From positions 32,001 to 96,000 of the forward strand of contig JAWARQ010000001.1 of NCBI GenBank assembly GCA_038893355.1: 64,000 bases of DNA, read 5' to 3'. Below the pieces are notes generated by a model. That model ran no database searches. It had not been told where the DNA came from and saw only the letters and a list, made by a program, of their open reading frames with translations. Shown piece after piece: positions 1 to 64,000 of the stretch. Numbering within the stretch: the stretch's first letter is position 1; each line of letters begins with the position of its first letter. This stretch comes from Sulfolobaceae archaeon. GTDB taxonomy: Archaea; Thermoproteota; Thermoprotei_A; Sulfolobales; Sulfolobaceae. The translations under genes and the position numbers were made by a program.

Positions 1-249
1 ATAAAACGAGTAGAAGAGGGTTCACTTAAATTATATCATTTAATTTCCCTCATATATACATGTGTTGCTGGATTAGATATGGTAGCAATTAATACATCTC
101 CAGAGTTGTTATTAAATTTAATTAAAGATCTATACTCTATTCAAAGAGTTAAGGAAAGACCAGTAGGAATGAGAGTAATTCCATCATTTGGAAATGAATA
201 TGTATATGTAAAAGGTTTTGGAAGACTTCCAGAAATAAAAATAGTTTGA
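1..249 (+). CDS. DUF711/UPF0210-family protein, C-terminal part (5' truncated by window)
   Basis: Frame 1 open from base 1: ...YTCVAGLDMVAI...KERPVGMRVIP...IKIV*; resembles the C-x-x-GLDM and P-x-G-x-R-x-IP motifs of DUF711. Confidence 0.55.
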   Translation: MKRVEEGSLKLYHLISLIYTCVAGLDMVAINTSPELLLNLIKDLYSIQRVKERPVGMRVIPSFGNEYVYVKGFGRLPEIKIV

Positions 250-320
250 AATATGACATAAAAGATTTAAACCACTTTTATATACTTTTGAATTGTTAAA
301 ATAATTTGAGAGTGGTATAA

Positions 321-1370
321 TTGGAAGTTAGGAGGGTTCAAAAATTTGGAAAATCTACTTTAATGGTCTCACTACCTGCAGATTGGGTAAAAGAAGTAGG
401 ATTAGTGGCTGGAGATAGTGTATATATAGAAGTTGATGAAGATGGTAGTTTAAGGATATATCCCTCAAATATTAAAATAGAGGCTAGTGTTAGGGAAGTA
501 AAGGTAAATATTAGTAATACAGTAAGTCCAGAACTATTAACAAGAATAATATATGCATATTATATCCTAGGGATAGATAAGATAACTATAGAAACTAAAA
601 ATGGTACATTTACAGAAGAAATTTTAAAGAAGATAAAAGAGGCGGCAAGAAACCTAATAGGATTTGAAATAGTAAATCAGTCTATAGATACTGTACAGAT
701 ACAATCATTTCTTGATCCTACTAAATATAATATGAGTAACTTATTGTTAAGACTCAGTAATACCTTAAAGCAAATGTTCCATTATCTAAGCTTAGGATTA
801 AAGGAAGCTAGCAGGATGTTTTTACAAGAAGTTATTGAACTAGAAAAGGAGATAGATAGATTATACTATCTTGCATTAAGACAATTAATACTAACTCAGA
901 TTAATAGGAATCTATCTTACATGATAGGAGTAAAGAGAGTTCAAATAGTAGGGAATAGAATATTAATAAAGGCTATAGAAGAAGCTGCTGATGAAATAAG
1001 TGAGGCCGCTAATGACCTCCTTACATTACATCCTTCTGAATTAGAATTAATGAAAATAGCCTGGAAAAAATTGGATATTCTAATAGAACAAACAACTGTT
1101 GCTATAGATCATGCAATAAAGGTGATAACTAAAGAAGACTTTAAGTTAGCAAATGAAGTGTTAGAAGAATTAAGAACTATGAGAAGAGTACTTCTTACAC
1201 AGGCAACTATGATTGAAGATTTGGTTTCAGAAATAAAGAATCCAAAAATTCTTAGCGTTATTAGAGTAATTAACTTAAGATTATATAACGCTATTAGAAG
1301 AATGGAACCAATAGCAGAAATAGCGTTTAATAGAAGTATTGAAAATATTAAAGAGCTTGACGTGCAATAA
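321..1370 (+). CDS. phoU: AbrB-PhoU phosphate uptake regulator
   Basis: N-terminal [21 protein letters not shown] (AbrB-like) followed by PhoU helical repeats ([15 protein letters not shown]). Confidence 0.85.
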
Positions 1371-2526
1371 CTTCTTTAAGTTGACTAATAACATATTCCC
1401 TTATTTCCTTAACTGATGGTAATGGTTCAATTATTTTTCCATTTTCCATATATTTTTTAAGCAATGGCTTACAGCCCTCTTTAGGAGGCTTTTCATTAAG
1501 CAATGTAATTATATCATCATCTGGTATAGAACCACATCTATATATCTGCTTTGCACCAGGCCATTTACCTCTTTTCGTTATCGGTACCCATTCACCATTA
1601 ATATACTTCTCTACAATATCTGCACTTACATCAACACTTGGTGGAAATGCAATACTTGTGCCAACACCAAAACCGTCAACAACATCCTTAAGTTTTATTA
1701 CATCCTCCTCGTCAATTCCCCCGCTAGCAAAAATCTTTACATTATGATATCCATTTATTTTTAAAGTCCATTTTACTTCTTCAATAAGCCTTCTGAAATT
1801 ACCTCTTCTACTAGAAGGAGTATCTAATCTTATTCCATAAAGTCTATCTCCTAATAATCTTGCAGCTTTTAATGCTTCAGTCCTCTCATCTTCAAAAGTA
1901 TCTACTAATGCAATTCTAGGTACATCTGACGGCATAACTTCATCAAAAGCTTTCCATGCTTTTTCATTATCGCCTACACTAATGATTAAAGCATGTGGCA
2001 TAGTACCACTAGGCTTTATTTTGAAAAATTCCTCACTAATAACACCAGAAACACCGTCCATTCCGCCTATATATGCAGCTCTATCCGCCATCGGTGCTAT
2101 TGCTGGATGTAAAACTCTCAAACCGAAAAAGAGAAAAGTCTTGTCAATAGCTAGTGCCTTTATCCTTGCAGCTTTAGTAGCTATACTAGACGAATGCCGG
2201 ATTATCCCTAGTAGGGCAGTCTCATAAACTGCAAAGTCTATATACTTACCCTCAATTATAAGTAATGGCTCAATCTCCTTAAAAAGAGTGCCTTCTGGTA
2301 TTGAGTATACCGTTAATGGTAGGCCTTCTAGAAGTCTTAAAACTTCTTCTAAGCCTGCAAAGACAGCCCATTTATAACCCTTTGGTAAGCTATAAACATG
2401 AAACTCCATTCTAACTCTCAGATTTTCAAGACCTAATCTCTTAAGTATTTCTACAGTTCTTTGAAAGTAAATATCAGTTACCTTTCCACTTAGTATATCT
2501 TCTTCTGATGCAATGAAAAACCTCAT
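1348..2526 (-). CDS. pncB: Nicotinate phosphoribosyltransferase
   Basis: TDIYF, GTMPH, LVDTF, GIRLDT, SGGI, DGFGVGT motifs. Confidence 0.9.
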
Positions 2527-2593
2527 TTATGACTCGTAATTATTCTGGGAGATTAATTTTTAAATTTTGAGTAGGAGATAATGATGAATATTA

Positions 2594-3058
2594 ATGATTA
2601 CGCCTAAAATGGTGCCTGCAGACCTATTAGTGAAACGAGTTGCAGAATATTTAAAGGAAAATGTATCTTCACTTAAACCACCATACTGGGTTTATTATGC
2701 AAAGACAGCTAGTTATAAAGAACGCGTACCAGATAATCCAGAAGAGTGGTGGTATTTAAGGGCAGCATCATTACTTAGAAAGCTGTATATTTCTTCAGAA
2801 CCGATTGGAGTAGAAACCACACGAACAATATATAGTGGAAGAAAGAGAAGAGGTGCAAGACCACCAATAACTGTAAAAGCTCCAGGGCATTCTGCTAGGA
2901 TAATCTTCCAGCAATTAGAAAAAGCAGGACTTGTAATAAAAACCACTAAAGGACGTATAATTTCTCCTAAAGGAAGGGCTTTATTAGATAGAATATCCTA
3001 CGAAATATTTAAAGGACTGGCTGACCAAAATCCAGATTTGAAAAAGTATTTAGAATAG
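2594..3058 (+). CDS. rps19e: 30S ribosomal protein S19e
   Basis: [40 protein letters not shown]. Confidence 0.97.
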
Positions 3059-3067
3059 GTGAGAAAG

Positions 3068-3409
3068 ATGGCAGAAGAATACGATCCTGAGTTAGAAGCT
3101 CTATTAAGAAAAAGGGCAATGGAACTACAACAAAAGAAAGAGGAGCAAAAAAAGGCTGAAATTGAATCACAAAAAGAGGCAATTCTAAGGGTAATTCTTA
3201 CACAGGAGGCTAGATTAAGATTGAAGAATGTAAAGTTGGTTAGACCAGAATTAGCTGAAGCTTTAGAAAATCAATTAATAGCATTAGCACAATCAGGAAG
3301 GATAAAAGTTCCAATAACTGATGATGAACTAAAAGAGATATTAGCTAGAATTGATCAACAGAATAGGAGAGATATAAAAATCCAAATAAGAGAAAGGGGT
3401 TGGCGTTGA
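3068..3409 (+). CDS. PDCD5-like DNA-binding protein
   Basis: [37 protein letters not shown]; ATG 3068 follows GGTGA; conserved position after rps19e. Confidence 0.9.
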
Positions 3410-3561
3410 GTGTACATAGACCATTAGCTAAGAAACTCAGACTTGCGAAGGCGTTAAAGAGAAATAGAGCAGTACCAGCATGGGTAATAGTTAAAACTCG
3501 TGGTAGATTTAGGTTTAATCCATTAAAGAGAGATTGGAGAAGGCAAGATTTAAAGGTGTAA
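3406..3561 (+). CDS. rpl39e: 50S ribosomal protein L39e (not in ORF track)
   Basis: TTG start overlapping the upstream stop; [51 protein letters not shown], 51 aa. Confidence 0.95.
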
Positions 3562-3564
3562 AAT

Positions 3565-3831
3565 ATGAAGGAGAAGGAAAATTTTGAGATGGTAATAAAT
3601 CTTAGAAGAGTAAAAATGGGAAGAAGAACACGTAGATTTGTAAGAAGTATAAAGGTAATAAGAGAAAAGGTAATAAGACACTTTGGTGCAGAAAAAGTAA
3701 TAATAGATCCATTAGTATTAAATTATTTAAGTAGTAATCAAAAAGATAAAATAAAAGGGAGAATTAGGCTAAATATATCAAAAATAGGTGAGAAAACATA
3801 TTTAGTTAAATTAGCAGTGAAAGTTAAATGA
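3565..3831 (+). CDS. rpl31e: 50S ribosomal protein L31e
   Basis: INLRRV...[19 protein letters not shown]; operon context. Confidence 0.9.
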
Positions 3832-4508
3832 TAAACATAAATAAATTAAGTATATTCAATAACGATAATTTAGGGGTTTATATTTTTTGCAATGATAAAT
3901 ATGTAATAATACCAAAAGGTATTGATGTTAAGACTAAGGAATTAATAGCAGAAACATTAAAAGCTGAAATAATCGAGGCAGAGGTAGCTAGAAGTCCTTT
4001 AATAGGAGTATTCCTAGTTGGAAATAATAATGTCTTACTGGTACCAAAAATAATTACTACCGAGGAATTAAGTTATCTAAAGCAAAATTTAAAAGATATG
4101 AGAGTAGAGATTTTTGAAAGTAAAGTAACAGCATTAGGTAATACGATACTTTTAAACGATCATGCAGCATATCTCTACCAAGACTTCTCAAATGAAGAAG
4201 TTACAAGACTTTCTAAGTTATTACAGTTGGATAATATCAAAAAAGGGACAATTGCGAACTTCATTACGATTGGAGCAGTTGCAGTGGTAACTAATAGAGG
4301 TGGTGTAGTACATATAGATGCAACTGATAATGAAGTAAAAGAGTTAGAAAAATTATTTAAAGTAAAAATAGGTGTTAGTACCGTTAATTTTGGAAGTGTT
4401 TTCTTAAGAAGTGGATTAGTAGCAAACTCTAAAGGTGCGCTTGTTGGTAGTTCTACTACAGGACCAGAAATATTAAGAATTCAAAAATCATTAAGTGGTG
4501 AGGTGTAA
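3828..4508 (+). CDS. eif6: Translation initiation factor aIF6
   Basis: [48 protein letters not shown]. Confidence 0.95.
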
Positions 4509-4509
4509 T

Positions 4510-4770
4510 ATGAGTTCAGTTAGGGTATATCAAGTTAAAGGTATAGCATTATTTGGAGAATCAAGATACCCTGTACGTCAAAAATTTGTAAAATATGTGC
4601 CAGCATTAAATGAAAAGCAAGTTGTAGAATATATTTATTCTTTTCTTGGAAGTAAAAATAAGATAAAAAGATACAATATAAAAATTCTTGAAATTAAAGA
4701 AGTTAACATTGAAGAAATATATGATAAAAAGATAAAAGACTTATTAAAATTAGGTAAAATAATACTATAG
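4510..4770 (+). CDS. rpl18a: 50S ribosomal protein LX (L18a/eL20)
   Basis: [35 protein letters not shown]; ATG 4510 after GAGGTG. Confidence 0.9.
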
Positions 4771-4780
4771 GTGTGAGAAT

Positions 4781-5233
4781 TTGTCAGAAAATAAAGAAGG
4801 TCAACAGCAAGTAATATCTGTCGAACAATTACTAAATGAAGTAGAAAGGATCAGAAGATCTATAGATACTCTACAATCTGCAATCTTAGAAGTTAATGAT
4901 TCAATTTCTGCAATAGCCTCGTCAAAGAAAGTTCTTGAAATAACTAAATCACAGAATCAAATAGAAGCCTTAGTTACTGTAGATAAGAAAGGTTATTTAA
5001 TTCAGAGAATTAATGGTATAGCATCTAATAAAGTATTAGTAAGACTAGGAAGCAAGTATTACGCTGAGGTAGACATTGATACGGCACTACGAATACTAGA
5101 GAAGAGGGAAGAGGAATTAAAGAGGGTATCTCAGTCATTACAAGGAGAACTCGCTAAACAACTGCAATATTACAATCAGTTGGTCGAGATTCTAAACCAA
5201 ATACAGACGCAACTACAACAAAGAGGTGAATAG
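4781..5233 (+). CDS. pfdA: Prefoldin alpha subunit
   Basis: Coiled coils flanking the KVLVRLGSKYYAEVD hairpin; canonical position before ftsY. Confidence 0.9.
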   Translation: MSENKEGQQQVISVEQLLNEVERIRRSIDTLQSAILEVNDSISAIASSKKVLEITKSQNQIEALVTVDKKGYLIQRINGIASNKVLVRLGSKYYAEVDIDTALRILEKREEELKRVSQSLQGELAKQLQYYNQLVEILNQIQTQLQQRGE

Positions 5234-6207
5234 TCTGTTTCGACAGACTAAAAAAGGCATTTACAGGATTTTTAAATAAGCTCAAAAGTGAGGACGAGCA
5301 AGGAAGAGTAAAAGAAGAAGAGAGTAAATCCTCACATAGGGAATTTTTAGGATTTTTAAAATACAAGGAAATTGAAGAGAAGGATATTAGTGATATTCTT
5401 GAAGATTTAAGGCTTCAGCTTATTGAAAGTGATGTTTCTTACTCTGTTACTCAAAAAATTCTTGATGATATTAAGTCGGCACTAGTAGGTAAAAAGATAA
5501 AAAGAGGGGAAAATTTAGAAAAGATTGTACTAGATACCTTAAAGAAGTCAATTAATGAGGTTTTAGAACGTAGTAAAGCTATTGATATCCTTGAGGAAGT
5601 AAAAAAAGGGCAAAAGCCTTATATAATAGTATTTTTCGGCGTAAATGGAGTAGGTAAGACAACAACTATAGCGAAAATAGGATATTTATTAAAATCAGCA
5701 GGTTATAAAGTGATAATTGCAGCATGTGACACTTTTAGAGCAGCTGCCCAAGAGCAATTAGAATATCACGCTAAAAAACTGAATATAGAAATAATTAAAG
5801 GAAAATATGGCTCTGATCCGGCTTCAGTTGCATTTGATGCGATACAAAAGGCTAAGAAGAATAATTTTGATGTAGTACTTATCGATACTGCAGGCAGAAT
5901 GCACACTGATAAAAATTTAGTAGATGAACTAAAGAGAATTGTAAAAATTACTAAACCTAATTTAAAGATATTAATTATAGACGCATTAACTGGCAATGAT
6001 GCATTGGAACAGGCAAAGTATTTTGCAACTGCAGTAGGATTTGATACAGTAATTTTAACTAAAGTAGACGCAGATGTGAAGGGGGGTATTATATTATCTT
6101 TGGCATATAGCCTAGATAAACCAATTTCTTATTTAGGAATAGGCCAAAACTACGATAGTTTGATTAAAATGGATCCTTCGTGGATTATGGAAAGACTATT
6201 CGACTAA
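5230..6207 (+). CDS. ftsY: SRP receptor FtsY (full length, non-canonical start)
   Basis: Frame open from ATA 5230 (IVCFDRLKKAF...); contains GVNGVGKTTTIAK, DTFRAAAQEQL, DTAGR, TKVD; ORF track shows only the C-terminal half. Confidence 0.92.
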   Translation: MVCFDRLKKAFTGFLNKLKSEDEQGRVKEEESKSSHREFLGFLKYKEIEEKDISDILEDLRLQLIESDVSYSVTQKILDDIKSALVGKKIKRGENLEKIVLDTLKKSINEVLERSKAIDILEEVKKGQKPYIIVFFGVNGVGKTTTIAKIGYLLKSAGYKVIIAACDTFRAAAQEQLEYHAKKLNIEIIKGKYGSDPASVAFDAIQKAKKNNFDVVLIDTAGRMHTDKNLVDELKRIVKITKPNLKILIIDALTGNDALEQAKYFATAVGFDTVILTKVDADVKGGIILSLAYSLDKPISYLGIGQNYDSLIKMDPSWIMERLFD

Positions 6208-6243
6208 CTTAAATATTTAGCATTCAAATAGATTTAATGACAA

Positions 6244-6432
6244 ATGATGCTAAAGAAATTAGTTGAAAAATTACGAAGAATCAGAGAAGAGTGGGGAAGA
6301 ATAATCTCAGTATCTAGAAAGCCAGATAAGGATTTGTATAAGATAAATCTAAGAATGACATTCTTACTATTAGCACTATTTGGAGTAATAGCGTATTTGA
6401 TTCAATTAGCATTATTATTCATAATAGGTTGA
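6244..6432 (+). CDS. secE: Protein translocase SecE/Sec61 gamma
   Basis: EWGRIISVSRKPD followed by one TM helix. Confidence 0.9.
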   Translation: MMLKKLVEKLRRIREEWGRIISVSRKPDKDLYKINLRMTFLLLALFGVIAYLIQLALLFIIG

Positions 6433-6438
6433 TATAAT

Positions 6439-6900
6439 ATGGAGAAATCTTCAATAAGAAATTACTATGCAGTTAAGGTAACAGGAGGGCAAGAGTTAAA
6501 TGTAGCATTATTGATAGAAGAAAGGGTAAAAACTAATAATATTAGTGAAATTTACTCTATTATTATTCCCCCAAATCTTAAAGGATATGTAGTAATAGAA
6601 GCTACTGGAAGCCATATAGTGAGAACAGTAATCTCTGGAATAAGACATGTAAGGGGATTATCTCATGGATTAGTGCCTAAAGAAGAAATAATTAAAATGA
6701 TCTCAAAGAAAGAACGATTAGTTCAGTTAAAGAGTGGAGATCTTGTAGAAATAATTGCAGGACCATTTAGAGGAATGCAGGCTCAAGTAATCAGGGTTGA
6801 AGAAAATAAGGGTGAGGTAGTCTTAAATATTTTAGAATCTGCATTTCCATTACAAGTTACATTACCACTTGAACAAGTAAGACCAGCTAAAAAGGTGTAA
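6439..6900 (+). CDS. spt5: Transcription elongation factor Spt5/NusG
   Basis: AVKVTGGQE, LKGYVVIEA, KOW motif GDLVEIIAGPFRG. Confidence 0.97.
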   Translation: MEKSSIRNYYAVKVTGGQELNVALLIEERVKTNNISEIYSIIIPPNLKGYVVIEATGSHIVRTVISGIRHVRGLSHGLVPKEEIIKMISKKERLVQLKSGDLVEIIAGPFRGMQAQVIRVEENKGEVVLNILESAFPLQVTLPLEQVRPAKKV

Positions 6901-6903
6901 GAA

Positions 6904-7410
6904 ATGCCCGTGCGTACCATTAAGGTAGTAGTTGAAGGAGGAAATGTTAAGCCAGGCCCTCCACTAGCTCCTACTTTATCCCAGCTTGGTCTTAACGTTA
7001 ATGAAGTAATTAAGAAGATAAATGAAGTTACGGCAAATTATAAAGGTATGAGTGTACCAGTCTTCATAGATGTTGATACGGCTACTAAAAAGTATGAAGT
7101 AAGGGTTGGCGTACCTACTACAACAGCTCTTTTATTAAAACAAGCTGGTGTAAATGAGCCATCAGGCGATCCAGCTCATAAAAAGGTAGGTAATATTACA
7201 TTAGAAGATGTAATAAAAGTTGCAATATTAAAGAAACCATCTTTAACTGCAAAAACACTTAAAGCTGCAGTAAAATCAATATTAGGTTCTGCAAAATCAA
7301 TAGGACTAACCGTAGAGGGTAAGGATCCTAAAGATGTGATAAAAGAGGTTGAGGAAGGAAAATATAATGATTTATTAGCTAAATATGAAGAAGAGTGGAA
7401 TAAGAGTTAA
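6904..7410 (+). CDS. rpl11: 50S ribosomal protein L11
   Basis: [23 protein letters not shown]. Confidence 0.97.
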
Positions 7411-7425
7411 GAAGGTGATGCATTA

Positions 7426-8082
7426 ATGATAGTAGCTCGTGAACTATTAGTAGATAGTATCACTAAGGCATTATCGCCAGAGTATAATCCTAAAAGGAAC
7501 TTTTTACAAAGCGTAGAATTAATTGTAACGTTTAAAGGAGTTGATATGAAAAAAGGTGAAATTAAATTAAGGGAACCAGTGCTACTTCCTAAAAAACCTT
7601 CAAAAGACTTCAAAGTTTTGGTAGTACCAACTTTGGAAATATTAGAAGAAGTTAAAAAAGCACAGCCTAACATGATCCTAACTAAAGATGACCTCCAAAA
7701 GCTACAAGGAAATAAAAGGCAAATCAAAAAGATAGCGAGTAGGAACGATTGGTTTTTAGTAGCTCAGGAGTCAATTGCATTAGTAGGAAGAATCTTAGGC
7801 CCAGCACTTGGGCCTAGAGGAAAATTCCCATTGCCATTACCAACATCAGGTGATGTAGTAGCATATATAAATAGATTTAAGAGGTCAACTTTAGTAAAAA
7901 CAAAAGATCAACCGCACGTACAAACCTTTATAGGAACTGAGGACATGAAGCCAGAGGATTTAGCGGAAAATGCTGAAGCAGTATTAAATACCATAGAACA
8001 AAAAATACCAAGTACTTCCATTATTAGAAAAATATATGTTAAGACAACAATGGGTAAAATAGTTGAGGTAAAGGTGAGATAA
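7426..8082 (+). CDS. rpl1: 50S ribosomal protein L1
   Basis: [29 protein letters not shown]. Confidence 0.97.
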
Positions 8083-8084
8083 AA

Positions 8085-9089
8085 ATGAGCATACAAGTAG
8101 CAAAAAGAAAAATTCAAAAATGGAAAATAGAAGAAGTTAATGATATAAAAGAAAAGATTAAAAAATATAATGTAATATTAATTGCAGACATTCAAGGATT
8201 TCCAGCTGATAAGTTACATGAAATAAGAAAAAGATTAAGGGGTATTGCAGAGTTAAAGGTTGCTAAAAACTCGTTATTTGAAATAGCACTTAGAGAATCT
8301 GGAATTAATGTTGAACAGTTTAAAAAGTATTTAACGGGCACTAATTTATATATATTTACTAATATAAATCCATTTACATTATCATTAATTTTATCTAGAT
8401 TTAATCTTAAAAGATATGCAATACCTGGCGATAAAGCTGATGAAGAAGTTGTAATTCCGGCAGGAGACACTGGATTGCCTGCAGGTCCTATATTAAGTGT
8501 ATTTGGAAAACTTAAAGTACAGACTAGAGTACAAGATGGTAAAGTGTATGTAGTAAAGGATACTGTTATAGCGAAGCCAGGCGAGGTTATTCCAGTTGAT
8601 GCGATAGGGATATTACAGAAACTGGGAATAATGCCAGTATATGTTAGGCTAAAAATAAAAGTAGCGTATGATAAAGGTCTCTTAATAGAAGGGGAGAATC
8701 TAAAGCTAAATATTGAAGAGTATAAAAACCAAATTAGCTCTGCAGCAATACTCGCATTAAATACTGCTGCAGAAATAGGTTATTTAACACCAGAAACAGT
8801 ACCATTAGTATTTTCAAGAGCCATAATGAGGGCAAGATCTTTAGCGGTAGAAATAGGTTATTTAACACCAGAAACAGTACCGCTGATACTTCAAAAAGCA
8901 TTATCAAAGGCTTATGCATTAGCTTATAGTATCTCATCAAAAGTTGATTTAGGTATTAGTACTCCTATTGTCCCACAGCAACAAGCACAGCCTACACAAG
9001 AAGCTAAGAAAGAAGAAAAGAAGGAAGAAGAAGAAAAGAAGCCGAGTGAAGAAGAAATCGCTAGCGGATTATCATCACTATTCGGATAG
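8085..9089 (+). CDS. rpl10: 50S ribosomal protein P0 (uL10)
   Basis: [25 protein letters not shown], acidic tail [13 protein letters not shown]. Confidence 0.97.
8771..8881 (+). repeat. 33-bp perfect direct repeat within P0 (8771-8803, 8849-8881)
   Basis: agaaataggttatttaacaccagaaacagtacc twice, period 78 nt. Confidence 0.95.
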
Positions 9090-9488
9090 CATAGTAAGGA
9101 AACTATTCCTTTCTCTAATACTATCGCAAATAATAATATAAAAATTAAAATATTATTTAAGCTATAGATAATTTTTCTTCTTTCTTCTCATGATTATAAT
9201 TTTATACTAATTAAGATAATAATACTAATAATACATTGGCTGTAAATGTTTATACTTTATAAAACTTTACGGAAAAAGTATAGGGTCTTACGGAAAAATT
9301 CTAGACTATGCCTAAAGTTTAACCGAAAGATTTATTACTAAACGCTACTTTTGAAAGTTTCTATCTTAAGCTAATTAGACTTTACTATTTGTCTTTAAAG
9401 AGAGAATAGACATTAAAGGAAGTATTATGAGAATTATATAATTTAACGATTTTCTGATAAACGCTAAAGATAGAGTTCGGCTTTCATC

Positions 9489-9700
9489 GTAACTAGTAGT
9501 TACTTTTCGTGACCACTAGTTACTTAGCCTCATTACTCCTCCTCCCTCCCCATGCCTAGGTTAGGGAGCATACCTCCCAGCCACGACACGGGGAGTTTCA
9601 TCGAGTACCTTCCTCTCCCTCGCAACTGCTCATAGAGTTCATAGTGGTACTCTCTGATTAAATAGCAACTACAAATCTTATAAATTTTGATAGGTTCAGC
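9489..9700 (-). mobile_element. Putative IS200/IS605-derived non-coding remnant
   Basis: GC-rich island in an AT-rich spacer; 35-nt imperfect hairpin at 9489-9523; minus-strand TATA box at 9677-9684; resembles, from memory only, the untranslated end of Sulfolobales tnpB elements. Confidence 0.4.
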
Positions 9701-9926
9701 TTATTTGATAGCGTTAAGAGGATTAGAAGTGATTAAAAATAACTGAAAGTTACGTAAACTTGTTACAGACTTATTCTTCGTAATATAACTATAATGCAAT
9801 TTAAAAACAATATTTACTTCGTATCAAACAACTTTTATATTGGCTATTAATATTGAGCATAAATGCTTTACAGAATTTAAGAGAAAAAATTTATATGTAG
9901 CGCTTTATATATGAGTTAGGATAGTC

Positions 9927-10247
9927 ATGGAGTACATATATGCTAGCCTCTTACTTCACTCAGCTAAAAAGGAAATAAGTGAAGAAAACCTTAGGAATGT
10001 TCTTTCTGCAGCAGGGATAAGTATAGATGAAGTGAGATTGAAGGCTGTAGTGGCTGCATTAAAGGAAGTAAACATAGATGAGGTATTAAAATCAGCAACA
10101 TCTATGCCTATTTCTGTAACTCCTATTGTCCCACAGCAACAAGCACAGCCTACACAAGAAGCTAAGAAAGAAGAAAAGAAGGAAGAAGAAGAAAAGAAGC
10201 CGAGTGAAGAAGAAATCGCTAGCGGATTATCATCACTATTCGGATAG
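9927..10247 (+). CDS. rpl12: 50S ribosomal stalk protein P1 (L12)
   Basis: [11 protein letters not shown]...GLSSLFG. Confidence 0.98.
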
Positions 10248-10295
10248 CATAGTAAGGAAAAAATTCTAATGACACTTTATACTAAGGTCTAAATT

Positions 10296-13025
10296 ATGAA
10301 AAAAGTAAATGCCGATGAATATAGAATAAAATTTTTTAACATAAATAATTATTATAGGAAACAATGTAAGTCTTGTAATACATATTTTTGGACTAAGTCC
10401 GAGAATAGAGAAATATGTGCAGACGTTCCATGTACTGATTACTATTTCTTTGACCTCGATATAAAAACAAAGCCATTAACTGTATCAGAAGCCAGAGAGA
10501 AGTTTTTGAGATTCTTTGAGAAGAAAGGACATAAAATAATTAAACCGAAACCAGTTTTAGCTAGATGGAGAGAAGATCTTTATCTTACAATAGCAAGCAT
10601 AGTAGACTTTCAACCGCACGTAACTAGTGGATTAGTTCCACCACCTGCAAATCCTTTAGTCCTCTCTCAGCCTTGTATAAGACTTGAAGATATTGATAAT
10701 GTTGGGATAACCTTTGGTAGACATTTAACCAGTTTTGAAATGGCAGCGCACCATGCATTTAATTATCCAGATAAGTACGTATATTGGAAAGACGAGACTG
10801 TAGAATACGCTAAAGAATTCTTCACGAAAGAGTTAGGAATACCAGAAGAAGAATTAAATTTCAAAGAATCGTGGTGGGAAGGTGGCGGAAATGCTGGACC
10901 ATGTTTTGAAGTAACGGTAGGAGGTTTAGAATTAGCTACACTCGTGTTCATGCAGTATAAGGTTGAAAATAATGAATACATACCGTTAAATCTAAAAATA
11001 GTTGATACTGGTTATGGTATAGAACGAATAGCTTGGTTTACACAAAAAACTCCTACTGCTTTTCATGCAATATTTGGAAGTCTTGTTGATAGATTCTTTG
11101 AAAAAATAGGTGTAACGAAAGTAGATGAAGAACTCCTCAGAGTAGCAGCAAGATATGCGGGAAAAATCGATCCTGAACGTCCTGAAAGTATAAATAAGCA
11201 TAGAGAACTTGTAAGCTCTGCCCTAGGTCTAAGCCAAAGATTTGTAGAACAGGAACTAACTAGGGCTGCAAGAGTATTCCAAGTTCTTGATCATACAAAG
11301 ACTATATCGTTAATGTTAGCTGACGGTTTAGTTCCATCAAACTCTGGTGAAGGATACCTTGGTAGGCTAGTAATTAGAAGAACTTTAAGAGTATTAAAAT
11401 TATTAAATAGTGATATTAAACTTTCTGAACTTATAAAGTATCAAATAGATTATTGGAAATCTGATTTTCCTCAGATGCTAAAGAATAAAGATTATATAAT
11501 TGAAGTAATTGATGAAGAGCAGGAGAAATTTAATGAGGTAGTATCACGATTACCAAATGTAGTTAACGCGTATATGAAAAAAGGTTCAATTACAATAGAT
11601 GATTTAATACAAATATATGATAGTAATGGGATACCCCCTGATCTTTTGTCTGAGGAGTTAGGTAAGCGGGGAATAAAACTAGATATTCCACATAATTTTT
11701 ACTCATTAGTTGCGAAGAGGCATCAAAATGCTCCGATAAAAACTACTAAGAGGCTACAGATCCCTAACGAAATAATTATGAAAATCCAGTTGCTGAAACC
11801 AACTAGAAAGTTATATTATGAAGATCCTTATCTTAGAGAGTTTGAAGCTAGTATAGTAGCTGCATTAGATAATTATCTCATATTAGACAAGACTGCATTC
11901 TATCCTGAAGGTGGAGGTCAACTTGGTGATACTGGAATAATAGAATATAATGGCGAGAAGTATAATGTAGTTGATACTCAGATAGTAAATGATGTAATAG
12001 TTCACATATTAGATAGGAAGATTAGTGCGAATGAAGGAGATAAAGTTAAAGGTACAATAGACTGGCGTAGAAGATATAAGCTGATGAGACATCATACTGC
12101 TACCCATATAATATTAGCTGCGGCAAGACGTGTGTTGGGAGAACATGTATGGCAAGCAGGTGCAGAAAAAACCCCAGAAAAAGGAAGATTAGATATTACC
12201 CACTATAAAATGCTTAGTCAAGAAGAAATTAAGAAAATAGAGGATTTGGCTAACTATGTAATTTCAGATAGAAGACCAGTTACTTCAATAATAATGAACC
12301 GAACTGAGGCAGAAGAAATTTTTGGGATATCAATATACGAAGGTGGTGTTCCAAATACTCCTCAATTAAGATTATTAGAAATAAAAGATTGGGATATCGA
12401 AGCATGTGGAGGAACTCACGTGCATAATACTAGTGAAATAGGTGGGGTAAAGATTATAAATGTTGAAAAGTTACAAGATGGTGTTATAAGACTTGAATAT
12501 GTTGCTGGGGAAGTAATTTCTGAATATGCTAGAAAGTTGGAGAATATATTATTAGAAGCTTCAAAGCTAGTAAATTCTCCAACATCATTATTATTAAACA
12601 GAATTTCCAAAATAATTTCAGAACGTAAGGAAATTGAAAAAATATTAGATAAATATAGAAATCATATAATGAAAATATTACTTAATAAATCACCATTAAT
12701 AGTAAATAATATTAAGCTATATATCTACGATGAGATAATCGATGAGGAACTACAAAAGGAATTAATGAAGATGTTAACCACTAATACTCAGTCTTCTATA
12801 GTATTAAGCTTAATAAGAGAAGATGATAAGGTAACTAAATTAAATATGGCATCTTCCAAAGATATAGACTTATCTAATATTATACAAGGTCTTAGGGGAT
12901 TAGGACTAAAGGGTGGTGGTGGAAAAACTTATGCTTCATTTATAATAGATACTTCTAGATTTGAAATTGAAGATATTATCAATGAAATTAAGAGAAGAAT
13001 TAGTGAGAGCCTCAGAGGATTATAA
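10296..13025 (+). CDS. alaS: Alanyl-tRNA synthetase
   Basis: [25 protein letters not shown], editing motifs HTATH and CGGTH. Confidence 0.98.
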
Positions 13026-13629
13026 GTATTTACTGAATAGAGGTTACTCAAGAAAATTAGCATTATTTACAATTAATGCTAGGTATAACTTGAGTAATAC
13101 TGAAAGGAATCTTTTGTATAGATGCATTCATTCCGATGAAGAGTTAAAGGTAATTAGCCAAAAATTAAGAGACATAAACTCTCTATCTGGCGAGATAGTA
13201 ATAGACGGGTATAATATAGCCTTAACATTATTATCAATATTTAATGGCGATCCTACATTTATATGTGATGATGGATTTATTAGGGATATAAATTTAGGTA
13301 AACTAAAAAATAGCGATACTATAGCTGATGTCTTATTATGGGTTATTGAAAAATTGAATTCGCAGGTAATCAATGTTAAACCAGCAATAATACTAGATTC
13401 TCAAATAAGTAGGAGTGGTGAGATCGCAAAGTCCTTAAGAGAGAGAAAGATTAAAGTAATTTTATCAAGAAGCGCAGATAAAGATGTTATACTTTCGAAT
13501 TCAATTGTGTGTAGTAATGATTTCTTAGTAATATTAAAATCACATTATGTTGTAAATTTAATACCCTACTTGTTAGCATCAGAGGAGAACATAATAGTAT
13601 ATAGCGGTCCTTGGTCGAAAACTCTTTAA
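12982..13629 (+). CDS. DUF434/DUF5616 (PIN/NYN-like) protein
   Basis: [29 protein letters not shown]; start codon uncertain. Confidence 0.8.
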
Positions 13630-13652
13630 AATCTTTAAAGGAATATATTATT

Positions 13653-13740
13653 GGACCCGTAGCTCAGCCAGGACAGAGCGCCGGCCTCCTAAAACGCTGA
13701 AGAAAGCCGGTGGTCGCGGGTTCGAATCCCGCCGGGTCCG
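13653..13740 (+). tRNA. tRNA-Arg(CCT) with 13-nt intron (13692-13704)
   Basis: GGACCCG/CGGGTCC acceptor; anticodon arm CCGGC-CT CCT A-[intron]-A-GCCGG; GTTCGAATC T-loop. Confidence 0.92.
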
Positions 13741-13745
13741 CTACT

Positions 13746-14495
13746 TTAACAGTCTAAAATTATTCTAGATGCGTTATCCCATATCAATGGTATTAGTGTC
13801 TTAAACTTAAATAATGCAATATTTATATTTATTTCCATTAAATTAACATTAACTTTTTTATTAGAAATCTCAATATTTTCTTTATTTTGTGAAAAATATG
13901 AAAGGGCAGAAATTATATTAGCCTTGTTTTCCCCGATCGAAAAAGTCTTACATAATGCAGAAATCCTTGCAGATTTTAAATCAGGCCCTATTTCTACAAA
14001 TACCTCTTTACATGTTGTTTTAAGAATGTTCTCGAGCATTTCCCTAAATAACTCATTCAAAGTATATGGTATGTTATTTGGATTTATACCTAATGGTGGA
14101 ATCATAACTTTTGAAGGAAGATTATAATTTTTAACATTCTTCATTACTACATCTGCATGGAAGAATACAAAATAGTAGCTGCAAATACGGGATCTTACAA
14201 AATTTGATAAATATATATTTATCTCATCTGAAATATTTTTTTCAAATAAAGATCTAGTTATGTTCCTATTTGTTATGAAAAAGCCCTTAATCGATATAAT
14301 ATTTTTAAAATCTTCAAAATAATTATAATATATTATGTATTTATCTTTTATTTTTATTTTTTCATCTTTAAATAGTTTATTAAAATATTTATATAAATTA
14401 CTTATGTATTTATTATTAATTATCAACCATTCTCCTAACTCATCGAAAACGTATGGAGAAGAATCATTGTCCTTTCTGAAAAATATCATTATCAC
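13746..14495 (-). CDS. Hypothetical protein
   Basis: 249-aa ORF between two tRNAs; only IPPLG and FKFKTLIPLIWDN look conserved. Confidence 0.6.
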   Translation of the reverse strand: MIMIFFRKDNDSSPYVFDELGEWLIINNKYISNLYKYFNKLFKDEKIKIKDKYIIYYNYFEDFKNIISIKGFFITNRNITRSLFEKNISDEINIYLSNFVRSRICSYYFVFFHADVVMKNVKNYNLPSKVMIPPLGINPNNIPYTLNELFREMLENILKTTCKEVFVEIGPDLKSARISALCKTFSIGENKANIISALSYFSQNKENIEISNKKVNVNLMEININIALFKFKTLIPLIWDNASRIILDC

Positions 14496-14542
14496 TTTTT
14501 ATCTGCGTAAATTTTTAAACTTTATAAGACCTTATAACATTT

Positions 14543-14615
14543 AGCCGGGTCGTCTAGCGGTCAAGGATACGGGGCTCTGGCCCCCGTGACCAGGGTTCGA
14601 ATCCCTGCCCGGCTA
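14543..14615 (+). tRNA. tRNA-Gln(CTG)
   Basis: AGCCGGG/CCCGGCT acceptor; CGGGG-CT CTG GC-CCCCG. Confidence 0.95.
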
Positions 14616-15031
14616 CTTTTATTTTAAGGACATATTATATAAGCCTACGTAGCGATTAAGGGAAGATCCCTTAGATACTTCAGCTCATAAGGCTCATTCT
14701 TATACCAAACACCCCAAACAATCCAGACTGAGGAAAGCTAAGCGATTTTCAGATTTCTTAAAGTGGTTAGAAATATAATGTATAATTCTTCCTATAATTA
14801 TGTATAAAAATTTAAAAATGTTTTATAAAATTATTTTATTATAATTTTTAAGTATAAATAATTTCCTCTTTTTTATATATTTCTAATTCTATTCAGATAG
14901 AATTATATAGATACTAGTTAATTATTTTTACTTAAAAGTATTGATATTATAAGTTATAGGATAATTTATATTTAATCGTTTATCTCTATAATTTATTCAA
15001 TATTAAGTAACAAAATAATTTATTCAAAAAA

Positions 15032-16171
15032 TTATCTCTTATCTAATGGAATAAACTTCTTTTTTTCTGTGGGACCTACATATAATGCCCTAGGTCTAAT
15101 TAATCTATGCTCCTCATTAACGTATTCTATAATATGTGCTAGCCAACCTAAAACCCTAGATAGCGCAAATAATGCAGTGTACATGTATACTGGGTATCCT
15201 AGTGCGTAATATACGATTCCAGAGTAAAAGTCAGTGTTTGGATAGATCTTTTTACTGCTGAATTGCTTTAAGCCCAACTCTTCTAATTTCAACGCTATTT
15301 TTAAAATCTTTTCTACATTAGGATTAATTTTTGCAAAGCTTTCAGCATATCTCTTAAAAACTAGTGACCTCGGATCATATGTTCTATATACTCTATGCCC
15401 AAATCCCATTAATCTATTCTTCTCCTCGATAATTTTCTTCTGGAACCACCTTTCTACGTTTTCAACATCTCCTATCTCTAGGAACTGTTTAAATGCCTCC
15501 TCTGCAGCACCTCCATGCAAAGGTCCTTTTAGTGCTGCAAGTGCTGCAACTATCGAGGAATACATGTCCGAAAGCGTTGAAGATACTACTAAGGCTGCAG
15601 TAGTGGATGCCGGCACTTCATGATCCGCATAAAGTATTAATGCAGCATTTAAAGCTTTTAACTCAAGTTCATTTGGGTTCCTATTAAAGCATGCATTATA
15701 AAAGCTTTTAGCATAACTCTCAGAAGGTTCTGGTATTTTTGGCTTTAGTCCTTCTTTCATTCTATAGATATTTGCTACTATAGTTGAAGTTTTAGCAATA
15801 ATTTCAATTGCCTTTTCTTTATCATTGATTTTCCATTTGAATCCTTTATCGATTGCTGCTAAAACGGAGAATGCAACTTCCATTGCTGCAATAGGATCTG
15901 CATCTCTTGGTAGAGAATATATTGCATTTATAACTTGCTCTGGTACATTGTAATTTTTATTAATCTTATCGATAACTTCTTTAACTTGATGTTTATTAGG
16001 CAATTCACCGTAAAGTATTAGATAGATGACTTCTTCATAAGAGGAATTTTCAGCTAGCTCTGGTACATCATAACCTCTATATAACAAGATACCTTTTTCG
16101 CCATCGATGTACGTAATAGATGTCGTCTTTATTACTACGTTTTCCAAACCTTTACTAACTATACTACTCAT
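15032..16171 (-). CDS. gltA: Citrate / 2-methylcitrate synthase
   Basis: SKGLENV, YADHE, GPLHGGA, GFGHRVY, YPNTDFYSG; likely start MSSIV at 16171. Confidence 0.92.
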   Translation of the reverse strand: MSSIVSKGLENVVIKTTSITYIDGEKGILLYRGYDVPELAENSSYEEVIYLILYGELPNKHQVKEVIDKINKNYNVPEQVINAIYSLPRDADPIAAMEVAFSVLAAIDKGFKWKINDKEKAIEIIAKTSTIVANIYRMKEGLKPKIPEPSESYAKSFYNACFNRNPNELELKALNAALILYADHEVPASTTAALVVSSTLSDMYSSIVAALAALKGPLHGGAAEEAFKQFLEIGDVENVERWFQKKIIEEKNRLMGFGHRVYRTYDPRSLVFKRYAESFAKINPNVEKILKIALKLEELGLKQFSSKKIYPNTDFYSGIVYYALGYPVYMYTALFALSRVLGWLAHIIEYVNEEHRLIRPRALYVGPTEKKKFIPLDKR

Positions 16172-16297
16172 GTTAACTATTTTACCTTCTTGTAACTTTA
16201 AACTTTCTTGATGACCTTTAAAAAGCAATTCAAGAGATTATAAACATAAACGTTAATTGTTTAGAACAAAGGAGAAACTTAATATTAAATTTAAAAA

Positions 16298-17170
16298 TCA
16301 TACACTGCGCTTAGCTTTAATTGCCTCCTTAGATGATAGTAGTATTTGCTTATCTAAATTCTCATAAAACTTATAGTTAATTACCTCATATAACTCTGCC
16401 CTCGTCATCATATCTGGTATTAATTTTGCTTGAGTTCCTTCTTCTAAAAGAGTTTTTAGCGCCTTTTCCATAGCTTTCGCTGCTACTCTAAAGATAGTAA
16501 CTGGGAATATAACATACTTATATCCCATTTCTCTAAATTCAGAAGCGGATATTAATGGTGTTTTACCGAATTCTGTCATGTTTGCTAGTAATGGTCCTTT
16601 AACTTTTTGTGAGAATATTCTAAATTCTTCTTTACTAGTTAATGCTTCAGGGAATATAATGTCTGCTCCAGCTTCTAGATATAAGTTCGCCCTCTCTATG
16701 GCTTCTTCAAGACCTAAGACTCCCCTTGCATCAGTTCTAGCTATAATCAATGAATTACGTCTAGCCATCAGAGCTGCTTTAATTTTCTGAACCATTTCCT
16801 CCCTAGATACTAATTCTTTACCTTCAAGATGTCCACATTTTTTTGGGAGTACTTGATCTTCTATTTGAATAGCATCAGCACCACTGCTTTCTAAAACCTT
16901 TACTGCTCTATATACATTAACTACTTCACCAAACCCCGTATCAGCATCTACTATAATTGGAATATCGACTACTTCTTTTATCTTTCTAACCATTTCTGCT
17001 ACTTCTTCTAAAGTAATAACCCCTAAATCTGGTAAGCCATACGATGCCGTTAATGCAGCACCAGATAGATAAACAGCTTTAAACCCTACTCTTTTGGCTA
17101 AAATTGCAGAAAATGGGTTAAAAACTCCGGGTATAATTAAGAATTCAGAGTTTCGTAATACTTCTGACAA
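16298..17170 (-). CDS. prpB: Methylisocitrate lyase
   Basis: DADTGFG, IEDQVLPKKCGH, LANMTEFGKTP. Confidence 0.92.
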   Translation of the reverse strand: MSEVLRNSEFLIIPGVFNPFSAILAKRVGFKAVYLSGAALTASYGLPDLGVITLEEVAEMVRKIKEVVDIPIIVDADTGFGEVVNVYRAVKVLESSGADAIQIEDQVLPKKCGHLEGKELVSREEMVQKIKAALMARRNSLIIARTDARGVLGLEEAIERANLYLEAGADIIFPEALTSKEEFRIFSQKVKGPLLANMTEFGKTPLISASEFREMGYKYVIFPVTIFRVAAKAMEKALKTLLEEGTQAKLIPDMMTRAELYEVINYKFYENLDKQILLSSKEAIKAKRSV

Positions 17171-18452
17171 GTTCTTTCACCTTTATATTTTCTAAATTAC
17201 TAATTACACTAATTAAATCCTTTCTATTAGTCAATCTTAGGAATTTTTCGTTTAGCTCTTCATCACTCATTGGATTTCTCGCATGTCCTCTAGGTACTCT
17301 AACTTCATCTTCAAACTTACCTTTATCAGTATATATTATAGCCTTTATTGGTAACTCGTCTGCATAAACTCTAGTATATTCTGGAACCTCCACTACTTCT
17401 ATTTTCTTCATTAGTGAAATTACCTTCTCGTCATTTATTAAATCGTAAGATTCTAGCCAAAAGTCCCTCTTTAATAGACTAACCGCGAAGATGTATGGTA
17501 AACTGTGATCAGCAGTCTCTCTATTCCTTGGTCTCCATTTATCTTCAGTGTCTGCTAGTATTGTTTTTGCTGCTTCATAAGTTTCTAAAATAATCTTATT
17601 AATCTCTCCTTCATATTTAATTCTCTTTGCTAGTTCTACTGCAGCTTGTGCATGATACTCTACTGGGTATTTCTTAATATGGGTTTTTAGGATACCTTCT
17701 GGCTTATTTAATCCAGAAAACTTACTAATATCGAAATCTCCTTTAAGTATTACATTAATTAATCCAAACTTGCCAGTAAATGGCTTTTTTGGACCAGTAA
17801 AACCGTTATAAGCTAATAGAGTTGCGAATATTGCATTTCTTGCAGCATTTGCAGCTGCGGCACCTTTCCACATAGATAGCTCTCCAGATCTAGTTTCCCT
17901 GAGTGCAATATTAGGTACTAATGCCAATGAAATTGCATTTAATGTTTTCTCGAAATCAAGGCTTAGAAGTTTAGCATAAGCAGCAGCTGCAGCTATACCT
18001 AAAAACACTACATGATCTATACCTCTTGCCCTTAATGATGAAGAATCGCAAAGCCTAACTCCAATTTCATAACCAATTGAAGCAGCTAATATAATGTCAG
18101 TTCCTTTTGAATCTAGATAATAACCAAGTGCAAATAATCCTCCTAATAAGTCACTTGGATGTAATGGTTCTTTAGATAGGTATGTGTCATTAAAATCGAG
18201 GTATCTTATCAAAAATGAATTATAGAATGTTGCAAAATCTATTGAAGTAAGTTCGCCAGTCAATGTTGGAACATTGCCAGGGTATAACTTTATAGTATTC
18301 CTTATTATTTTAGCTGGTAAGGCATCTTTTGCAGCTAATGCAACGCCTATACTATCTAAAATTCTTCTTTTAACTTCTTTAATTACTTTATCATCTAGAT
18401 TACTATACTCTGTATTTACTACAAATTCCGCAATTTTTTCTGCAAGTTCCAT
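17145..18452 (-). CDS. prpD: 2-methylcitrate dehydratase (MmgE/PrpD)
   Basis: RYLDFNDT, HPSD, SMWKG, ADHSLPY. Confidence 0.92.
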   Translation of the reverse strand: MELAEKIAEFVVNTEYSNLDDKVIKEVKRRILDSIGVALAAKDALPAKIIRNTIKLYPGNVPTLTGELTSIDFATFYNSFLIRYLDFNDTYLSKEPLHPSDLLGGLFALGYYLDSKGTDIILAASIGYEIGVRLCDSSSLRARGIDHVVFLGIAAAAAYAKLLSLDFEKTLNAISLALVPNIALRETRSGELSMWKGAAAANAARNAIFATLLAYNGFTGPKKPFTGKFGLINVILKGDFDISKFSGLNKPEGILKTHIKKYPVEYHAQAAVELAKRIKYEGEINKIILETYEAAKTILADTEDKWRPRNRETADHSLPYIFAVSLLKRDFWLESYDLINDEKVISLMKKIEVVEVPEYTRVYADELPIKAIIYTDKGKFEDEVRVPRGHARNPMSDEELNEKFLRLTNRKDLISVISNLENIKVKELVRSITKL

Positions 18453-18524
18453 GATTATATTGTAATAGTACTGTTTAAAAAGGCTTAGATAAATTTAAAG
18501 ACAAATAATAGTAATCGTGATATA

Positions 18525-19451
18525 ATGGTAAGAGTTGGTATAGTAGGTGTAGGAAAACTAGGCCAAACAATAGCATATTCTATTGCTTCAAGAGGATTAG
18601 TAGACGAAATGATACTATATGATATAGTACCAGAACTTGCAGAAAAGGTAGAGCATGAATTTAGACATGCATTAGCATCATTAAACATAAAGACTGAGAT
18701 TAAGGGGACTGATAAAATAGAAGAAGTTGAAGGTACGGATATTATATTAATAGTAGCCGGTAAGCCAAGGAAGCCGGGAATGAGCAGAAGGGATCTATTT
18801 ACCGAAAATGCGAAAATTATGATAGATCTTTCAAAAAAGTTACCCCCTAAGAATCCAAATGCGTTATATATCATGGTTACGAACCCAGTGGATATGATGG
18901 CAAGCGTTTTTCAAAGATTTTCAGGGAAGTTTACAATAAGTACTGGAAATCAAGTAGAAACAATGAGGATGAGAGCATTTATAGCAAGTAAGCTTAAAGT
19001 TCCAGTAAGTGAGGTTGATGGCTTTGTTGCAGGTGAACATGGTGAGGAAGCGTTTATAGTATGGAGTAGTGTAAAGGTTAAAGGTAAAGATTTTGATAGC
19101 GTAGCAGCTGGAAAGCTAACTAGGCAAGAGGTAGAGAAATACGTAAAGGAAATAGCTGCAGAAATAATAAGGGTTTTAGGCGGTACTACCTGGGGCCCTG
19201 GTACTATAATTGCTGATATTGTTAAGGCTATTGTTTATAACGAGAATAGGGTAATGAGTATAGCTATGCCTTTTAAATATGAGGATGAAATTATTCATTT
19301 AAGCGTACCTACTGTTATTAGTCATAAAATAGGCCCAACTTTACAAAATATCTTTGACGAGAATGAACTTAAACTTTTTCATAATACACAGAAGAATATA
19401 TATAAGGTCTATAAAGAAAATTTAAATCATTTATTAAAAGAAAATCTTTGA
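18525..19451 (+). CDS. mdh: Malate dehydrogenase (LDH-like)
   Basis: [27 protein letters not shown]. Confidence 0.92.
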
Positions 19452-19542
19452 TTTTTTGAACCTTTCTAAATTTTAAAGTTCTCGTATCTAGAGAGCGAAA
19501 AAAATATGAACATGATAGGCTAATAGTGATTGTGAATATGAT

Positions 19543-20793
19543 TTGATTAGAGTATGGGATTTCCAAATACCTACTATAAATGACTTAAATCCTGTAAATA
19601 AAAAAATATTATTAAGAATTGATATAAACTCTCCGATAGAGCCTTCGTCAGGGAGAATTTTAGATGATTCAAGAATAAAGGCTCATGTACCCACAATTAA
19701 AGAATTATTAGAAAATAATAATACAGTAGTACTTATTTCGCATCAGGGAAGGCCAGGCGATAATGATTTCACATCTCTTGCAGAACATAGTAGATACCTT
19801 TCAAAGTATTTAGATACGAATGTAGAATTTGTAGAAGATATAATAGGTCCATATGCTATAGAGAGGATAAAGAAAGCTGAAAAGGGAAGTGTATTATTGC
19901 TTGAAAACGTTAGATTTATTTCAGAAGAATTAGTAGAGGCTACTCCTCAACAGCATGCTAAAAGCTTTTTAGTAAGGAAATTAGCACCGTTATTTGACGC
20001 ATATATAAATGATGCATTTGCAGCTGCACATAGAAGTCAGCCTAGCTTAGTAGGATTTCCATTAGTTTTACCGTCTGCAGCAGGTCGTGTTATGGAGAAA
20101 GAAGTATCTGCATTAGCTAGAATATTTAATTACGAGGATTCGCCAAAAATCTTTGTATTAGGCGGGGGAAAAGTTCATGATACTATTAAAATAATTGAAT
20201 ATTTATCTAAGAGGAGAATTGCTGATAGAATACTTACTGGAGGCCTTATAGCAGAACTTTTTGCAGTAGCTAAGGGTATAAATATAGGAAAACAGAACTT
20301 ACAAGTACTCGAGAAAGCTGGTGCAATTAGCTTAATACCTAGGGTTAGAAAGATCTTATTAAGCGGTGCACCAATCGAAATTCCAGTAGATTTTAAGACT
20401 GAAGCTAATAATCAAGTATTAGAAGAACCTGCAAATAAAGTAACCGGACTTATTAGGGATATAGGCGAAACTACAATCGAAATATATTCATCATTTATAA
20501 AAGAAGCTAAAGTAATAACACTTAGAGGACCTATGGGAGTCATAGAAGATGAAAGATTTAGAGATGGAAGTATTAGATTACTTAAAGCTGCATTAGAAAG
20601 TCCAGGATATGTAATCATAGGTGGTGGTCATATGATAAGTATGTTAGGAAAGGATATGAATATAGATACTAACCGAGTTCATGTATCTACTGGTGGTGGT
20701 GCATTATTGTTATTTTTAGCTGGAGAAAAATTACCGGCATTAGAAGCATTACATATTTCCGCACAGAATTTACTATTAGGTGGTAAAAAATGA
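19543..20793 (+). CDS. pgk: Phosphoglycerate kinase
   Basis: [35 protein letters not shown]. Confidence 0.97.
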
Positions 20794-21812
20794 TAAAAGT
20801 TGGTATAAATGGTTATGGTACAATCGGAAAGAGAGTAGCAGATGCTATTAAACTTCAGCCAGATATGAAGCTAGTAGGTGTTACTAAGTTAACGCCTAAC
20901 TACGAGGCAATAATTGCTACAAGAAAAGGAATAAGGATTTATGTTCCACAAGATTCTGTAAAAAAATTTGAAGAAAATGGTATAAATGTTGCAGGTACTA
21001 TTGATGATCTACTATCTAACGTGGATATAATAGTTGATGCTACGCCAAATGGTGTTGGTGCACAATATAAACCTAAATATCAAAGTATGAATAAGAATGC
21101 GATATTTCAGGGCGGTGAAAAAGCCTCAGTAGCTGACGTTTCATTTTCCGCATTGTGTAATTATGAAGAGGCATATGGAAAAAGATATATTAGAGTAGTT
21201 TCTTGTAACACTACTGGTCTATTAAGAACTTTATGCACAATTAACTCAATCTATAAGATTAAGAAGGTAAGGGCTACAATAATTAGGCGAGCTGCAGATC
21301 CTAAGGAAATAAAAAGAGGCCCTATAAATTCAATAGTTCCAGATCCCGTTACTATTCCTAGTCATCATGCAAAGGACGTACAAACTGTAATAAAAAATCT
21401 CGATATTATAACTATGGCTGCAGTAGTGCCTACTACACTTATGCATTTACATCTTCTTAATATAGAAGTGGAAGGAAAACCAAATAGAAAGGATTTAATA
21501 ACTCTATTTCAATCTACCCCTAGATTGGTTTTAATAAGTAATAGATCCGCTATAAGCTCTACAGCAGAGATAATAGAGGCTATTAGAGATTTAGGAAGGG
21601 AAAGAAATGATTTAATGGAAGTTGCCATATTCGAAGATTCAATTTATACTAATAATAATGAGATATTTTTAATGTATGGTGTACATCAAGAGTCAATAGT
21701 AGTGCCAGAAAATATTGATGCAATAAGGGCATCTTTAATGTCAAAGAGTAAAGAAGAGTCTATTAATTTAACTAATGAAACATTAAAGATTTATAGAGGT
21801 TACTTAGTTTGA
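20790..21812 (+). CDS. gap: Glyceraldehyde-3-phosphate dehydrogenase (archaeal type)
   Basis: [36 protein letters not shown]. Confidence 0.97.
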
Positions 21813-22216
21813 GCGTTCCGAGCTATTCTGTAAGTTTTTGGTGGAGAAAAATATTAGTGCCTATAGATGGATCTGAGGGTAGTATTAGAGCCTTTCAATT
21901 AGCAGTAGATTTTGCAATGAGATATGGCTCTAAAATAACTGTAGTACATGTTTGTAATGAATGTAATAATAATAAATTAAAAGAGATAGTAAAAGAAATA
22001 GCAGGAAATAAAATTGAATATGAATATAAAGAGATTAAGGTAAATTTAAGAGATAGTAGTATTTCTAATGAGTTATTAAAAATTATAGTAGATGAAAATT
22101 TTGATGCAGTAATAATGGGAGCAAGGGGAACCTCGACAGAAGCTGAGACTAATATTGGCTCTACAGCACTTTCAATTGCAGTAAATGCACCAATTTCAGT
22201 TATATTAGTTAGATAG
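21809..22216 (+). CDS. Universal stress protein
   Basis: [20 protein letters not shown]. Confidence 0.9.
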
Positions 22217-23489
22217 AGAGATTTATAGTTTTATTCTCTAAATTGAATGTATACTTTACTTCAAGGTAGTTCTTCCTGTATTCAATGACCTTTCTTTTAA
22301 CTTCATTAACGTCCTTATTATCAATTAGTACTAGCTTCATAAATTCAGCTATATCTTCCATTTCACCTTCTCTCATACCATATCTAGTCATTTCTTGAAC
22401 ACCAATCCTAATTCCACTAGGATCACTTACTGCTGAAGGTGGATCATAAGGTAATAAGTTCTTATTAACTATTATGTTAGCCTCCTCTAATTTATTAGCA
22501 ACTTTAGCACCCCCACCTAAATTTCTAACATCAACGACTACTTGATGGCTCATTGTAAAACCTAAATGCTCTCCTATAACTTTAAAACCTCTTTCTCTCA
22601 ATGCTTCCGCTAATTTTTTAGCATTTTTTACAATTTGTTTAGCATATTCTTCGCCAAAATATTTCATCTCTATTGCAGTTATTGCAGTAGCTGGAAGTCT
22701 ATGTAAGTGATGATTACTTACAAACCAGGGAAATATTGTCCTTGAAATCTCCTTATATAACTGCTCGTCATTAGTAAATATTCCACCGCCTTGAGGACCA
22801 GGGAATGTTTTATGAGTAGAAACTGTCATTATATCCGCACCCTCACTTAAAGGATTATGCCACACTTTACCTATAATTAAGCCGTATACATGTGCTGCAT
22901 CATATACAATCTTACTACCTACTGACTTAGCATAGGGTACTATTTCCTTTACTGGATGAGGGAATAGATATAGACTACCGCCTAATACTATAAATTTAGG
23001 CTTAACTTCTTCAATTAATTTTATACTCTTATCAACATCCACGTTCATTTTTTCTTGATCATATGGCATCTCAATATGTTCTATTCCCAACGCTCCTAAA
23101 GTACCAAATTTTGTATGACTTACATGAGCACCTGCCTGTACAGGTGCAATTAATGCTTTTTCTGAAGGTCTAGCTAATACCCTGAACACTGCAGCGTTAG
23201 CTATTGTACCACTTATTGCCCTAATGTCACAAAAAGAAGAAGAGGTCAATTTATTTAACAATTCACAAGTTAATACTTCTATCTCATCTATATATTTCGT
23301 CCCTTGATAATATCTCTTAAAAGGTTTTCCCTCAGCATATCTAGACATCATATCAGTAAGATAAACAGACTCTGCTAAAGGTGACATTACATTTTCTGAA
23401 GCTATTAAATTTATTGACTCCTTTCTCCTCCATTTATCATGAGCTCTTGTAATTTCAATAACTTTAAGGACTTCATTTGGTAGAGACAT
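22209..23489 (-). CDS. glyA: Serine hydroxymethyltransferase
   Basis: [24 protein letters not shown]. Confidence 0.97.
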
Positions 23490-23514
23490 ACGGGAAAAAA
23501 TAAAATTAAAATTT

Positions 23515-24771
23515 TTAAACTTTCATGGCTCTACCTAACCTTTTGTGAGCCTTGCCCAGCTCCCTATTAGCTAATGCTGCTAACAAATTTAATTCCCCTG
23601 CTAATACCGTTGCTGCTATAATTTCTGCTAATTTCTTAGCATTAAATCCCATAGGTTTACCACTTTCTGGGATACCCATGATTTTTAATGCTTCTTTCTG
23701 CGTAGGAAGTCTAGTACCACCACCGACTGTCCCTACTTCTAAAGAAGTTAAGGTCACTGAGATATAAAGATCATTACCTCTAACCTCAGTCCATGTAAAT
23801 CCCATACTACTTTCAACTATTTGTGCAACGTCTTGGCCGGTAGCAATAAATATTCCTGCAATAATGTTTGCAAAATGAGCATTAAATTGAAAAATCGTTC
23901 CACCTCTTGCTCCACCTAACCAATTTTTCCTTAAATTAACTTCGTGAATAAGATTAGGATCTGATTTTAATACCTCTTTAATAACTTCGTATTTAATTAA
24001 TGCTTCCGCAACTACAGTCTTTCCCCTTCCATGCAATGAGTTTATCATAGACTGCTTCTTGTCTGAGCACATATTACCGCTCACTGCTATACAGTCAGCA
24101 TCTGGGAAATTCTCTTCTATGAATTTACATGCTTCTTCTACTGCAAATGTAACCATATTCATACCCATTGCATCACCGGTTTCAAAAACAAACCTTAACC
24201 AAACGTTATTACCTAAAACAAAAGGTTCTATCGATTTCAATCTTAAATGAGATGAAGTAGATTCTGTAACTCTCTTTAAATCATTATATTTCTCATAAAC
24301 CCATTTTAAAAACTCACTTACTTGAATTATACTATTAAACTTTATTACTGGAGCCCTAGTCATCCCATCAAATATAATTTTAGTTTTAGCACCACCACTC
24401 TTAGTTATTGCCTTGCATCCCCTATTAACGCTTGCAACCAACGCTCCTTCAGTTGTAGCTATTGGAACAAAAAAGTTACCATTAGCGTATTCGCCAATAA
24501 CTTTTAATGGACCTACAATTCCTAAAGGTAATTGAGCAGCACCTATCATATTCTCGATATTTCTGTTCTTTACTTCGGCGTAATCAATTATTGTAGAGCC
24601 AATGGAAGACAAAGAAATACCTAAAATTCTTTCAAGGGCAATCCTTCGTGCAACGACTGCAGCATTAGATTCCAATAGTTCATCAACATCATGAAATTCT
24701 ATCTCGCCCTTAACTAATTTCTCCACAACCTCTTCAATTTTTGATTTAAGCGTATTCTCAGTCATTTTCAT
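23515..24771 (-). CDS. hmgA: HMG-CoA reductase class I
   Basis: [30 protein letters not shown]. Confidence 0.97.
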
Positions 24772-25162
24772 CTATCTTAAATTTTATTCCATAAATTATT
24801 ATCCCAGTACTTGAATCAGTCCTTAACCTCCTTAACGTAGCTCTTACCTTTGCACCTTCTTTTATCTCTTCACCCTCTACATCAGTTAAAGGTGCAATTA
24901 TCCTTAAACCATTTTCAAATTCTATTAGCCCTATATACTGTGGCATTACTTTTTCATATCCGTCTCTCAATTGATAATTTACGGTATATGTTACTAACCT
25001 TCCCTCAGTGTTCAAATTAACCTTCTCTACATTACTCGATTTACAATTAGGACAAAGTTTTTGAAATGGAAAGTATAAATAACCGCAATCCCTACACTTT
25101 AAAGCAGTTAAAGAATATAGGATTTCCTTATTTCTCCAAACTTCTGAAGGGGAAACTTTCAT
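24758..25162 (-). CDS. DUF35 Zn-ribbon/OB-fold scaffold protein
   Basis: CRDC...CPNC, ATLRRL, YGIKF; lies between thiolase and hmgA. Confidence 0.9.
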
Positions 25163-26265
25163 TAAATCACCTCGAGAACTGAAATGTAAGAACTTCTGCC
25201 TATATCATCCATTGAGACTATAATTCCAGCCTTTGCATCTTTTACCTTTTTACCTGGGAACATTGAAGTTAGTTGCAAGTATACCTCTGCTAACTGATAA
25301 ACTCCAGTAGCACCACCAGGATATCCTCTAGCCTTTAAACCTCCACTATAATTCAGTGCTGGAATTTCCGAGAGCTTCTCGAAAGCCTTTCCTTTTTCAA
25401 CTAATCCCAAAGACTCTAACTGAAGTGCTGCTAATATACTATAAGAATCATGAATCTCGAGTAAGTCAGTTTTTCTTAATTCCTCTTCGATCTTTGATTT
25501 AATTTCCCGTAATGACAGTAACTCTAGCTTATTCCAATCGATTTCTCTAGTGGAACCTATAACTTTCTTTAATTCGACTATTCTATCTGAAATTTGTTTT
25601 CTCTCTTCAGAAACTAAAAGTACTGAAGCTACACCATCAGCTCTTGCACCTACATCAAAAATTCTTAAAGGTTCTGATACTAACTGTGATTCAATTATTG
25701 TCTTTTTATCAACAGTAAACTTAAGGTATGCATAAGGATTCTCTATAGCATATGAATGCATTAAAATAGGCCATTCAGTAAAATATTCATAATCCTTCTT
25801 ATATAATTTCATGTAAAGTTTCATCATAATAGCAGCTATAGATTGAGGAGTAATTCCAGAAAAGTATTCATATTCGTTCATAATAGTTGATATAATATCG
25901 TTTAGATATTTTGAAGGGAAATCTGATAGTTTTTCTACCCCGATTAATAATACTTCCTTTGCAATTCCAGATTTAATAAGTGAAAAAGCAGTGAGTATGC
26001 CTAGCCCACCACTAGCATCACCGTTTTCAACTCTAAAAGAAGGTACATAATAGCCTAATGCCATACTTAACTTTGTAGAGAGTTCAGATACTCGATTCGT
26101 TAGTTCTGCATAACCATTTGCTATAACTATAGCATCTGGATTTAAACTATAATTTATATTTTCATTAATTCTTTTCACACTATTTATAGCAAGATCTAAT
26201 AATCCTTTATCATAATGCCTATTTATACTCTCTATTGCACAACCTGCAATATAAACTTTAGTCAA
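25162..26265 (-). CDS. Thiolase-family protein (acetoacetyl-CoA thiolase-like, catalytic motifs altered)
   Basis: GVEK, EIHDSY, SGGLKARGYPGGATG; ENGDASG in place of the Cys motif. Confidence 0.85.
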   Translation of the reverse strand: MTKVYIAGCAIESINRHYDKGLLDLAINSVKRINENINYSLNPDAIVIANGYAELTNRVSELSTKLSMALGYYVPSFRVENGDASGGLGILTAFSLIKSGIAKEVLLIGVEKLSDFPSKYLNDIISTIMNEYEYFSGITPQSIAAIMMKLYMKLYKKDYEYFTEWPILMHSYAIENPYAYLKFTVDKKTIIESQLVSEPLRIFDVGARADGVASVLLVSEERKQISDRIVELKKVIGSTREIDWNKLELLSLREIKSKIEEELRKTDLLEIHDSYSILAALQLESLGLVEKGKAFEKLSEIPALNYSGGLKARGYPGGATGVYQLAEVYLQLTSMFPGKKVKDAKAGIIVSMDDIGRSSYISVLEVI

Positions 26266-27315
26266 TTATTCATACACCTTATATTTATTTGTAAATTTTG
26301 CATATTCAGCGTAACTTACAGAGATTTTCTTTGATATATAATAATCTAACTTCTTACCTATTTTTTGTCGTTCTAAAATCTTATCAGTTATAACTATACT
26401 AAATGCATCACTACCCGCTCCACTCCCAAACGGTGCAACCAGTATTCTTTCTCCAGGCTTTGCAACATCTAGTACCCTAGCTAGACCTAAAAGTGCGGAT
26501 GCATTATAAGGATTACCTATATAGTTTGCAATTAAGCCTTGTTTAATCTTTTCTAATGGAATATTAAGCTTCTTAGCAACTTGAATTGGGAACTTCCCAT
26601 TAGGCTGGTGAAATACAAAATAATCAAAGTCACTTAACTTATAACCGTTCTCTTGAATAAGATTAATAACAGCGGAAATTATATGATGAAAATAGGCTGG
26701 CTCTCCAGTAAATCCTTCCCCATGAACTGGATACGGTGTACCATCTCGTCGCCAAAAATCAGGGGTATCAGAAGTATATGAAGAAAAAGCTTCAAAGATC
26801 CCAGAAGCTTCATTTGAGGGACCTATTACATAACTAACTGAAGCTGCAGCAGAACTTAACTCTAAAACATCTCCTGGATTCGATTGAGCAGTATCAGAAC
26901 CTATAACTAAACCATATTTTATTTGTCCAGATTCTACCATACTTGAAGCAAGTCTTATTCCAGCTGAGGCACCTCTACATGCAAATTCTAAATCTACTCC
27001 TAAAGAATTTCGTGAAATCCCTAATGCGTCAATCAGAATAGTAGCCGTAGGTTTTACAGCATATACTTTTGACTCAGATCCAAATAATACTAAACTTATA
27101 TCTGATGGTGAAATATTAGATCTTTTAATTGCTAGGACTGAAGACTCCCATGCCATTGTGGTAGAATCTTCATCATGTGCTGGAACTGACTTCTCTGTTA
27201 AACCTAATGACTTTGGTACTGTAGGTTCTAAGCCCCATAATCTTGCTATCTCACTAGAATTTAACCTAAATTTAGGGATATATGCACCCCATCCTAAAAT
27301 TCCTGCTCTTTTCAT
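26266..27315 (-). CDS. hmgS: HMG-CoA synthase
   Basis: [39 protein letters not shown]. Confidence 0.93.
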
Positions 27316-27425
27316 TCTTAGAACATTCACTTTTCTACATATATAAATCTTTCGGCAAGTGTCTTACTAATACATAGACACTTGTCTATTAAATTATTTA
27401 AAAGGTTCTTAATTTGATATAAAAC

Positions 27426-27480
27426 AGATGATGAAGAGTCTGAAATTGGGAAAAATGACATCACCAGCTCACTCTGAACT
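27426..27480 (+). ncRNA. Candidate C/D-box sRNA
   Basis: C box ATGATGA 27428-34 and D box CTGA 27474-77, 50 nt end to end; degenerate internal D'/C'. Confidence 0.4.
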
Positions 27481-27867
27481 TCTATCTGCATAAAATACTT
27501 GATACTTCTTTGGTCTTAACTTCTGTACAATAAAATTAAATCCAGCCTCTGGATCACTCTGAGATCCGCATGTATATACATCAAGTGTAGCATATTTATA
27601 TTCTATCCATGTATGTAAGGCTATATGGCTTTCTTCTACTAACGCTATTACTGACACACCGCCTTTCTTTCCACCAAAGGACCAAGATTTAATCTCTACT
27701 AAATGCATATTTGCCATTTTTACTGCATCTAAAACATATTTTTCAAGTAGTTCTCTATTTCCTAATATTTCTGGATCTATATCATATAAATTTCCAAAAA
27801 CATGTTTCCCTATTATTTTATCATCATTTTGTATAGAATGAGTTTGGGAAGACTCTTCACTTCCCAT
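27469..27867 (-). CDS. Pyruvoyl arginine decarboxylase (AdoMetDC paralogue)
   Basis: [24 protein letters not shown]; position next to hmgS as recalled for Sulfolobales ArgDC. Confidence 0.8.
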
Positions 27868-28036
27868 CTCTTTTTCCTTGACCTCCGAATATTCGCTATT
27901 GAGAATTAGTTAATAAAGGTATTCCTTATCGACCATAGAAAAATACTTTAATAAGTTACATTCAGTAAAACGAAAAATCCGTGATATAGGCACAATAAAT
28001 TTTAAGCTCTAATACATGAAATAATAATTAGATCAT

Positions 28037-28109
28037 GCCGCCGTAGCTCAGGCGGTAGAGCGCCGGCCTTGTAAGCCGGTGGTCGCGGGTTCAAATCCCG
28101 CCGGCGGCT
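28037..28109 (+). tRNA. tRNA-Thr(TGT)
   Basis: GCCGCCG/CGGCGGC acceptor; CCGGC-CT TGT AA-GCCGG. Confidence 0.95.
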
Positions 28110-28731
28110 TATTATTCTTATTATATTATAAAAAATATATAATATAAATAATTCTAATTTTACTTATTCTTCAACACAGTTAAGTTATAATTATAAGGCA
28201 AAATAAAATGAGTGGTTAAATTTACTCTATACTCTTCCTCATAACAATCTTTCGAAACCTTTACATGTTTAGAGAAATAATAGGCAGGTTTAAGAGAGTT
28301 AAGTTGCCTATATTAGTATTTTAAAAATTCTAAAAATTATTAAAAATTAAAAAACTGTTTAAAGTAAATTTTGGTTAGAGTAAAAATATATCTACGACGA
28401 GAGACAGATAGTTATAATTAAATTGAAAGAAATATAAAGACAGAATATTAAGATTATTAATAGAGAGGGTATTAGGAAAACTTAAAATCAATATTAAGTA
28501 TTTATAATAACTTTTATAAATCTATAAAACTCTTGACTTCTAGCATTAGACTGACCTTGTGAGAAATAATCCATTCTCTCTAACATTCTAAATCATCCTT
28601 AACTTCTTATCATCATCTAACGTTTATTTTTGGTATATTTTATGTTAATTAATGTATTATATATTACACGGTTACATATTTAACCTCGCTATTACACTTA
28701 CACATAATTCTATAAAAAGAATAGAACACTA

Positions 28732-28813
<82 letters not shown>

Positions 28814-29156
28814 ATTCTACTACTCCTAAAAATTATAAAGATTTACTCTTCTTCTCTATTTATAGTCTTAGTAAATGGTCTTAGGTATCATTAAGATTAT
28901 TGTTAATATCTTTTTATTAACTTAAAATTTTATATTATTTAAAATTTAAATTATATGTTAAATTATTATAATCAATATTAGAACAATCTAAGTATAAGAT
29001 ACATCTGATTCCTCACTAATTGTATAGACGTTTAGAAGCAATTATTTAAATAAGCTACTCATCTGCAGTTAAGTTTTCCGTTGCGTTAATTCCTTCTTAG
29101 TAATTCGTTAGAATAAATTTATAACCAAATCCTACAGAAAACCTTTAGGTCTAAGA

Positions 29157-29870
29157 ATGTTTAAGAATAATGATTTCATATATATAGAATATACTGCCAG
29201 ATTAGAAGATACTGGAGAGGTAATAGATACTACGAATCAAGAAGAAGCTAAAAAACATAATATATATTCTCCAGATAAAAAATACGGGCCTAAACTCGTT
29301 ATCCTCGGAGAGCATAGGGTACTTGAAGGACTAGAAGAAGAACTTTACAAGTTAGAATTAAATAAGGAGGTAGAGATTAAAATACCGCCTAAAAAGGCAT
29401 ATGGGGAAAGGGATCCTTCTAAAGTAAAAATAGTTTCGTTAGGAGATCTAAAAAGACAAGGAATAAATCCTTCTCCAAATTCGATTTTAAGATTAGCTGA
29501 TGGTTCATATGCTACAGTTAAGAGTATTAGCGGTGGAAGAGTTATACTTGACTTAAACCATCCTTATGCAGGAAAAACAATAATTTACAATGTTAAAGTA
29601 GTTAAAGTTTTAGAAAAAGAAGAAGAAAAAATAAAAGCATTATTAGAGAGATGGTTTGGTAGTGATTCTATTGAAAAGATAAGATTTGAAATAGAAACTA
29701 ATAATAACATAAAAAATATCAAATTTATAATACCTAAAGAATACTATTTAATTGAGGATTTCCAATTAAAGAAGTATATGTTGGCTAAAGATATTTTAAC
29801 TTATGTACTACCAGAAGCAACTATAACGTTTATAGAAACATACGATAAATCTACTATAGCTAGTCAATAA
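29157..29870 (+). CDS. Long-type FKBP peptidyl-prolyl isomerase (SlyD-like)
   Basis: [33 protein letters not shown]. Confidence 0.92.
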
Positions 29871-30906
29871 CTTCAGTTTCTTTTGCAATTTTCTCAGCAG
29901 AAGACCACGTAAGTCCTTTATCACCTAAAATAGTATATCTTTCTGGCCGAATAGTATGTGCTATCGTAAGAGCCTTGATAACTATCTCATCTGGAATTCC
30001 CAGCTCTTTAGCCTTTACTGGTAGGCCTATTCTCTTAAAATTATTTCTAATCTTTTTCCAGTTAATCCCGTGAACATATGCCATCATTATTGTACCTAAT
30101 GCTACAAGTTCTCCATGAAGTGCAGTAGTCGGTATAAGTAATTCAACTGCATGCGCAAATAGATGCTCAGAACCGCTTGCTGGTCTGGTACTTCCAGCCA
30201 TACCCATTGCTACTCCGCTACTTATTAATGCTTCCATTAAAGTCCTAACGGCCTCCTTATAATTTTTATTTATCATGTTTATTACGTTCAATGCATGTTT
30301 CGCTGATAATAGAGCTAGTGATGCAGTATATTCACCATAATACTCCCCCCGAAGCTTCATTGCTAATCTCCAGTCTCTTACTGCAATAAGTTTAGCTACT
30401 GTATCCCCTATTCCAGCATTTATTAACCTACGCGGTGCAGAGCTTAAGATCTCTATATCTGCAACTATTGCCAGTGGTCCCTTAGCTTTAACCGAAACTG
30501 GTTTTCCAAGACCCTTAATTGACGCAAATGGAGAAGTTATACCATCATGAGAAGGGGCAGTTGGAATACTAATAAACTCAATTCCAGCCTTGTATGCTGC
30601 ATATTTACTTACGTCTATAACTTTACCTCCACCTACCCCTATTATTACATTAGCCTTTACTTTCTTTACTAAATCTTCAACTTCATACACTTCATCTATA
30701 GTTGGGGCCTTTACTTCTTTGACTTCAAATTTATAATCGCCCAAACTATCTTCAATCTTACATGTTATTGACTTACGTACATTTGGTCCAGTTAATATTA
30801 TAATAGGATTTTTAATATTTAATAAATTTAAATAATCTTTTATATTATTAATTACATTATAACCCACTATAATCTTTCTAGGTAGATCAATTAGATGTTC
30901 ACTCAT
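29860..30906 (-). CDS. egsA: sn-glycerol-1-phosphate dehydrogenase
   Basis: [36 protein letters not shown]. Confidence 0.95.
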
Positions 30907-30978
30907 CTTTAATAAGCTGAACAAGATTTAAATATTAAAAGATTACCTATTCTACTAGTAACTGATTTTTCTTAAAGA

Positions 30979-32874
30979 GTGGTGAATAGTTTGCCTAATT
31001 TGAGATATAATATAATAGCGGTAATATATAATAATATACCAAAGGAAGCAGTAATAACAAAAATTGAGTTTGAAGGACCGGAAATTGCAGTATATTTAAA
31101 GAATCCTTCTGTGCTTGCTGATAAAATTGATATTATAAGAAATATTGCAAAGGAAATCAAGAAAAGAATTGTAATTAAGGCTGATAAGACGGCAAGAAAA
31201 GACCAAAGAGAAGCAGTAGAAATTATAAAAAGCATAGTTCCTATGGAAGCGCAAATTACTAGGATAGAATTTGATGAAGATCTTGGAGAGGTTATAATAA
31301 AGGCAAAAAAACCTGGATTAGTTATAGGTAAAAGCGGTTCTATTCAACAAAAAATATTCTTTGAAACTTTCTGGAGACCTATAATAGTTAGAGAACCTCC
31401 GATAAAGTCAAGAATTCTTGATAGTTTACTTACCCATTATGCGAGTGAGACGGAATATAGGGCTAAAATTCTAAAAATTTTCGGAGAAAGAATCCATAGA
31501 GAGATTTTATATAAGGATAATTACGTGAGAATAACTGCATTAGGAGGGTTTCAAGAGGTAGGAAGATCATCTATACTTGTGGAGACTAAGGAAAGTAAGG
31601 TATTACTAGATGTTGGTGCAAATCCTAGCGCAATGTATACAGAAAGAATGTTTCCAAGACTTGATATAGAACAAGTGAAACTTGAAGAGATAGATGCTAT
31701 AGTAGTAACTCATGCTCATTTAGATCACTGTGGAATTGTACCATATTTATTTAAATATGGTTATGAAGGACCCGTCTATGTCACACCGCCTACTAGAGAT
31801 ATTATGGCACTTATACAACTAGATATGCTAGATATTGCTGAAAGAGAAGGGAGACCTTTACCATATACTGCTAAGGAAGTCAGAAAAGAATTATTACATA
31901 CAATAACTCTTGACTATGAAGAGGTAACAGATATTGCTCCAGACATTAGGCTTACTTTCTATAATGCTGGCCATATAATAGGATCTGCAATGGCACACCT
32001 ACATATTGGTGATGGACTACATAATATTCTCTATACTGGAGATTTTAAGTATGCGAAAACCAGACTTTTAGATAGGGCTACAGACGAGTTTCCAAGAGTA
32101 GACACTCTAATCATGGAAACAACTTATGGTGATCATGATCAACAAAGTAGAGAGGAAGCAGAAACACAACTCATTACTATAATAAATGAAACTATAAATA
32201 GAAAAGGGAAAGTACTAATACCGGTTTTGGCAGTAGGTAGAGGACAAGAAATAATGTTAGTACTAAATGAAGCAATAAAGAACAAGCTAATGCCAGAGGT
32301 ACCAATTTATATAACTGGTCTAGTTGAAGAAATAACTGCAATTCATAATGCTTATCCAGAGTGGCTGAGCAGAGAAGTTAGAGAAGCTATACTTTATAAG
32401 GATGAAAATCCATTCACGTCACAGTATTTCCATAGGATAGATGGAATTCGTGAAATAGATGAACCTAGTGTAATAATAGCACCTTCTGGAATGTTAAATG
32501 GTGGTCCAGCCTTAGAGTACTTCAAGATGTTAGCCCCTGATAGTAAGAATACAATTATATTTGTAAGTTATCAAGCAGAGGGGACTTTAGGAAGAAAAGT
32601 CAGAGATGGTGTTAGGGAAGTCCAAATAATAAATAGGGAAGGCAAAGTAGAGAATATAAAAATAAATATGGAAGTTAAAGTAGTAGAAGGATTCTCTGGG
32701 CATTCGGATAGAAGACAATTATTAAACTTTTTGAAAAATATAACACCTAAACCTCGCAATATAATATTAGGCCATGGAGAAAGAAGCGCAATAGCTTCTT
32801 TTATGCAATTATTAGAGAAGAATAGAATAAAAGCTAGAGCACCAGAGATTCTTGATAGTATAAGAGTTGTCTGA
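30979..32874 (+). CDS. fttA: aCPSF1/FttA beta-CASP ribonuclease, transcription termination factor
   Basis: N-terminal KH domains, [23 protein letters not shown]. Confidence 0.96.
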
Positions 32875-34177
32875 CTTCCTCCTCACCCTGGAAGGGTGAG
32901 GGTTCCCTCCCAGAGGGTTCATCGTTCCCACCATTGATTCGGGTTTACATCTCTCATCTGGTGGGCAGTCGAGAGGGTTAGAGACCCCTCCCATTCAAAT
33001 TAACTACAGCGATAACATCCCTATCATTCTCATAACCACAAGACGGACAGCTGAAGTACCTATAACCTACTTCTTTAATCTTTTTACTACACTTAGGGCA
33101 TGAAACTGATGAATAGTGAGGATTAACATATTGAACCAACAAGCCATGCTTCTTAGCCTGCCACTCAATCCAGTACTGAATCCTACGATACTGCATAAGA
33201 TACAGTTCATCCCTAAACTCACGTGGTAGTTTATTAACATGATTAATCAAGTTCTTGAGGTTCTCTAACTTAATAACATTAGCATTAAAACCCTCAGCAA
33301 CCTCAACAACCCACTTCCCTACCTTTCTAGCAAAGTACTCCATGATTCGCTTAACCTTAGAGTGGAATTGCTTAATCCTTGCAAGTATGTGTTTATTACC
33401 CCTCCACCTCTTAGAATACTTTCTCTGCAGAGCTTCAGCTAGAGTCTTCTAATGATGAATCTCATGAAGACGAGTTGGAATCCTAACGTAATGAGTCTCA
33501 TCCTCCCCCACTACTATCTCATTCATGTTAATATCGACAGCAATGCTACCCTTAGCTTCTATACTCCCTTTTGGCTTTTCAAAAACAACCTTTAGAAAAG
33601 CCTTATCACCTTTGACTACTAACCTTGCTTCCTTCATCTTCCAGTTCATATAGTCCTTAATGTTTCTAGGATAACCGAGGATGGGGAGCTCACCGACACC
33701 AGCAATTCTAACAGTCATCCTTTCTAAGTCCACGTTATAGCTTGCTTTTGGTGTTAACCATACAGTTGGCTTATACACTCTAGGAAACCTACCCCTCCTT
33801 GGGTTATTATACCAACCCTTGTATACTGAGAGTGCATCCCTATAACAGTCCTCAGCAACCTTTGATGGTAGATTGTATTCCCCTCTTAACTTATCATATA
33901 ACTCCTCATGGACTTTTCCTAACACACCCTTCTCTTCCGGATTTGGAACATTCTCCTTCAGCCAGAATAGGGTGAAACGTAGTGCCTTAACGTAGTTATT
34001 CGCGAGGGCTAGGAGGGGTTCAGATAAGGCAATCTTCATCGAAACAGTAGCTCTGATCGCTTTAACCCTCCTAGCTATTAGGAGAAAATTAAAAGAGCTA
34101 ACATTTAAACTTTATAAGGGGGCATCCATCCCCGCCTTAAAAGGCAAGGCTTTTCGCCCCCTTAACTCCTATTTTTG
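32871..34177 (-). mobile_element. IS200/IS605-family tnpB-only element (~1.3 kb)
   Basis: GC shift; right end ...GAAGTCAG with hairpin cctcaccct-gga-agggtgagg (32881-32901); left-end hairpin at ~34118-34160; minus-strand TTAC (34178-81) just outside; no target duplication. Confidence 0.88.
32919..34078 (-). pseudogene. tnpB: tnpB RNA-guided nuclease, disrupted
   Basis: IAVDIN, LENL, CPKC/CPSC, NDRD motifs; in-frame TAG at 33449-51 joins the two listed ORFs; ATA at the expected start; probable 1-nt deletion near 32985. Confidence 0.9.
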
Positions 34178-34212
34178 GTAAGCCTTTTAGCTTTATTTAT
34201 TAATTACAGCTT

Positions 34213-34854
34213 ATGACGGAAAGTAAAAAAGTTTTGAATTCTAAAACTAAAATTTTTAATTCTATTTTTAAATTAATAATAAGCATATTACTATTTATTA
34301 TTATATTAGCTTTTATAAACGTAGTATTAGTTACATTATTAAAGCAAATATATATTAATATACCTTATTTAATAAATCAAGGCCTTGATATATCGCCTTA
34401 TTTACCTTATATAAATACTGGTATTTCTATATTATTTGGATATCTTATTATTAACTCCTTCTCTGAAGTCATATATTGGAATTTAAGATTGCGATATGAT
34501 CATAGTACTTCACACTCAGTGAGAAATTTAATTAGAATTATTGGAATTGGAGCCTTAGCGGCTACAATTGCTGGAAGTACTGCAGGAGGTACTGCAGGAG
34601 TCGCTCTAGGTGGATTTTTAGGTATTGTAATAGGTTTTGCAACACAACAAATTTTAGGACAAGCCATAGCTGGTCTATTTTTATTAATAGCTAGACCATT
34701 TAAGATAGGAGACGTAGTAACGGTAGCAGGAGATACTGGGAAAGTAGAAGATATAACTACATTATTTACTTTTATAAATAAAGGAGATCAAATTGTACTA
34801 ATACCAAATAATTCAATTATAGGCAATAAAATATATATATTAAATAAAAGATAA
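34213..34854 (+). CDS. mscS: MscS small mechanosensitive channel
   Basis: TM helices, GFATQQILGQAIAG, RPFKIGD, IPNN. Confidence 0.9.
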   Translation: MTESKKVLNSKTKIFNSIFKLIISILLFIIILAFINVVLVTLLKQIYINIPYLINQGLDISPYLPYINTGISILFGYLIINSFSEVIYWNLRLRYDHSTSHSVRNLIRIIGIGALAATIAGSTAGGTAGVALGGFLGIVIGFATQQILGQAIAGLFLLIARPFKIGDVVTVAGDTGKVEDITTLFTFINKGDQIVLIPNNSIIGNKIYILNKR

Positions 34855-35017
34855 ATATAATTAAAAATTTAAAAATATTTATATTATAAAAACTGATTTA
34901 AGATTTAATTCTTTATTATCTAATTATTTCAATTAAAGTATCTTATCATTATTTATAAATTTATAAATTATCAGTAATCATAAACTATCCTGCGATAATT
35001 ATAAAGCGGGGAAAGGT

Positions 35018-35239
35018 GTGGTTAATAAGACTTACACATCTGGTGATATAAGAATTCGTGAGGTTAAGGGAAAGTATTATATCTACGTTATAGAGAAGGA
35101 TAATGAAGGTAAGAGAAAGGATCGTTATGTGGGTCCTTTATCTGAGGTCGTGAAATTAGCATTAGCAGTAAAGGGTATGGGGGCAGTGCCCCCCACAATG
35201 GGCCCGCAGGGATTTGAACCCTGGACCACCCGGTTATGA
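35018..35239 (+). pseudogene. SSV-type integrase N-terminal fragment overlapping the tRNA (att scar)
   Basis: IREVKGKYYIY...RYVGPLSEVV...GPQGFEP runs antisense into the 3' half of tRNA(CAT). Confidence 0.85.
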
Positions 35240-35272
35240 GCCGGGCGCTCTGCCGGGCTAAGCTACGGGCCC
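35199..35272 (-). tRNA. tRNA(CAT), probably Ile2
   Basis: GGGCCCG acceptor typical of archaeal tRNA-Ile; CCCGG-CT CAT AA-CCGGG. Confidence 0.88.
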
Positions 35273-35308
35273 ACTATTAAAAATGTTATCATATTGGATT
35301 TTTAAGAA

Positions 35309-36553
35309 TTACGTACCGTATTTCCATTGCTTTAAGTATTCTATTTGCTCTTTTGTTAATTGCTGTAACTCCACATTCATCGTCTTTAATTTTATTCTAG
35401 CTACAGTTTCATCTATTTCTAAAGGTACATTATACACTTTATTCTCTAATTTACCTCTATTTTTAATTAAATATTCTACACATAGTGCTTGATTAGAAAA
35501 ACTAAGATCCATTACTTCACTAGGGTGTCCTTCTGCATTAACTAAATTAACTAATCTTCCTTCAGCTAATAAATATACCTTTTTACCGTTTTCAAGAGTA
35601 AATTCTTCTAATCCTTCTCTTATTTTTCTTATTTTAACAGCCCTTTTGTATAAAGTTTTTACATCGATTTCCACATTAAAATGTCCTGCATTAGCTAAAA
35701 TTGCACCATTCTTCATTTTTATGATATGCTCATAAGTTATTGCATTTATATTTCCAGTAGCTGTTATGAATATCTCACCTACCTTTATCGCATTATCTAT
35801 AGTGGTAACTTCGTACCCTTCCATAACCGCTTCTAATGCTCTCAATGGATTAGCTTCAACAATAATTACTCGTGCACCCATACCCCTTAGTCTACTTGCT
35901 ATACCTCTTCCGACCCAGCCATAACCTACGACTACTGCAACCTTACCTGCAATTAAAATATTAGTTGACCTAAGTATTCCATCTATAGTACTTTGTCCAG
36001 TACCTAATCTATTATCAAACAAGTACTTTGTAAAGGCATTATTTACAGCTATTACAGGATATCTTAAAATTCCCTCTTCTTCTAATGCCTTAATCCTATA
36101 CACTCCAGTTGTAGTTTCCTCTGTACCACCGAAGATGCCTTCTATTTTCTTTTCATGAACCATAACATGAAGATCTCCCCCATCGTCAATTACTATATGT
36201 GGTTTAAATTCAATTATTTTATTTATGTTCTCGTAATATTCATTAACTGTTTCTCCTCTCCATGCAAATACTCTTATACCATCTTTTACTAATGCTGCTG
36301 CAACATCGTCTTGGGTTGAAAGAGGATTGCTTGCTGCTAATGCAACTTCTGCCCCTCCTATTTTTAAAGTCCTCACTAATGCTGCTGTCTCCTTTGTAAC
36401 ATGGAGAACTGCAGAAATTCTTATTCCACTTAATGGCATTTCTCTCTCAAATCTCTTCCTAATTTCCATTAATGTTGGCATATGAATTTCCGCCCATTCA
36501 ATATTTAGATATCCTTTATCAGCAAGATTTAGATCTTTGATTTTATAGTCCAT
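35309..36553 (-). CDS. ahcY: S-adenosylhomocysteine hydrolase
   Basis: [33 protein letters not shown]. Confidence 0.97.
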
Positions 36554-36605
36554 AATATATTTAGGGCTTGCTATAATAAAAAACCTTTCAGGATAAATAT
36601 ATTTT

Positions 36606-37106
36606 TTAATTATCTACTAAAAGATGTATATATTTTTTTGATATTTTATTAATAGTTTTTTTAATATAATTATAATTTATATTTAATAAATTTAATATTT
36701 TTCTAAATTCCTTATCCCTATAACCTGCTAAATAGAATGCTACTGCAACCCTTGTCTTTATTTTCCTACCAGATAATATACCTAACTTATTTATATTCTC
36801 ATAAATTTTCTTAACTTTTAAATTTCTCGATACTAAATCTAATGCAATAAGACTATCTTCATGAATAATATGTTTAATTCCATTAATATAAATTATATTT
36901 TTTCTAAATTTATTAAATATAAAATCTTTTGTTTCTTTTCTAATATTATTAAATAAATTAGGCGATATAATAATGTATTCATCTTCAGTATTGATTAAAG
37001 TATTATCGTATATTGTTTCTATAACGAGACCACAATTACTACAGACTATATTTCCATTCTTTCTATCCCAAACTAAGTCACTAGAGCCACAATTTTCACA
37101 TTTCAT
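36606..37106 (-). CDS. TFIIB-type Zn-ribbon protein
   Basis: CENCG...[11 protein letters not shown]. Confidence 0.7.
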
Positions 37107-37128
37107 AAATTATCGTGATTAAAGGATA

Positions 37129-37530
37129 ATGAATAAAAGAAACTCTTTATTACTTACTAGTGTGAGCCAGACGACTGAAAATAATCAAAGCAATGAATTT
37201 ATAAGAAATATTTATAAATATATATATTATAAAATAAAAAACGAAAAAAAAGAAAAATGGGATAATATAGTAGTCTATATAGATCTAAAACTAAGAGGAA
37301 GAAATCCTATTAAGGGTCCTATAGAAAACTCTTGGTTCATTCCAAAGGGTTCTAATAAAGTAGGAACTTTAGTATACGTTCTTAATGAGAATACATCAAT
37401 TAATCCTAGAGATTTTTTTGAACTTTTAGAACTTAGTAAGAGGATGAGAGTTCAATTAGTACTTGCTATAGTTGATATGTACGGGGATATAACTTATTAT
37501 ACCCTTTCAGAAGTTTCATTAGTGAAGTGA
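37129..37530 (+). CDS. tRNA-splicing endonuclease structural subunit-like protein
   Basis: VYIDLKLRG and LVLAIVDMYGDITYY match the EndA C-terminal fold. Confidence 0.65.
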   Translation: MNKRNSLLLTSVSQTTENNQSNEFIRNIYKYIYYKIKNEKKEKWDNIVVYIDLKLRGRNPIKGPIENSWFIPKGSNKVGTLVYVLNENTSINPRDFFELLELSKRMRVQLVLAIVDMYGDITYYTLSEVSLVK

Positions 37531-38837
37531 AGGAAAAAATCTCTTTTGAACCAGTAAGAGGAATGAGGGATCTCTTTGGCGATGAGCTAGCAAAAATTAG
37601 ATATTTAGAATCTAAGTTTAGAAACGTAGTAGAAAGGGCAGGGTATAGTGAGATTGTAACTCCAATAGTTGAAGATGTGAAATTGTTTACATTAAAGGGA
37701 GGCGAAGAGATAAGGAGGACAATATATGTATTTAAAGATAAGGCTGAAAGAGAAATTGCACTTAGACCAGAATTTACACCGAGTGTAGCAAGAGTTTACT
37801 TAAACTATTTTCAACATTATCCTAAACCAATAAGATTTTACTACATCGGTACTGTGTATAGATACGATGAACCACAGTTTGGAAGATATAGAGAGTTTAG
37901 ACAAGCAGGGGTAGAACTATTAGGTTCTGAGTCTATACTTGCAGATATAGAAATGCTACAATTACTTATAGAATTTTTTTCAGAAATAAATTTATATAAT
38001 AAAATTAAAATAAAAATAAATAATATAGCAATATTCAAAGAAATACTAAATAGAAATAAAGTTAATGAAGAAGATCAAGAACATTTCTTGCATCTTGTTG
38101 ATAAGAATAAAGTTAATGAAGCTTTAGAATATTTAAAATCAAAGAATATAAATGAAATTGATCTGGAAATAATACAAAATATGTTGATTAACAAATTAGA
38201 ATATAAAAACTATAATAAACTTGTAGAATATATTAGAGAAAAAAAGAGAGATAATTTATTACCTCATATCGAAAGATTATTTAATATTGTTAATATTATG
38301 AATAATTTAGGTTATAGTGATATTATAGAAGTTGATATAGGATTTGTAAGAGGATTAGCTTATTATACTGGAATTATATTTGAAGTTACACATCCTGAAG
38401 TAAGTTTTAGTATTGCTGGTGGTGGAAGATATGATGAGCTAATAAAATTATATAGTGGTAACGAAAATCTACCAGCAATTGGTTTTGCTATAGGTCTAGA
38501 AAGAACTTCCATGTTAATAAAAGATTCTTATAAGCAAAATACTGCATCGGTTAAAATAGGTATGATTATAATTAATGAAAACGAAAAGATAGTTTCATAT
38601 GCACTTAATGTATTATCGTTATTAAGAAAGCAAAATCTTTCGGTAATTTTAAATTTAAAAGATTCTAATATTTCAAAGTTAATATCATTTTATGCTAATT
38701 TAAATTTTGATTATTTAATAATAATTGGAAATAAAGAATTTGAAAACAAGACAGTTATAATAAAGAATTTGAAAACAAGACAACAGATTGAGCTTCCTTT
38801 TGATAAAATCTCAGAAATTTCCACGCGAGTAGTTTAA
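37527..38837 (+). CDS. hisS: Histidyl-tRNA synthetase
   Basis: [40 protein letters not shown]. Confidence 0.97.
38730..38782 (+). repeat. 24-bp perfect repeat, period 29 (out of frame), in hisS
   Basis: aataaagaatttgaaaacaagaca at 38730-53 and 38759-82. Confidence 0.93.
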
Positions 38838-38851
38838 CTTTTTATATTTAT

Positions 38852-39460
38852 GTGAGTTTGGATAGATTAATGGAAGAATTACCTGCAACTGCATTAGGGA
38901 TAAGAACAAATGAAGGAGTCATATTAGGTGCAGAAAGAAGATTAGCTTATGGAGGATATGTGCTAAGCAGAGCTGCTAAAAAGGTTCATAAGATAGGTAG
39001 ATTTGGAATAGCTGGAGTGGGGTTATTTGGAGATCTCCAACTTCTTACAAGAATTATGAATGTCGAGATAAAAAATTATGAGTTACATGTTGGAAGAATG
39101 ATTCCTGTCAGATCTGCAGCTAAACTGTTATCAGTTATTTTATATCAATACAAATTTATGCCATTTATTTCGGAAATTCTCTTTGCAGGAATTGATGAAA
39201 ACGGACCGCAATTATTCGTTTTAGATCCTATAGGTTCGTTAATTGAAGATGTGTATGCGGCAGTAGGCTCTGGGGCTAAAGTTGCTATAGGTATACTTGA
39301 GAGTGAATACTCACCAGATATAAGCATAGATAATGCAAAAAACTTGGCAATTAAGGCTCTAAGAGCTACCATTCAACGTGATGTAACTTCCGGTGATGGT
39401 ATAGATATACTCGTATTAAAAAAGGATGGTAATAGTGAAGAGAATTTTATTCCTATTTAG
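38852..39460 (+). CDS. psmB: Proteasome beta subunit (probably the non-catalytic paralogue)
   Basis: [20 protein letters not shown]; ...LPAT in place of GTT; start may be ATG 38870. Confidence 0.9.
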
Positions 39461-39831
39461 TGCTTAAGACATAAATAAACGTGATCCATCATGTTAAACT
39501 TTTTTGATGCTATTAGACCCTCTTTCGTAGTTATTTTGACAATTAACCCATATAATGATATTAAACTTATATATTCATCTTTATCCTTTCTTTCATAGAA
39601 AAGATAACCATGAGCACAAAAGTCTTTATTGGTATATTGTGGTTTATCCTTTACTACTAAAAATTTAATATTTTCATTCTCCTTAAATATTAATAACTCA
39701 TCTGGAATATCAACTTCTGCATTAAGATTATTACAAGAGATTTTAACTATACTATAACCTCTTAAACTTCCTGCAATTATGGAATTTATCTTACATTCTT
39801 CCGATATCTTACTAGCCTCTATAGTCATCAA
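39457..39831 (-). CDS. rpo8: RNA polymerase subunit Rpo8
   Basis: [23 protein letters not shown]. Confidence 0.85.
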
Positions 39832-39867
39832 TTCATTATTTAAACTTGTACTTAAATAACTAGTTGT

Positions 39868-40305
39868 ATGAGTGTAGGTGCAAGAAAAATCTCAACAGAT
39901 CTTAACATGATGATTGATAAAACGGTAGTTGTAAAGATGATAAACAATAAAACATATACAGGTACTTTGTCCTCTTATGAAACTTCACCGTTCTTAATAG
40001 CATTATCAAATGCAAAAGATGAGAACAATAATGTTTACTATAAAGTGATACTAAATGGATCATTTATACAAGAAATCTTAATAAAGACAGCACCAATTTT
40101 TGATCCCAAAGAATTTGCGGAAATATTAACTAGAACTCTTGGATTAAGAAGTGGAGATGTAAGAGTATATGAAGAAGCTGGAATAGTTACGGTACTTGAT
40201 AAAATAAAAGTTAGTGAAAGTGGAGTAGAGGGTAGCGGTCCATTAGCTCAAAGGATATATGATATATTTAATGATTATATCTCTAAAAAGAAAAAGAGTA
40301 TGTAA
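39868..40305 (+). CDS. SmAP3 (Lsm with C-terminal domain)
   Basis: Sm fold followed by [21 protein letters not shown]. Confidence 0.88.
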
Positions 40306-40306
40306 A

Positions 40307-41779
40307 ATGATAGGAGACTTTGAAGTAAAACATACTAGCCTTGCTGGTAGAATTGGTGTATTAGAAACGAGACATAGAAAGCTAGAAACCCCCATATTTT
40401 TTCCAGTAATAAATCCATTTAAAAGGGAATTTTCTGTAGAAGATTTAAAAAAATTAAAAATACAAAATTTTATAACTAATGCTTATATTCTTAAAAAAAA
40501 TAATATTATAGGAACATCTGTTCATAAATTCTTTCAATTTGACGGAACAATAATGACAGATTCTGGCGCGTATCAAATATTAGAATATGGTAAGGTAGAT
40601 GTAACTAATGAGGAAATAATAAAATACCAAGAGGAATTATTGTCAGATATCGCAGTGATCTTAGATATTCCAACAGGAAATACTGAAAGTAAGAAGGAGG
40701 CAGAAAAATCTGTTCAAGAGACTATAAAAAGGGCAGAAGAGGCTGAGAAAATTATTTCATCTGATAATGAAATAATTTGGGTATATCCTATACAGGGCGG
40801 AAGATTTTTAGACTTAGTAGAATATTCTTCAAGAAAAATTAGGGAATTTAAGAAGTATAAGATGGTAGCTCTTGGAAGTCCAACTGTAGTATTAGAAAGA
40901 TATGAGTACGAAGTCCTAATAGATATGATATATACTGCTAGGTCTAATTTACCTAGATCTTTCCCGTTACACTTATTTGGTGGTGGTTTACCACATATAA
41001 TTCCTTTTGCAGTAGCATTAGGTGTTGACTCCTTTGATTCAGCCTCGTACATACTATACGCTAGAGATAATAGGTATATTACTAGAAGCAGAGTTAGGAG
41101 GTTAGAGGAATTAGATTATTTACCATGTAGCTGTATTATTTGCCAAAAATATACTAAAGAAGAGCTTCTAGAGATGAATAAAGAGGAGAGAATAAAAAAA
41201 CTAGCAATACATAACTTACTAAAAATACTAGAAGAAATAAATGAAACAAAACAAGCAATAAAAGAGGATAGACTTTTTGAATACCTATATGAGAAATCAC
41301 GAGCGCATCCTGCAATTTATACTGCATATAAAAGATTATTAAATTATTATAAATATTTAGAATTATATGATAGTAGAATAAAAGGTGATATAAGTGGTAT
41401 ATTTCTATATGACATAGACTCATTTTACAGGCCAGAATTAGTAAGATACAAAAATTATCTTGATAGAGTAATTAAAAAGAAAAACTATGCTGTGATACTA
41501 TGTTACGACTCTTTAGATTTTATAAAAGAAAAATATAATTTTATAAAAGAAAAATATAAAGATTATGATATATACGTATATCATGAATTTTTTGGAATAA
41601 TTCCAATAGACTTAATATATACTTATCCTCTCTCTCAACATGAAAAACCAAAAATAATTTCAGAAGATGTCAAAAAATACAGCTATGAAATATTACAAAA
41701 TTTTCTTAACATGAAAAAATATGAAAAAGTAATCTATGAAGAATGCAACGAAAAATTACATATATCCGCCTCTACCTAA
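40307..41779 (+). CDS. tgtA: Archaeosine tRNA-guanine(15) transglycosylase
   Basis: MTDSGAYQ, LDIPT, PIQGG, HLFG, DSFDSASY, CSCIIC, YPLSQ. Confidence 0.95.
   Translation: MIGDFEVKHTSLAGRIGVLETRHRKLETPIFFPVINPFKREFSVEDLKKLKIQNFITNAYILKKNNIIGTSVHKFFQFDGTIMTDSGAYQILEYGKVDVTNEEIIKYQEELLSDIAVILDIPTGNTESKKEAEKSVQETIKRAEEAEKIISSDNEIIWVYPIQGGRFLDLVEYSSRKIREFKKYKMVALGSPTVVLERYEYEVLIDMIYTARSNLPRSFPLHLFGGGLPHIIPFAVALGVDSFDSASYILYARDNRYITRSRVRRLEELDYLPCSCIICQKYTKEELLEMNKEERIKKLAIHNLLKILEEINETKQAIKEDRLFEYLYEKSRAHPAIYTAYKRLLNYYKYLELYDSRIKGDISGIFLYDIDSFYRPELVRYKNYLDRVIKKKNYAVILCYDSLDFIKEKYNFIKEKYKDYDIYVYHEFFGIIPIDLIYTYPLSQHEKPKIISEDVKKYSYEILQNFLNMKKYEKVIYEECNEKLHISAST
41517..41559 (+). repeat. 21-nt period tandem repeat in tgtA
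   Basis: attttataaaagaaaaatata twice (FIKEKY twice). Confidence 0.85.
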
Positions 41780-42478
41780 ACTTCCCTTATTAATCTCAGT
41801 CTGTAGAATTTCCATTTGCCTTTGAAGTTCTTCTTCTATCTTTTTTGCATCTTCGTATAGCGAAGATACATCAACTTTAATTGAAAGGATATCAGAAAGA
41901 GCCTCTATAGCTACTGCTGCAGCAGCAGGGTCAGCTCTATCTCTTTCTGCGTAAGGTAGAAGAACTATTGCTGGAATATCCTCAATCTCTGCATAAATTG
42001 TAAGTAATGCTAGTGGTCCTACAACTAAGAGATATTTATCCATTAATGGATAATTTAAATTTATATTACTTTTACTCGTTTTTATCCAAGATAATTTTGC
42101 ATTAGTACTCTTATAATTCTTATCTAAGCCACCAATAAATATTGCATTACTTATCTTTACTCGCTTAAGCCACCTTATTATTCCTCTAGTATATTCATTC
42201 CATTCCCTATGATATGGTAAAATATGATTTAAGAGTAGTAGAAGTTTATTCTCCTCATCTATAAATAACTCAAAAGGTGTTGCAAGACCGTAATCGTCCA
42301 TAAAAGCTACATCCCTTAGATACCTTGTAATTACAAATCCTACTCTTTTCATTCTTCTTTGTAACACTAAGTGTCTAACTGCTAAATAGCCTACTTCCCC
42401 TAAGGTTCTAAAGCCGGTAACGAATCTATAACCTTCTAACTTCATCTCATCTATTCCTTTAAGAATAATCTTCACCAT
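41756..42478 (-). CDS. PAC2-family proteasome assembly chaperone
   Basis: TGFRTLGEVGYLA, DPAAAA, VDVSSLYEDAKKIE, C-terminal YM. Confidence 0.85.
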   Translation of the reverse strand: MVKIILKGIDEMKLEGYRFVTGFRTLGEVGYLAVRHLVLQRRMKRVGFVITRYLRDVAFMDDYGLATPFELFIDEENKLLLLLNHILPYHREWNEYTRGIIRWLKRVKISNAIFIGGLDKNYKSTNAKLSWIKTSKSNINLNYPLMDKYLLVVGPLALLTIYAEIEDIPAIVLLPYAERDRADPAAAAVAIEALSDILSIKVDVSSLYEDAKKIEEELQRQMEILQTEINKGSLGRGGYM

Positions 42479-42992
42479 TTTCTTTTACACCTCTCTTTAT
42501 ATTTACAGCTACACCTCTCTTATATTCCAATAATTCCTCACCAGATATTTTTAATCTTCCAAATCCTATTAACTCATCATTCTTATCAACTACTATTACC
42601 TCATCTCCTGGTCGAAGATTTCTATCCACTTCTATCACATGTTTTGCAAAAACATTATAACCTTTAGATATATATTCTTTTGCCTCGTCTATTATTATTA
42701 CTCGGTACTTTGGTTTATTTGAACATTTTTTAATTCCATTTGCTGAAAGCAAAGTTAAAGAAAATAAATAATCTTGAGCTCTTAATATTAAATATAAATG
42801 TATCTGATTTTTTTCGTTGTCATAAATATAAATGTATCTGATTTTTTTCGTTGAAGGTGATCTTTGTATATATAATACGTCACTGTTCTGTAATATTAAG
42901 CATTCAGCAGTACTATAATCAAACTGGTATTCCGCAACCCACAATAAATGTTCTACTTCTAAATTAGAAGCTTTGTAAATTCCCCTTAACAT
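42459..42992 (-). CDS. PUA-domain protein (split arcTGT C-terminal region)
   Basis: AEYQF, GYNVFAKHV, LRPGDEVIVVD, GVAVNIKRG. Confidence 0.85.
   Translation of the reverse strand: MLRGIYKASNLEVEHLLWVAEYQFDYSTAECLILQNSDVLYIQRSPSTKKIRYIYIYDNEKNQIHLYLILRAQDYLFSLTLLSANGIKKCSNKPKYRVIIIDEAKEYISKGYNVFAKHVIEVDRNLRPGDEVIVVDKNDELIGFGRLKISGEELLEYKRGVAVNIKRGVKENGEDYS
42789..42853 (+). repeat. 31-bp perfect repeat, period 34 (out of frame), in the PUA gene
   Basis: taaatataaatgtatctgatttttttcgttg at 42789-819 and 42823-853. Confidence 0.93.
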
Positions 42993-44170
42993 TATGCAAA
43001 TTTCTCCATTCTCTCTTTAAATACTACTTTCTTAGATATCTTCTTTCTTACTATTTCAATACCCCTTTCTAGGTCTTCTTGAGTTATATAATCTCTATTC
43101 TGTCTTATTGCAATGTATCCTGCCTCCATGCATGAATTCTTTATATCTGCACCTGTAAAACCATCAGTAATCTTAGCTAATTTATTAATATCAATATCAC
43201 CTCTAACATTCATTTTTTTAATGTAAATAGAGAAAATCTCAACTCTTGCCTTCTCATTAGGTAATGGTACTTCAATTATTCTATCAAACCTACCAGGCCT
43301 TAATAATGCAGGATCTAATATATCAATTCTATTTGTAGCTGCTATTATTTTGACCTTATCAAGCGGTTTAAAACCATCTATTTCAGCTAACAGTTGCATA
43401 AGTGTCCTCTGAATTTCTCTCTCACCACTTGTTCCTAAATCTATTCTTCTAGAAGCTATTGCATCAATTTCATCAATAAAGATTATAGAAGGCGCTTTTC
43501 TTCTAGCTAATTCGAATAACTCTCTAACTATTCTTGCACCTTCTCCTACAAACTTTTGCGCTAATTCTGAAGCAACAAGTTGTATAAACGTTGCATTACT
43601 TTCATTAGCTACTGCCTTAGCTAACATTGTCTTTCCAGTCCCTGGAGGACCATAAAGTAAAACACCCTTAGGTGGTTCGATACCTATCTTCTTAAATATC
43701 TCCGGGTTCTTTAACGGCAATTCTACTACTTCTCTTAATTCCCTTATTTGCTCTGATAACCCGCCTATATCACTATAAGTCACATTAGGTTTTTCTATCA
43801 CCTCCATTGATTTAAGCATTGGGTCTTCTCTATTTGGAAGTATGTCAACTATTGTAGAACCTCGTTGATTTAAGGCTACTAGCTTACCTACTTTTAACTC
43901 TTGTAATTTTACATTACTTGCAACATTTACTATTAAATTTGGTCCTGAACTACTCTTTACTACAACTCTACCATCTTGTAAAACATCTAGTACTACTGCT
44001 TCAATCAGAGGAGGACTTAATAATTTTTCTAATTCCGATTTATAATAATTCAGTTCTTTTCTTAAATTTTCTACTTCTAGTTGTAAAGCCTTTACTTTCT
44101 CTTCTAAAATTCTGATAATTTCAATATCATTACTTTCATTTTCTTTATATGTATCAACTTCTCCAAACAA
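42992..44170 (-). CDS. pan: Proteasome-activating nucleotidase
   Basis: Coiled coil, [29 protein letters not shown]. Confidence 0.97.
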
Positions 44171-44242
44171 TTCTCTTCAGCTAATAAAATTAGATAAATA
44201 AGCTAATAACGTTTAAGGTAGGTAATAATCATAAGTGAGTAA

Positions 44243-44761
44243 ATGCAAAATGTAGTTAGATATTGTGAAATATGTGGTACAGAATTACGTGGAAGTGGAA
44301 TAACAATAAAGTATGAAGGCTCTATAATTACGGTATGTAATTCTTGTTATTCACGAATTAAAAAATATTCTACTATATATAAAGAAAAAAATGAAAAAGT
44401 AAAATCTAATAAAAAGCAGAGTATAGGAAAATCTAATATGGTTCAAGAATTTGAAATAGTAGATGATTATAGTAGAATCATTAAAAACGCAAGAGAGAAA
44501 TTAGGCATGACTCAAAAAGATCTTGCAAATAAATTAAAAACTTCAGAAAATATTATAAAAAGATTTGAAAGTGGTAAACTCAAACCAACAATATCACAAG
44601 CAAGAGAATTAGAGAAAATTCTCGGAGTTAAATTAGTAGTTCCAGTAGAAATCGAAGAAGTTAAAGAAGAGGCTGAAAAATACGAAACAACATTAGGCGA
44701 TATTGTAAGAATAAGGGGGGAAAAAGATGAAGGCAATAGTGGTAAGTCCAGAAAAGTATAG
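44243..44761 (+). CDS. mbf1: Archaeal MBF1 (Zn ribbon plus HTH)
   Basis: CEICG...VCNSC, AREKLGMTQKDLA, TTLGDIV. Confidence 0.92.
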   Translation: MQNVVRYCEICGTELRGSGITIKYEGSIITVCNSCYSRIKKYSTIYKEKNEKVKSNKKQSIGKSNMVQEFEIVDDYSRIIKNAREKLGMTQKDLANKLKTSENIIKRFESGKLKPTISQARELEKILGVKLVVPVEIEEVKEEAEKYETTLGDIVRIRGEKDEGNSGKSRKV

Positions 44762-45773
44762 AGAGGAGGCTATAAGCTTAGCTGAGTCAGCGGATTATAA
44801 GGTACTAAAAATAATTAATATTCCTAAAAGAAGGGATCCTAATTTTTATTTAAATAGAAAAATTTTAGATGATTTAAATAAAGAAGAGTTTGATAGTTTA
44901 ATTATATTTGATCTTTTAAAACCAAGACATTTTACAAACTTACAAAAAATTTTCATAAATAAAAAAATTTTAGATAAGGTATTATTGTTATTAGAAGTTT
45001 TTTCATTGCATTCAAGCTCAATTGAGGCTAAATTACAAATTGAATTAGCTAGAGTTAAATATGAATTACCAATTTTAAAGGATATGTATAAGAAAACGAA
45101 AATAGGCGAACAGCAAGGTCCTTTAGGTTCAGGTGCGTATGGTGTAACTTCAATAGTGAGATTATATCAAAATAAAATAAAAAGGATTATTAATGAGTTA
45201 GAAGAAATAAAGAAATCTAGAGAAACTCAAATAATGAAAAATAATCAGATACCTAGCATAGCTATAGTAGGATATACTAATGTTGGTAAAACCTCATTAT
45301 TTAACGCATTAACCGGACTTAAAAGAGCTGTAGATACAAAAATGTTTACCACGACGATACCTAAGAGGTATTCTATCACAGTTAATGGAAAAAAATTAAT
45401 GCTAGTTGACACTGTGGGCTTTATTAGAGGAATACCACCACAAATAATAGAAGCCTTCTTCGTTACTCTCTCTGAAACTAAATATGCTAATGGAATAATA
45501 TTAATGGTCGATATTTCATATCCACAAGATTTATTCATAGAGTCTATAGAGAGTTCATTTAAAATTCTTAGGGATATAGGGGTTTCTGGAAAACCATTAC
45601 TAGTAGTTGCAAATAAAATAGATAAAATAAATGGAAATATAAATTCTAAAATGGAATTTTTGTCAGAAATAATTAAAAAATATTATGAGCCAGTAATAGA
45701 TATAATACCGGTTTCAGTTAAATTTAATATTAATGTAGATAAAGTGAGGGATTCCTTATACTTACTAGTTTAA
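44727..45773 (+). CDS. hflX: GTPase HflX
   Basis: EAKLQIELA, GYTNVGKTSLFN, DTVGFI, NKID. Confidence 0.95.
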   Translation: MKAIVVSPEKYREEAISLAESADYKVLKIINIPKRRDPNFYLNRKILDDLNKEEFDSLIIFDLLKPRHFTNLQKIFINKKILDKVLLLLEVFSLHSSSIEAKLQIELARVKYELPILKDMYKKTKIGEQQGPLGSGAYGVTSIVRLYQNKIKRIINELEEIKKSRETQIMKNNQIPSIAIVGYTNVGKTSLFNALTGLKRAVDTKMFTTTIPKRYSITVNGKKLMLVDTVGFIRGIPPQIIEAFFVTLSETKYANGIILMVDISYPQDLFIESIESSFKILRDIGVSGKPLLVVANKIDKINGNINSKMEFLSEIIKKYYEPVIDIIPVSVKFNINVDKVRDSLYLLV

Positions 45774-46306
45774 AAGAAATATATGTTCTAAGACTATATC
45801 ATAGGCCAGAAAGAGATAAGAGAGTAACCACACACTTAATACTCGTAGCAAGAGCCTTTGGGGCAAAGGGTGTTTTTGTAAATGGAGACATAAGTAGTAT
45901 TTCTAAAAGTATAAAGAAGGTGCTAGAATCTTGGGGTGGACACTCTTATTTTATACTTCAGGAAGTTAAAGATCCAAAGAAGTTTGTTCTTGAATGGAAG
46001 AGTAAAGGTGGAAAAGTAGTTCATCTAACGATGTATGGAATAAATATTATTGATATTAAGAATAAACTACTTCAAGAACAATCACCATTATTAGTAATTG
46101 TTGGTTCAGAAAAAGTAGAAAGATGGTACTACGAGAAAGCTGATTATAACGTTGCAATCGGCAACCAGCCGCATTCAGAAGTTGCAGCATTGGCTATATT
46201 TTTAGATCGAATGTATGAAGGGAAAGAACTAGAGTTTAAATTCTTTGACGCGAAATATATAATTATACCACAAGAAAAGGGCAAGAAGGTGATAAGAGTT
46301 GAATAG
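45758..46306 (+). CDS. trm56: tRNA (cytidine56-2'-O)-methyltransferase (non-canonical start)
   Basis: Frame open upstream of the listed ORF: [29 protein letters not shown]; [17 protein letters not shown]; start position inferred. Confidence 0.9.
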
Positions 46307-46835
46307 TACTGAAGAACTCTTTTTAAAAATTGCAAAAGAATTATTAGGTGATGAGGTTTTAGATGTATTGCAATTTATAGTTTCAAAAGGTTATGAAATA
46401 ACAGATGAAGATATTGCAAAAGAATTAAATGTTAAAGTAAATGAAATTAGGAAAAAGTTATATTTACTAGCGGAACAAGGATTTGTAAGTTATAGGAAAG
46501 TAAGAGATAAAGACACTGGCTGGTATATATACTATTGGAAACCTAATATTGAAAATCTAAATGAAATTTTACTTAATAGGAAAAGAGCTGTCCTTGAAAA
46601 ATTAAAAGCAAGGCTTGAGTATGAAAAAGGTGGTCCATATTATATTTGCCCACAAGATACTACAAGATTTACCCTTGAAGAAGCTTTAGACAATGGATTT
46701 AAATGTCCAAAATGTGGATCACCGTTACAAGAATATGATTCTCAAAAAGTAATTAAATTTTTAGAAGAAAAAATTAAAAAACTGTCTGAAGAAATAGAAA
46801 AGGAGACAATAAGTGAAAAGGCCCGTAGTAGTTGA
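46299..46835 (+). CDS. tfe: Transcription factor E alpha
   Basis: TDEDIA, IRKKLY, GWYIYYW, FKCPKCG. Confidence 0.95.
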
Positions 46836-47787
46836 TTTATTTGCTGGCGCTGGAGGTTTTTCTCTAGGTTTCAAACTTGAATCGTATGAAGTAGCAGTAG
46901 CAGTAGATATAGATAGTGCAGCAGTAAGAACATACTCAGTAAACTTTCCTACTACAATTGTTCTTCAAGAAGATATAAAGTATCTTTCCTCGTCTGATAT
47001 AATGGAAGTACTTAAAAATAGAACGCCAGATGTTGTAATTGGTAGCCCACCATGCGAACCGTTTACTGGAGCAAATCCTAATAGATTTGAAAACGAAATT
47101 GACAGACTATATCTAGATCCAAAGGGTAATTTGACATTAGAATTTATAAGATTAGTAGGTGAATTGAAACCAAAAGTATTCGTGATGGAAAACGTACCGT
47201 CATTAGTCAGTTCAAAAAATTTAAGAAATGCCTTAATTACAGAATTTAGAAAAATTGGATACGATAAAATATACTTTAATATACTAAGAGCAGAAAATTT
47301 CGGTAATCCTTCAAGGAGAACACGTGTTTTTATATCAAATATAAAATTAGATTTAAATGAATTTAAAGTTAAAAAAATTAAGAAAGTATGGGATGTTTTA
47401 TATGACTTAGAATTTAAATTTGATTTACCAAATCATAATATATCTGAAATAAATGAAAGAAAACTTAATAAAATTTCTAAATTGAAATATGGTGATTATT
47501 TAACAATGTATAAAGGTAGCTCTGGTAGAAATATTCCACTATATATTCGTCTTGATCCAAATGATATTGCACCAACTGTTATGGGAAACTCTAGATTTAT
47601 TCATCCTTTTCATGATAGATTTTTAACAGTTAGAGAGCAAGCAAGACTAATGAGTTTTCCTGATACGCATATATTCTTAGGGAGTAAAGATGAACAGTAT
47701 AATCAAGTAGGAGAAGCAGTACCGGTAGTTTTATCACGTGTCATAGCTAAGAAAATCAAGGGTATCTTGCTTGGAAATTCTAGTTAA
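46813..47787 (+). CDS. C5-cytosine methyltransferase (orphan)
   Basis: [48 protein letters not shown]. Confidence 0.88.
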
Positions 47788-48226
47788 TATTCATAACATT
47801 ACTAGTGCGCAAAGAGTTATTGAAATTTCTAAGTTAGCCCTATCTCATAAAACTGTAAAAAATCTAGTATTAACAAAGGTTGGAGGAACAGCTGCACAGT
47901 CAGGAATTCCTGAAGTATTTAGATTTGCATATAAACTTGGAAAAAGTATAATGGTTTTACCAGATTTAAAAGATACTATAGAACTACTGAAACCTGATAA
48001 GGTAATCTTAATAAGTTCTAAAAGTAATCAAGTACTTACAAGAGAAGAGATTAAAAAATATGAAAAAGATAATAAAAAAATATTAATAGTAATCCCAGGT
48101 AATGAAGCCGGGTTTACAAAAATCGAGGAAAGTTTAGGTGAAATTTACAGAATTGAAAGTGAAATTAACGTGGAAGTTAGTCCTATTGCCATATTAGGAA
48201 TAATACTTTATTGTATCTTATCATAA
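47771..48226 (+). CDS. DUF2122 / SPOUT-like protein
   Basis: [39 protein letters not shown]. Confidence 0.65.
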
Positions 48227-48614
48227 TAAATATTTTTATATAGATTTAAATATATTTAACGAAAATAATTATAGTTAGCAAATATAATTACGTAAAAGAA
48301 ATAGTTGAGGTCCACATTAAGTTTATTAGAAGAAGGACATGAATATCCGTTTATTCCTAAATCCTCATTTTAGAAATTTTATATTCATTCATGATCAAAT
48401 TATAGGAACATAATCTTTAATCATATGGATCATTTCCTTAAATATTGGCCATAGAACTCCTTAGATAAACGACATTTAGACTAGAACTTTTTAGCCTTCA
48501 ACCCATTCTTTTAGGCATAACCTACATTGAGTTGAAAGCTCTCTATTTATTAAACAATTTTTAGTAATAAAACAATATTAAAAAATTTCTGTTAAGTTAA
48601 TGAAAAGATTAAGC

Positions 48615-48693
<79 letters not shown>

Positions 48694-49054
48694 AATTTAT
48701 TGTAAGTTATGAATGTTTATATAGTTATTTATCTTGGGCCAGGACGTAATATTGCTAATCTTGCCCTATCCTATTACAATAAACATGATGAAACTAGTAA
48801 AGGATAATGTGCATGAATACTTTAATAATTATAAACTATAAATATGATTCCTTATATAATTTGAATTATTTTTATTTATTAATTTTAGTATATATAATAA
48901 AAAGAATATTTACGTAATAAATTTTTAGTATCTTATACTAATACATCCTAGATATCAATAGAATTTACACTTTTGCACTGCCTTATATAGATTAGGTAAT
49001 GATAGATAACTTTTTATATAACCACTTCTAATGTGGTTTCGAAGGTGTTATAAT

Positions 49055-50719
<1,665 letters not shown>

Positions 50720-50720
50720 A

Positions 50721-52313
50721 TTAATCAAATTTTTTAATTTTTATAACTATAGGTATTTTTAAATTTGGCGCATCAAGTATTGCCTCTCCTATTTCCAATT
50801 TATCAAGATTTTTATAAAGTTTTTCATCTAATCCTAGAGAATCCCTTATAACTTTCTTATCAATATCTGATTTTATAGAATGTACTATTCTTATACTAGT
50901 ATTTTTAAGTATGCTCGCAGAGATTGAAGAAGGTGACTGTGATATTATTACAAATCCTATTCGATACTTTCTAATCTCTGCTAATAATCTTGTCAAAAAG
51001 CTTTCATCATCTTTAAAATAGTTGTGAGCCTCTTCTATAACTATAATAAGTTGATTTTCTCTTTTCTTTCGAATATAAATTTCTGTAATTAATCTTATTA
51101 AAAAAAGGCTATATATTAATTTTAATTTTAAATTTCTTATCCAACTTAAATCTATTATTATGTTATTATTTATATTTTCAATTAAATTATCAAAATTTTG
51201 AGTACTATCAAATAATTTATTGGCATAAGAACTAAATATTGGTGAGAGTTTTCTCAAGAGTGCAAATTTAGTCTCCCTCATCCAGTATGAGTGATCCTCA
51301 GATTCTAGTAAGGTTGTAACTAGATTCGAAGAATCAAACTTACCTAATCTTTTCATCTTATATAACGTAATACTAAGTAAAAATCTCTGTGGATCAGAGA
51401 GTTGTAGCACATCACCTAATATATCTATCACATCATCTACGTCTATGTTAACAAGGTCTAGAGGATTAATTCTTAAAGGACTATTTGAATTATATACCCT
51501 AAATCCCTTGTTAACTAGATCTAAGTATTCACCATGCCAATCCAATACTAGAATATTAGCACCCATTTTCTTAACTTCATTGATTAATACTTTTGCTGTA
51601 TTACTCTTTCCACTGCCTGTAGTCCCAAAAATACTTACATGCCTAAACAAATCCTCAAATTTTATACCAACTACTGTATTTTGTTGATAACCAATAGGAA
51701 TATCAAATTCCGTAACTACCCTAAATTGTATGGAAGGAGAGTCGTATATCGCATCTTTAATTATCACGTAAGGAAAATTTCCAAATGTAACGGGTTTAGG
51801 TATAAACTTAACATCTGAAACCTTAATGGGAGTTAGTGATATATGTGGGGCTATAACTTCAGCTAAATTTATAATTTCTAAAGCTTCTCTCTCTAGTGTT
51901 TCTTTATTATTAGAAATTATCAGTAGCGTAGATCCAGCTTTCCTTTTAATCTGAGTAAGAATGTATAGTTCTATATTAGACTCCTTTTTAGACAGCATGT
52001 TTATTAAATTCTCTAGTTCTCCTAAATAGCTCCCAACTATCTTACCCTGGTCTAGAGAGTTTTCTACTTTCATGAGCATCTTAAGCGCTATACCATAGTA
52101 TACATCATTTCCCTCTGTATATTCAAATATATTTTTATTTATATTTATTTTATTTATAATCTTTTTTATTCTATATAATCTATTAAATAATAAAATTATA
52201 AATAAAATAAATATTGGAATTACAAAAAGGAAAATAAAGGAAAAGCTTCTAAACATTAATAGGGTTACGCCTAAAAGTATTAGGAAAATAGGCAAAATAT
52301 ATCTACTCTTCAC
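50721..52313 (-). CDS. HerA/VirB4-like ATPase with N-terminal TM helices
   Basis: Two hydrophobic N-terminal segments, RHVSIFGTTGSGKS, LDWHGEY, IEEAH, RKY...SQSP. Confidence 0.85.
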   Translation of the reverse strand: MKSRYILPIFLILLGVTLLMFRSFSFIFLFVIPIFILFIILLFNRLYRIKKIINKININKNIFEYTEGNDVYYGIALKMLMKVENSLDQGKIVGSYLGELENLINMLSKKESNIELYILTQIKRKAGSTLLIISNNKETLEREALEIINLAEVIAPHISLTPIKVSDVKFIPKPVTFGNFPYVIIKDAIYDSPSIQFRVVTEFDIPIGYQQNTVVGIKFEDLFRHVSIFGTTGSGKSNTAKVLINEVKKMGANILVLDWHGEYLDLVNKGFRVYNSNSPLRINPLDLVNIDVDDVIDILGDVLQLSDPQRFLLSITLYKMKRLGKFDSSNLVTTLLESEDHSYWMRETKFALLRKLSPIFSSYANKLFDSTQNFDNLIENINNNIIIDLSWIRNLKLKLIYSLFLIRLITEIYIRKKRENQLIIVIEEAHNYFKDDESFLTRLLAEIRKYRIGFVIISQSPSSISASILKNTSIRIVHSIKSDIDKKVIRDSLGLDEKLYKNLDKLEIGEAILDAPNLKIPIVIKIKKFD

Positions 52314-52344
52314 GTAATAGTTAATCCTAATAAGACAGTCTCAG

Positions 52345-52722
52345 CTAAATGAAAGTTACGGCATTTTTTGTAAGTATTAATCTTTCTTCCCTACTTAACT
52401 TGTTAATAATCTCAAATTTTTCTTCACCCTCTTTACAACAATTTATTATATATGCCGGGCTTCCTTCTTTTGCACCTAATTTCTTAATAGCTTCATTTAA
52501 TTGAGATTCACCAGAAATTAAAAGTAAAAAAAGAAGTGTTGGATTATTTATTTTAGTATTTTTATTATTTGATATTATTTTAAAAAATAAATAACAAGCT
52601 TGCCTTACTACTGCATCACTCGGGAGTTTATTTATAATCTGCGTGACGCACTCGTTAGAATACTTAATTAGCGATAAATATTCTTTTTTAAACTCACTAA
52701 TTTCCTTAATTTCTATTCTCAT
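52345..52722 (-). CDS. Cgi121-like KEOPS subunit
   Basis: LLISGESQLNEAIKKLG; adjacent to Urm1. Confidence 0.65.
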   Translation of the reverse strand: MRIEIKEISEFKKEYLSLIKYSNECVTQIINKLPSDAVVRQACYLFFKIISNNKNTKINNPTLLFLLLISGESQLNEAIKKLGAKEGSPAYIINCCKEGEEKFEIINKLSREERLILTKNAVTFI

Positions 52723-52977
52723 CTACCCACCATGATTTATTGAAATTATTTCTACTATATCATCCTCTTTTAATTCTAATTCATTTAATCCAAAAAGTCT
52801 CCAATCTTTTCCATTTATAAACACTAAAAAATCTGGTCTTAATTTATTATCTTTAAAGATATAATCATAAACTTTTACTAATTTAAATAAATCATATAAA
52901 GAAATTTTCATATTAATTTCTACTTCTTTCTTTCCTATAGCTATAGATAGCGGTCCTCTTATTACTAATTTAGGCAT
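52723..52977 (-). CDS. urm1: Ubiquitin-like Urm1/SAMP protein
   Basis: [10 protein letters not shown]-terminal HGG. Confidence 0.85.
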
Positions 52978-53188
52978 TTTCTTCCTTCTTCTCTTCTAAT
53001 CTTTTAACTCTTTTTGCATAACGTGTTAGATATCCTGCAATTCTATTCCTAATTTTCTTTGAGCTTACTTCAACATATTTTGATACTAGTTCTTTATTTT
53101 TTTGAAAATCTAGAGTTACTTCGTCCTTAAACTTCTCATATAATTCTTCTGCTATCCTCTTTATATCCCTAGTATAAACGGTACCCAT
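52970..53188 (-). CDS. rps17e: 30S ribosomal protein S17e
   Basis: [20 protein letters not shown]. Confidence 0.97.
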
Positions 53189-53190
53189 TA

Positions 53191-54348
53191 TTACTCCACA
53201 CTCTTAGACTCCTGCTTATGAGTATATATACTCTGTTTTGCCTTAGGTATCTCTGTTTCCTTAACAAATCTATTCTTTAACTTTTCTATTACTACTGGTA
53301 GGGTTGTATATTCCATTTCCGTAGGTTCTAGTCTATGAGGCATAAATGGACCGTGCCTCCTTAAGTAATCGGTAATAATAGCAGCAATTCTTCTGGACTC
53401 ATCAAATATTGGATCATCAAATAGATCTGTAGGACCTATAAGCTTGCCTTCTTTAACATTAAAGCCTAATGCTATTAGTCTCGGTGGTCCATCAAATCTA
53501 GTAGCCCTTGCATCTCTTTGAGAAACTGGCATAAGAGGGCCATAATGACTACCTCTCATCCAACCTGCAACTAAATGTGGAAAAGAAAACGCTTCAAGAA
53601 CTTCTCCTAATGCAGGTAAGCCATGTTGAACTCTAACAATAGCTACCGGATCATCTTTCCCTACATATCTTCCTGCTATTAAGTTTAATCTCTCAACTGA
53701 CACTACAGCAGCAAGTAAATTATCATGTTTTCTATAGATCCTTCTTATAATATATCTACTAGGAGTTCCTATTAGCGCTAATATATCATAAATTTCTTCT
53801 GGTGCTGATAAAGTTACAGATTGACCTTCATATACATCTAAGACTTCAAATTTAAATCCTTCATGCATTGTTGGATCGATTACTAATCCTGCAGTATTAA
53901 ATGGGTCAGCAAAAATTCTATATAACGGTAGGTTAAATGCACCAGGTTCCGTTTTATCAGCCATGAATATAACTATTGGCTCAGAAGGTCTCTCTTCAAT
54001 ATCAAGCTCTGCTACGCCAGGACCTAATCCTCTCACATTTCCAGAAAAAGAGTCACTAAGTAAGTCTTGCCCAGCAGCATATAATCCTAACTCTTTTGCA
54101 ACTCTAGCTGCCTCTTTGAATGCATTCCACGCAACTTCATGTACTGCTGGATTATTTTCACCTTTATTATGAGTCATTATTAATTCTAAATCATCACCTA
54201 CATGAGTAATGAAATAATCAATAATAATATTATTTCTTCTTGCCTCTGCTAATACTTTATTTGCAGCAGCCATTGTATCAGGGTGAACAGTATGATGTCC
54301 CGCTAGGCTGCCAATATCAGCCTTAATTACACTTATAGTAGTTCTCAT
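53191..54348 (-). CDS. fbp: Fructose-1,6-bisphosphate aldolase/phosphatase
   Basis: KADIG, GDD, AGQDLL, DKTEPGA, YVGKDDP, FDGPP. Confidence 0.97.
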
Positions 54349-54384
54349 AAGCTCTATTATAAAAGTTAAAAATTAAAACTCTAA

Positions 54385-56187
54385 CTACTCTCTAGCATAC
54401 TCTAATGAGTAGTATTCTCCTTTCTCCTTTTGAAGTCTATCCAAATAACTTCCCTCTTTATTAATTCTTGGCCTACCTGTTTCAATATCTCTTCTAAAAG
54501 TTATTTGAACTTCTTTGAGAAATCTATTCATACCTTCTTTTACAGACATTATTTTTGAACCTATACCATAAATAGCAGGAACTCCAGTAAATACCATTAA
54601 TTTATCTGCAATATAATTATGTATTGCAAGATCATGTTCTACTACTATACATATAACGTTTCTCTCTCTCGTCACCCTTTTTATCGCCTTAGCTACAATA
54701 TATCTCTCCTCCACATCCAAGTATGATGATGGTTCGTCAAATAAGTAAATATCAGCATCCCTTGCTAAAGCAGCAGCAATAGTAACCTTCTGCAACTCAC
54801 CACCACTCAGTTCTTTAACATTAGCTTCAAGAAGTCTATGAATCCCTAGCCTTCTTATTACTTCCTCAAAAAACCAAGAAGAGGTAGAAAGTGCGTCTTT
54901 ACTTACTTCTTCTAAAAATTTCTGAACAGTTCCATCATAATTTGGTTCAATTTTTTGTGGCTTATAAGCTAATCTTAGTGGTTGAGGATATATATAGCCC
55001 TCATCAGGCTCTAATTCTCCTGCCAAAATTCTTATAAAAGTAGTTTTGCCTATTCCATTTCTGCCTAGTATACCAATTACCTCACCGCCTTTGGCCTCAC
55101 CTTCTTCTACTTCGAGTTCAAAAGAATCTAATTTTTTCTTTATTTTAGACCATTTTAATAATAATTTATTATTATTATTTATATCAAATTCACTAAAATC
55201 TCTAATTACAAATTTTATTTCATCTTCTCTAATCTTCATATTCTCTGCTGGTAAGAATCCCCTTAGAAAATTATTTATACCACTTCTTGCTGCGTAGGTT
55301 TTTGAAACTTTTCCATAAACTCCTGACTCTCCATAAATAATATTAACATAGTCCACTAAGTAATCTAAGATAACTAGATCATGTTCTACTATGAGAGTAT
55401 ATTTACCTTTAGTGAATTCCTTTATAGTCTTTGCCATATTCAATCTTTCCCTAATATCTAAGTATGATGATGGTTCGTCAAATAAGTAAATATCAGCATC
55501 CCTTGCTAAAGCAGCAGCAATAGTAACCTTCTGCAACTCACCACCACTTAAAGTCCTTATTTCCTTATTCCAAAAATTCTCCATATTCAATGTGACTTTA
55601 ATATCCTTTATTATTCCCCTCTCATCTATTCTAGAAAGAACCGATGAAACTTCACCTTTTAAATACCTTGTTAATGCTTCAACGTACTGTATCTTATGAA
55701 CTACTCTTAATTTTTTAGAATATAATTGCGAGAAATAATTATAAATCTCTCGACCTTTAAATCTTCTTAGAACCTCATCAATCGATGGTTTATATGAAGG
55801 GTCTCCGAAGTTTGGTATTAATTCACCAGAAATTATTTTTAAAATAGTAGTTTTTCCTGTTCCGTTTTTACCAATTATACCAATGATACTTCCGCTTTTG
55901 GGTACCGGTAATCCAAATAACTCAAATCCGTTTATCCTATATCTATGTATTATTTCACCGGAATATTGATCTGGTAAATTAACTATTGAAATTGCTTGAA
56001 ATGGGCACTTCTTAACGCAAATACCGCAGCCAATACAAGTCTCCTCATATATTATTGGCTTCCCTTTAACAATCTCAGAAAGTTCAATAGCTTTAGAACC
56101 GGATCTATTTATTGGGCAAAAATTAATACATTCAATATTACACTTCTGAGGTTTACAAAAGTCATAATTTATAACAGCAACTCTCAA
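54385..56187 (-). CDS. rli: ABCE1/RLI ribosome recycling ATPase
   Basis: N-terminal Fe-S cysteines (CIGCGICVKKCP), two NBDs, TGRPRINK. Confidence 0.97.
   Translation of the reverse strand: MRVAVINYDFCKPQKCNIECINFCPINRSGSKAIELSEIVKGKPIIYEETCIGCGICVKKCPFQAISIVNLPDQYSGEIIHRYRINGFELFGLPVPKSGSIIGIIGKNGTGKTTILKIISGELIPNFGDPSYKPSIDEVLRRFKGREIYNYFSQLYSKKLRVVHKIQYVEALTRYLKGEVSSVLSRIDERGIIKDIKVTLNMENFWNKEIRTLSGGELQKVTIAAALARDADIYLFDEPSSYLDIRERLNMAKTIKEFTKGKYTLIVEHDLVILDYLVDYVNIIYGESGVYGKVSKTYAARSGINNFLRGFLPAENMKIREDEIKFVIRDFSEFDINNNNKLLLKWSKIKKKLDSFELEVEEGEAKGGEVIGILGRNGIGKTTFIRILAGELEPDEGYIYPQPLRLAYKPQKIEPNYDGTVQKFLEEVSKDALSTSSWFFEEVIRRLGIHRLLEANVKELSGGELQKVTIAAALARDADIYLFDEPSSYLDVEERYIVAKAIKRVTRERNVICIVVEHDLAIHNYIADKLMVFTGVPAIYGIGSKIMSVKEGMNRFLKEVQITFRRDIETGRPRINKEGSYLDRLQKEKGEYYSLEYARE
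54719..55548 (-). repeat. 89-bp perfect repeat between NBD2 (54719-54807) and NBD1 (55460-55548) of ABCE1
   Basis: Identical DNA encoding SGGELQKVTIAAALARDADIYLFDEPSSYL. Confidence 0.95.
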
Positions 56188-56234
56188 AGAATTTCCCTTT
56201 TATATAATTACTAAAAAGCGGATTAAAAATTGGT

Positions 56235-56339
56235 TTACCATTCTTCTTCTAATTCTTCTTCTTCCCAATCCTCTTCCTCAAATTCCTCTTCTTCTAATTC
56301 TTCTTCTAACTCCTCCTCTTCCCAATCCTCTTCAAACAT
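56235..56339 (-). CDS. Hyper-acidic 34-aa micro-protein (not in ORF track)
   Basis: MFEEDWEEEELEEELEEEEFEEEDWEEEELEEEW*; GGTG RBS ~8 nt upstream; BRE/TATA-like GAAAATTATAAG at ~56375-56386. Confidence 0.7.
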   Translation of the reverse strand: MFEEDWEEEELEEELEEEEFEEEDWEEEELEEEW

Positions 56340-56529
56340 TACGCATGCACCTAACAACCCTTAAATTCCTAGTACTTATAATTTTCTATTCCTAAATTCA
56401 AGTTAATTATAATGAAGACTTTATCGTCAAGTTATACTTGATAATAATTTTTTTAAGATATTATTTATATCTTATAAAATATTATATCAAGTATTTTTAT
56501 ATAAATTTTATAATTATAGCATCATTTCC

Positions 56530-56712
56530 TATAAATTGGAAATGTTGAACGGTGAGATAAAGGAAACTTACATCGGCCCTTTAATTGGCGTCGTCGAGAC
56601 TTACATTAAATTGGAAAAATAGGAGCGGGGGTCTGGGGTTGTCCCCCAGTGAGGGTGTCCCCTCACAGCGGACCCGCCGGGATTCGAACCCGGGACCTTG
56701 GGCTCCGCAGGC
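56530..56712 (+). pseudogene. Degenerate SSV-type integrase N-terminal scar at tRNA-Arg
   Basis: YKLEMLNGEIKETYIGPLIGVVETYIKLEK*, then a frameshifted ADPPGFEPGT overlapping the tRNA 3' half. Confidence 0.75.
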
Positions 56713-56743
56713 CCACGCTCTATCCTGGCTGAGCTACGGGTCC
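56669..56743 (-). tRNA. tRNA-Arg(GCG)
   Basis: Reverse complement GGACCCG...TGGGC-CT GCG GA-GCCCA...CGGGTCCG. Confidence 0.95.
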
Positions 56744-56750
56744 CCTATTA

Positions 56751-58664
56751 CTACATCCTCTGAAGGGGTTTTATTCCTAACACTTTTAATCCATTACGTA
56801 AAACTATTTCTACTCCCTTAACTATATGTAATCTTAATTGCCTCTTTGAATTATCTGGTTCTTGTAAGACTCTTTCCTTATCATACCAGCGGTTAAAAAT
56901 ATCAGCAATATTTCTCAGGTAGGAAATAAGATCTTCTGGCCTTAATTCATCAGCAACCTTCTCAAAAACTTCAGGAAATTTAGCTATTTCGATTAGTATC
57001 TTTCTCTTTTCACCTACCAAATCATTAAAATCAACTAAATTTAATTCCAATTTTTCATTGGACTTCGAAAGGATATTATATGCTCTGGCATAAGTATACT
57101 GTAGATATGGCCCACTACTTTGTGATAGGTCTAGAGACGTTTCAACACTGAATGATACCGGCTTATTAGCGGAAACTTGCAATATCGAGTACCTAATAGC
57201 AGAGCTTATTATATGATCAATAATATCACTACTACTCTCTTTATTTATCTTAGTAGTAGCAACTATCTTATATTTATCGTATAATTCATCTAAAGATAAG
57301 TATCTTCCCCTTCGCCCACTCATTTTATATCCTTGTAAACTTACCATCCCATAAGAATAATGTATTAGATTCGAAGCAAATTCTGGATAACCTAGCAAAT
57401 ATAGAGCTGCCCTAAGCTGTATTTGGGGAATATATTGTTGTTCCGCTATTACATTAATAACAACATCTGCCCCATATTTTTTAAACTTGTACAATGTATA
57501 TGCTATATCCCTAACGGTATATAGAGTAGAACCATCTGATCTAAATACTATGAGGGGCGGCACTTCTAACCCTTTAGGTATTCTTAATCTTTCTCTTATC
57601 TCCTCGTCCAGAAAATCGTTTAAGTTTAATGCTAATGTTCCTTTATATTCAATCTTTATTAATGAATTCTTTATCCTATCTAAAACTTCATTCATATATT
57701 CACTCCATACGACTTCGCTTTCATAATCCATTCCATCAAAAGATATGTCAAGCTTAGAGAGACTTTCTAAGAAACCTCTTAAAATTAAATCCACATACTT
57801 TCTTACAATTTTAATAATTCCTTCATTCTTATTTTCGTATAATCTCATAATTTCAGAAATTTCCTCTTCAGCACGATCTCCTCTTATATTTAACTCTTCA
57901 GCCAATTTATCAAATATCTGTGGATCTCTATCTCTTAGTTCTTTTGCAATTACAACTAATTCGTCTAACTTTCCTTGTAATTCCTTAAACTTCTCATTTA
58001 TCTCATTCATTTTTTCTAACTGCTTTTTAATATTCCTGACCTCAAGAAGAACATTTATTATTGCATAAACTAGACCTAACCAATGATCAACCTTAATATT
58101 ACTTGGTGGATCTGGATATCCCAAAAGTTTTAACGCATATATTAAAATTGCTACTTGCCTACCTACATCATTAACATAAAATCTGATAATAACATTATGA
58201 CCCCTATACTTTAGCAATCTAGCAATAGTATCACCTAGCACTGCATTTCTTAAATGACCTAAGTGAAGAGGATGGACAGGATTTGCACTAGTATGCTCTA
58301 CAATATATTTTTTTGGTTTATCAGTCTTATTAATTCCATAATTTTCATTAATATTTGAATAAATATAAAGAAATAACTCTTTTTCATTTATTATAGAATT
58401 TATAAAAATATCTTTAATATCTATTTTTTTAATAAATTTAGTTTTAATAGTTTTTAGTAATTCTAAATTTAAAATATCTTTTTTACCTAATTTTGGAATT
58501 GGTAAAGCTAAATCTCCAAAGGTTTCGTCAGGAGGATATTCTATTAATTTAATTATTGTTTCGCTTTTAACTCCAAATCTATTTGAAATTGCTTCAGCAA
58601 AATCTCTCTTAACTTCCAGTATAGGATTCAAAGTGTTCAATTCACCTAAATTCTTTTTAACCAT
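56751..58664 (-). CDS. argS: Arginyl-tRNA synthetase
   Basis: EHTSANPVHPLHLGHLRN, KMSGRRG, GPYLQYTYARA, C-terminal RM. Confidence 0.97.
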   Translation of the reverse strand: MVKKNLGELNTLNPILEVKRDFAEAISNRFGVKSETIIKLIEYPPDETFGDLALPIPKLGKKDILNLELLKTIKTKFIKKIDIKDIFINSIINEKELFLYIYSNINENYGINKTDKPKKYIVEHTSANPVHPLHLGHLRNAVLGDTIARLLKYRGHNVIIRFYVNDVGRQVAILIYALKLLGYPDPPSNIKVDHWLGLVYAIINVLLEVRNIKKQLEKMNEINEKFKELQGKLDELVVIAKELRDRDPQIFDKLAEELNIRGDRAEEEISEIMRLYENKNEGIIKIVRKYVDLILRGFLESLSKLDISFDGMDYESEVVWSEYMNEVLDRIKNSLIKIEYKGTLALNLNDFLDEEIRERLRIPKGLEVPPLIVFRSDGSTLYTVRDIAYTLYKFKKYGADVVINVIAEQQYIPQIQLRAALYLLGYPEFASNLIHYSYGMVSLQGYKMSGRRGRYLSLDELYDKYKIVATTKINKESSSDIIDHIISSAIRYSILQVSANKPVSFSVETSLDLSQSSGPYLQYTYARAYNILSKSNEKLELNLVDFNDLVGEKRKILIEIAKFPEVFEKVADELRPEDLISYLRNIADIFNRWYDKERVLQEPDNSKRQLRLHIVKGVEIVLRNGLKVLGIKPLQRM

Positions 58665-58686
58665 ATCCTTTTAAAGCTAAGATTAC

Positions 58687-58881
58687 ATGAAGAAAGTAAA
58701 CATCTTAGTTATTGAGGATTACTTAAGGAGTATATCTGATGAGGAGATAAAAAGTATATTAGAAAAAATTAAAGCAGATAAGATTATAATTTCTAAACTC
58801 CATATACCATCATGGTCTGAGGAGGATAGTGAACAAATCACGGGTGTTTACGTTTTAGAAGAAGAATTAATCAGCACCTAA
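58687..58881 (+). CDS. Small hypothetical protein
   Basis: 64-aa ORF filling the gap between neighbours. Confidence 0.5.
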   Translation: MKKVNILVIEDYLRSISDEEIKSILEKIKADKIIISKLHIPSWSEEDSEQITGVYVLEEELIST

Positions 58882-59187
58882 TTTTGCATATTTACCGTCC
58901 TCTAATAACATTACAGAACCCTTTTCCGCTAAATCTGCAAGAGCCCTCCTAATTTTATCCTCACTTGCTATACCTGAAAGCATACTATGTAATTCTTTTA
59001 AACTCATAGGTTTTTCTTCAAGCAAATCAAGTAATATTTGTTTTAATTCTTCTTCATTAGGTGCCGTCATAACCACAACTTCCTTATCAGAATAAATAAC
59101 CTTTAACTTCTTTTCTACTGGCGTAAAACTTTCATTTTCATCCTTGAGTTGTGCTCTCTTCCTTTTCTTACCCTGTGGATTAGACAT
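58867..59187 (-). CDS. Winged-helix DNA-binding protein
   Basis: KPMSLKELHSMLSGIASEDKIRRALADLAEKG...DGKY; GGAGTG RBS. Confidence 0.7.
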   Translation of the reverse strand: MSNPQGKKRKRAQLKDENESFTPVEKKLKVIYSDKEVVVMTAPNEEELKQILLDLLEEKPMSLKELHSMLSGIASEDKIRRALADLAEKGSVMLLEDGKYAKLGAD

Positions 59188-59388
59188 AATATTTACACTC
59201 CCTAATTAATCTTATAATTACAAATATTTTTAAGCATTAATGAGTAGTATCATATATATTCATGAAATTTTGTTAAATTAGTTTTTTTCATAATTATAAT
59301 TTTAATTAAAGATATATCTATTTCATACATCCAATTAAAAGGAGTTCTTTTATAGGACTTCTAACTTTTAATTCATAGGAGGACACGT

Positions 59389-59751
59389 GTGAGCAGTGCC
59401 CCTGATTTCTTAAGACATATCGTAAGTAAGATATTAACACCGAATTCAATGGATATAAAACGATTAGAAGATGCTAGAAGATTACTTGCAAAAGCTGAAG
59501 CAAAATATAAATTTTCCTCCTATGGAGGAGATCCATCTAAACTTGCAGATTATTTAAAGAGTCCAGATTTTATTGAGCTAGTAATAGTCATAGGAATAGA
59601 TTTGGCAGAAAAGCTTTTACTTACAATTATGAATACATACAAAGATGAAAAAATATTAAGTACTGTAAAAAAAGTTCTTGAAGAGCTTAAAGGATTTGAG
59701 AATACTTCAGAGGAATCCTCAACATTAATTGTATATAATAAAAAATATTAA
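59389..59751 (+). CDS. Hypothetical protein
   Basis: 120-aa helical ORF with GGAGG RBS. Confidence 0.7.
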   Translation: MSSAPDFLRHIVSKILTPNSMDIKRLEDARRLLAKAEAKYKFSSYGGDPSKLADYLKSPDFIELVIVIGIDLAEKLLLTIMNTYKDEKILSTVKKVLEELKGFENTSEESSTLIVYNKKY

Positions 59752-59757
59752 TTAATT

Positions 59758-61461
59758 TTAATCAAGCGATGGTGAAGTTCCTCCTCCTTCTCCAGTTCCT
59801 GGCTTACTTTCTTCTTCTCCTCCCTTCTTCTCCTTACCCTTTTCAGACTTTAATGGAGATGCTGCAATTAAGTCATCAATCTTCAATATCGCAGTAGCAG
59901 CTTCAGTAGCACTCTTTAAAACTTGAGCCTTAACTCTAATTGGCTCAATCACATTCAGGCTAAGCATATCATCAACGATTCTTCCATTTACTACATCCAC
60001 ACCAGCATTAACTAATCCTTTAGCATGTCTAGCTCTTAAATCCATTAATGATGCAATTGGCTCTAATCCTGCAGTACTGGCTAATATCATTGGTATTTCT
60101 TCTAAAGCATTTGCAAAGGCTTCTATAGCTAATTGCTCCTTACCACCAACAGTTCTCGCATATTCTCTTAATCTTATTGCTAATTCTTCCTCAATTGCAC
60201 CTCCACCTGGGACTATCATTGGCTCCATTAGTATGTTTCTTAGCGAATGTAAAGCATCATTAATACTTCTTTCAGCCTCATCTAATGCCATATCATTTGA
60301 GCCTCTTAATAATATATTAACAGCCCTTGGATTCTTAGCGCCTTCAATAAACACCATTTTATCATTACCGACTCTTCTTTCCTCAACTAGTTCGGCATAT
60401 CCTAAATCTTCAGGAGTTGCATCCTTTATACTACTTATTATTCTAGCACCTAGTGCCTTTTCTAGCTTCTCGATATCACTTCTCTTTACTCTTCTAACTG
60501 CAAGAATTCCCTTCTTAGCTAAGAAGTGTTGCGCTACATCATCAATACCTTTTTGACATATTACTACATTAGCACCTATACTAGCTAATTTATCAACCAT
60601 TTCCTTAAGATATTTAGCCTCTTCATCTAAGAATGCCTTTATTTGCTCTGGACTAGTTATACTTATTTTTGCAGAGATCTCTGGCTTTTCTACCTCGAGT
60701 GCAGCATCTAATACAGCAATCTTAGCCTTTTCTACTCTCCTCGGCATTCCAGCATGTACAACTTCTTTATCTAAAACTAAACCATGCACTAAGATACTAT
60801 CTTCAATACTTCCTCCTTTCTTCTTATCAATCTTAACAAGTGATAAGTCTACATTATAACCTCCAGTAGGTAAAGGTTCTGCAACTTTAGTAACTGCATC
60901 TATTACTATATCTATTATTTTATTTAAACTTTCAGCACCTTCTGCAATAAACTTACTTGCTATTGTAGTATAAACAATCTTCCTTAACTCTGCTCTAGTA
61001 ACCGGGGAGTTTAAGTCTGATACATCAACTTTTTTACCTATTTGATATAAAATTTCTAATGCCTTATTTAGTGCTTTTTTATATCCTTCAATTATTATTA
61101 CTGGATGTATATTTTGATCTAGTAAACTATCCGCTTTATCTAATAGCAATCCTGCAAGAACTACTGCAGATGTAGTTCCATCCCCTACCTCAGCATCCTG
61201 AGCCTTTGCTGCCTCAACTAACAGCTTTGCTGCAGGGTGTTGTATCTCCATATCTTTTACAATTGTTGCACCATCATTAGTTATCGTTACATCACCAAAG
61301 CTATCAATTAGCATTTTGTCTAATCCTTTTGGACCGAGACTACTCTTTAACATTTCAGCTAGAGTTTTTGCTGCTAGTATGTTGTTCTTTAATGCATCCC
61401 TTCCAGTTGTTCTAGAAGTTCCTTCTTTAAATAATACTACAGGTAATCCAGCCCTAGCCAT
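59758..61461 (-). CDS. thsA: Thermosome alpha subunit
   Basis: [38 protein letters not shown]. Confidence 0.95.
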
Positions 61462-61681
61462 ATTACCTTCACCAACGTTATGAGTCATTAATATTCGGTT
61501 ATATAAAAATTTTTCTATTATCGCTTTAGAGCAATCTGAACTATATCATAAACGTAGAAATAAACCTATTTACTAAATAAAATTAATTTAGAAATTGATT
61601 TATTACATGATAGAGAGCTATGTTTTTATTTTTATGATAAGGATAAGGATATTGATTAGGAAAGAAATAAAAGGGATAGTA

Positions 61682-62392
61682 ATGATTTGTATAAGATGTA
61701 ACAAAAGAGAAGCAGAAGTTATTATTGCAGGGAAAAAATTATGCGAATATTGTGCGAGAAATGAGATTATAAATAGATTAAGAAAAAATATTAATAAGTT
61801 AAACTCTAATAAGATAGTTTTAATTTATTATAAATTTAATTCTGATATAAATAAAATCTTAGAATCAACTGTTAAATATATTAATATCGATAAATATTAT
61901 TTTATGGAAACTTATAATAGAATCGATAAATATTTATGGAAACTTATAATAGAATCGATAAATATTTTAAAAAATAAAAATGATATAAAAATTATAACAC
62001 CATTTACTGCCGATTTCTTAGCGGCATATACAATTTATTCTGCAATAACTGGGGAGTTTAGATATTCACAATTTATAGATTATGAGGTTATAGTAAACGA
62101 AAAAATAAAATTATATCAACCATTTTATAATATAACCCTTTCTGAACTTAATGTAATTGAAGAAGTTAAGATTTTAAATACTGGAGATCTTTTATTCGAT
62201 AAAATTTACTCATGGATTTTATCTAACTTAAAAGATAGTGAAGAATTGCTTAGATCCTTTAGGAATTCCTCATTACTTATAAAGCCTTTTATTAGTAAAA
62301 AATGTAAAAAATGTGGAGCTAATATAAATGATATTAACTCTGAATACTGTGAGAATTGTACAACTCTTGTAACTTCTTTCTTTCAGAGCTAG
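61682..62392 (+). CDS. Zn-finger-flanked protein, degenerate TtuA/Ctu-like architecture
   Basis: N-terminal CIRC/CEYC, central TADFLA and YQPFY, C-terminal CKKC/CENC; no PP-loop. Confidence 0.55.
   Translation: MICIRCNKREAEVIIAGKKLCEYCARNEIINRLRKNINKLNSNKIVLIYYKFNSDINKILESTVKYINIDKYYFMETYNRIDKYLWKLIIESINILKNKNDIKIITPFTADFLAAYTIYSAITGEFRYSQFIDYEVIVNEKIKLYQPFYNITLSELNVIEEVKILNTGDLLFDKIYSWILSNLKDSEELLRSFRNSSLLIKPFISKKCKKCGANINDINSEYCENCTTLVTSFFQS
61886..61967 (+). repeat. 35-bp perfect overlapping repeat, period 32 (out of frame), plus a partial third copy
   Basis: tttatggaaacttataatagaatcgataaatattt at 61901 and 61933; atcgataaatatt also at 61886. Confidence 0.92.
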
Positions 62393-63155
62393 TAAGTATA
62401 ATCTCAAACACTAGGCCTTGGGGATTTTTTCTTAAATTGTTATATTCACTTGGTGAAATGATACCCTCTTCAGTATAATAGAAATGGCCACTTTTTACTA
62501 TTTCTAAGAAGCCATTAGGATTTAACTTCATATATTCCCTTAATAATTCTATTATATTTAATTCAGATTTTAAAATTTTCTCGCTCATTACATAATTACA
62601 AACTTTACAACTTAAATCTGGCATTATTGAGTAGAATTGGCATTTAGGGCATTTAATTGGGGATCTTATGCCATATAAGTTCCAATTATTTCTTAGTATA
62701 TCAATAAGGAAATCTTTATTCCTTTTTTTAAGTTCTGAATAAAGATTTCCAATAATATTCGGTAATCCTTTTTTAATATTATATACTATGAATTCCAATT
62801 GTTCGTCACTCATTCTCTCTATCGGTTTAATCATCAATAATTTCATAGCAAAATATTCATAAAGCGAATCTAAATTTGCCTGTAGCCTATTAATTATTGT
62901 CTTAGATTTAGGCTTAGTCTTTACTTCACCAACTGCATTTGAAAAAGGTTCTTTTAAAAGTTCTATGTATTCCTCTTTAGCCAAATTTAGATATGACAAA
63001 CCTAAGCCTAAAATTATCTCTTCTAAATATTCTTCTAATAGATTATCAGGATTTACATATTTTTCCCTACTCTTGCTTTTCCTTTTACCTACATTACTTT
63101 CGGTACTAATTGATTCTTTCTTTTGTTCAACCTTAGTACTCTTTCTTCTCGGCAC
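62334..63155 (-). CDS. Hypothetical Zn-ribbon protein
   Basis: CPKCQFYSIMPDLSCKVC; 273 aa. Confidence 0.7.
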   Translation of the reverse strand: MPRRKSTKVEQKKESISTESNVGKRKSKSREKYVNPDNLLEEYLEEIILGLGLSYLNLAKEEYIELLKEPFSNAVGEVKTKPKSKTIINRLQANLDSLYEYFAMKLLMIKPIERMSDEQLEFIVYNIKKGLPNIIGNLYSELKKRNKDFLIDILRNNWNLYGIRSPIKCPKCQFYSIMPDLSCKVCNYVMSEKILKSELNIIELLREYMKLNPNGFLEIVKSGHFYYTEEGIISPSEYNNLRKNPQGLVFEIILTSSERKKLQELYNSHSIQS

Positions 63156-63187
63156 TATAATTTATTTATTTTTAAATTATTAAAAAG

Positions 63188-63526
63188 CTAGACATATTGT
63201 GCTAGGTCTTGGAAATCTAGTGGTAACATTCTCTTCTTATCTACTATTTCTTGATACTTTTTCTCTAAAAATGAAATAAATACGTTACAAGTCTCATATT
63301 TACCATCTCTATTACATTTCTCACCCAGTTGTAAAAAACACTTAGTAGTCTTTTTATCGAAATAAGGGCAAAGTTTATAATATGTTTTTGCACTCTTAAT
63401 CATCTTTTCAACCCATTGTTTCTTCTGATCCTTTTTTTCTGCCTCCTTTTCTGCCTTAGCTAAAACCTTATTCATCTCTTCTTCAGATATTCTAACAGAT
63501 CTATTCTTAGTAGACATTAACATCAC
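63188..63526 (-). CDS. Hypothetical Cys-containing protein
   Basis: CPYFD...CF...CNRDGKYETC. Confidence 0.7.
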   Translation of the reverse strand: MMLMSTKNRSVRISEEEMNKVLAKAEKEAEKKDQKKQWVEKMIKSAKTYYKLCPYFDKKTTKCFLQLGEKCNRDGKYETCNVFISFLEKKYQEIVDKKRMLPLDFQDLAQYV

Positions 63527-63717
63527 CTTATAAACTATTATAAGTGTTAGTAGTAACTATTAAAACATTTACTACTATTTCTAGATTTTCCTTTTTTGGT
63601 ATCACTGTATTTCTTAGTTTGTATAATTTGAGCCATAAGAAGGCTTATTTAAAACTTAAAATTAAAATAGTAAGCAACACTAAACTAAATTTTCCAGTAA
63701 AATGGGTAGTAGAAGAA

Positions 63718-63999
63718 TTAACAGTTAAGGAGGACTTTAAATTGTTGTGAGAAACCTACCCTTAACCCCAACTTAGGGTCTTGATATAAGTAAATTATTT
63801 TTTTAGTTTGTAAGTTTCTTAAAACTCTAAATAACCAACCCATGTCTGCGTTTCTTAACTCCTCTTGAAGTTGGTCTATATACATGTATGTCGAATTCCA
63901 TTGTTTATATCTGCTTATTAACAATTCAACTACCTCTCTCTCGTCATCATCTAATTTATTTAAAATGTCCTTGACACAATCTTCTGGATCTTTCTTTTG
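63718..63999 (-). CDS. Hypothetical protein with winged-helix-like C-terminus (5' truncated by window)
   Basis: Frame open to the window end: [30 protein letters not shown]...[17 protein letters not shown]. Confidence 0.6.
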
Positions 64000-64000
64000 T

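Follow-up and report, generated by a model that had tools for sequence, protein, structure and literature searches.

An excess of short exact direct repeats in a Sulfolobaceae genome and its possible origin by templated patch replacement

Several systems are known in which a short patch of DNA is rewritten from a template nearby. The older idea of "sequence-directed mutagenesis" is said to go back to Golding and Glickman. In phage T4, Schultz and Drake reportedly described templated mutagenesis at imperfect direct repeats (2008, Genetics 178:661), seen as rare events in a reporter gene. The tracts that we describe here in a metagenome-assembled genome (MAG) of the Sulfolobaceae resemble templated mutagenesis in that clustered changes bring a stretch into identity with DNA close by, in the same orientation, and the length is kept; like the phage events, they are identical to a nearby direct sequence at unchanged length. 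However, the phage work concerns an imperfect repeat in a reporter, whereas the MAG carries dozens of fixed tracts of 16–58 nt, many of them out of frame and in essential genes. Moreover, templated mutagenesis starts from an imperfect repeat, whereas the flanks of the out-of-frame MAG tracts have no detectable prior similarity and the tracts are lineage-specific.

Ripley's model is said to explain short-range template switching, also called quasi-palindrome correction. Such switching has been described in rad27 yeast (PMC5677150), and the related four-point model requires the reverse-complement orientation (Loytynoja and Goldman 2017, PMC5453318). As in our proposal, a patch is copied from a few dozen bases away by switch and return and appears as a cluster of substitutions; yet quasi-palindrome correction copies the reverse complement and makes inverted repeats, whereas the MAG copies are direct. 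Inverted template switching of either kind was rejected, as all tracts discussed here are direct repeats. Inverted exact repeats with arms of at least 14 nt number 17 per Mb in the MAG and 0–12.5 in four relatives; with arms of at least 16 nt there are 6.4 per Mb as compared to 0–7.5 in relatives, which is no clear enrichment. In yeast break repair, two-jump template switches have been documented, and so has the re-annealing of a dissociated 3′ end up to about 80 bp ahead or about 40 bp behind (PMC12891019). There, much as we propose, a strand that has been copied in part comes off its template, pairs with a microhomology tens of bases away or on another template, is extended and returns; unlike in the MAG, however, the two-jump events require imperfect homology of about 200 bp and draw on a template on a different chromosome, and the local yeast events are deletions and tandem duplications instead of length-neutral patches. 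In Sulfolobus acidocaldarius, recombination takes up single-stranded DNA, and short-patch excision then resolves the mismatches in an uncoordinated way (Mao and Grogan 2012, PMC3367456). This species belongs to the same family as the MAG and also yields short unidirectional tracts without MutS/MutL-type correction, but its donor is homologous and in register, whereas the donor in the MAG is a non-homologous neighbour 20–170 nt away, often in another frame.

The MAG comprises 1.40 Mb in 17 contigs at a depth of about 12, is 84% complete and has no congener among the genomes compared, the closest of which has about 66% DNA identity; a scan of metagenome contigs for sequence closer than these genomes found none. 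The organism is a hot-spring archaeon. An earlier note on a 64-kb stretch of this genome, here called the window, had described perfect local repeats as a window-wide pattern. The pattern is real, but it is genome-wide and not specific to the window, in which 3 of the 15 out-of-frame repeats lie (Poisson P 0.03); the repeats are spread over seven contigs. These 15 are exact repeats of at least 16 nt with copies at most 200 nt apart in open reading frames (ORFs; 1.22 Mb of coding DNA), as compared to about 0.5 in shuffled sequence. For this comparison 20 synonymous-codon shuffles of the 1338 ORFs of at least 100 aa were used, preserving every protein and its codon set. With a minimum of 18 nt, 14 out-of-frame repeats are observed (shuffle mean 0.25, maximum 2), and with a minimum of 24 nt there are six (mean 0); in-frame repeats of at least 18 nt number 39 (mean 3.05, maximum 5). 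The same pipeline found 0, 0, 0, 0, 1 and 0 out-of-frame repeats of at least 16 nt in six relatives, whose 2.05 Mb of coding DNA is 1.7 times that of the MAG (binomial P 4e-6 for 15 versus 1, the kin being non-independent). Thus, the count against codon-shuffled controls and relatives that the earlier note had called for gives a far higher repeat frequency in the MAG. The DNA of the MAG contains patches, on seven contigs and mostly length-neutral, that are far commoner than chance or the relatives permit.

All eight repeats reported for the window are present at their positions, and the three with periods of 29, 32 and 34 nt do lie inside ORFs that remain open, namely hisS, a 236-aa gene and a TGT_C2/PUA gene. 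The 24-nt exact repeat of hisS (38730..38782, plus strand; copies at 38730 and 38759, spacing 29) is read in two frames within the anticodon-binding domain, and the HGTP_anticodon Pfam domain runs across it. The alignment with nine orthologues is gap-free and the residues of both copies fit the family; in the nine relatives the pair is identical at 8–16 of 24 positions in the same register. A 16-nt repeat also noted in hisS is exact, but it is part of a 21-nt in-frame pair which as a whole is 90% identical (38050..38121, plus strand; copies at 38050 and 38101, spacing 51). The TGT_C2/PUA gene (42459–42992) carries a 31-nt exact repeat on the minus strand in two frames (42789..42853; copies at 42789 and 42823, spacing 34). 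The TGT_C2 Pfam domain runs across this repeat, where the gene exceeds nine orthologues by 4–6 aa in the alignment. In the 236-aa gene (61682–62392) the exact repeat is 35 nt long (61901..61967, plus strand; copies at 61901 and 61933, spacing 32), with a third copy at 61877 of 86% identity, and the length relative to orthologues is ambiguous. The copy reading LWKL agrees with G016, which makes the upstream one the probable target. The 22-nt exact repeat of tgtA (41517..41559, plus strand; copies at 41517 and 41538, spacing 21, in frame) lies in a loop of variable length, and here tgtA is no longer than 11 orthologues. Finally, a 33-nt exact core in P0 (8771..8881, plus strand; copies at 8771 and 8849, spacing 78) within a 56-nt repeat of 82% joins two neighbouring repeated protein segments; relatives carry both segments, mutually dissimilar, and the length is unchanged.

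The two longest repeats of the window are different. The 3′ ends of P0 (8961..9108) and P1 (10119..10266), both on the plus strand, are identical over 142 nt (8961–9102 and 10119–10260) and 99% identical over 148 nt, and the exact repeat extends 19 nt beyond both stop codons. All 12 relatives have an exact P0/P1 repeat of 62–124 nt. ABCE1, which carries two ABC_tran stretches, contains an 89-nt exact repeat on the minus strand with one copy in each nucleotide-binding domain (54719..54807 and 55460..55548, spacing 741), and 2 of 12 relatives have tracts of 100 and 102 nt between the same domains in the same register (spacing 741 and 738). This distribution among the relatives argues that the P0/P1 and ABCE1 repeats are ordinary family-wide, homology-driven conversion between paralogous segments. 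They alone among the repeats connect homologous segments in register, as gene conversion does, and as in concerted evolution they are homologous and identical over 62–142 nt. Concerted evolution would account for these two repeats and perhaps for the internal one of P0, but not for the out-of-frame class. Hence, the claim of a single process behind all eight repeats does not hold, as P0/P1 and ABCE1 are separate and occur in relatives.

The other tracts are short and close together, with a median tract of 21 nt, a median spacing of 45 nt and the fullest spacing bin at 25–50 nt (43 of 105 repeats within 1.5 kb). They are rich in A+T (78% as compared to 67% in coding DNA). The copies of all 15 out-of-frame repeats are read in different frames and the flanks of these tracts resemble each other no more than background (identity 0.32 and 0.295, background 0.326), for which reason conversion between homologous segments was rejected for them. 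The density is 56 repeats per Mb in ORFs and 63.5 per Mb outside (12 events). The spacing is divisible by 3 in 52 of 67 repeats in ORFs and in 5 of 12 in regions called non-coding, a contrast that is a sign of selection. The suggestion that imperfect nearby repeats are perfected finds only partial support. Relatives show prior similarity for the in-frame cases q5, q11 and q14; the out-of-frame tracts have their background flanks, hisS its 8–16 of 24 positions, and in several in-frame cases the target segment in relatives is unlike the source, q2, q7 and q16 showing no prior similarity. In hisS, r4 and r13 both copies appear native next to the orthologues, and therefore only few residues could have changed.

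Replacement without net length change, as it had been supposed, applies to most repeats but not to all. Alignment with orthologues is gap-free for 8 of the 12 out-of-frame repeats judged (hisS, r4, r6, r7 with its 58-nt tract, NMD3, r12, r13 and r14), whereas r5 and r8 are each 1 aa longer and the PUA gene is longer as given above; r3 is ambiguous. A period-sized insertion relative to orthologues was sought in the in-frame repeats, and none was found in 13 of 13 judged. In the 67 repeats in ORFs a median of 21 nt lies between one copy and the other, and only 9 repeats are of the tandem type, with a tract no more than 3 nt shorter than the spacing, the remaining 58 being interspersed. Simple tandem duplication by slippage was therefore rejected for the gap-free cases, where a period-sized insertion is missing and copies rarely abut.

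Could the repeats be artefacts of assembly, polishing or library preparation? The modest completeness, contiguity and depth of the MAG speak for such caution, and the read-based comparison covered one 16.8-kb stretch with 3 of the 15 out-of-frame repeats. Within it, however, a Logan k=31 contig of the source run X1 covers 37500–42818 with 0 differences, including the hisS and tgtA repeats, and the X1 contigs stop and resume at the PUA-gene repeat, a break that a 31-mer occurring twice should cause at k=31. A contig of X3, from a different study, covers 38597–38925, again with 0 differences; hisS is the only repeat seen in a second study. The check for divergent copies thus returned identical sequence for hisS and tgtA in an independent assembly of the source run and for hisS in the contig of the other study. 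A collapse of the assembly graph cannot create a 24-nt repeat because it is shorter than the k-mer, random artefacts would not leave ORFs open with lengths matching those of orthologues, and the draft relatives G004 (40 contigs) and G005 (80 contigs) yield 1 and 0 out-of-frame repeats. We therefore regard an artefact as very improbable. Still less credit can be given to fortuitous matches in A-rich coding sequence of low complexity or to selection on each repeat for a function of the DNA or RNA. The tracts are indeed 49% A, and in r4, an A-rich run, and r13, each 19 nt long, both copies encode conserved residues, so that little change was needed; this reading may still apply to one or two tracts among the shortest. 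For the class as a whole this reading is contradicted by the synonymous shuffles and by the three relatives of equal G+C (32–33%), which give 0, 0 and 1, and a function is at odds with 15 tracts that lie in unrelated genes and have no common motif. Divergent copies and a background frequency had both been named beforehand as refuting outcomes; both were examined and neither occurred.

Two further explanations assume that real DNA events produced the tracts. Slippage could have made tandem duplications, with compensating deletions or frameshifts restoring the frame and roughly the length. Simple tandem duplications do exist in the MAG (a 173-nt perfect copy on contig C6, and spacings equal to the tract at 31 nt and 16 nt on C2), and the PUA gene, r5 and r8 are longer than their orthologues. 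Nevertheless, this course of events is improbable, as the gap-free alignments extend over the spacer and both copies and show conserved residues on either side of the copies as well as between them, deletion of one copy in hisS or the PUA gene leads to an early stop, and most repeats are interspersed. A somewhat better, though still rather unlikely, candidate is ectopic short-patch gene conversion through a misaligned heteroduplex or single-strand annealing, in which a displaced single strand, such as an Okazaki flap or resected end, pairs off-register and patchwise mismatch resolution keeps the length. The preserved length of most repeats and the rarity of the tandem type fit this explanation, as do the targets in q5, q11 and q14 that resembled the source in relatives. 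Recombination in S. acidocaldarius is likewise reported to be short-patch conversion within a heteroduplex (PMC3367456). On the other hand, a heteroduplex with flanks at background identity, or with the low match of hisS, would be unstable in a thermophile without help; relatives of the same family, with presumably the same recombination style, show one event in the 2.05 Mb of their coding sequence; and patchy mismatch resolution predicts mosaic tracts, whereas 13 of 19 out-of-frame high-scoring pairs are perfect.

With confidence only a little better than even, we favour a lineage in which short-range, forward and mostly length-neutral templated patch replacement is unusually active. A patch of about 16–58 nt would be replaced by an exact copy of a sequence of the same strand and orientation about 20–170 nt away, with sharp edges, without regard to the reading frame and usually at constant length. 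While DNA is being replicated or resynthesised in repair, the growing strand might fray at its 3′ end in A+T-rich DNA; this end would detach, re-anneal at a microhomology some dozens of bases off, copy a short stretch and then return to its proper position, which amounts to two template switches. Selection would then purge patches that break the protein, and this proposed removal would account both for the scarcity of out-of-frame patches inside genes relative to outside and for the fact that both copies read as acceptable protein. We infer one event per patch; the events are unpolarised by phylogeny.

Some observations argue against this double switch. A single switch, giving a tandem duplication or deletion, should be commoner, yet the tandem type is a minority, which favours a mechanism that inherently preserves length. 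The similar density inside and outside ORFs is hard to square with strong purifying selection on random patches, few changes are possible in hisS, r4 and r13 although their flanks lack prior similarity, and r5, r8 and the PUA gene are not length-neutral. The earlier reading as templated replacement thus stands in so far as the repeats are real, in excess and mostly length-neutral; it has to be divided into more than one process, and the mechanism is our proposal. NucS, Dpo4/Dbh, FEN1, RadA and PolB1 are all present, so these genes offer no obvious cause. PolB3 was sought at its conserved locus and is absent there, and as a cause we treat this absence as a lead only. Tentatively, and with more doubt than belief, we consider a forward "copy-paste" mutator in a natural archaeal lineage that frequently installs multi-codon patches even in essential genes and was perhaps unleashed by the loss of PolB3 during genome reduction. 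With 83 tracts in 1.4 Mb, most of them perfect, a rough estimate is about one patch per 100–200 point substitutions. If true, this would be the direct-repeat counterpart of quasi-palindrome correction and a hitherto unrecognised route to multi-residue protein change in prokaryotes.

Between the 142-nt copies of P0 and P1 lies a non-coding spacer of 837 nt (9090..9926, not assigned to a strand), which is outside the copy-over class. In relatives the 3′ end of P1 follows about 230 nt past the end of P0. Parts of the spacer recur on other contigs.

The window (G000:C1:32001-96000, G000 being the source metagenome-assembled genome and C1 its contig) is an ordinary housekeeping region with the genes of the stalk proteins L10/P0 and P1, AlaRS-sized and HisRS genes, TgtA, a TGT_C2/PUA protein, ABCE1, and seven tRNAs. 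The assembly comprises 1.40 Mb in 17 contigs with 32.5% G+C; its completeness is put at 84% and its contamination at 0.04%. Among the genomes compared G000 is the sole representative of its genus. Its family has Sulfolobus acidocaldarius as the control member, and the nearest relatives of G000 share ∼66% DNA identity with it across the hisS–tgtA region. An earlier note had listed eight exact direct repeats in housekeeping ORFs of the window, all of which we found in place. Three of them, with periods of 29, 34, and 32 nt, sit within ORFs that remain open and the same nucleotides are read there in two frames each; in hisS the two copies read NKEFENKT and IKNLKTRQ. The note had suggested that this lineage overwrites imperfect nearby repeats by templated replacement without net length change. 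Its core, templated replacement in this lineage at constant length, survived all tests that were run, whereas the premise of imperfect repeats holds only in part and the mechanism itself is one that we infer.

The pattern extends well beyond the window. In 1338 ORFs of G000 of at least 100 aa (1.22 Mb), exact repeats with a spacing of at most 200 nt were counted. Of those with at least 16 nt, 52 are in frame and 15 out of frame, the latter having a spacing not divisible by three. As a null model the synonymous codons were permuted within each gene while each protein was kept (20 shuffles). For out-of-frame repeats of at least 18 nt, 14 were observed versus a shuffle mean of 0.25 and a maximum of 2, and for in-frame repeats of this length 39 versus a mean of 3.05. 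The 15 out-of-frame repeats are distributed across seven contigs, and the window holds three of them, which is only mildly above its share. They are found in the genes of HisRS, NMD3, glycogen synthase, Rad50, CobS, Pus10, a VTT-domain protein, and a PIN protein, among others. By tract density the rad50 gene (G000:C4:72700-75291) is second only to the gene of a repetitive 808-aa protein on contig C8; its coiled-coil region alone contains six in-frame exact repeats of 22–49 nt plus a 19-nt out-of-frame repeat.

The identical pipeline was applied to 356–400 kb from each of six relatives (G016, G006, G012, and G007, complete or nearly so, and the drafts G004 and G005), together 2.05 Mb of coding sequence. 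Here the out-of-frame repeats numbered 0, 0, 0, 0, 1, and 0, that is one in 2.05 Mb as compared to 15 in 1.22 Mb. Three of the six relatives have a G+C content equal to that of G000. The rate ratio is ∼25 (binomial P 4e-6), a value to be taken as an indication only since kin are not independent. In-frame repeats of at least 18 nt amount to 32 per Mb in G000 versus 0–20 per Mb in the relatives. Within the limits of this indication, the out-of-frame excess is specific to the lineage of G000 among the six relatives compared. The lone repeat of the relatives lies in G004, the nearest genus (C1, joined stretch 1-200000, ORF 147128-147640), and is a perfect tandem pair with a spacing of 31 and a length of 34 in a 170-aa ORF.

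As far as tested, the repeats are no artefact of consensus or assembly. All or part of the stretch is present in 14 public sequencing runs from seven studies, and the contigs of four runs were compared with window positions 37500-54300. In the independent Logan assembly (k=31) of the probable source run X1, one contig covers 37500-42818 without any difference and takes in the hisS and tgtA repeats. The following contig begins at 42824, and the break coincides with the 31-mer that is repeated in the PUA gene, as must happen in a de Bruijn graph if the reads carry two identical copies. In run X3, which comes from a separate study, a contig of 329 nt (38597-38925) likewise has no differences. Differing copies were found neither in the X1 assembly nor in the X3 contig over hisS; among the pieces listed for the other two runs, X2 and X14, none spans a repeat. 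The whole evidence comes from one metagenome-assembled genome with read-level support spanning one 16.8-kb stretch, and 12 of the 15 out-of-frame repeats fall outside the compared stretch and are known from this genome alone.

The idea that all eight repeats of the window arose by one process had to be given up, as the P0/P1 and ABCE1 examples are part of something seen across the family. The 3′ ends of the P0 and P1 genes share an exact repeat of 62–124 nt in 12 of 12 relatives (one per genus). Thus the 142-nt repeat of G000, in which the identity extends 19 nt beyond both stop codons, reflects concerted evolution, throughout the family, of the tail that both stalk proteins share. In ABCE1 the two nucleotide-binding domains are homologous, and exact tracts in the same register are present in two of the 12 relatives, 100 nt in G003 (locus L151) and 102 nt in G008 (L152), while the tracts of the remaining ten do not exceed 23 nt. 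As these two are other genera, intragenic domain conversion recurs in the family. The P0/P1 and ABCE1 repeats are ordinary homology-driven conversions and are not to be pooled with the out-of-frame class. The ABCE1 tracts of G003 and G008 surround the region of the signature motif. The spacer between P0 and P1 (window 9090-9926) is non-coding and 837 nt long, whereas both genes are nearly adjacent in the relatives. Its relatively G+C-rich core (∼9520-9700) has further copies at 77–90% identity on contigs C1, C9, C11, and C15 and is probably the remnant of a dispersed small element; an Rfam search of the spacer gave only a sub-threshold match to the Sulfolobus sRNA Sso133 (9546-9611, minus strand, 29.9 bits versus a gathering score of 44).

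The length of the affected genes is mostly unchanged. When hisS is aligned with nine orthologues, no gap occurs across both copies and each copy fits the residues of the relatives. In a conserved protein of 300 aa, a 58-nt tract (spacing 89) shows no gap against 11 orthologues either, and the same holds for the 25-nt tract of NMD3, where the copy bearing the conserved CxxC is evidently the source. Of 12 out-of-frame cases with an orthologue eight are gap-free, two have one additional residue, the PUA gene has four to six, and one is ambiguous; this count omits r9 and r15, which have no orthologue (for r9, in the fetched DNA), and r11, whose sole match spans aa 611–848 and does not cover the repeat. 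In-frame repeats of at least 20 nt number 31 in 20 genes. Among the 13 repeats in 12 genes that were judged, none has a period-sized insertion and one alignment (36% identity) has small scattered gaps; q8, q13, q15, q18, and q19 (no match), q10 (partial match), and q12 (26% identity) were omitted. The overwritten copy can be identified from the relatives in several in-frame cases. In a glycosyltransferase-like gene (q2) the relatives read INDDDKVV, and G000 repeats at this place the IKSQDVVI from 16 codons downstream. The search for TgtA in metagenome contigs yielded no relative that could polarise the events, and the 24-nt hisS tract has no exact match in these contigs.

These alignments, together with the small number of tandem-type tracts (9 of 67), rule out simple tandem duplication as a general reading. 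According to the ORF sequences, removal of one repeat copy from hisS or the PUA gene leads to an early stop. A duplication that truly increases length, in contrast to most tracts, is present on contig C6 (G000:C6:59482-59827, L105 583-928), where a 173-nt segment with the upstream sequence and initial codons of a transporter-like gene is perfectly duplicated in tandem and the first copy is left with a truncated 50-aa ORF.

The tracts have a median spacing of 45 nt, a median length of 21 nt, and a median gap of 21 nt, and the fullest spacing bin is 25–50 nt (43 of the 105 repeats that lie within 1.5 kb). Their edges are sharp. In the 15 nt on each side of the out-of-frame tracts the identity is 0.32 and 0.295 as compared to 0.326 at random positions of equal offset; no prior similarity is found in these flanks. 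The flanks of the in-frame tracts are slightly similar (0.378 and 0.380 versus 0.354). The A+T content is 78% in tracts versus 67% in coding DNA, and the first and last 5 nt display no boundary motif beyond general A/T richness. When the search tolerates mismatches, 19 out-of-frame pairs emerge, of which 13 are perfect, so either the events are recent or the copies are maintained identical. The spacing is a multiple of three in 52 of 67 tracts in ORFs versus 5 of 12 in regions called non-coding, which is what selection against patches that scramble the frame would be expected to leave. Nevertheless, the tract density is alike, 56 per Mb in ORFs and 63.5 per Mb outside.

From these data we infer a process in which a short patch is copied from sequence on the same strand a few dozen bases away, mostly with a return in register. 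This process requires little or no earlier resemblance between the two sites and acts by preference in A+T-rich DNA. We favour a double template switch, in which the nascent 3′ end would fray during replication or repair synthesis, copy the same-strand neighbour, and then switch back in register. Templated mutagenesis at imperfect direct repeats has reportedly been observed in phage T4. The closest documented behaviour is that of yeast break repair, in which a 3′ end that has come off its template pairs again no more than ∼80 bp ahead or 40 bp behind, and in which two-jump switches are also seen (PMC12891019). As the main rival we regard ectopic short-patch conversion by way of a misaligned heteroduplex or an annealed single strand. 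It preserves length by itself and matches the short-patch style of recombination reported for S. acidocaldarius (PMC3367456); however, donor and target are dissimilar, which is hard to reconcile with heteroduplex conversion. The double switch would differ from published short-range template switching, which concerns inverted copies (PMC5453318, PMC5677150). The four-point model demands reverse-complement copying (PMC5453318), whereas forward copies dominate in G000. In G000 there is no clear excess of exact inverted repeats (at most twofold at 12-nt arms, no rise at 16 nt), and with no excess over the relatives at 16-nt arms they were rejected as a mark of general template switching.

As to a possible cause, NucS, Dpo4/Dbh, FEN1, RadA, and PolB1 are all present in G000 with open frames, and the loss of an obvious guardian is thereby rejected. 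PolB2 and PolB3 were found neither with the Pfam model nor with the proteins of the relatives. PolB3 has a conserved locus between two genes (G016:C1:806626-808989, G006:C1:2079544-2081892), whose orthologues in G000 are both located away from contig ends (on C2 near 59.6 kb and on C1 near 293.8 kb), so that PolB3 is absent from its conserved position and no contig break there hides it. By contrast, the gene next to PolB2 in G006 finds its match right at the end of contig C3, and an assembly gap can explain the absence of PolB2. In S. acidocaldarius a triple deletion of polB2, polB3, and dbh is viable, and large deletions and tandem duplications keep their share in pyrE, which lends no support there to PolB3 loss as a cause (PMC7785828). 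For the lineage of G000 the loss of PolB3 is a lead and not an explanation.

Clusters of neighbouring substitutions are usually attributed to point mutations that arose independently or to selection. G000 suggests that templated copying can place identical patches in adjacent sequence at a rate which shapes essential genes, and this calls for caution in alignment-based selection tests and dating in these archaea. A forward-copying lineage offers a natural setting in which to study the replication or repair activities that hold nascent strands in register at high temperature. Out-of-frame exact repeats within open ORFs provide a simple genome-wide statistic to find similar lineages; in the limited literature collection searched we found no description of a comparable genome-wide direct-repeat signature in prokaryotes.

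Two further features of the window may be mentioned. At 13653-13741 ARAGORN reads an 89-nt tRNA with an unassigned four-base anticodon (Rfam tRNA score 60 bits), which probably carries an intron. Between ABCE1 and a tRNA-Arg gene (56240-56333) lies an imperfect repeat of TTC/CTC-rich units with a period of 12–15 nt, which on the opposite strand would code for an acidic low-complexity stretch.

Follow-up and report, generated by a model that had tools for sequence, protein, structure and literature searches.

The results showed that the ABCE1 gene of a Sulfolobaceae archaeon is preceded on the same strand by a micro-gene of 34 codons, which is unannotated in the window (the whole stretch of 64,000 nucleotides that was analysed, positions 32,001 to 96,000 of contig JAWARQ010000001.1) and which belongs to a family of very short, hyper-acidic ORFs ending in tryptophan and found across the Thermoproteota. 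The window ORF was confirmed as a genuine micro-gene beyond chance, because it is the only such ORF in the assembly and the DNA pattern that describes the family was absent from the reversed control of the positive-control genomes. The micro-gene probably encodes, as we infer, a helper or regulator of ABCE1. Neither archaea nor eukaryotes can do without ABCE1, and we know of no archaeal accessory factor comparable to eIF3j or Yae1-Lto1.

The micro-gene and its surroundings in the window

The features of the locus, together with the PAN gene, are as follows.

42992-44170, PAN ATPase, in the window
54385..56187, minus strand, ABCE1 (RNase L inhibitor / Rli1 homologue), 600 aa, TTG start, assigned by Pfam and structure-chain match
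56188..56234, minus strand, 47-nt spacer between the micro-gene and ABCE1, with two T5 runs (56229-56225 and 56217-56213) and an A/T box
56235..56339, minus strand, micro-gene of 34 codons plus TAA encoding MFEEDWEEEELEEELEEEEFEEEDWEEEELEEEW, assigned by reading of the frame and by family members
56348..56351, minus strand, GGTG Shine-Dalgarno site 8 nt 5' of the ATG, read from the sequence
56372..56386, minus strand, BRE/TATA-like box GAAAATTATAAGTAC of the micro-gene, read from the sequence, putative promoter

The frame runs from the ATG at 56339-56337 to the final TGG at 56240-56238 and the TAA at 56237-56235 on the minus strand. The peptide contains 23 Glu (16 GAA and 7 GAG codons) and 2 Asp (both GAT), which makes 25 of 34 residues acidic with the first at codon 3, and it has no Lys, Arg or His and no Gly. 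Two copies of the unit FEE(E)DWEEEEL span residues 2-11 and 20-30, and the C-terminus reads EEEW, with Trp in last place. The original prediction had described this composition, with its duplicated unit, terminal Trp and mixed GAA/GAG codons, as well as a GGTG ribosome-binding site, an upstream TATA/BRE element and a distance of 47 nt to ABCE1, and each of these was borne out, with GGTG at 56351-56348, GAAAATTATAAGTAC at 56386-56372 and a gap that ends at the TTG start at 56187. The range given there, 56235-56390, comprises the ORF together with its promoter. The micro-gene is single-copy in this genome, and a scan of the whole 1.40 Mb assembly found only this one acid-tailed, aromatic-ended ORF. 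AlphaFold2 predicted the window peptide as one helix (pLDDT 93), on which the aromatic residues do not fall on a single face by manual count; poly-Glu helices may be over-predicted.

The domains that Pfam assigns to the window ABCE1 are Fer4_RLI, Fer4 and two copies of ABC_tran; among archaeal ABCE1 chains of solved structure it matches, e.g., 6tmf_d (E 1.7e-285), and it is 50-70% identical to its orthologues in 40 relatives. The same-strand order downstream is ABCE1, FBPase, S17e, Urm1 and Cgi121, while on the 5' side of the micro-gene an A+T-rich spacer of 330 nt is followed by tRNA-Arg(GCG) and ArgRS. An Rfam scan of window positions 54000-58000 returned tRNA only, and a C/D-box-like motif noticed in five loci gave no Rfam match. 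To judge from its letters, the 47-nt spacer is a candidate oligo-T terminator that would overlap the TATA box of a leaderless ABCE1 transcript, and similar T-runs and TATA-like TTTATAAC boxes were present in the gaps between the micro-gene and ABCE1 of relatives.

Searches with the peptide itself returned little. Pfam gave no family for the window peptide at E<=0.01, and among 21 family members searched at E<=10 none matched a relevant family, the matches being two unrelated DUFs at E of about 3 in one member each. Exact look-up of 10 family sequences with their chosen starts, the window sequence included, found 0 of 10 in a collection of 15 billion proteins, and the best ESM Atlas scores (0.75-0.78) were below the usable level. 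An HMM built from 21 members had no match even in positive-control genomes, and none of 144 candidates received a score in a homologue search that used the 40-aa TTG-start form, so that both blanks are uninformative. No description of the family was found in the literature searched, which included the supplement text of PMC12817955, and the strings EEDWEEE, WEEEEW, EEWEEEEW and FEEDWEE and the name 'saci_0673' were absent from it. The ABCE1 gene of Sulfolobus acidocaldarius is Saci_0672 (PMC6335949).

Several known families were tried as homes for the peptide. For eIF3j/Hcr1 there was no Pfam match, and the peptide has 34 residues with no K, R or H. A stalk P-protein tail was rejected for want of a Ribosomal_60s match and of the terminal L-x-x-L-F-G motif; the true aP1 of the window genome is a separate gene with the C-terminus SGLSSLFG. 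Membership of DSS1/Sem1 found no support either, since neither the window peptide nor the 21 members matched its profile.

Conservation of the family and its linkage to ABCE1

The family members share one design, in which Met and one or two hydrophobic or aromatic residues are followed by runs of Glu and Asp, broken every 4-9 residues by Trp (or Phe or Leu), with Trp as the last residue. The peptides are 20-42 residues long, lack basic residues and turn acidic at codon 2-4. The C-terminal residue is Trp in 138 of 141 distinct members and Phe in one, the C-terminus reads acidic-acidic-Trp (or Phe) in 139 of the 141, and the antepenultimate residue of the listed members is E (or D). The N-terminal M-[IV]-F is conserved, Bathyarchaeia members carry a mid-peptide Gly (one or two at most), and the positions of Asp versus Glu are retained, as with the Asp that precedes Trp in Sulfolobaceae.

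Four gene signals are conserved phylum-wide, namely the start codon, the Shine-Dalgarno site, the promoter-like box and a stop codon immediately behind the last Trp. GGTG lies 6-9 nt 5' of the chosen start in nearly all relatives, and the complete GGAGGTGA precedes the ATG in Bathyarchaeia loci; in Sulfolobaceae loci a promoter-like box (GAAAATTATAAGTAC, AAAAAAATAAGTA or AATTTTTTAAG) lies about 35-45 nt 5' of the start. An automatic rule, by which the start was often picked too far upstream, scored an SD-like site in 105 of the 141 members.

The search upstream of ABCE1 in relatives, which the original prediction had called for, found the micro-ORF on the same strand in 26 of 30 loci of a family/order sample, 21 of them at a distance of 38-81 nt; in the remaining four genomes it was located elsewhere or on the opposite strand. 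ABCE1 is downstream of the micro-gene in 21 of 30 loci of a phylum sample. In the named sample, counting the 82 loci whose flank reaches 1.5 kb or more, a same-strand ABCE1 follows in 72, whereas 4 are divergent and 6 unlinked. The DNA pattern matched 256 of 401 genomes of the phylum versus 3 with the reversed control, and it matched each positive-control genome once. The named matches, from which the phylum was recognised as Thermoproteota, were mostly from Bathyarchaeia and from Sulfolobales/Desulfurococcales. In a second archaeal phylum, that of a Hadarchaeota-labelled genome, 0 of 61 genomes matched, and no micro-ORF was found beside ABCE1 in its loci L208 and L209. Four DNA contig sets from hot-spring metagenomes contained the locus as well as look-alike acidic ORFs; a look-up of RNA runs listed none that contained the locus.

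Intact copies also survive away from ABCE1. Those of G007, G018 and G029 retain the Shine-Dalgarno site, the N-terminal aromatic residue and the terminal Trp, the genus g106 has unlinked intact copies with 2-3 paralogues, and L074, L090, L102, L113, L140 and L146 have intact unlinked copies with varied neighbours.

It is hardly conceivable, given these data, that the Glu/Trp frame is not a gene but a GAA/GAG-rich simple repeat, a mirror image of a Ser-rich ORF on the antisense strand, or a mobile-element remnant. The antisense Ser-rich frame is open in the window (56230-56364, plus strand) and in 131 of the 141 members, and it shares third codon positions with the Glu frame, which would suit a mirror; its openness is uninformative, however, because it follows from composition alone. 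The Shine-Dalgarno site, start and stop are conserved only for the Glu/Trp frame, in 138 of 141 members the stop codon follows Trp directly, and the Asp versus Glu positions are retained. The flanks of the micro-gene diverge while close pairs differ at third codon positions, with 8 of 8 differences synonymous between L013 and L014 and 10 of 12 between L004 and L011, counts that do not tell the Glu frame and its Ser-rich antisense counterpart apart. The micro-gene is not multiplied in the window genome, and 15 pattern matches on viral contigs included none that was family-like. The original prediction was therefore right to see a real gene here and not a microsatellite, with its start, Shine-Dalgarno site, promoter-like box, stop and ABCE1 link conserved, and the outcome it had named as its refutation, absence from relatives as debris of an integrated element, is itself refuted.

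Roles considered for the product

The reading we favour, and hold tentatively, is that the micro-gene family is translated and that the peptide is a trans-acting, disordered acidic/aromatic ligand of the ribosome-recycling machinery. To the observed gene signals, conservation, ABCE1 linkage and survival of unlinked copies, this reading adds translation, action in trans, a binding partner and an effect, all of which we infer. The integrity of the unlinked copies, with their SD, aromatic residue and Trp, speaks for a trans-acting product. A basic-rimmed hydrophobic groove of ABCE1, or of the small subunit to which ABCE1 is bound, would take up the aromatic side chains and the C-terminal Trp. The NBD1 cavity, where the stalk aP1 tail binds and, in eukaryotes, the N-terminal region of eIF3j, is one candidate site and the Fe-S domain another; docking there may tune the recruitment of ABCE1, its ATPase activity or its release. 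The 'disordered adaptor' of the original prediction is thus still a reasonable description. In its favour, the Fe-S domain of ABCE1 is on average more basic in lineages with the linked micro-gene (+2.6, n=67) than in those without it (-0.8, n=9), a weak and phylogeny-confounded difference. In an equally phylogeny-confounded comparison K117 and R329 were the only basic ABCE1 columns that separated carriers from non-carriers, which counts against the reading, as does the single-helix AlphaFold2 model of the peptide.

To our knowledge, eIF3j does not occur in archaea; its acidic motif was reportedly described by ElAntak in 2010 as built around a conserved Trp. The available part of PMC6125642 describes how archaeal ABCE1 is activated by the C-terminal peptide of aP1, which lodges in a hydrophobic cavity of NBD1, and the available part of PMC7780240 places the eIF3j N-terminal region at a similar place, a 'multivalent interaction patch', reaching the NBD1/NBD2 cleft of small-subunit ABCE1, with eIF3j stimulating splitting. 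The micro-gene resembles eIF3j/Hcr1 in having an acidic stretch tied to ABCE1, physically for eIF3j (excerpts of PMC7780240) and by genomic linkage here, while eIF3j/Hcr1 is a dimeric helical bundle of about 260 residues with a basic C-terminal tail and the micro-peptide has 20-42 residues, none of them basic. With the aP1 (P1/P2) tail, which is flexible and binds ABCE1 NBD1 (excerpts of PMC6125642), it shares an acidic segment with a hydrophobic or aromatic end, but the aP1 tail is ribosome-tethered, contains Lys and forms an L-x-x-L-F-G helix, whereas the micro-protein is free-standing and Trp-based and ends in Trp-COOH.

Since the peptide is low-complexity, it is also conceivable that the constraint behind the conservation acts on the mRNA or the nascent chain and not on a free peptide. 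The tight same-strand position, the SD-like sites before ABCE1 and its TTG/GTG starts also fit a cis-acting leader ORF. Such a leader, which we consider unlikely, would matter through the act of its translation: an early acidic run would destabilise or pause the ribosome (intrinsic ribosome destabilisation) and so set the number of polymerases or small subunits that arrive at the ABCE1 start 40-200 nt downstream, for instance by way of small subunits remaining on the mRNA or of polymerase uncoupling at the T-run, and ABCE1 synthesis would be coupled to the ribosome-splitting capacity of the cell. That 26 of 30 and 72 of 82 loci have the ORF immediately before ABCE1 on the same strand agrees with this, as do the acidic residues within the first 30 codons of an ORF of only 20-42 codons and, in many Sulfolobaceae, the T-runs after the stop, the SD-like GGTG before ABCE1 and its weak TTG/GTG starts. 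Published precedents, as far as the available portions of the sources go, are that acidic N-terminal runs destabilise ribosomes and require dedicated small-subunit recycling (PMC12673854; PMC9718836) and that EttA, a twin-NBD ribosomal ATPase, rescues ribosomes paused on acidic residues in the first 30 and acts via the leader peptide MgtL (PMC11282234). As with MgtL-type leaders and EttA, there is a short ORF upstream that is acid-rich in its first 30 codons, and a twin-NBD ribosomal ABC ATPase is involved (excerpts of PMC11282234); unlike them, bacterial as they are, the downstream gene here is itself the ABC ATPase, and the micro-ORF is far more acidic than MgtL, has a conserved Trp and survives unlinked. 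The position upstream of ABCE1 is not obligate, since 10 of 82 loci are unlinked or divergent (4 divergent), to which G007, G018, G029 and g106 are to be added. The intact copies away from ABCE1 occur in several independent lineages before unrelated downstream genes, and their persistence tells against a leader because a pure ABCE1 leader should decay once moved. In Bathyarchaeia the gap contains a T-run and then ABCE1's own TATA-like TTTATAAC about 35 nt before its ATG, a layout that points to separate transcripts. Composition alone would not ask for a terminal Trp that hardly varies, for the conserved N-terminal M-[IV]-F or for the mid-peptide Gly of Bathyarchaeia.

A peptide that acts on ABCE1 might alternatively serve its maturation. 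By analogy with Lto1, the micro-protein would serve as a targeting tail in its own right: an Fe-S delivery protein would read its [D/E]-Trp-COOH end while the acidic body holds the basic apo Fe-S domain of ABCE1. We regard this role as distinctly unlikely. The acidic-acidic-Trp (or Phe) end of 139 of 141 members conforms to the C-terminal [DES]-[WF]-COO-, but the antepenultimate residue is Glu and not Leu, Ile or Met, and the deca-GX3 motif that serves pairing with Yae1 is absent, the window peptide having no Gly at all. A domain of PF01883, which we take to be the family to which CIAO2B belongs, is encoded in the window genome; its presence is non-discriminating because it was found in 13 of 14 control genomes. 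Two unlinked copies lie near Fe-S biogenesis genes, that of L046-L048 (one genus) near a NifS/IscS-type cysteine desulfurase and that of L074 near an Mrp/NUBPL-type P-loop NTPase, but these neighbours were spotted post hoc among about a dozen varied neighbourhoods. The ABCE1 Fe-S domain is more basic in carriers, as such a role would have it. According to the available text of the sources, the eukaryotic CIA targeting signal is [LIM]-[DES]-[WF]-COO- (PMC10245660), Lto1 employs its C-terminal Trp specifically for Rli1/ABCE1, which is thereby brought to the eukaryotic CIA targeting complex (PMC4523923), and the pocket for the tail lies between CIAO1 and CIAO2B in the eukaryotic receptor complex CIAO1-CIAO2B-MMS19 (PMC12910081). 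The likeness is thus in an acidic residue followed by a C-terminal Trp or Phe, which in the case of Lto1 serves Rli1/ABCE1 (excerpts of PMC4523923 and PMC10245660), and the difference is in the missing deca-GX3 and hydrophobic antepenultimate residue and in a CIA receptor that is eukaryotic (excerpts of PMC12910081). The same portion of PMC10245660 reports no C-terminal Trp/Phe enrichment in prokaryotic Fe-S proteins.

Very unlikely, in our estimate, is a general polyanion, that is, a nucleic-acid mimic, a charge chaperone for very basic partners such as ribosomal and chromatin proteins, SSB or RNA polymerase, or an adaptor with many partners in the manner of DSS1/Sem1, for which the adjacency to ABCE1 would mean co-expression with translation genes only. 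DSS1/Sem1 proteins are small, very acidic and disordered, with Trp within acidic runs, and the micro-protein, with 25 of 34 residues acidic, no basic residue and acidic stretches flanking Trp, recalls them, being likewise small and very acidic with its Trp embedded in acidic runs. It is, however, half their length, and the kinship with Sem1/DSS1 suggested by the original prediction was not borne out, as none of the 21 members matched Pfam DSS1_SEM1 or another relevant family at E<=10. The neighbours of the micro-gene elsewhere include genes for Cgi121, THUMP, Sua5, Rad51-like protein and asparaginase, and are often translation-related (Cgi121, Sua5, THUMP), as a general chaperone would allow; a phylum-wide specific pairing with ABCE1 would not be expected of one. 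The original prediction had also pointed to a region encoding Urm1 and proteasome genes, and Urm1 and PAN are indeed present in the window, but they are not conserved neighbours in other loci; the conserved neighbour is ABCE1 and not a proteasome or recombination gene.

Implications for ABCE1 in Thermoproteota

If the peptide is a trans-acting ligand of the recycling machinery, a separate gene product would do the job of acidic-Trp modules that eukaryotes keep inside larger proteins, namely the eIF3j N-terminal region in the hand-over from recycling to initiation and the C-terminal Trp of Lto1 in Fe-S loading. It is possible, if rather doubtful, that Thermoproteota have in it a dedicated free-standing poly-Glu/Trp partner of ABCE1 and that the same gene could report ribosome-rescue capacity to ABCE1 expression, since its own synthesis means translating an extreme, hard-to-translate acidic sequence. 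The micro-gene would then be a missing ABCE1 component across Bathyarchaeia and Thermoprotei, unseen by gene callers, and its product would be invisible to trypsin-based proteomics because it has no Lys or Arg. The family also shows that deep conservation is possible for ORFs of very small size and low complexity, and it supplies a simple DNA pattern with which to annotate them.

The micro-ORF in its genomic setting

The 34-codon micro-ORF upstream of ABCE1, the ribosome-splitting ATPase, encodes MFEEDWEEEELEEELEEEEFEEEDWEEEELEEEW, which by hand count lacks basic residues and contains 23 Glu, 2 Asp, 3 Trp, 2 Phe, 3 Leu and 1 Met; the Glu codons are 16 GAA and 7 GAG. The features of the region were as follows (signals and codons of the micro-ORF by sequence reading):

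56751-58664, minus: ArgRS, upstream of the micro-ORF
56668-56743, minus: tRNA-Arg(GCG), upstream of the micro-ORF and directly 3' of the ArgRS gene
56386-56372, minus: BRE/TATA-like box GAAAATTATAAGTAC
56351-56348, minus: GGTG, 8 nt 5' of the micro-ORF ATG
56339-56337, minus: start codon ATG
56240-56238, minus: last codon TGG
56237-56235, minus: stop codon TAA
47-nt spacer, minus: from the micro-ORF stop to the ABCE1 TTG, holding two T5 runs
54385-56187, minus: ABCE1, 600 aa, TTG start, with Fer4_RLI, Fer4 and two ABC_tran domains

The GGTG ribosome-binding site, the BRE/TATA-like box and the 47 nt to ABCE1, all part of the original prediction, were found again on rereading the window. The ABCE1 product matches a solved archaeal ABCE1 at E 1.7e-285, and FBPase, S17e, Urm1 and Cgi121 follow downstream on the same strand. 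Across the 1.40-Mb assembly the micro-ORF is the sole acidic-tailed ORF ending in an aromatic residue. Elsewhere in the window, ARAGORN reported a tRNA of undetermined identity with the four-base anticodon ctaa (13653-13741, plus strand), which may be a misread intron-containing tRNA.

Conservation, distribution and reading frame

ABCE1 was used as an anchor in 40 relatives, and 30 loci, one of them the window's own, were returned and scanned. The results showed a micro-ORF of the same design, M-(x)-F-EEDW...EEEW, upstream of ABCE1 on the same strand in 26 of the 30, with GGTG 6-9 nt 5' of the start and a TATA-like box farther 5', so that the synteny check came out in favor of the original prediction. 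The micro-OR​F ends 38-81 nt from ABCE1 in 21 of the 30 loci, 109-273 nt away in L025, L027, L028 and L030, and about 680 nt 5' of it in L024, while in L026 it lies on the opposite strand about 1.4 kb away. No micro-ORF was found within 1.5 kb of ABCE1 in the other three (L006, L009 and L029), whose genomes keep one at another site according to a DNA pattern search that gave one match per positive-control genome and zero when reversed.

For the phylum Thermoproteota, the pattern GANGANTGGN{0,3}GANGANN{0,80}GANGANGANTKBTRR matched 256 of 401 sampled genomes, and its reversed control matched 3. An ORF of 20-35 codons that reads M-[IVM]-[FY]-acid/Trp...EEEW was present in all 30 phylum-level loci fetched, and 21 of these have ABCE1 downstream of it on the same strand. 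One large family of the phylum gave no match in 63 genomes, and three ABCE1 loci from the pattern-negative families f14 and f58 (L191, L192, L197) had no micro-ORF upstream of ABCE1; by eye, their upstream neighbor resembles an oppositely oriented 5S rRNA gene. The pattern undercounts the micro-ORF family, because a Phe-based variant found in a pattern-negative family (MAEEEELEEFEEFEEFEELEEFEEF, L194) escapes it.

A stricter pattern, applied to one genome per species across all prokaryotes, matched at least 120 stretches; the names among the 80 matches listed were mostly Bathyarchaeia, plus 'Thermoprotei' and Sulfolobales/Desulfurococcales (Acidianus, Aramenus, Thermogladius, Pyrodictium, Hyperthermus, Ignisphaera). 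Family-like loci in this set numbered 101, of which 82 had at least 1.5 kb on each side or an ABCE1 match and 19 had flanks too short for ABCE1 linkage to be judged; among the 82, ABCE1 follows the micro-ORF on the same strand in 72, runs divergently in 4 and was not found in 6. About 11 matches of the set, from bacteria, a Nanoarchaeia-labelled MAG (L069) and a Hadarchaeota-labelled MAG (L121), were rejected as bare short matches or as the ends of frames that are longer or unrelated. The L121 protein is longer and zinc-ribbon-like, and its terminus ...EAEEDYWGWEEEEW is an acidic Trp tail of the same kind, here fused to a domain. A MAG labelled Krumholzibacteriaceae bacterium (G418, L097) has both a family-like micro-ORF and an ABCE1 with 49% identity to that of the window, and this bin is probably archaeal or contaminated. 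The micro-ORF pattern was found in none of 61 genomes of a second archaeal phylum, and none of its 15 matches in viral contigs was family-like.

Among 141 distinct members, the C-terminal residue is Trp in 138, Glu in 2 and Phe in 1, the stop codon is TAA in 101, TAG in 22 and TGA in 18, and Bathyarchaeial members carry the full GGAGGTGA 5' of the ATG. In pairwise comparison close pairs vary almost solely at third codon positions, with synonymous differences of 8/8 (L013/L014), 3/3 (L007/L008) and 10/12 (L004/L011); this test does not decide between frames, because these positions are shared with an antisense Ser-rich frame, open in 131 of the 141 members. We take the Glu/Trp frame as coding because its SD and start codon are conserved, the stop sits directly after the last Trp, Asp and Glu positions stay distinct, and a promoter-like box exists for this frame only. 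That there is no gene in the Glu/Trp frame is extremely improbable. The claim of a real gene stands, with SD, start and stop kept and the design recurring upstream of ABCE1, and we are highly confident that the micro-gene is real and deeply conserved.

The exact sequences of 10 members were all absent from a collection of 15 billion proteins, profile tools are blind to these peptides, and our literature search found no description of the family. In a supplementary table of a S. acidocaldarius atlas (PMC12817955), Saci_0671 (fbp) and Saci_0672, which is ABCE1 (PMC6335949), are followed by Saci_0674; Saci_0673 is absent, where the micro-ORF would be expected.

The gap between the micro-ORF and ABCE1

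In Sulfolobaceae the gap is 40-80 nt, T-rich, with TATA-like boxes and often GGTG 5' of ABCE1, whose start is often TTG or GTG (window and loci L004-L023); such a start is unusual for an abundant essential factor and is compatible with regulated initiation. In Bathyarchaeia the median gap is about 130 nt. In 45 gaps inspected by eye, a T-run such as ATTTTTCTTTT lies about 25 nt 3' of the micro-ORF stop, and a TTTATAAC box is found about 35 nt 5' of the ABCE1 ATG; we read these as a putative terminator and, after it, a putative promoter belonging to ABCE1, with read-through possible.

A conserved GCCGTCACCACTCATCAT motif was observed between micro-ORF and ABCE1 in L025, L027, L030, L106, L108, L119, L124 and L128, and, inverted, upstream of ABCE1 in L029. 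Its reverse complement in L027 resembles a C box (ATGATGA), a 12-nt guide and CTGA, so the opposite strand may carry a C/D-box sRNA gene here; no Rfam match was obtained in the five loci tested.

Possible action of the product

The genomes establish the tie of the micro-gene to ABCE1. The ORF could be a leader serving ABCE1, a cis sensor whose acidic runs destabilise or pause ribosomes, an effect known for such runs within the first 30 codons; the bacterial ABC-F ATPase EttA is likewise described as acting on acidic-run pauses, including in the leader MgtL (PMC11282234). This is a serious rival that we nevertheless consider unlikely, as copies away from ABCE1 that retain all family features are hard to square with an ABCE1-only leader. 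Unlinked copies occur in G007, G018 and G029 (the last still adjoining Cgi121), genus g106 has two to three paralogues with ABCE1 elsewhere, and six fully flanked unlinked loci have varied neighbors. Mainly for the features kept by unlinked copies, we prefer a diffusible product, and tentatively suggest that it would be a trans-acting cofactor of ABCE1 or recycling.

Archaeal ABCE1 has an NBD1 cavity that binds the acidic/hydrophobic C-terminal peptide of the stalk protein aP1 (PMC6125642), and on eukaryotic ABCE1 the N-terminal region of eIF3j sits at a comparable 'multivalent interaction patch' (PMC7780240). Such a site might be used, or competed for, by a free acidic/aromatic peptide.

The [D/E]-Trp-COOH end of the peptide also resembles the C-terminal signal of Lto1, described as delivering Rli1/ABCE1 to the Fe-S delivery complex (PMC4523923), and by this analogy the product might be an Fe-S adaptor for ABCE1. 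Two unlinked copies, one in the vicinity of a NifS/IscS-type desulfurase (L046-48, a single genus) and one near an Mrp/NUBPL-type NTPase (L074), point this way, as does an ABCE1 Fe-S domain more basic on average in carriers (+2.6, n=67, vs -0.8, n=9). As hints they are post hoc, and phylogeny confounds them; we regard the adaptor as rather unlikely. A general polyanion or DSS1-like product appears quite improbable. AlphaFold2 modelled the peptide as one helix (pLDDT 93) with the aromatic residues not on one face, a model on which we would not lean.

None of the known families fits the micro-gene; its peptide may nonetheless act in the manner of known acidic-aromatic docking modules.
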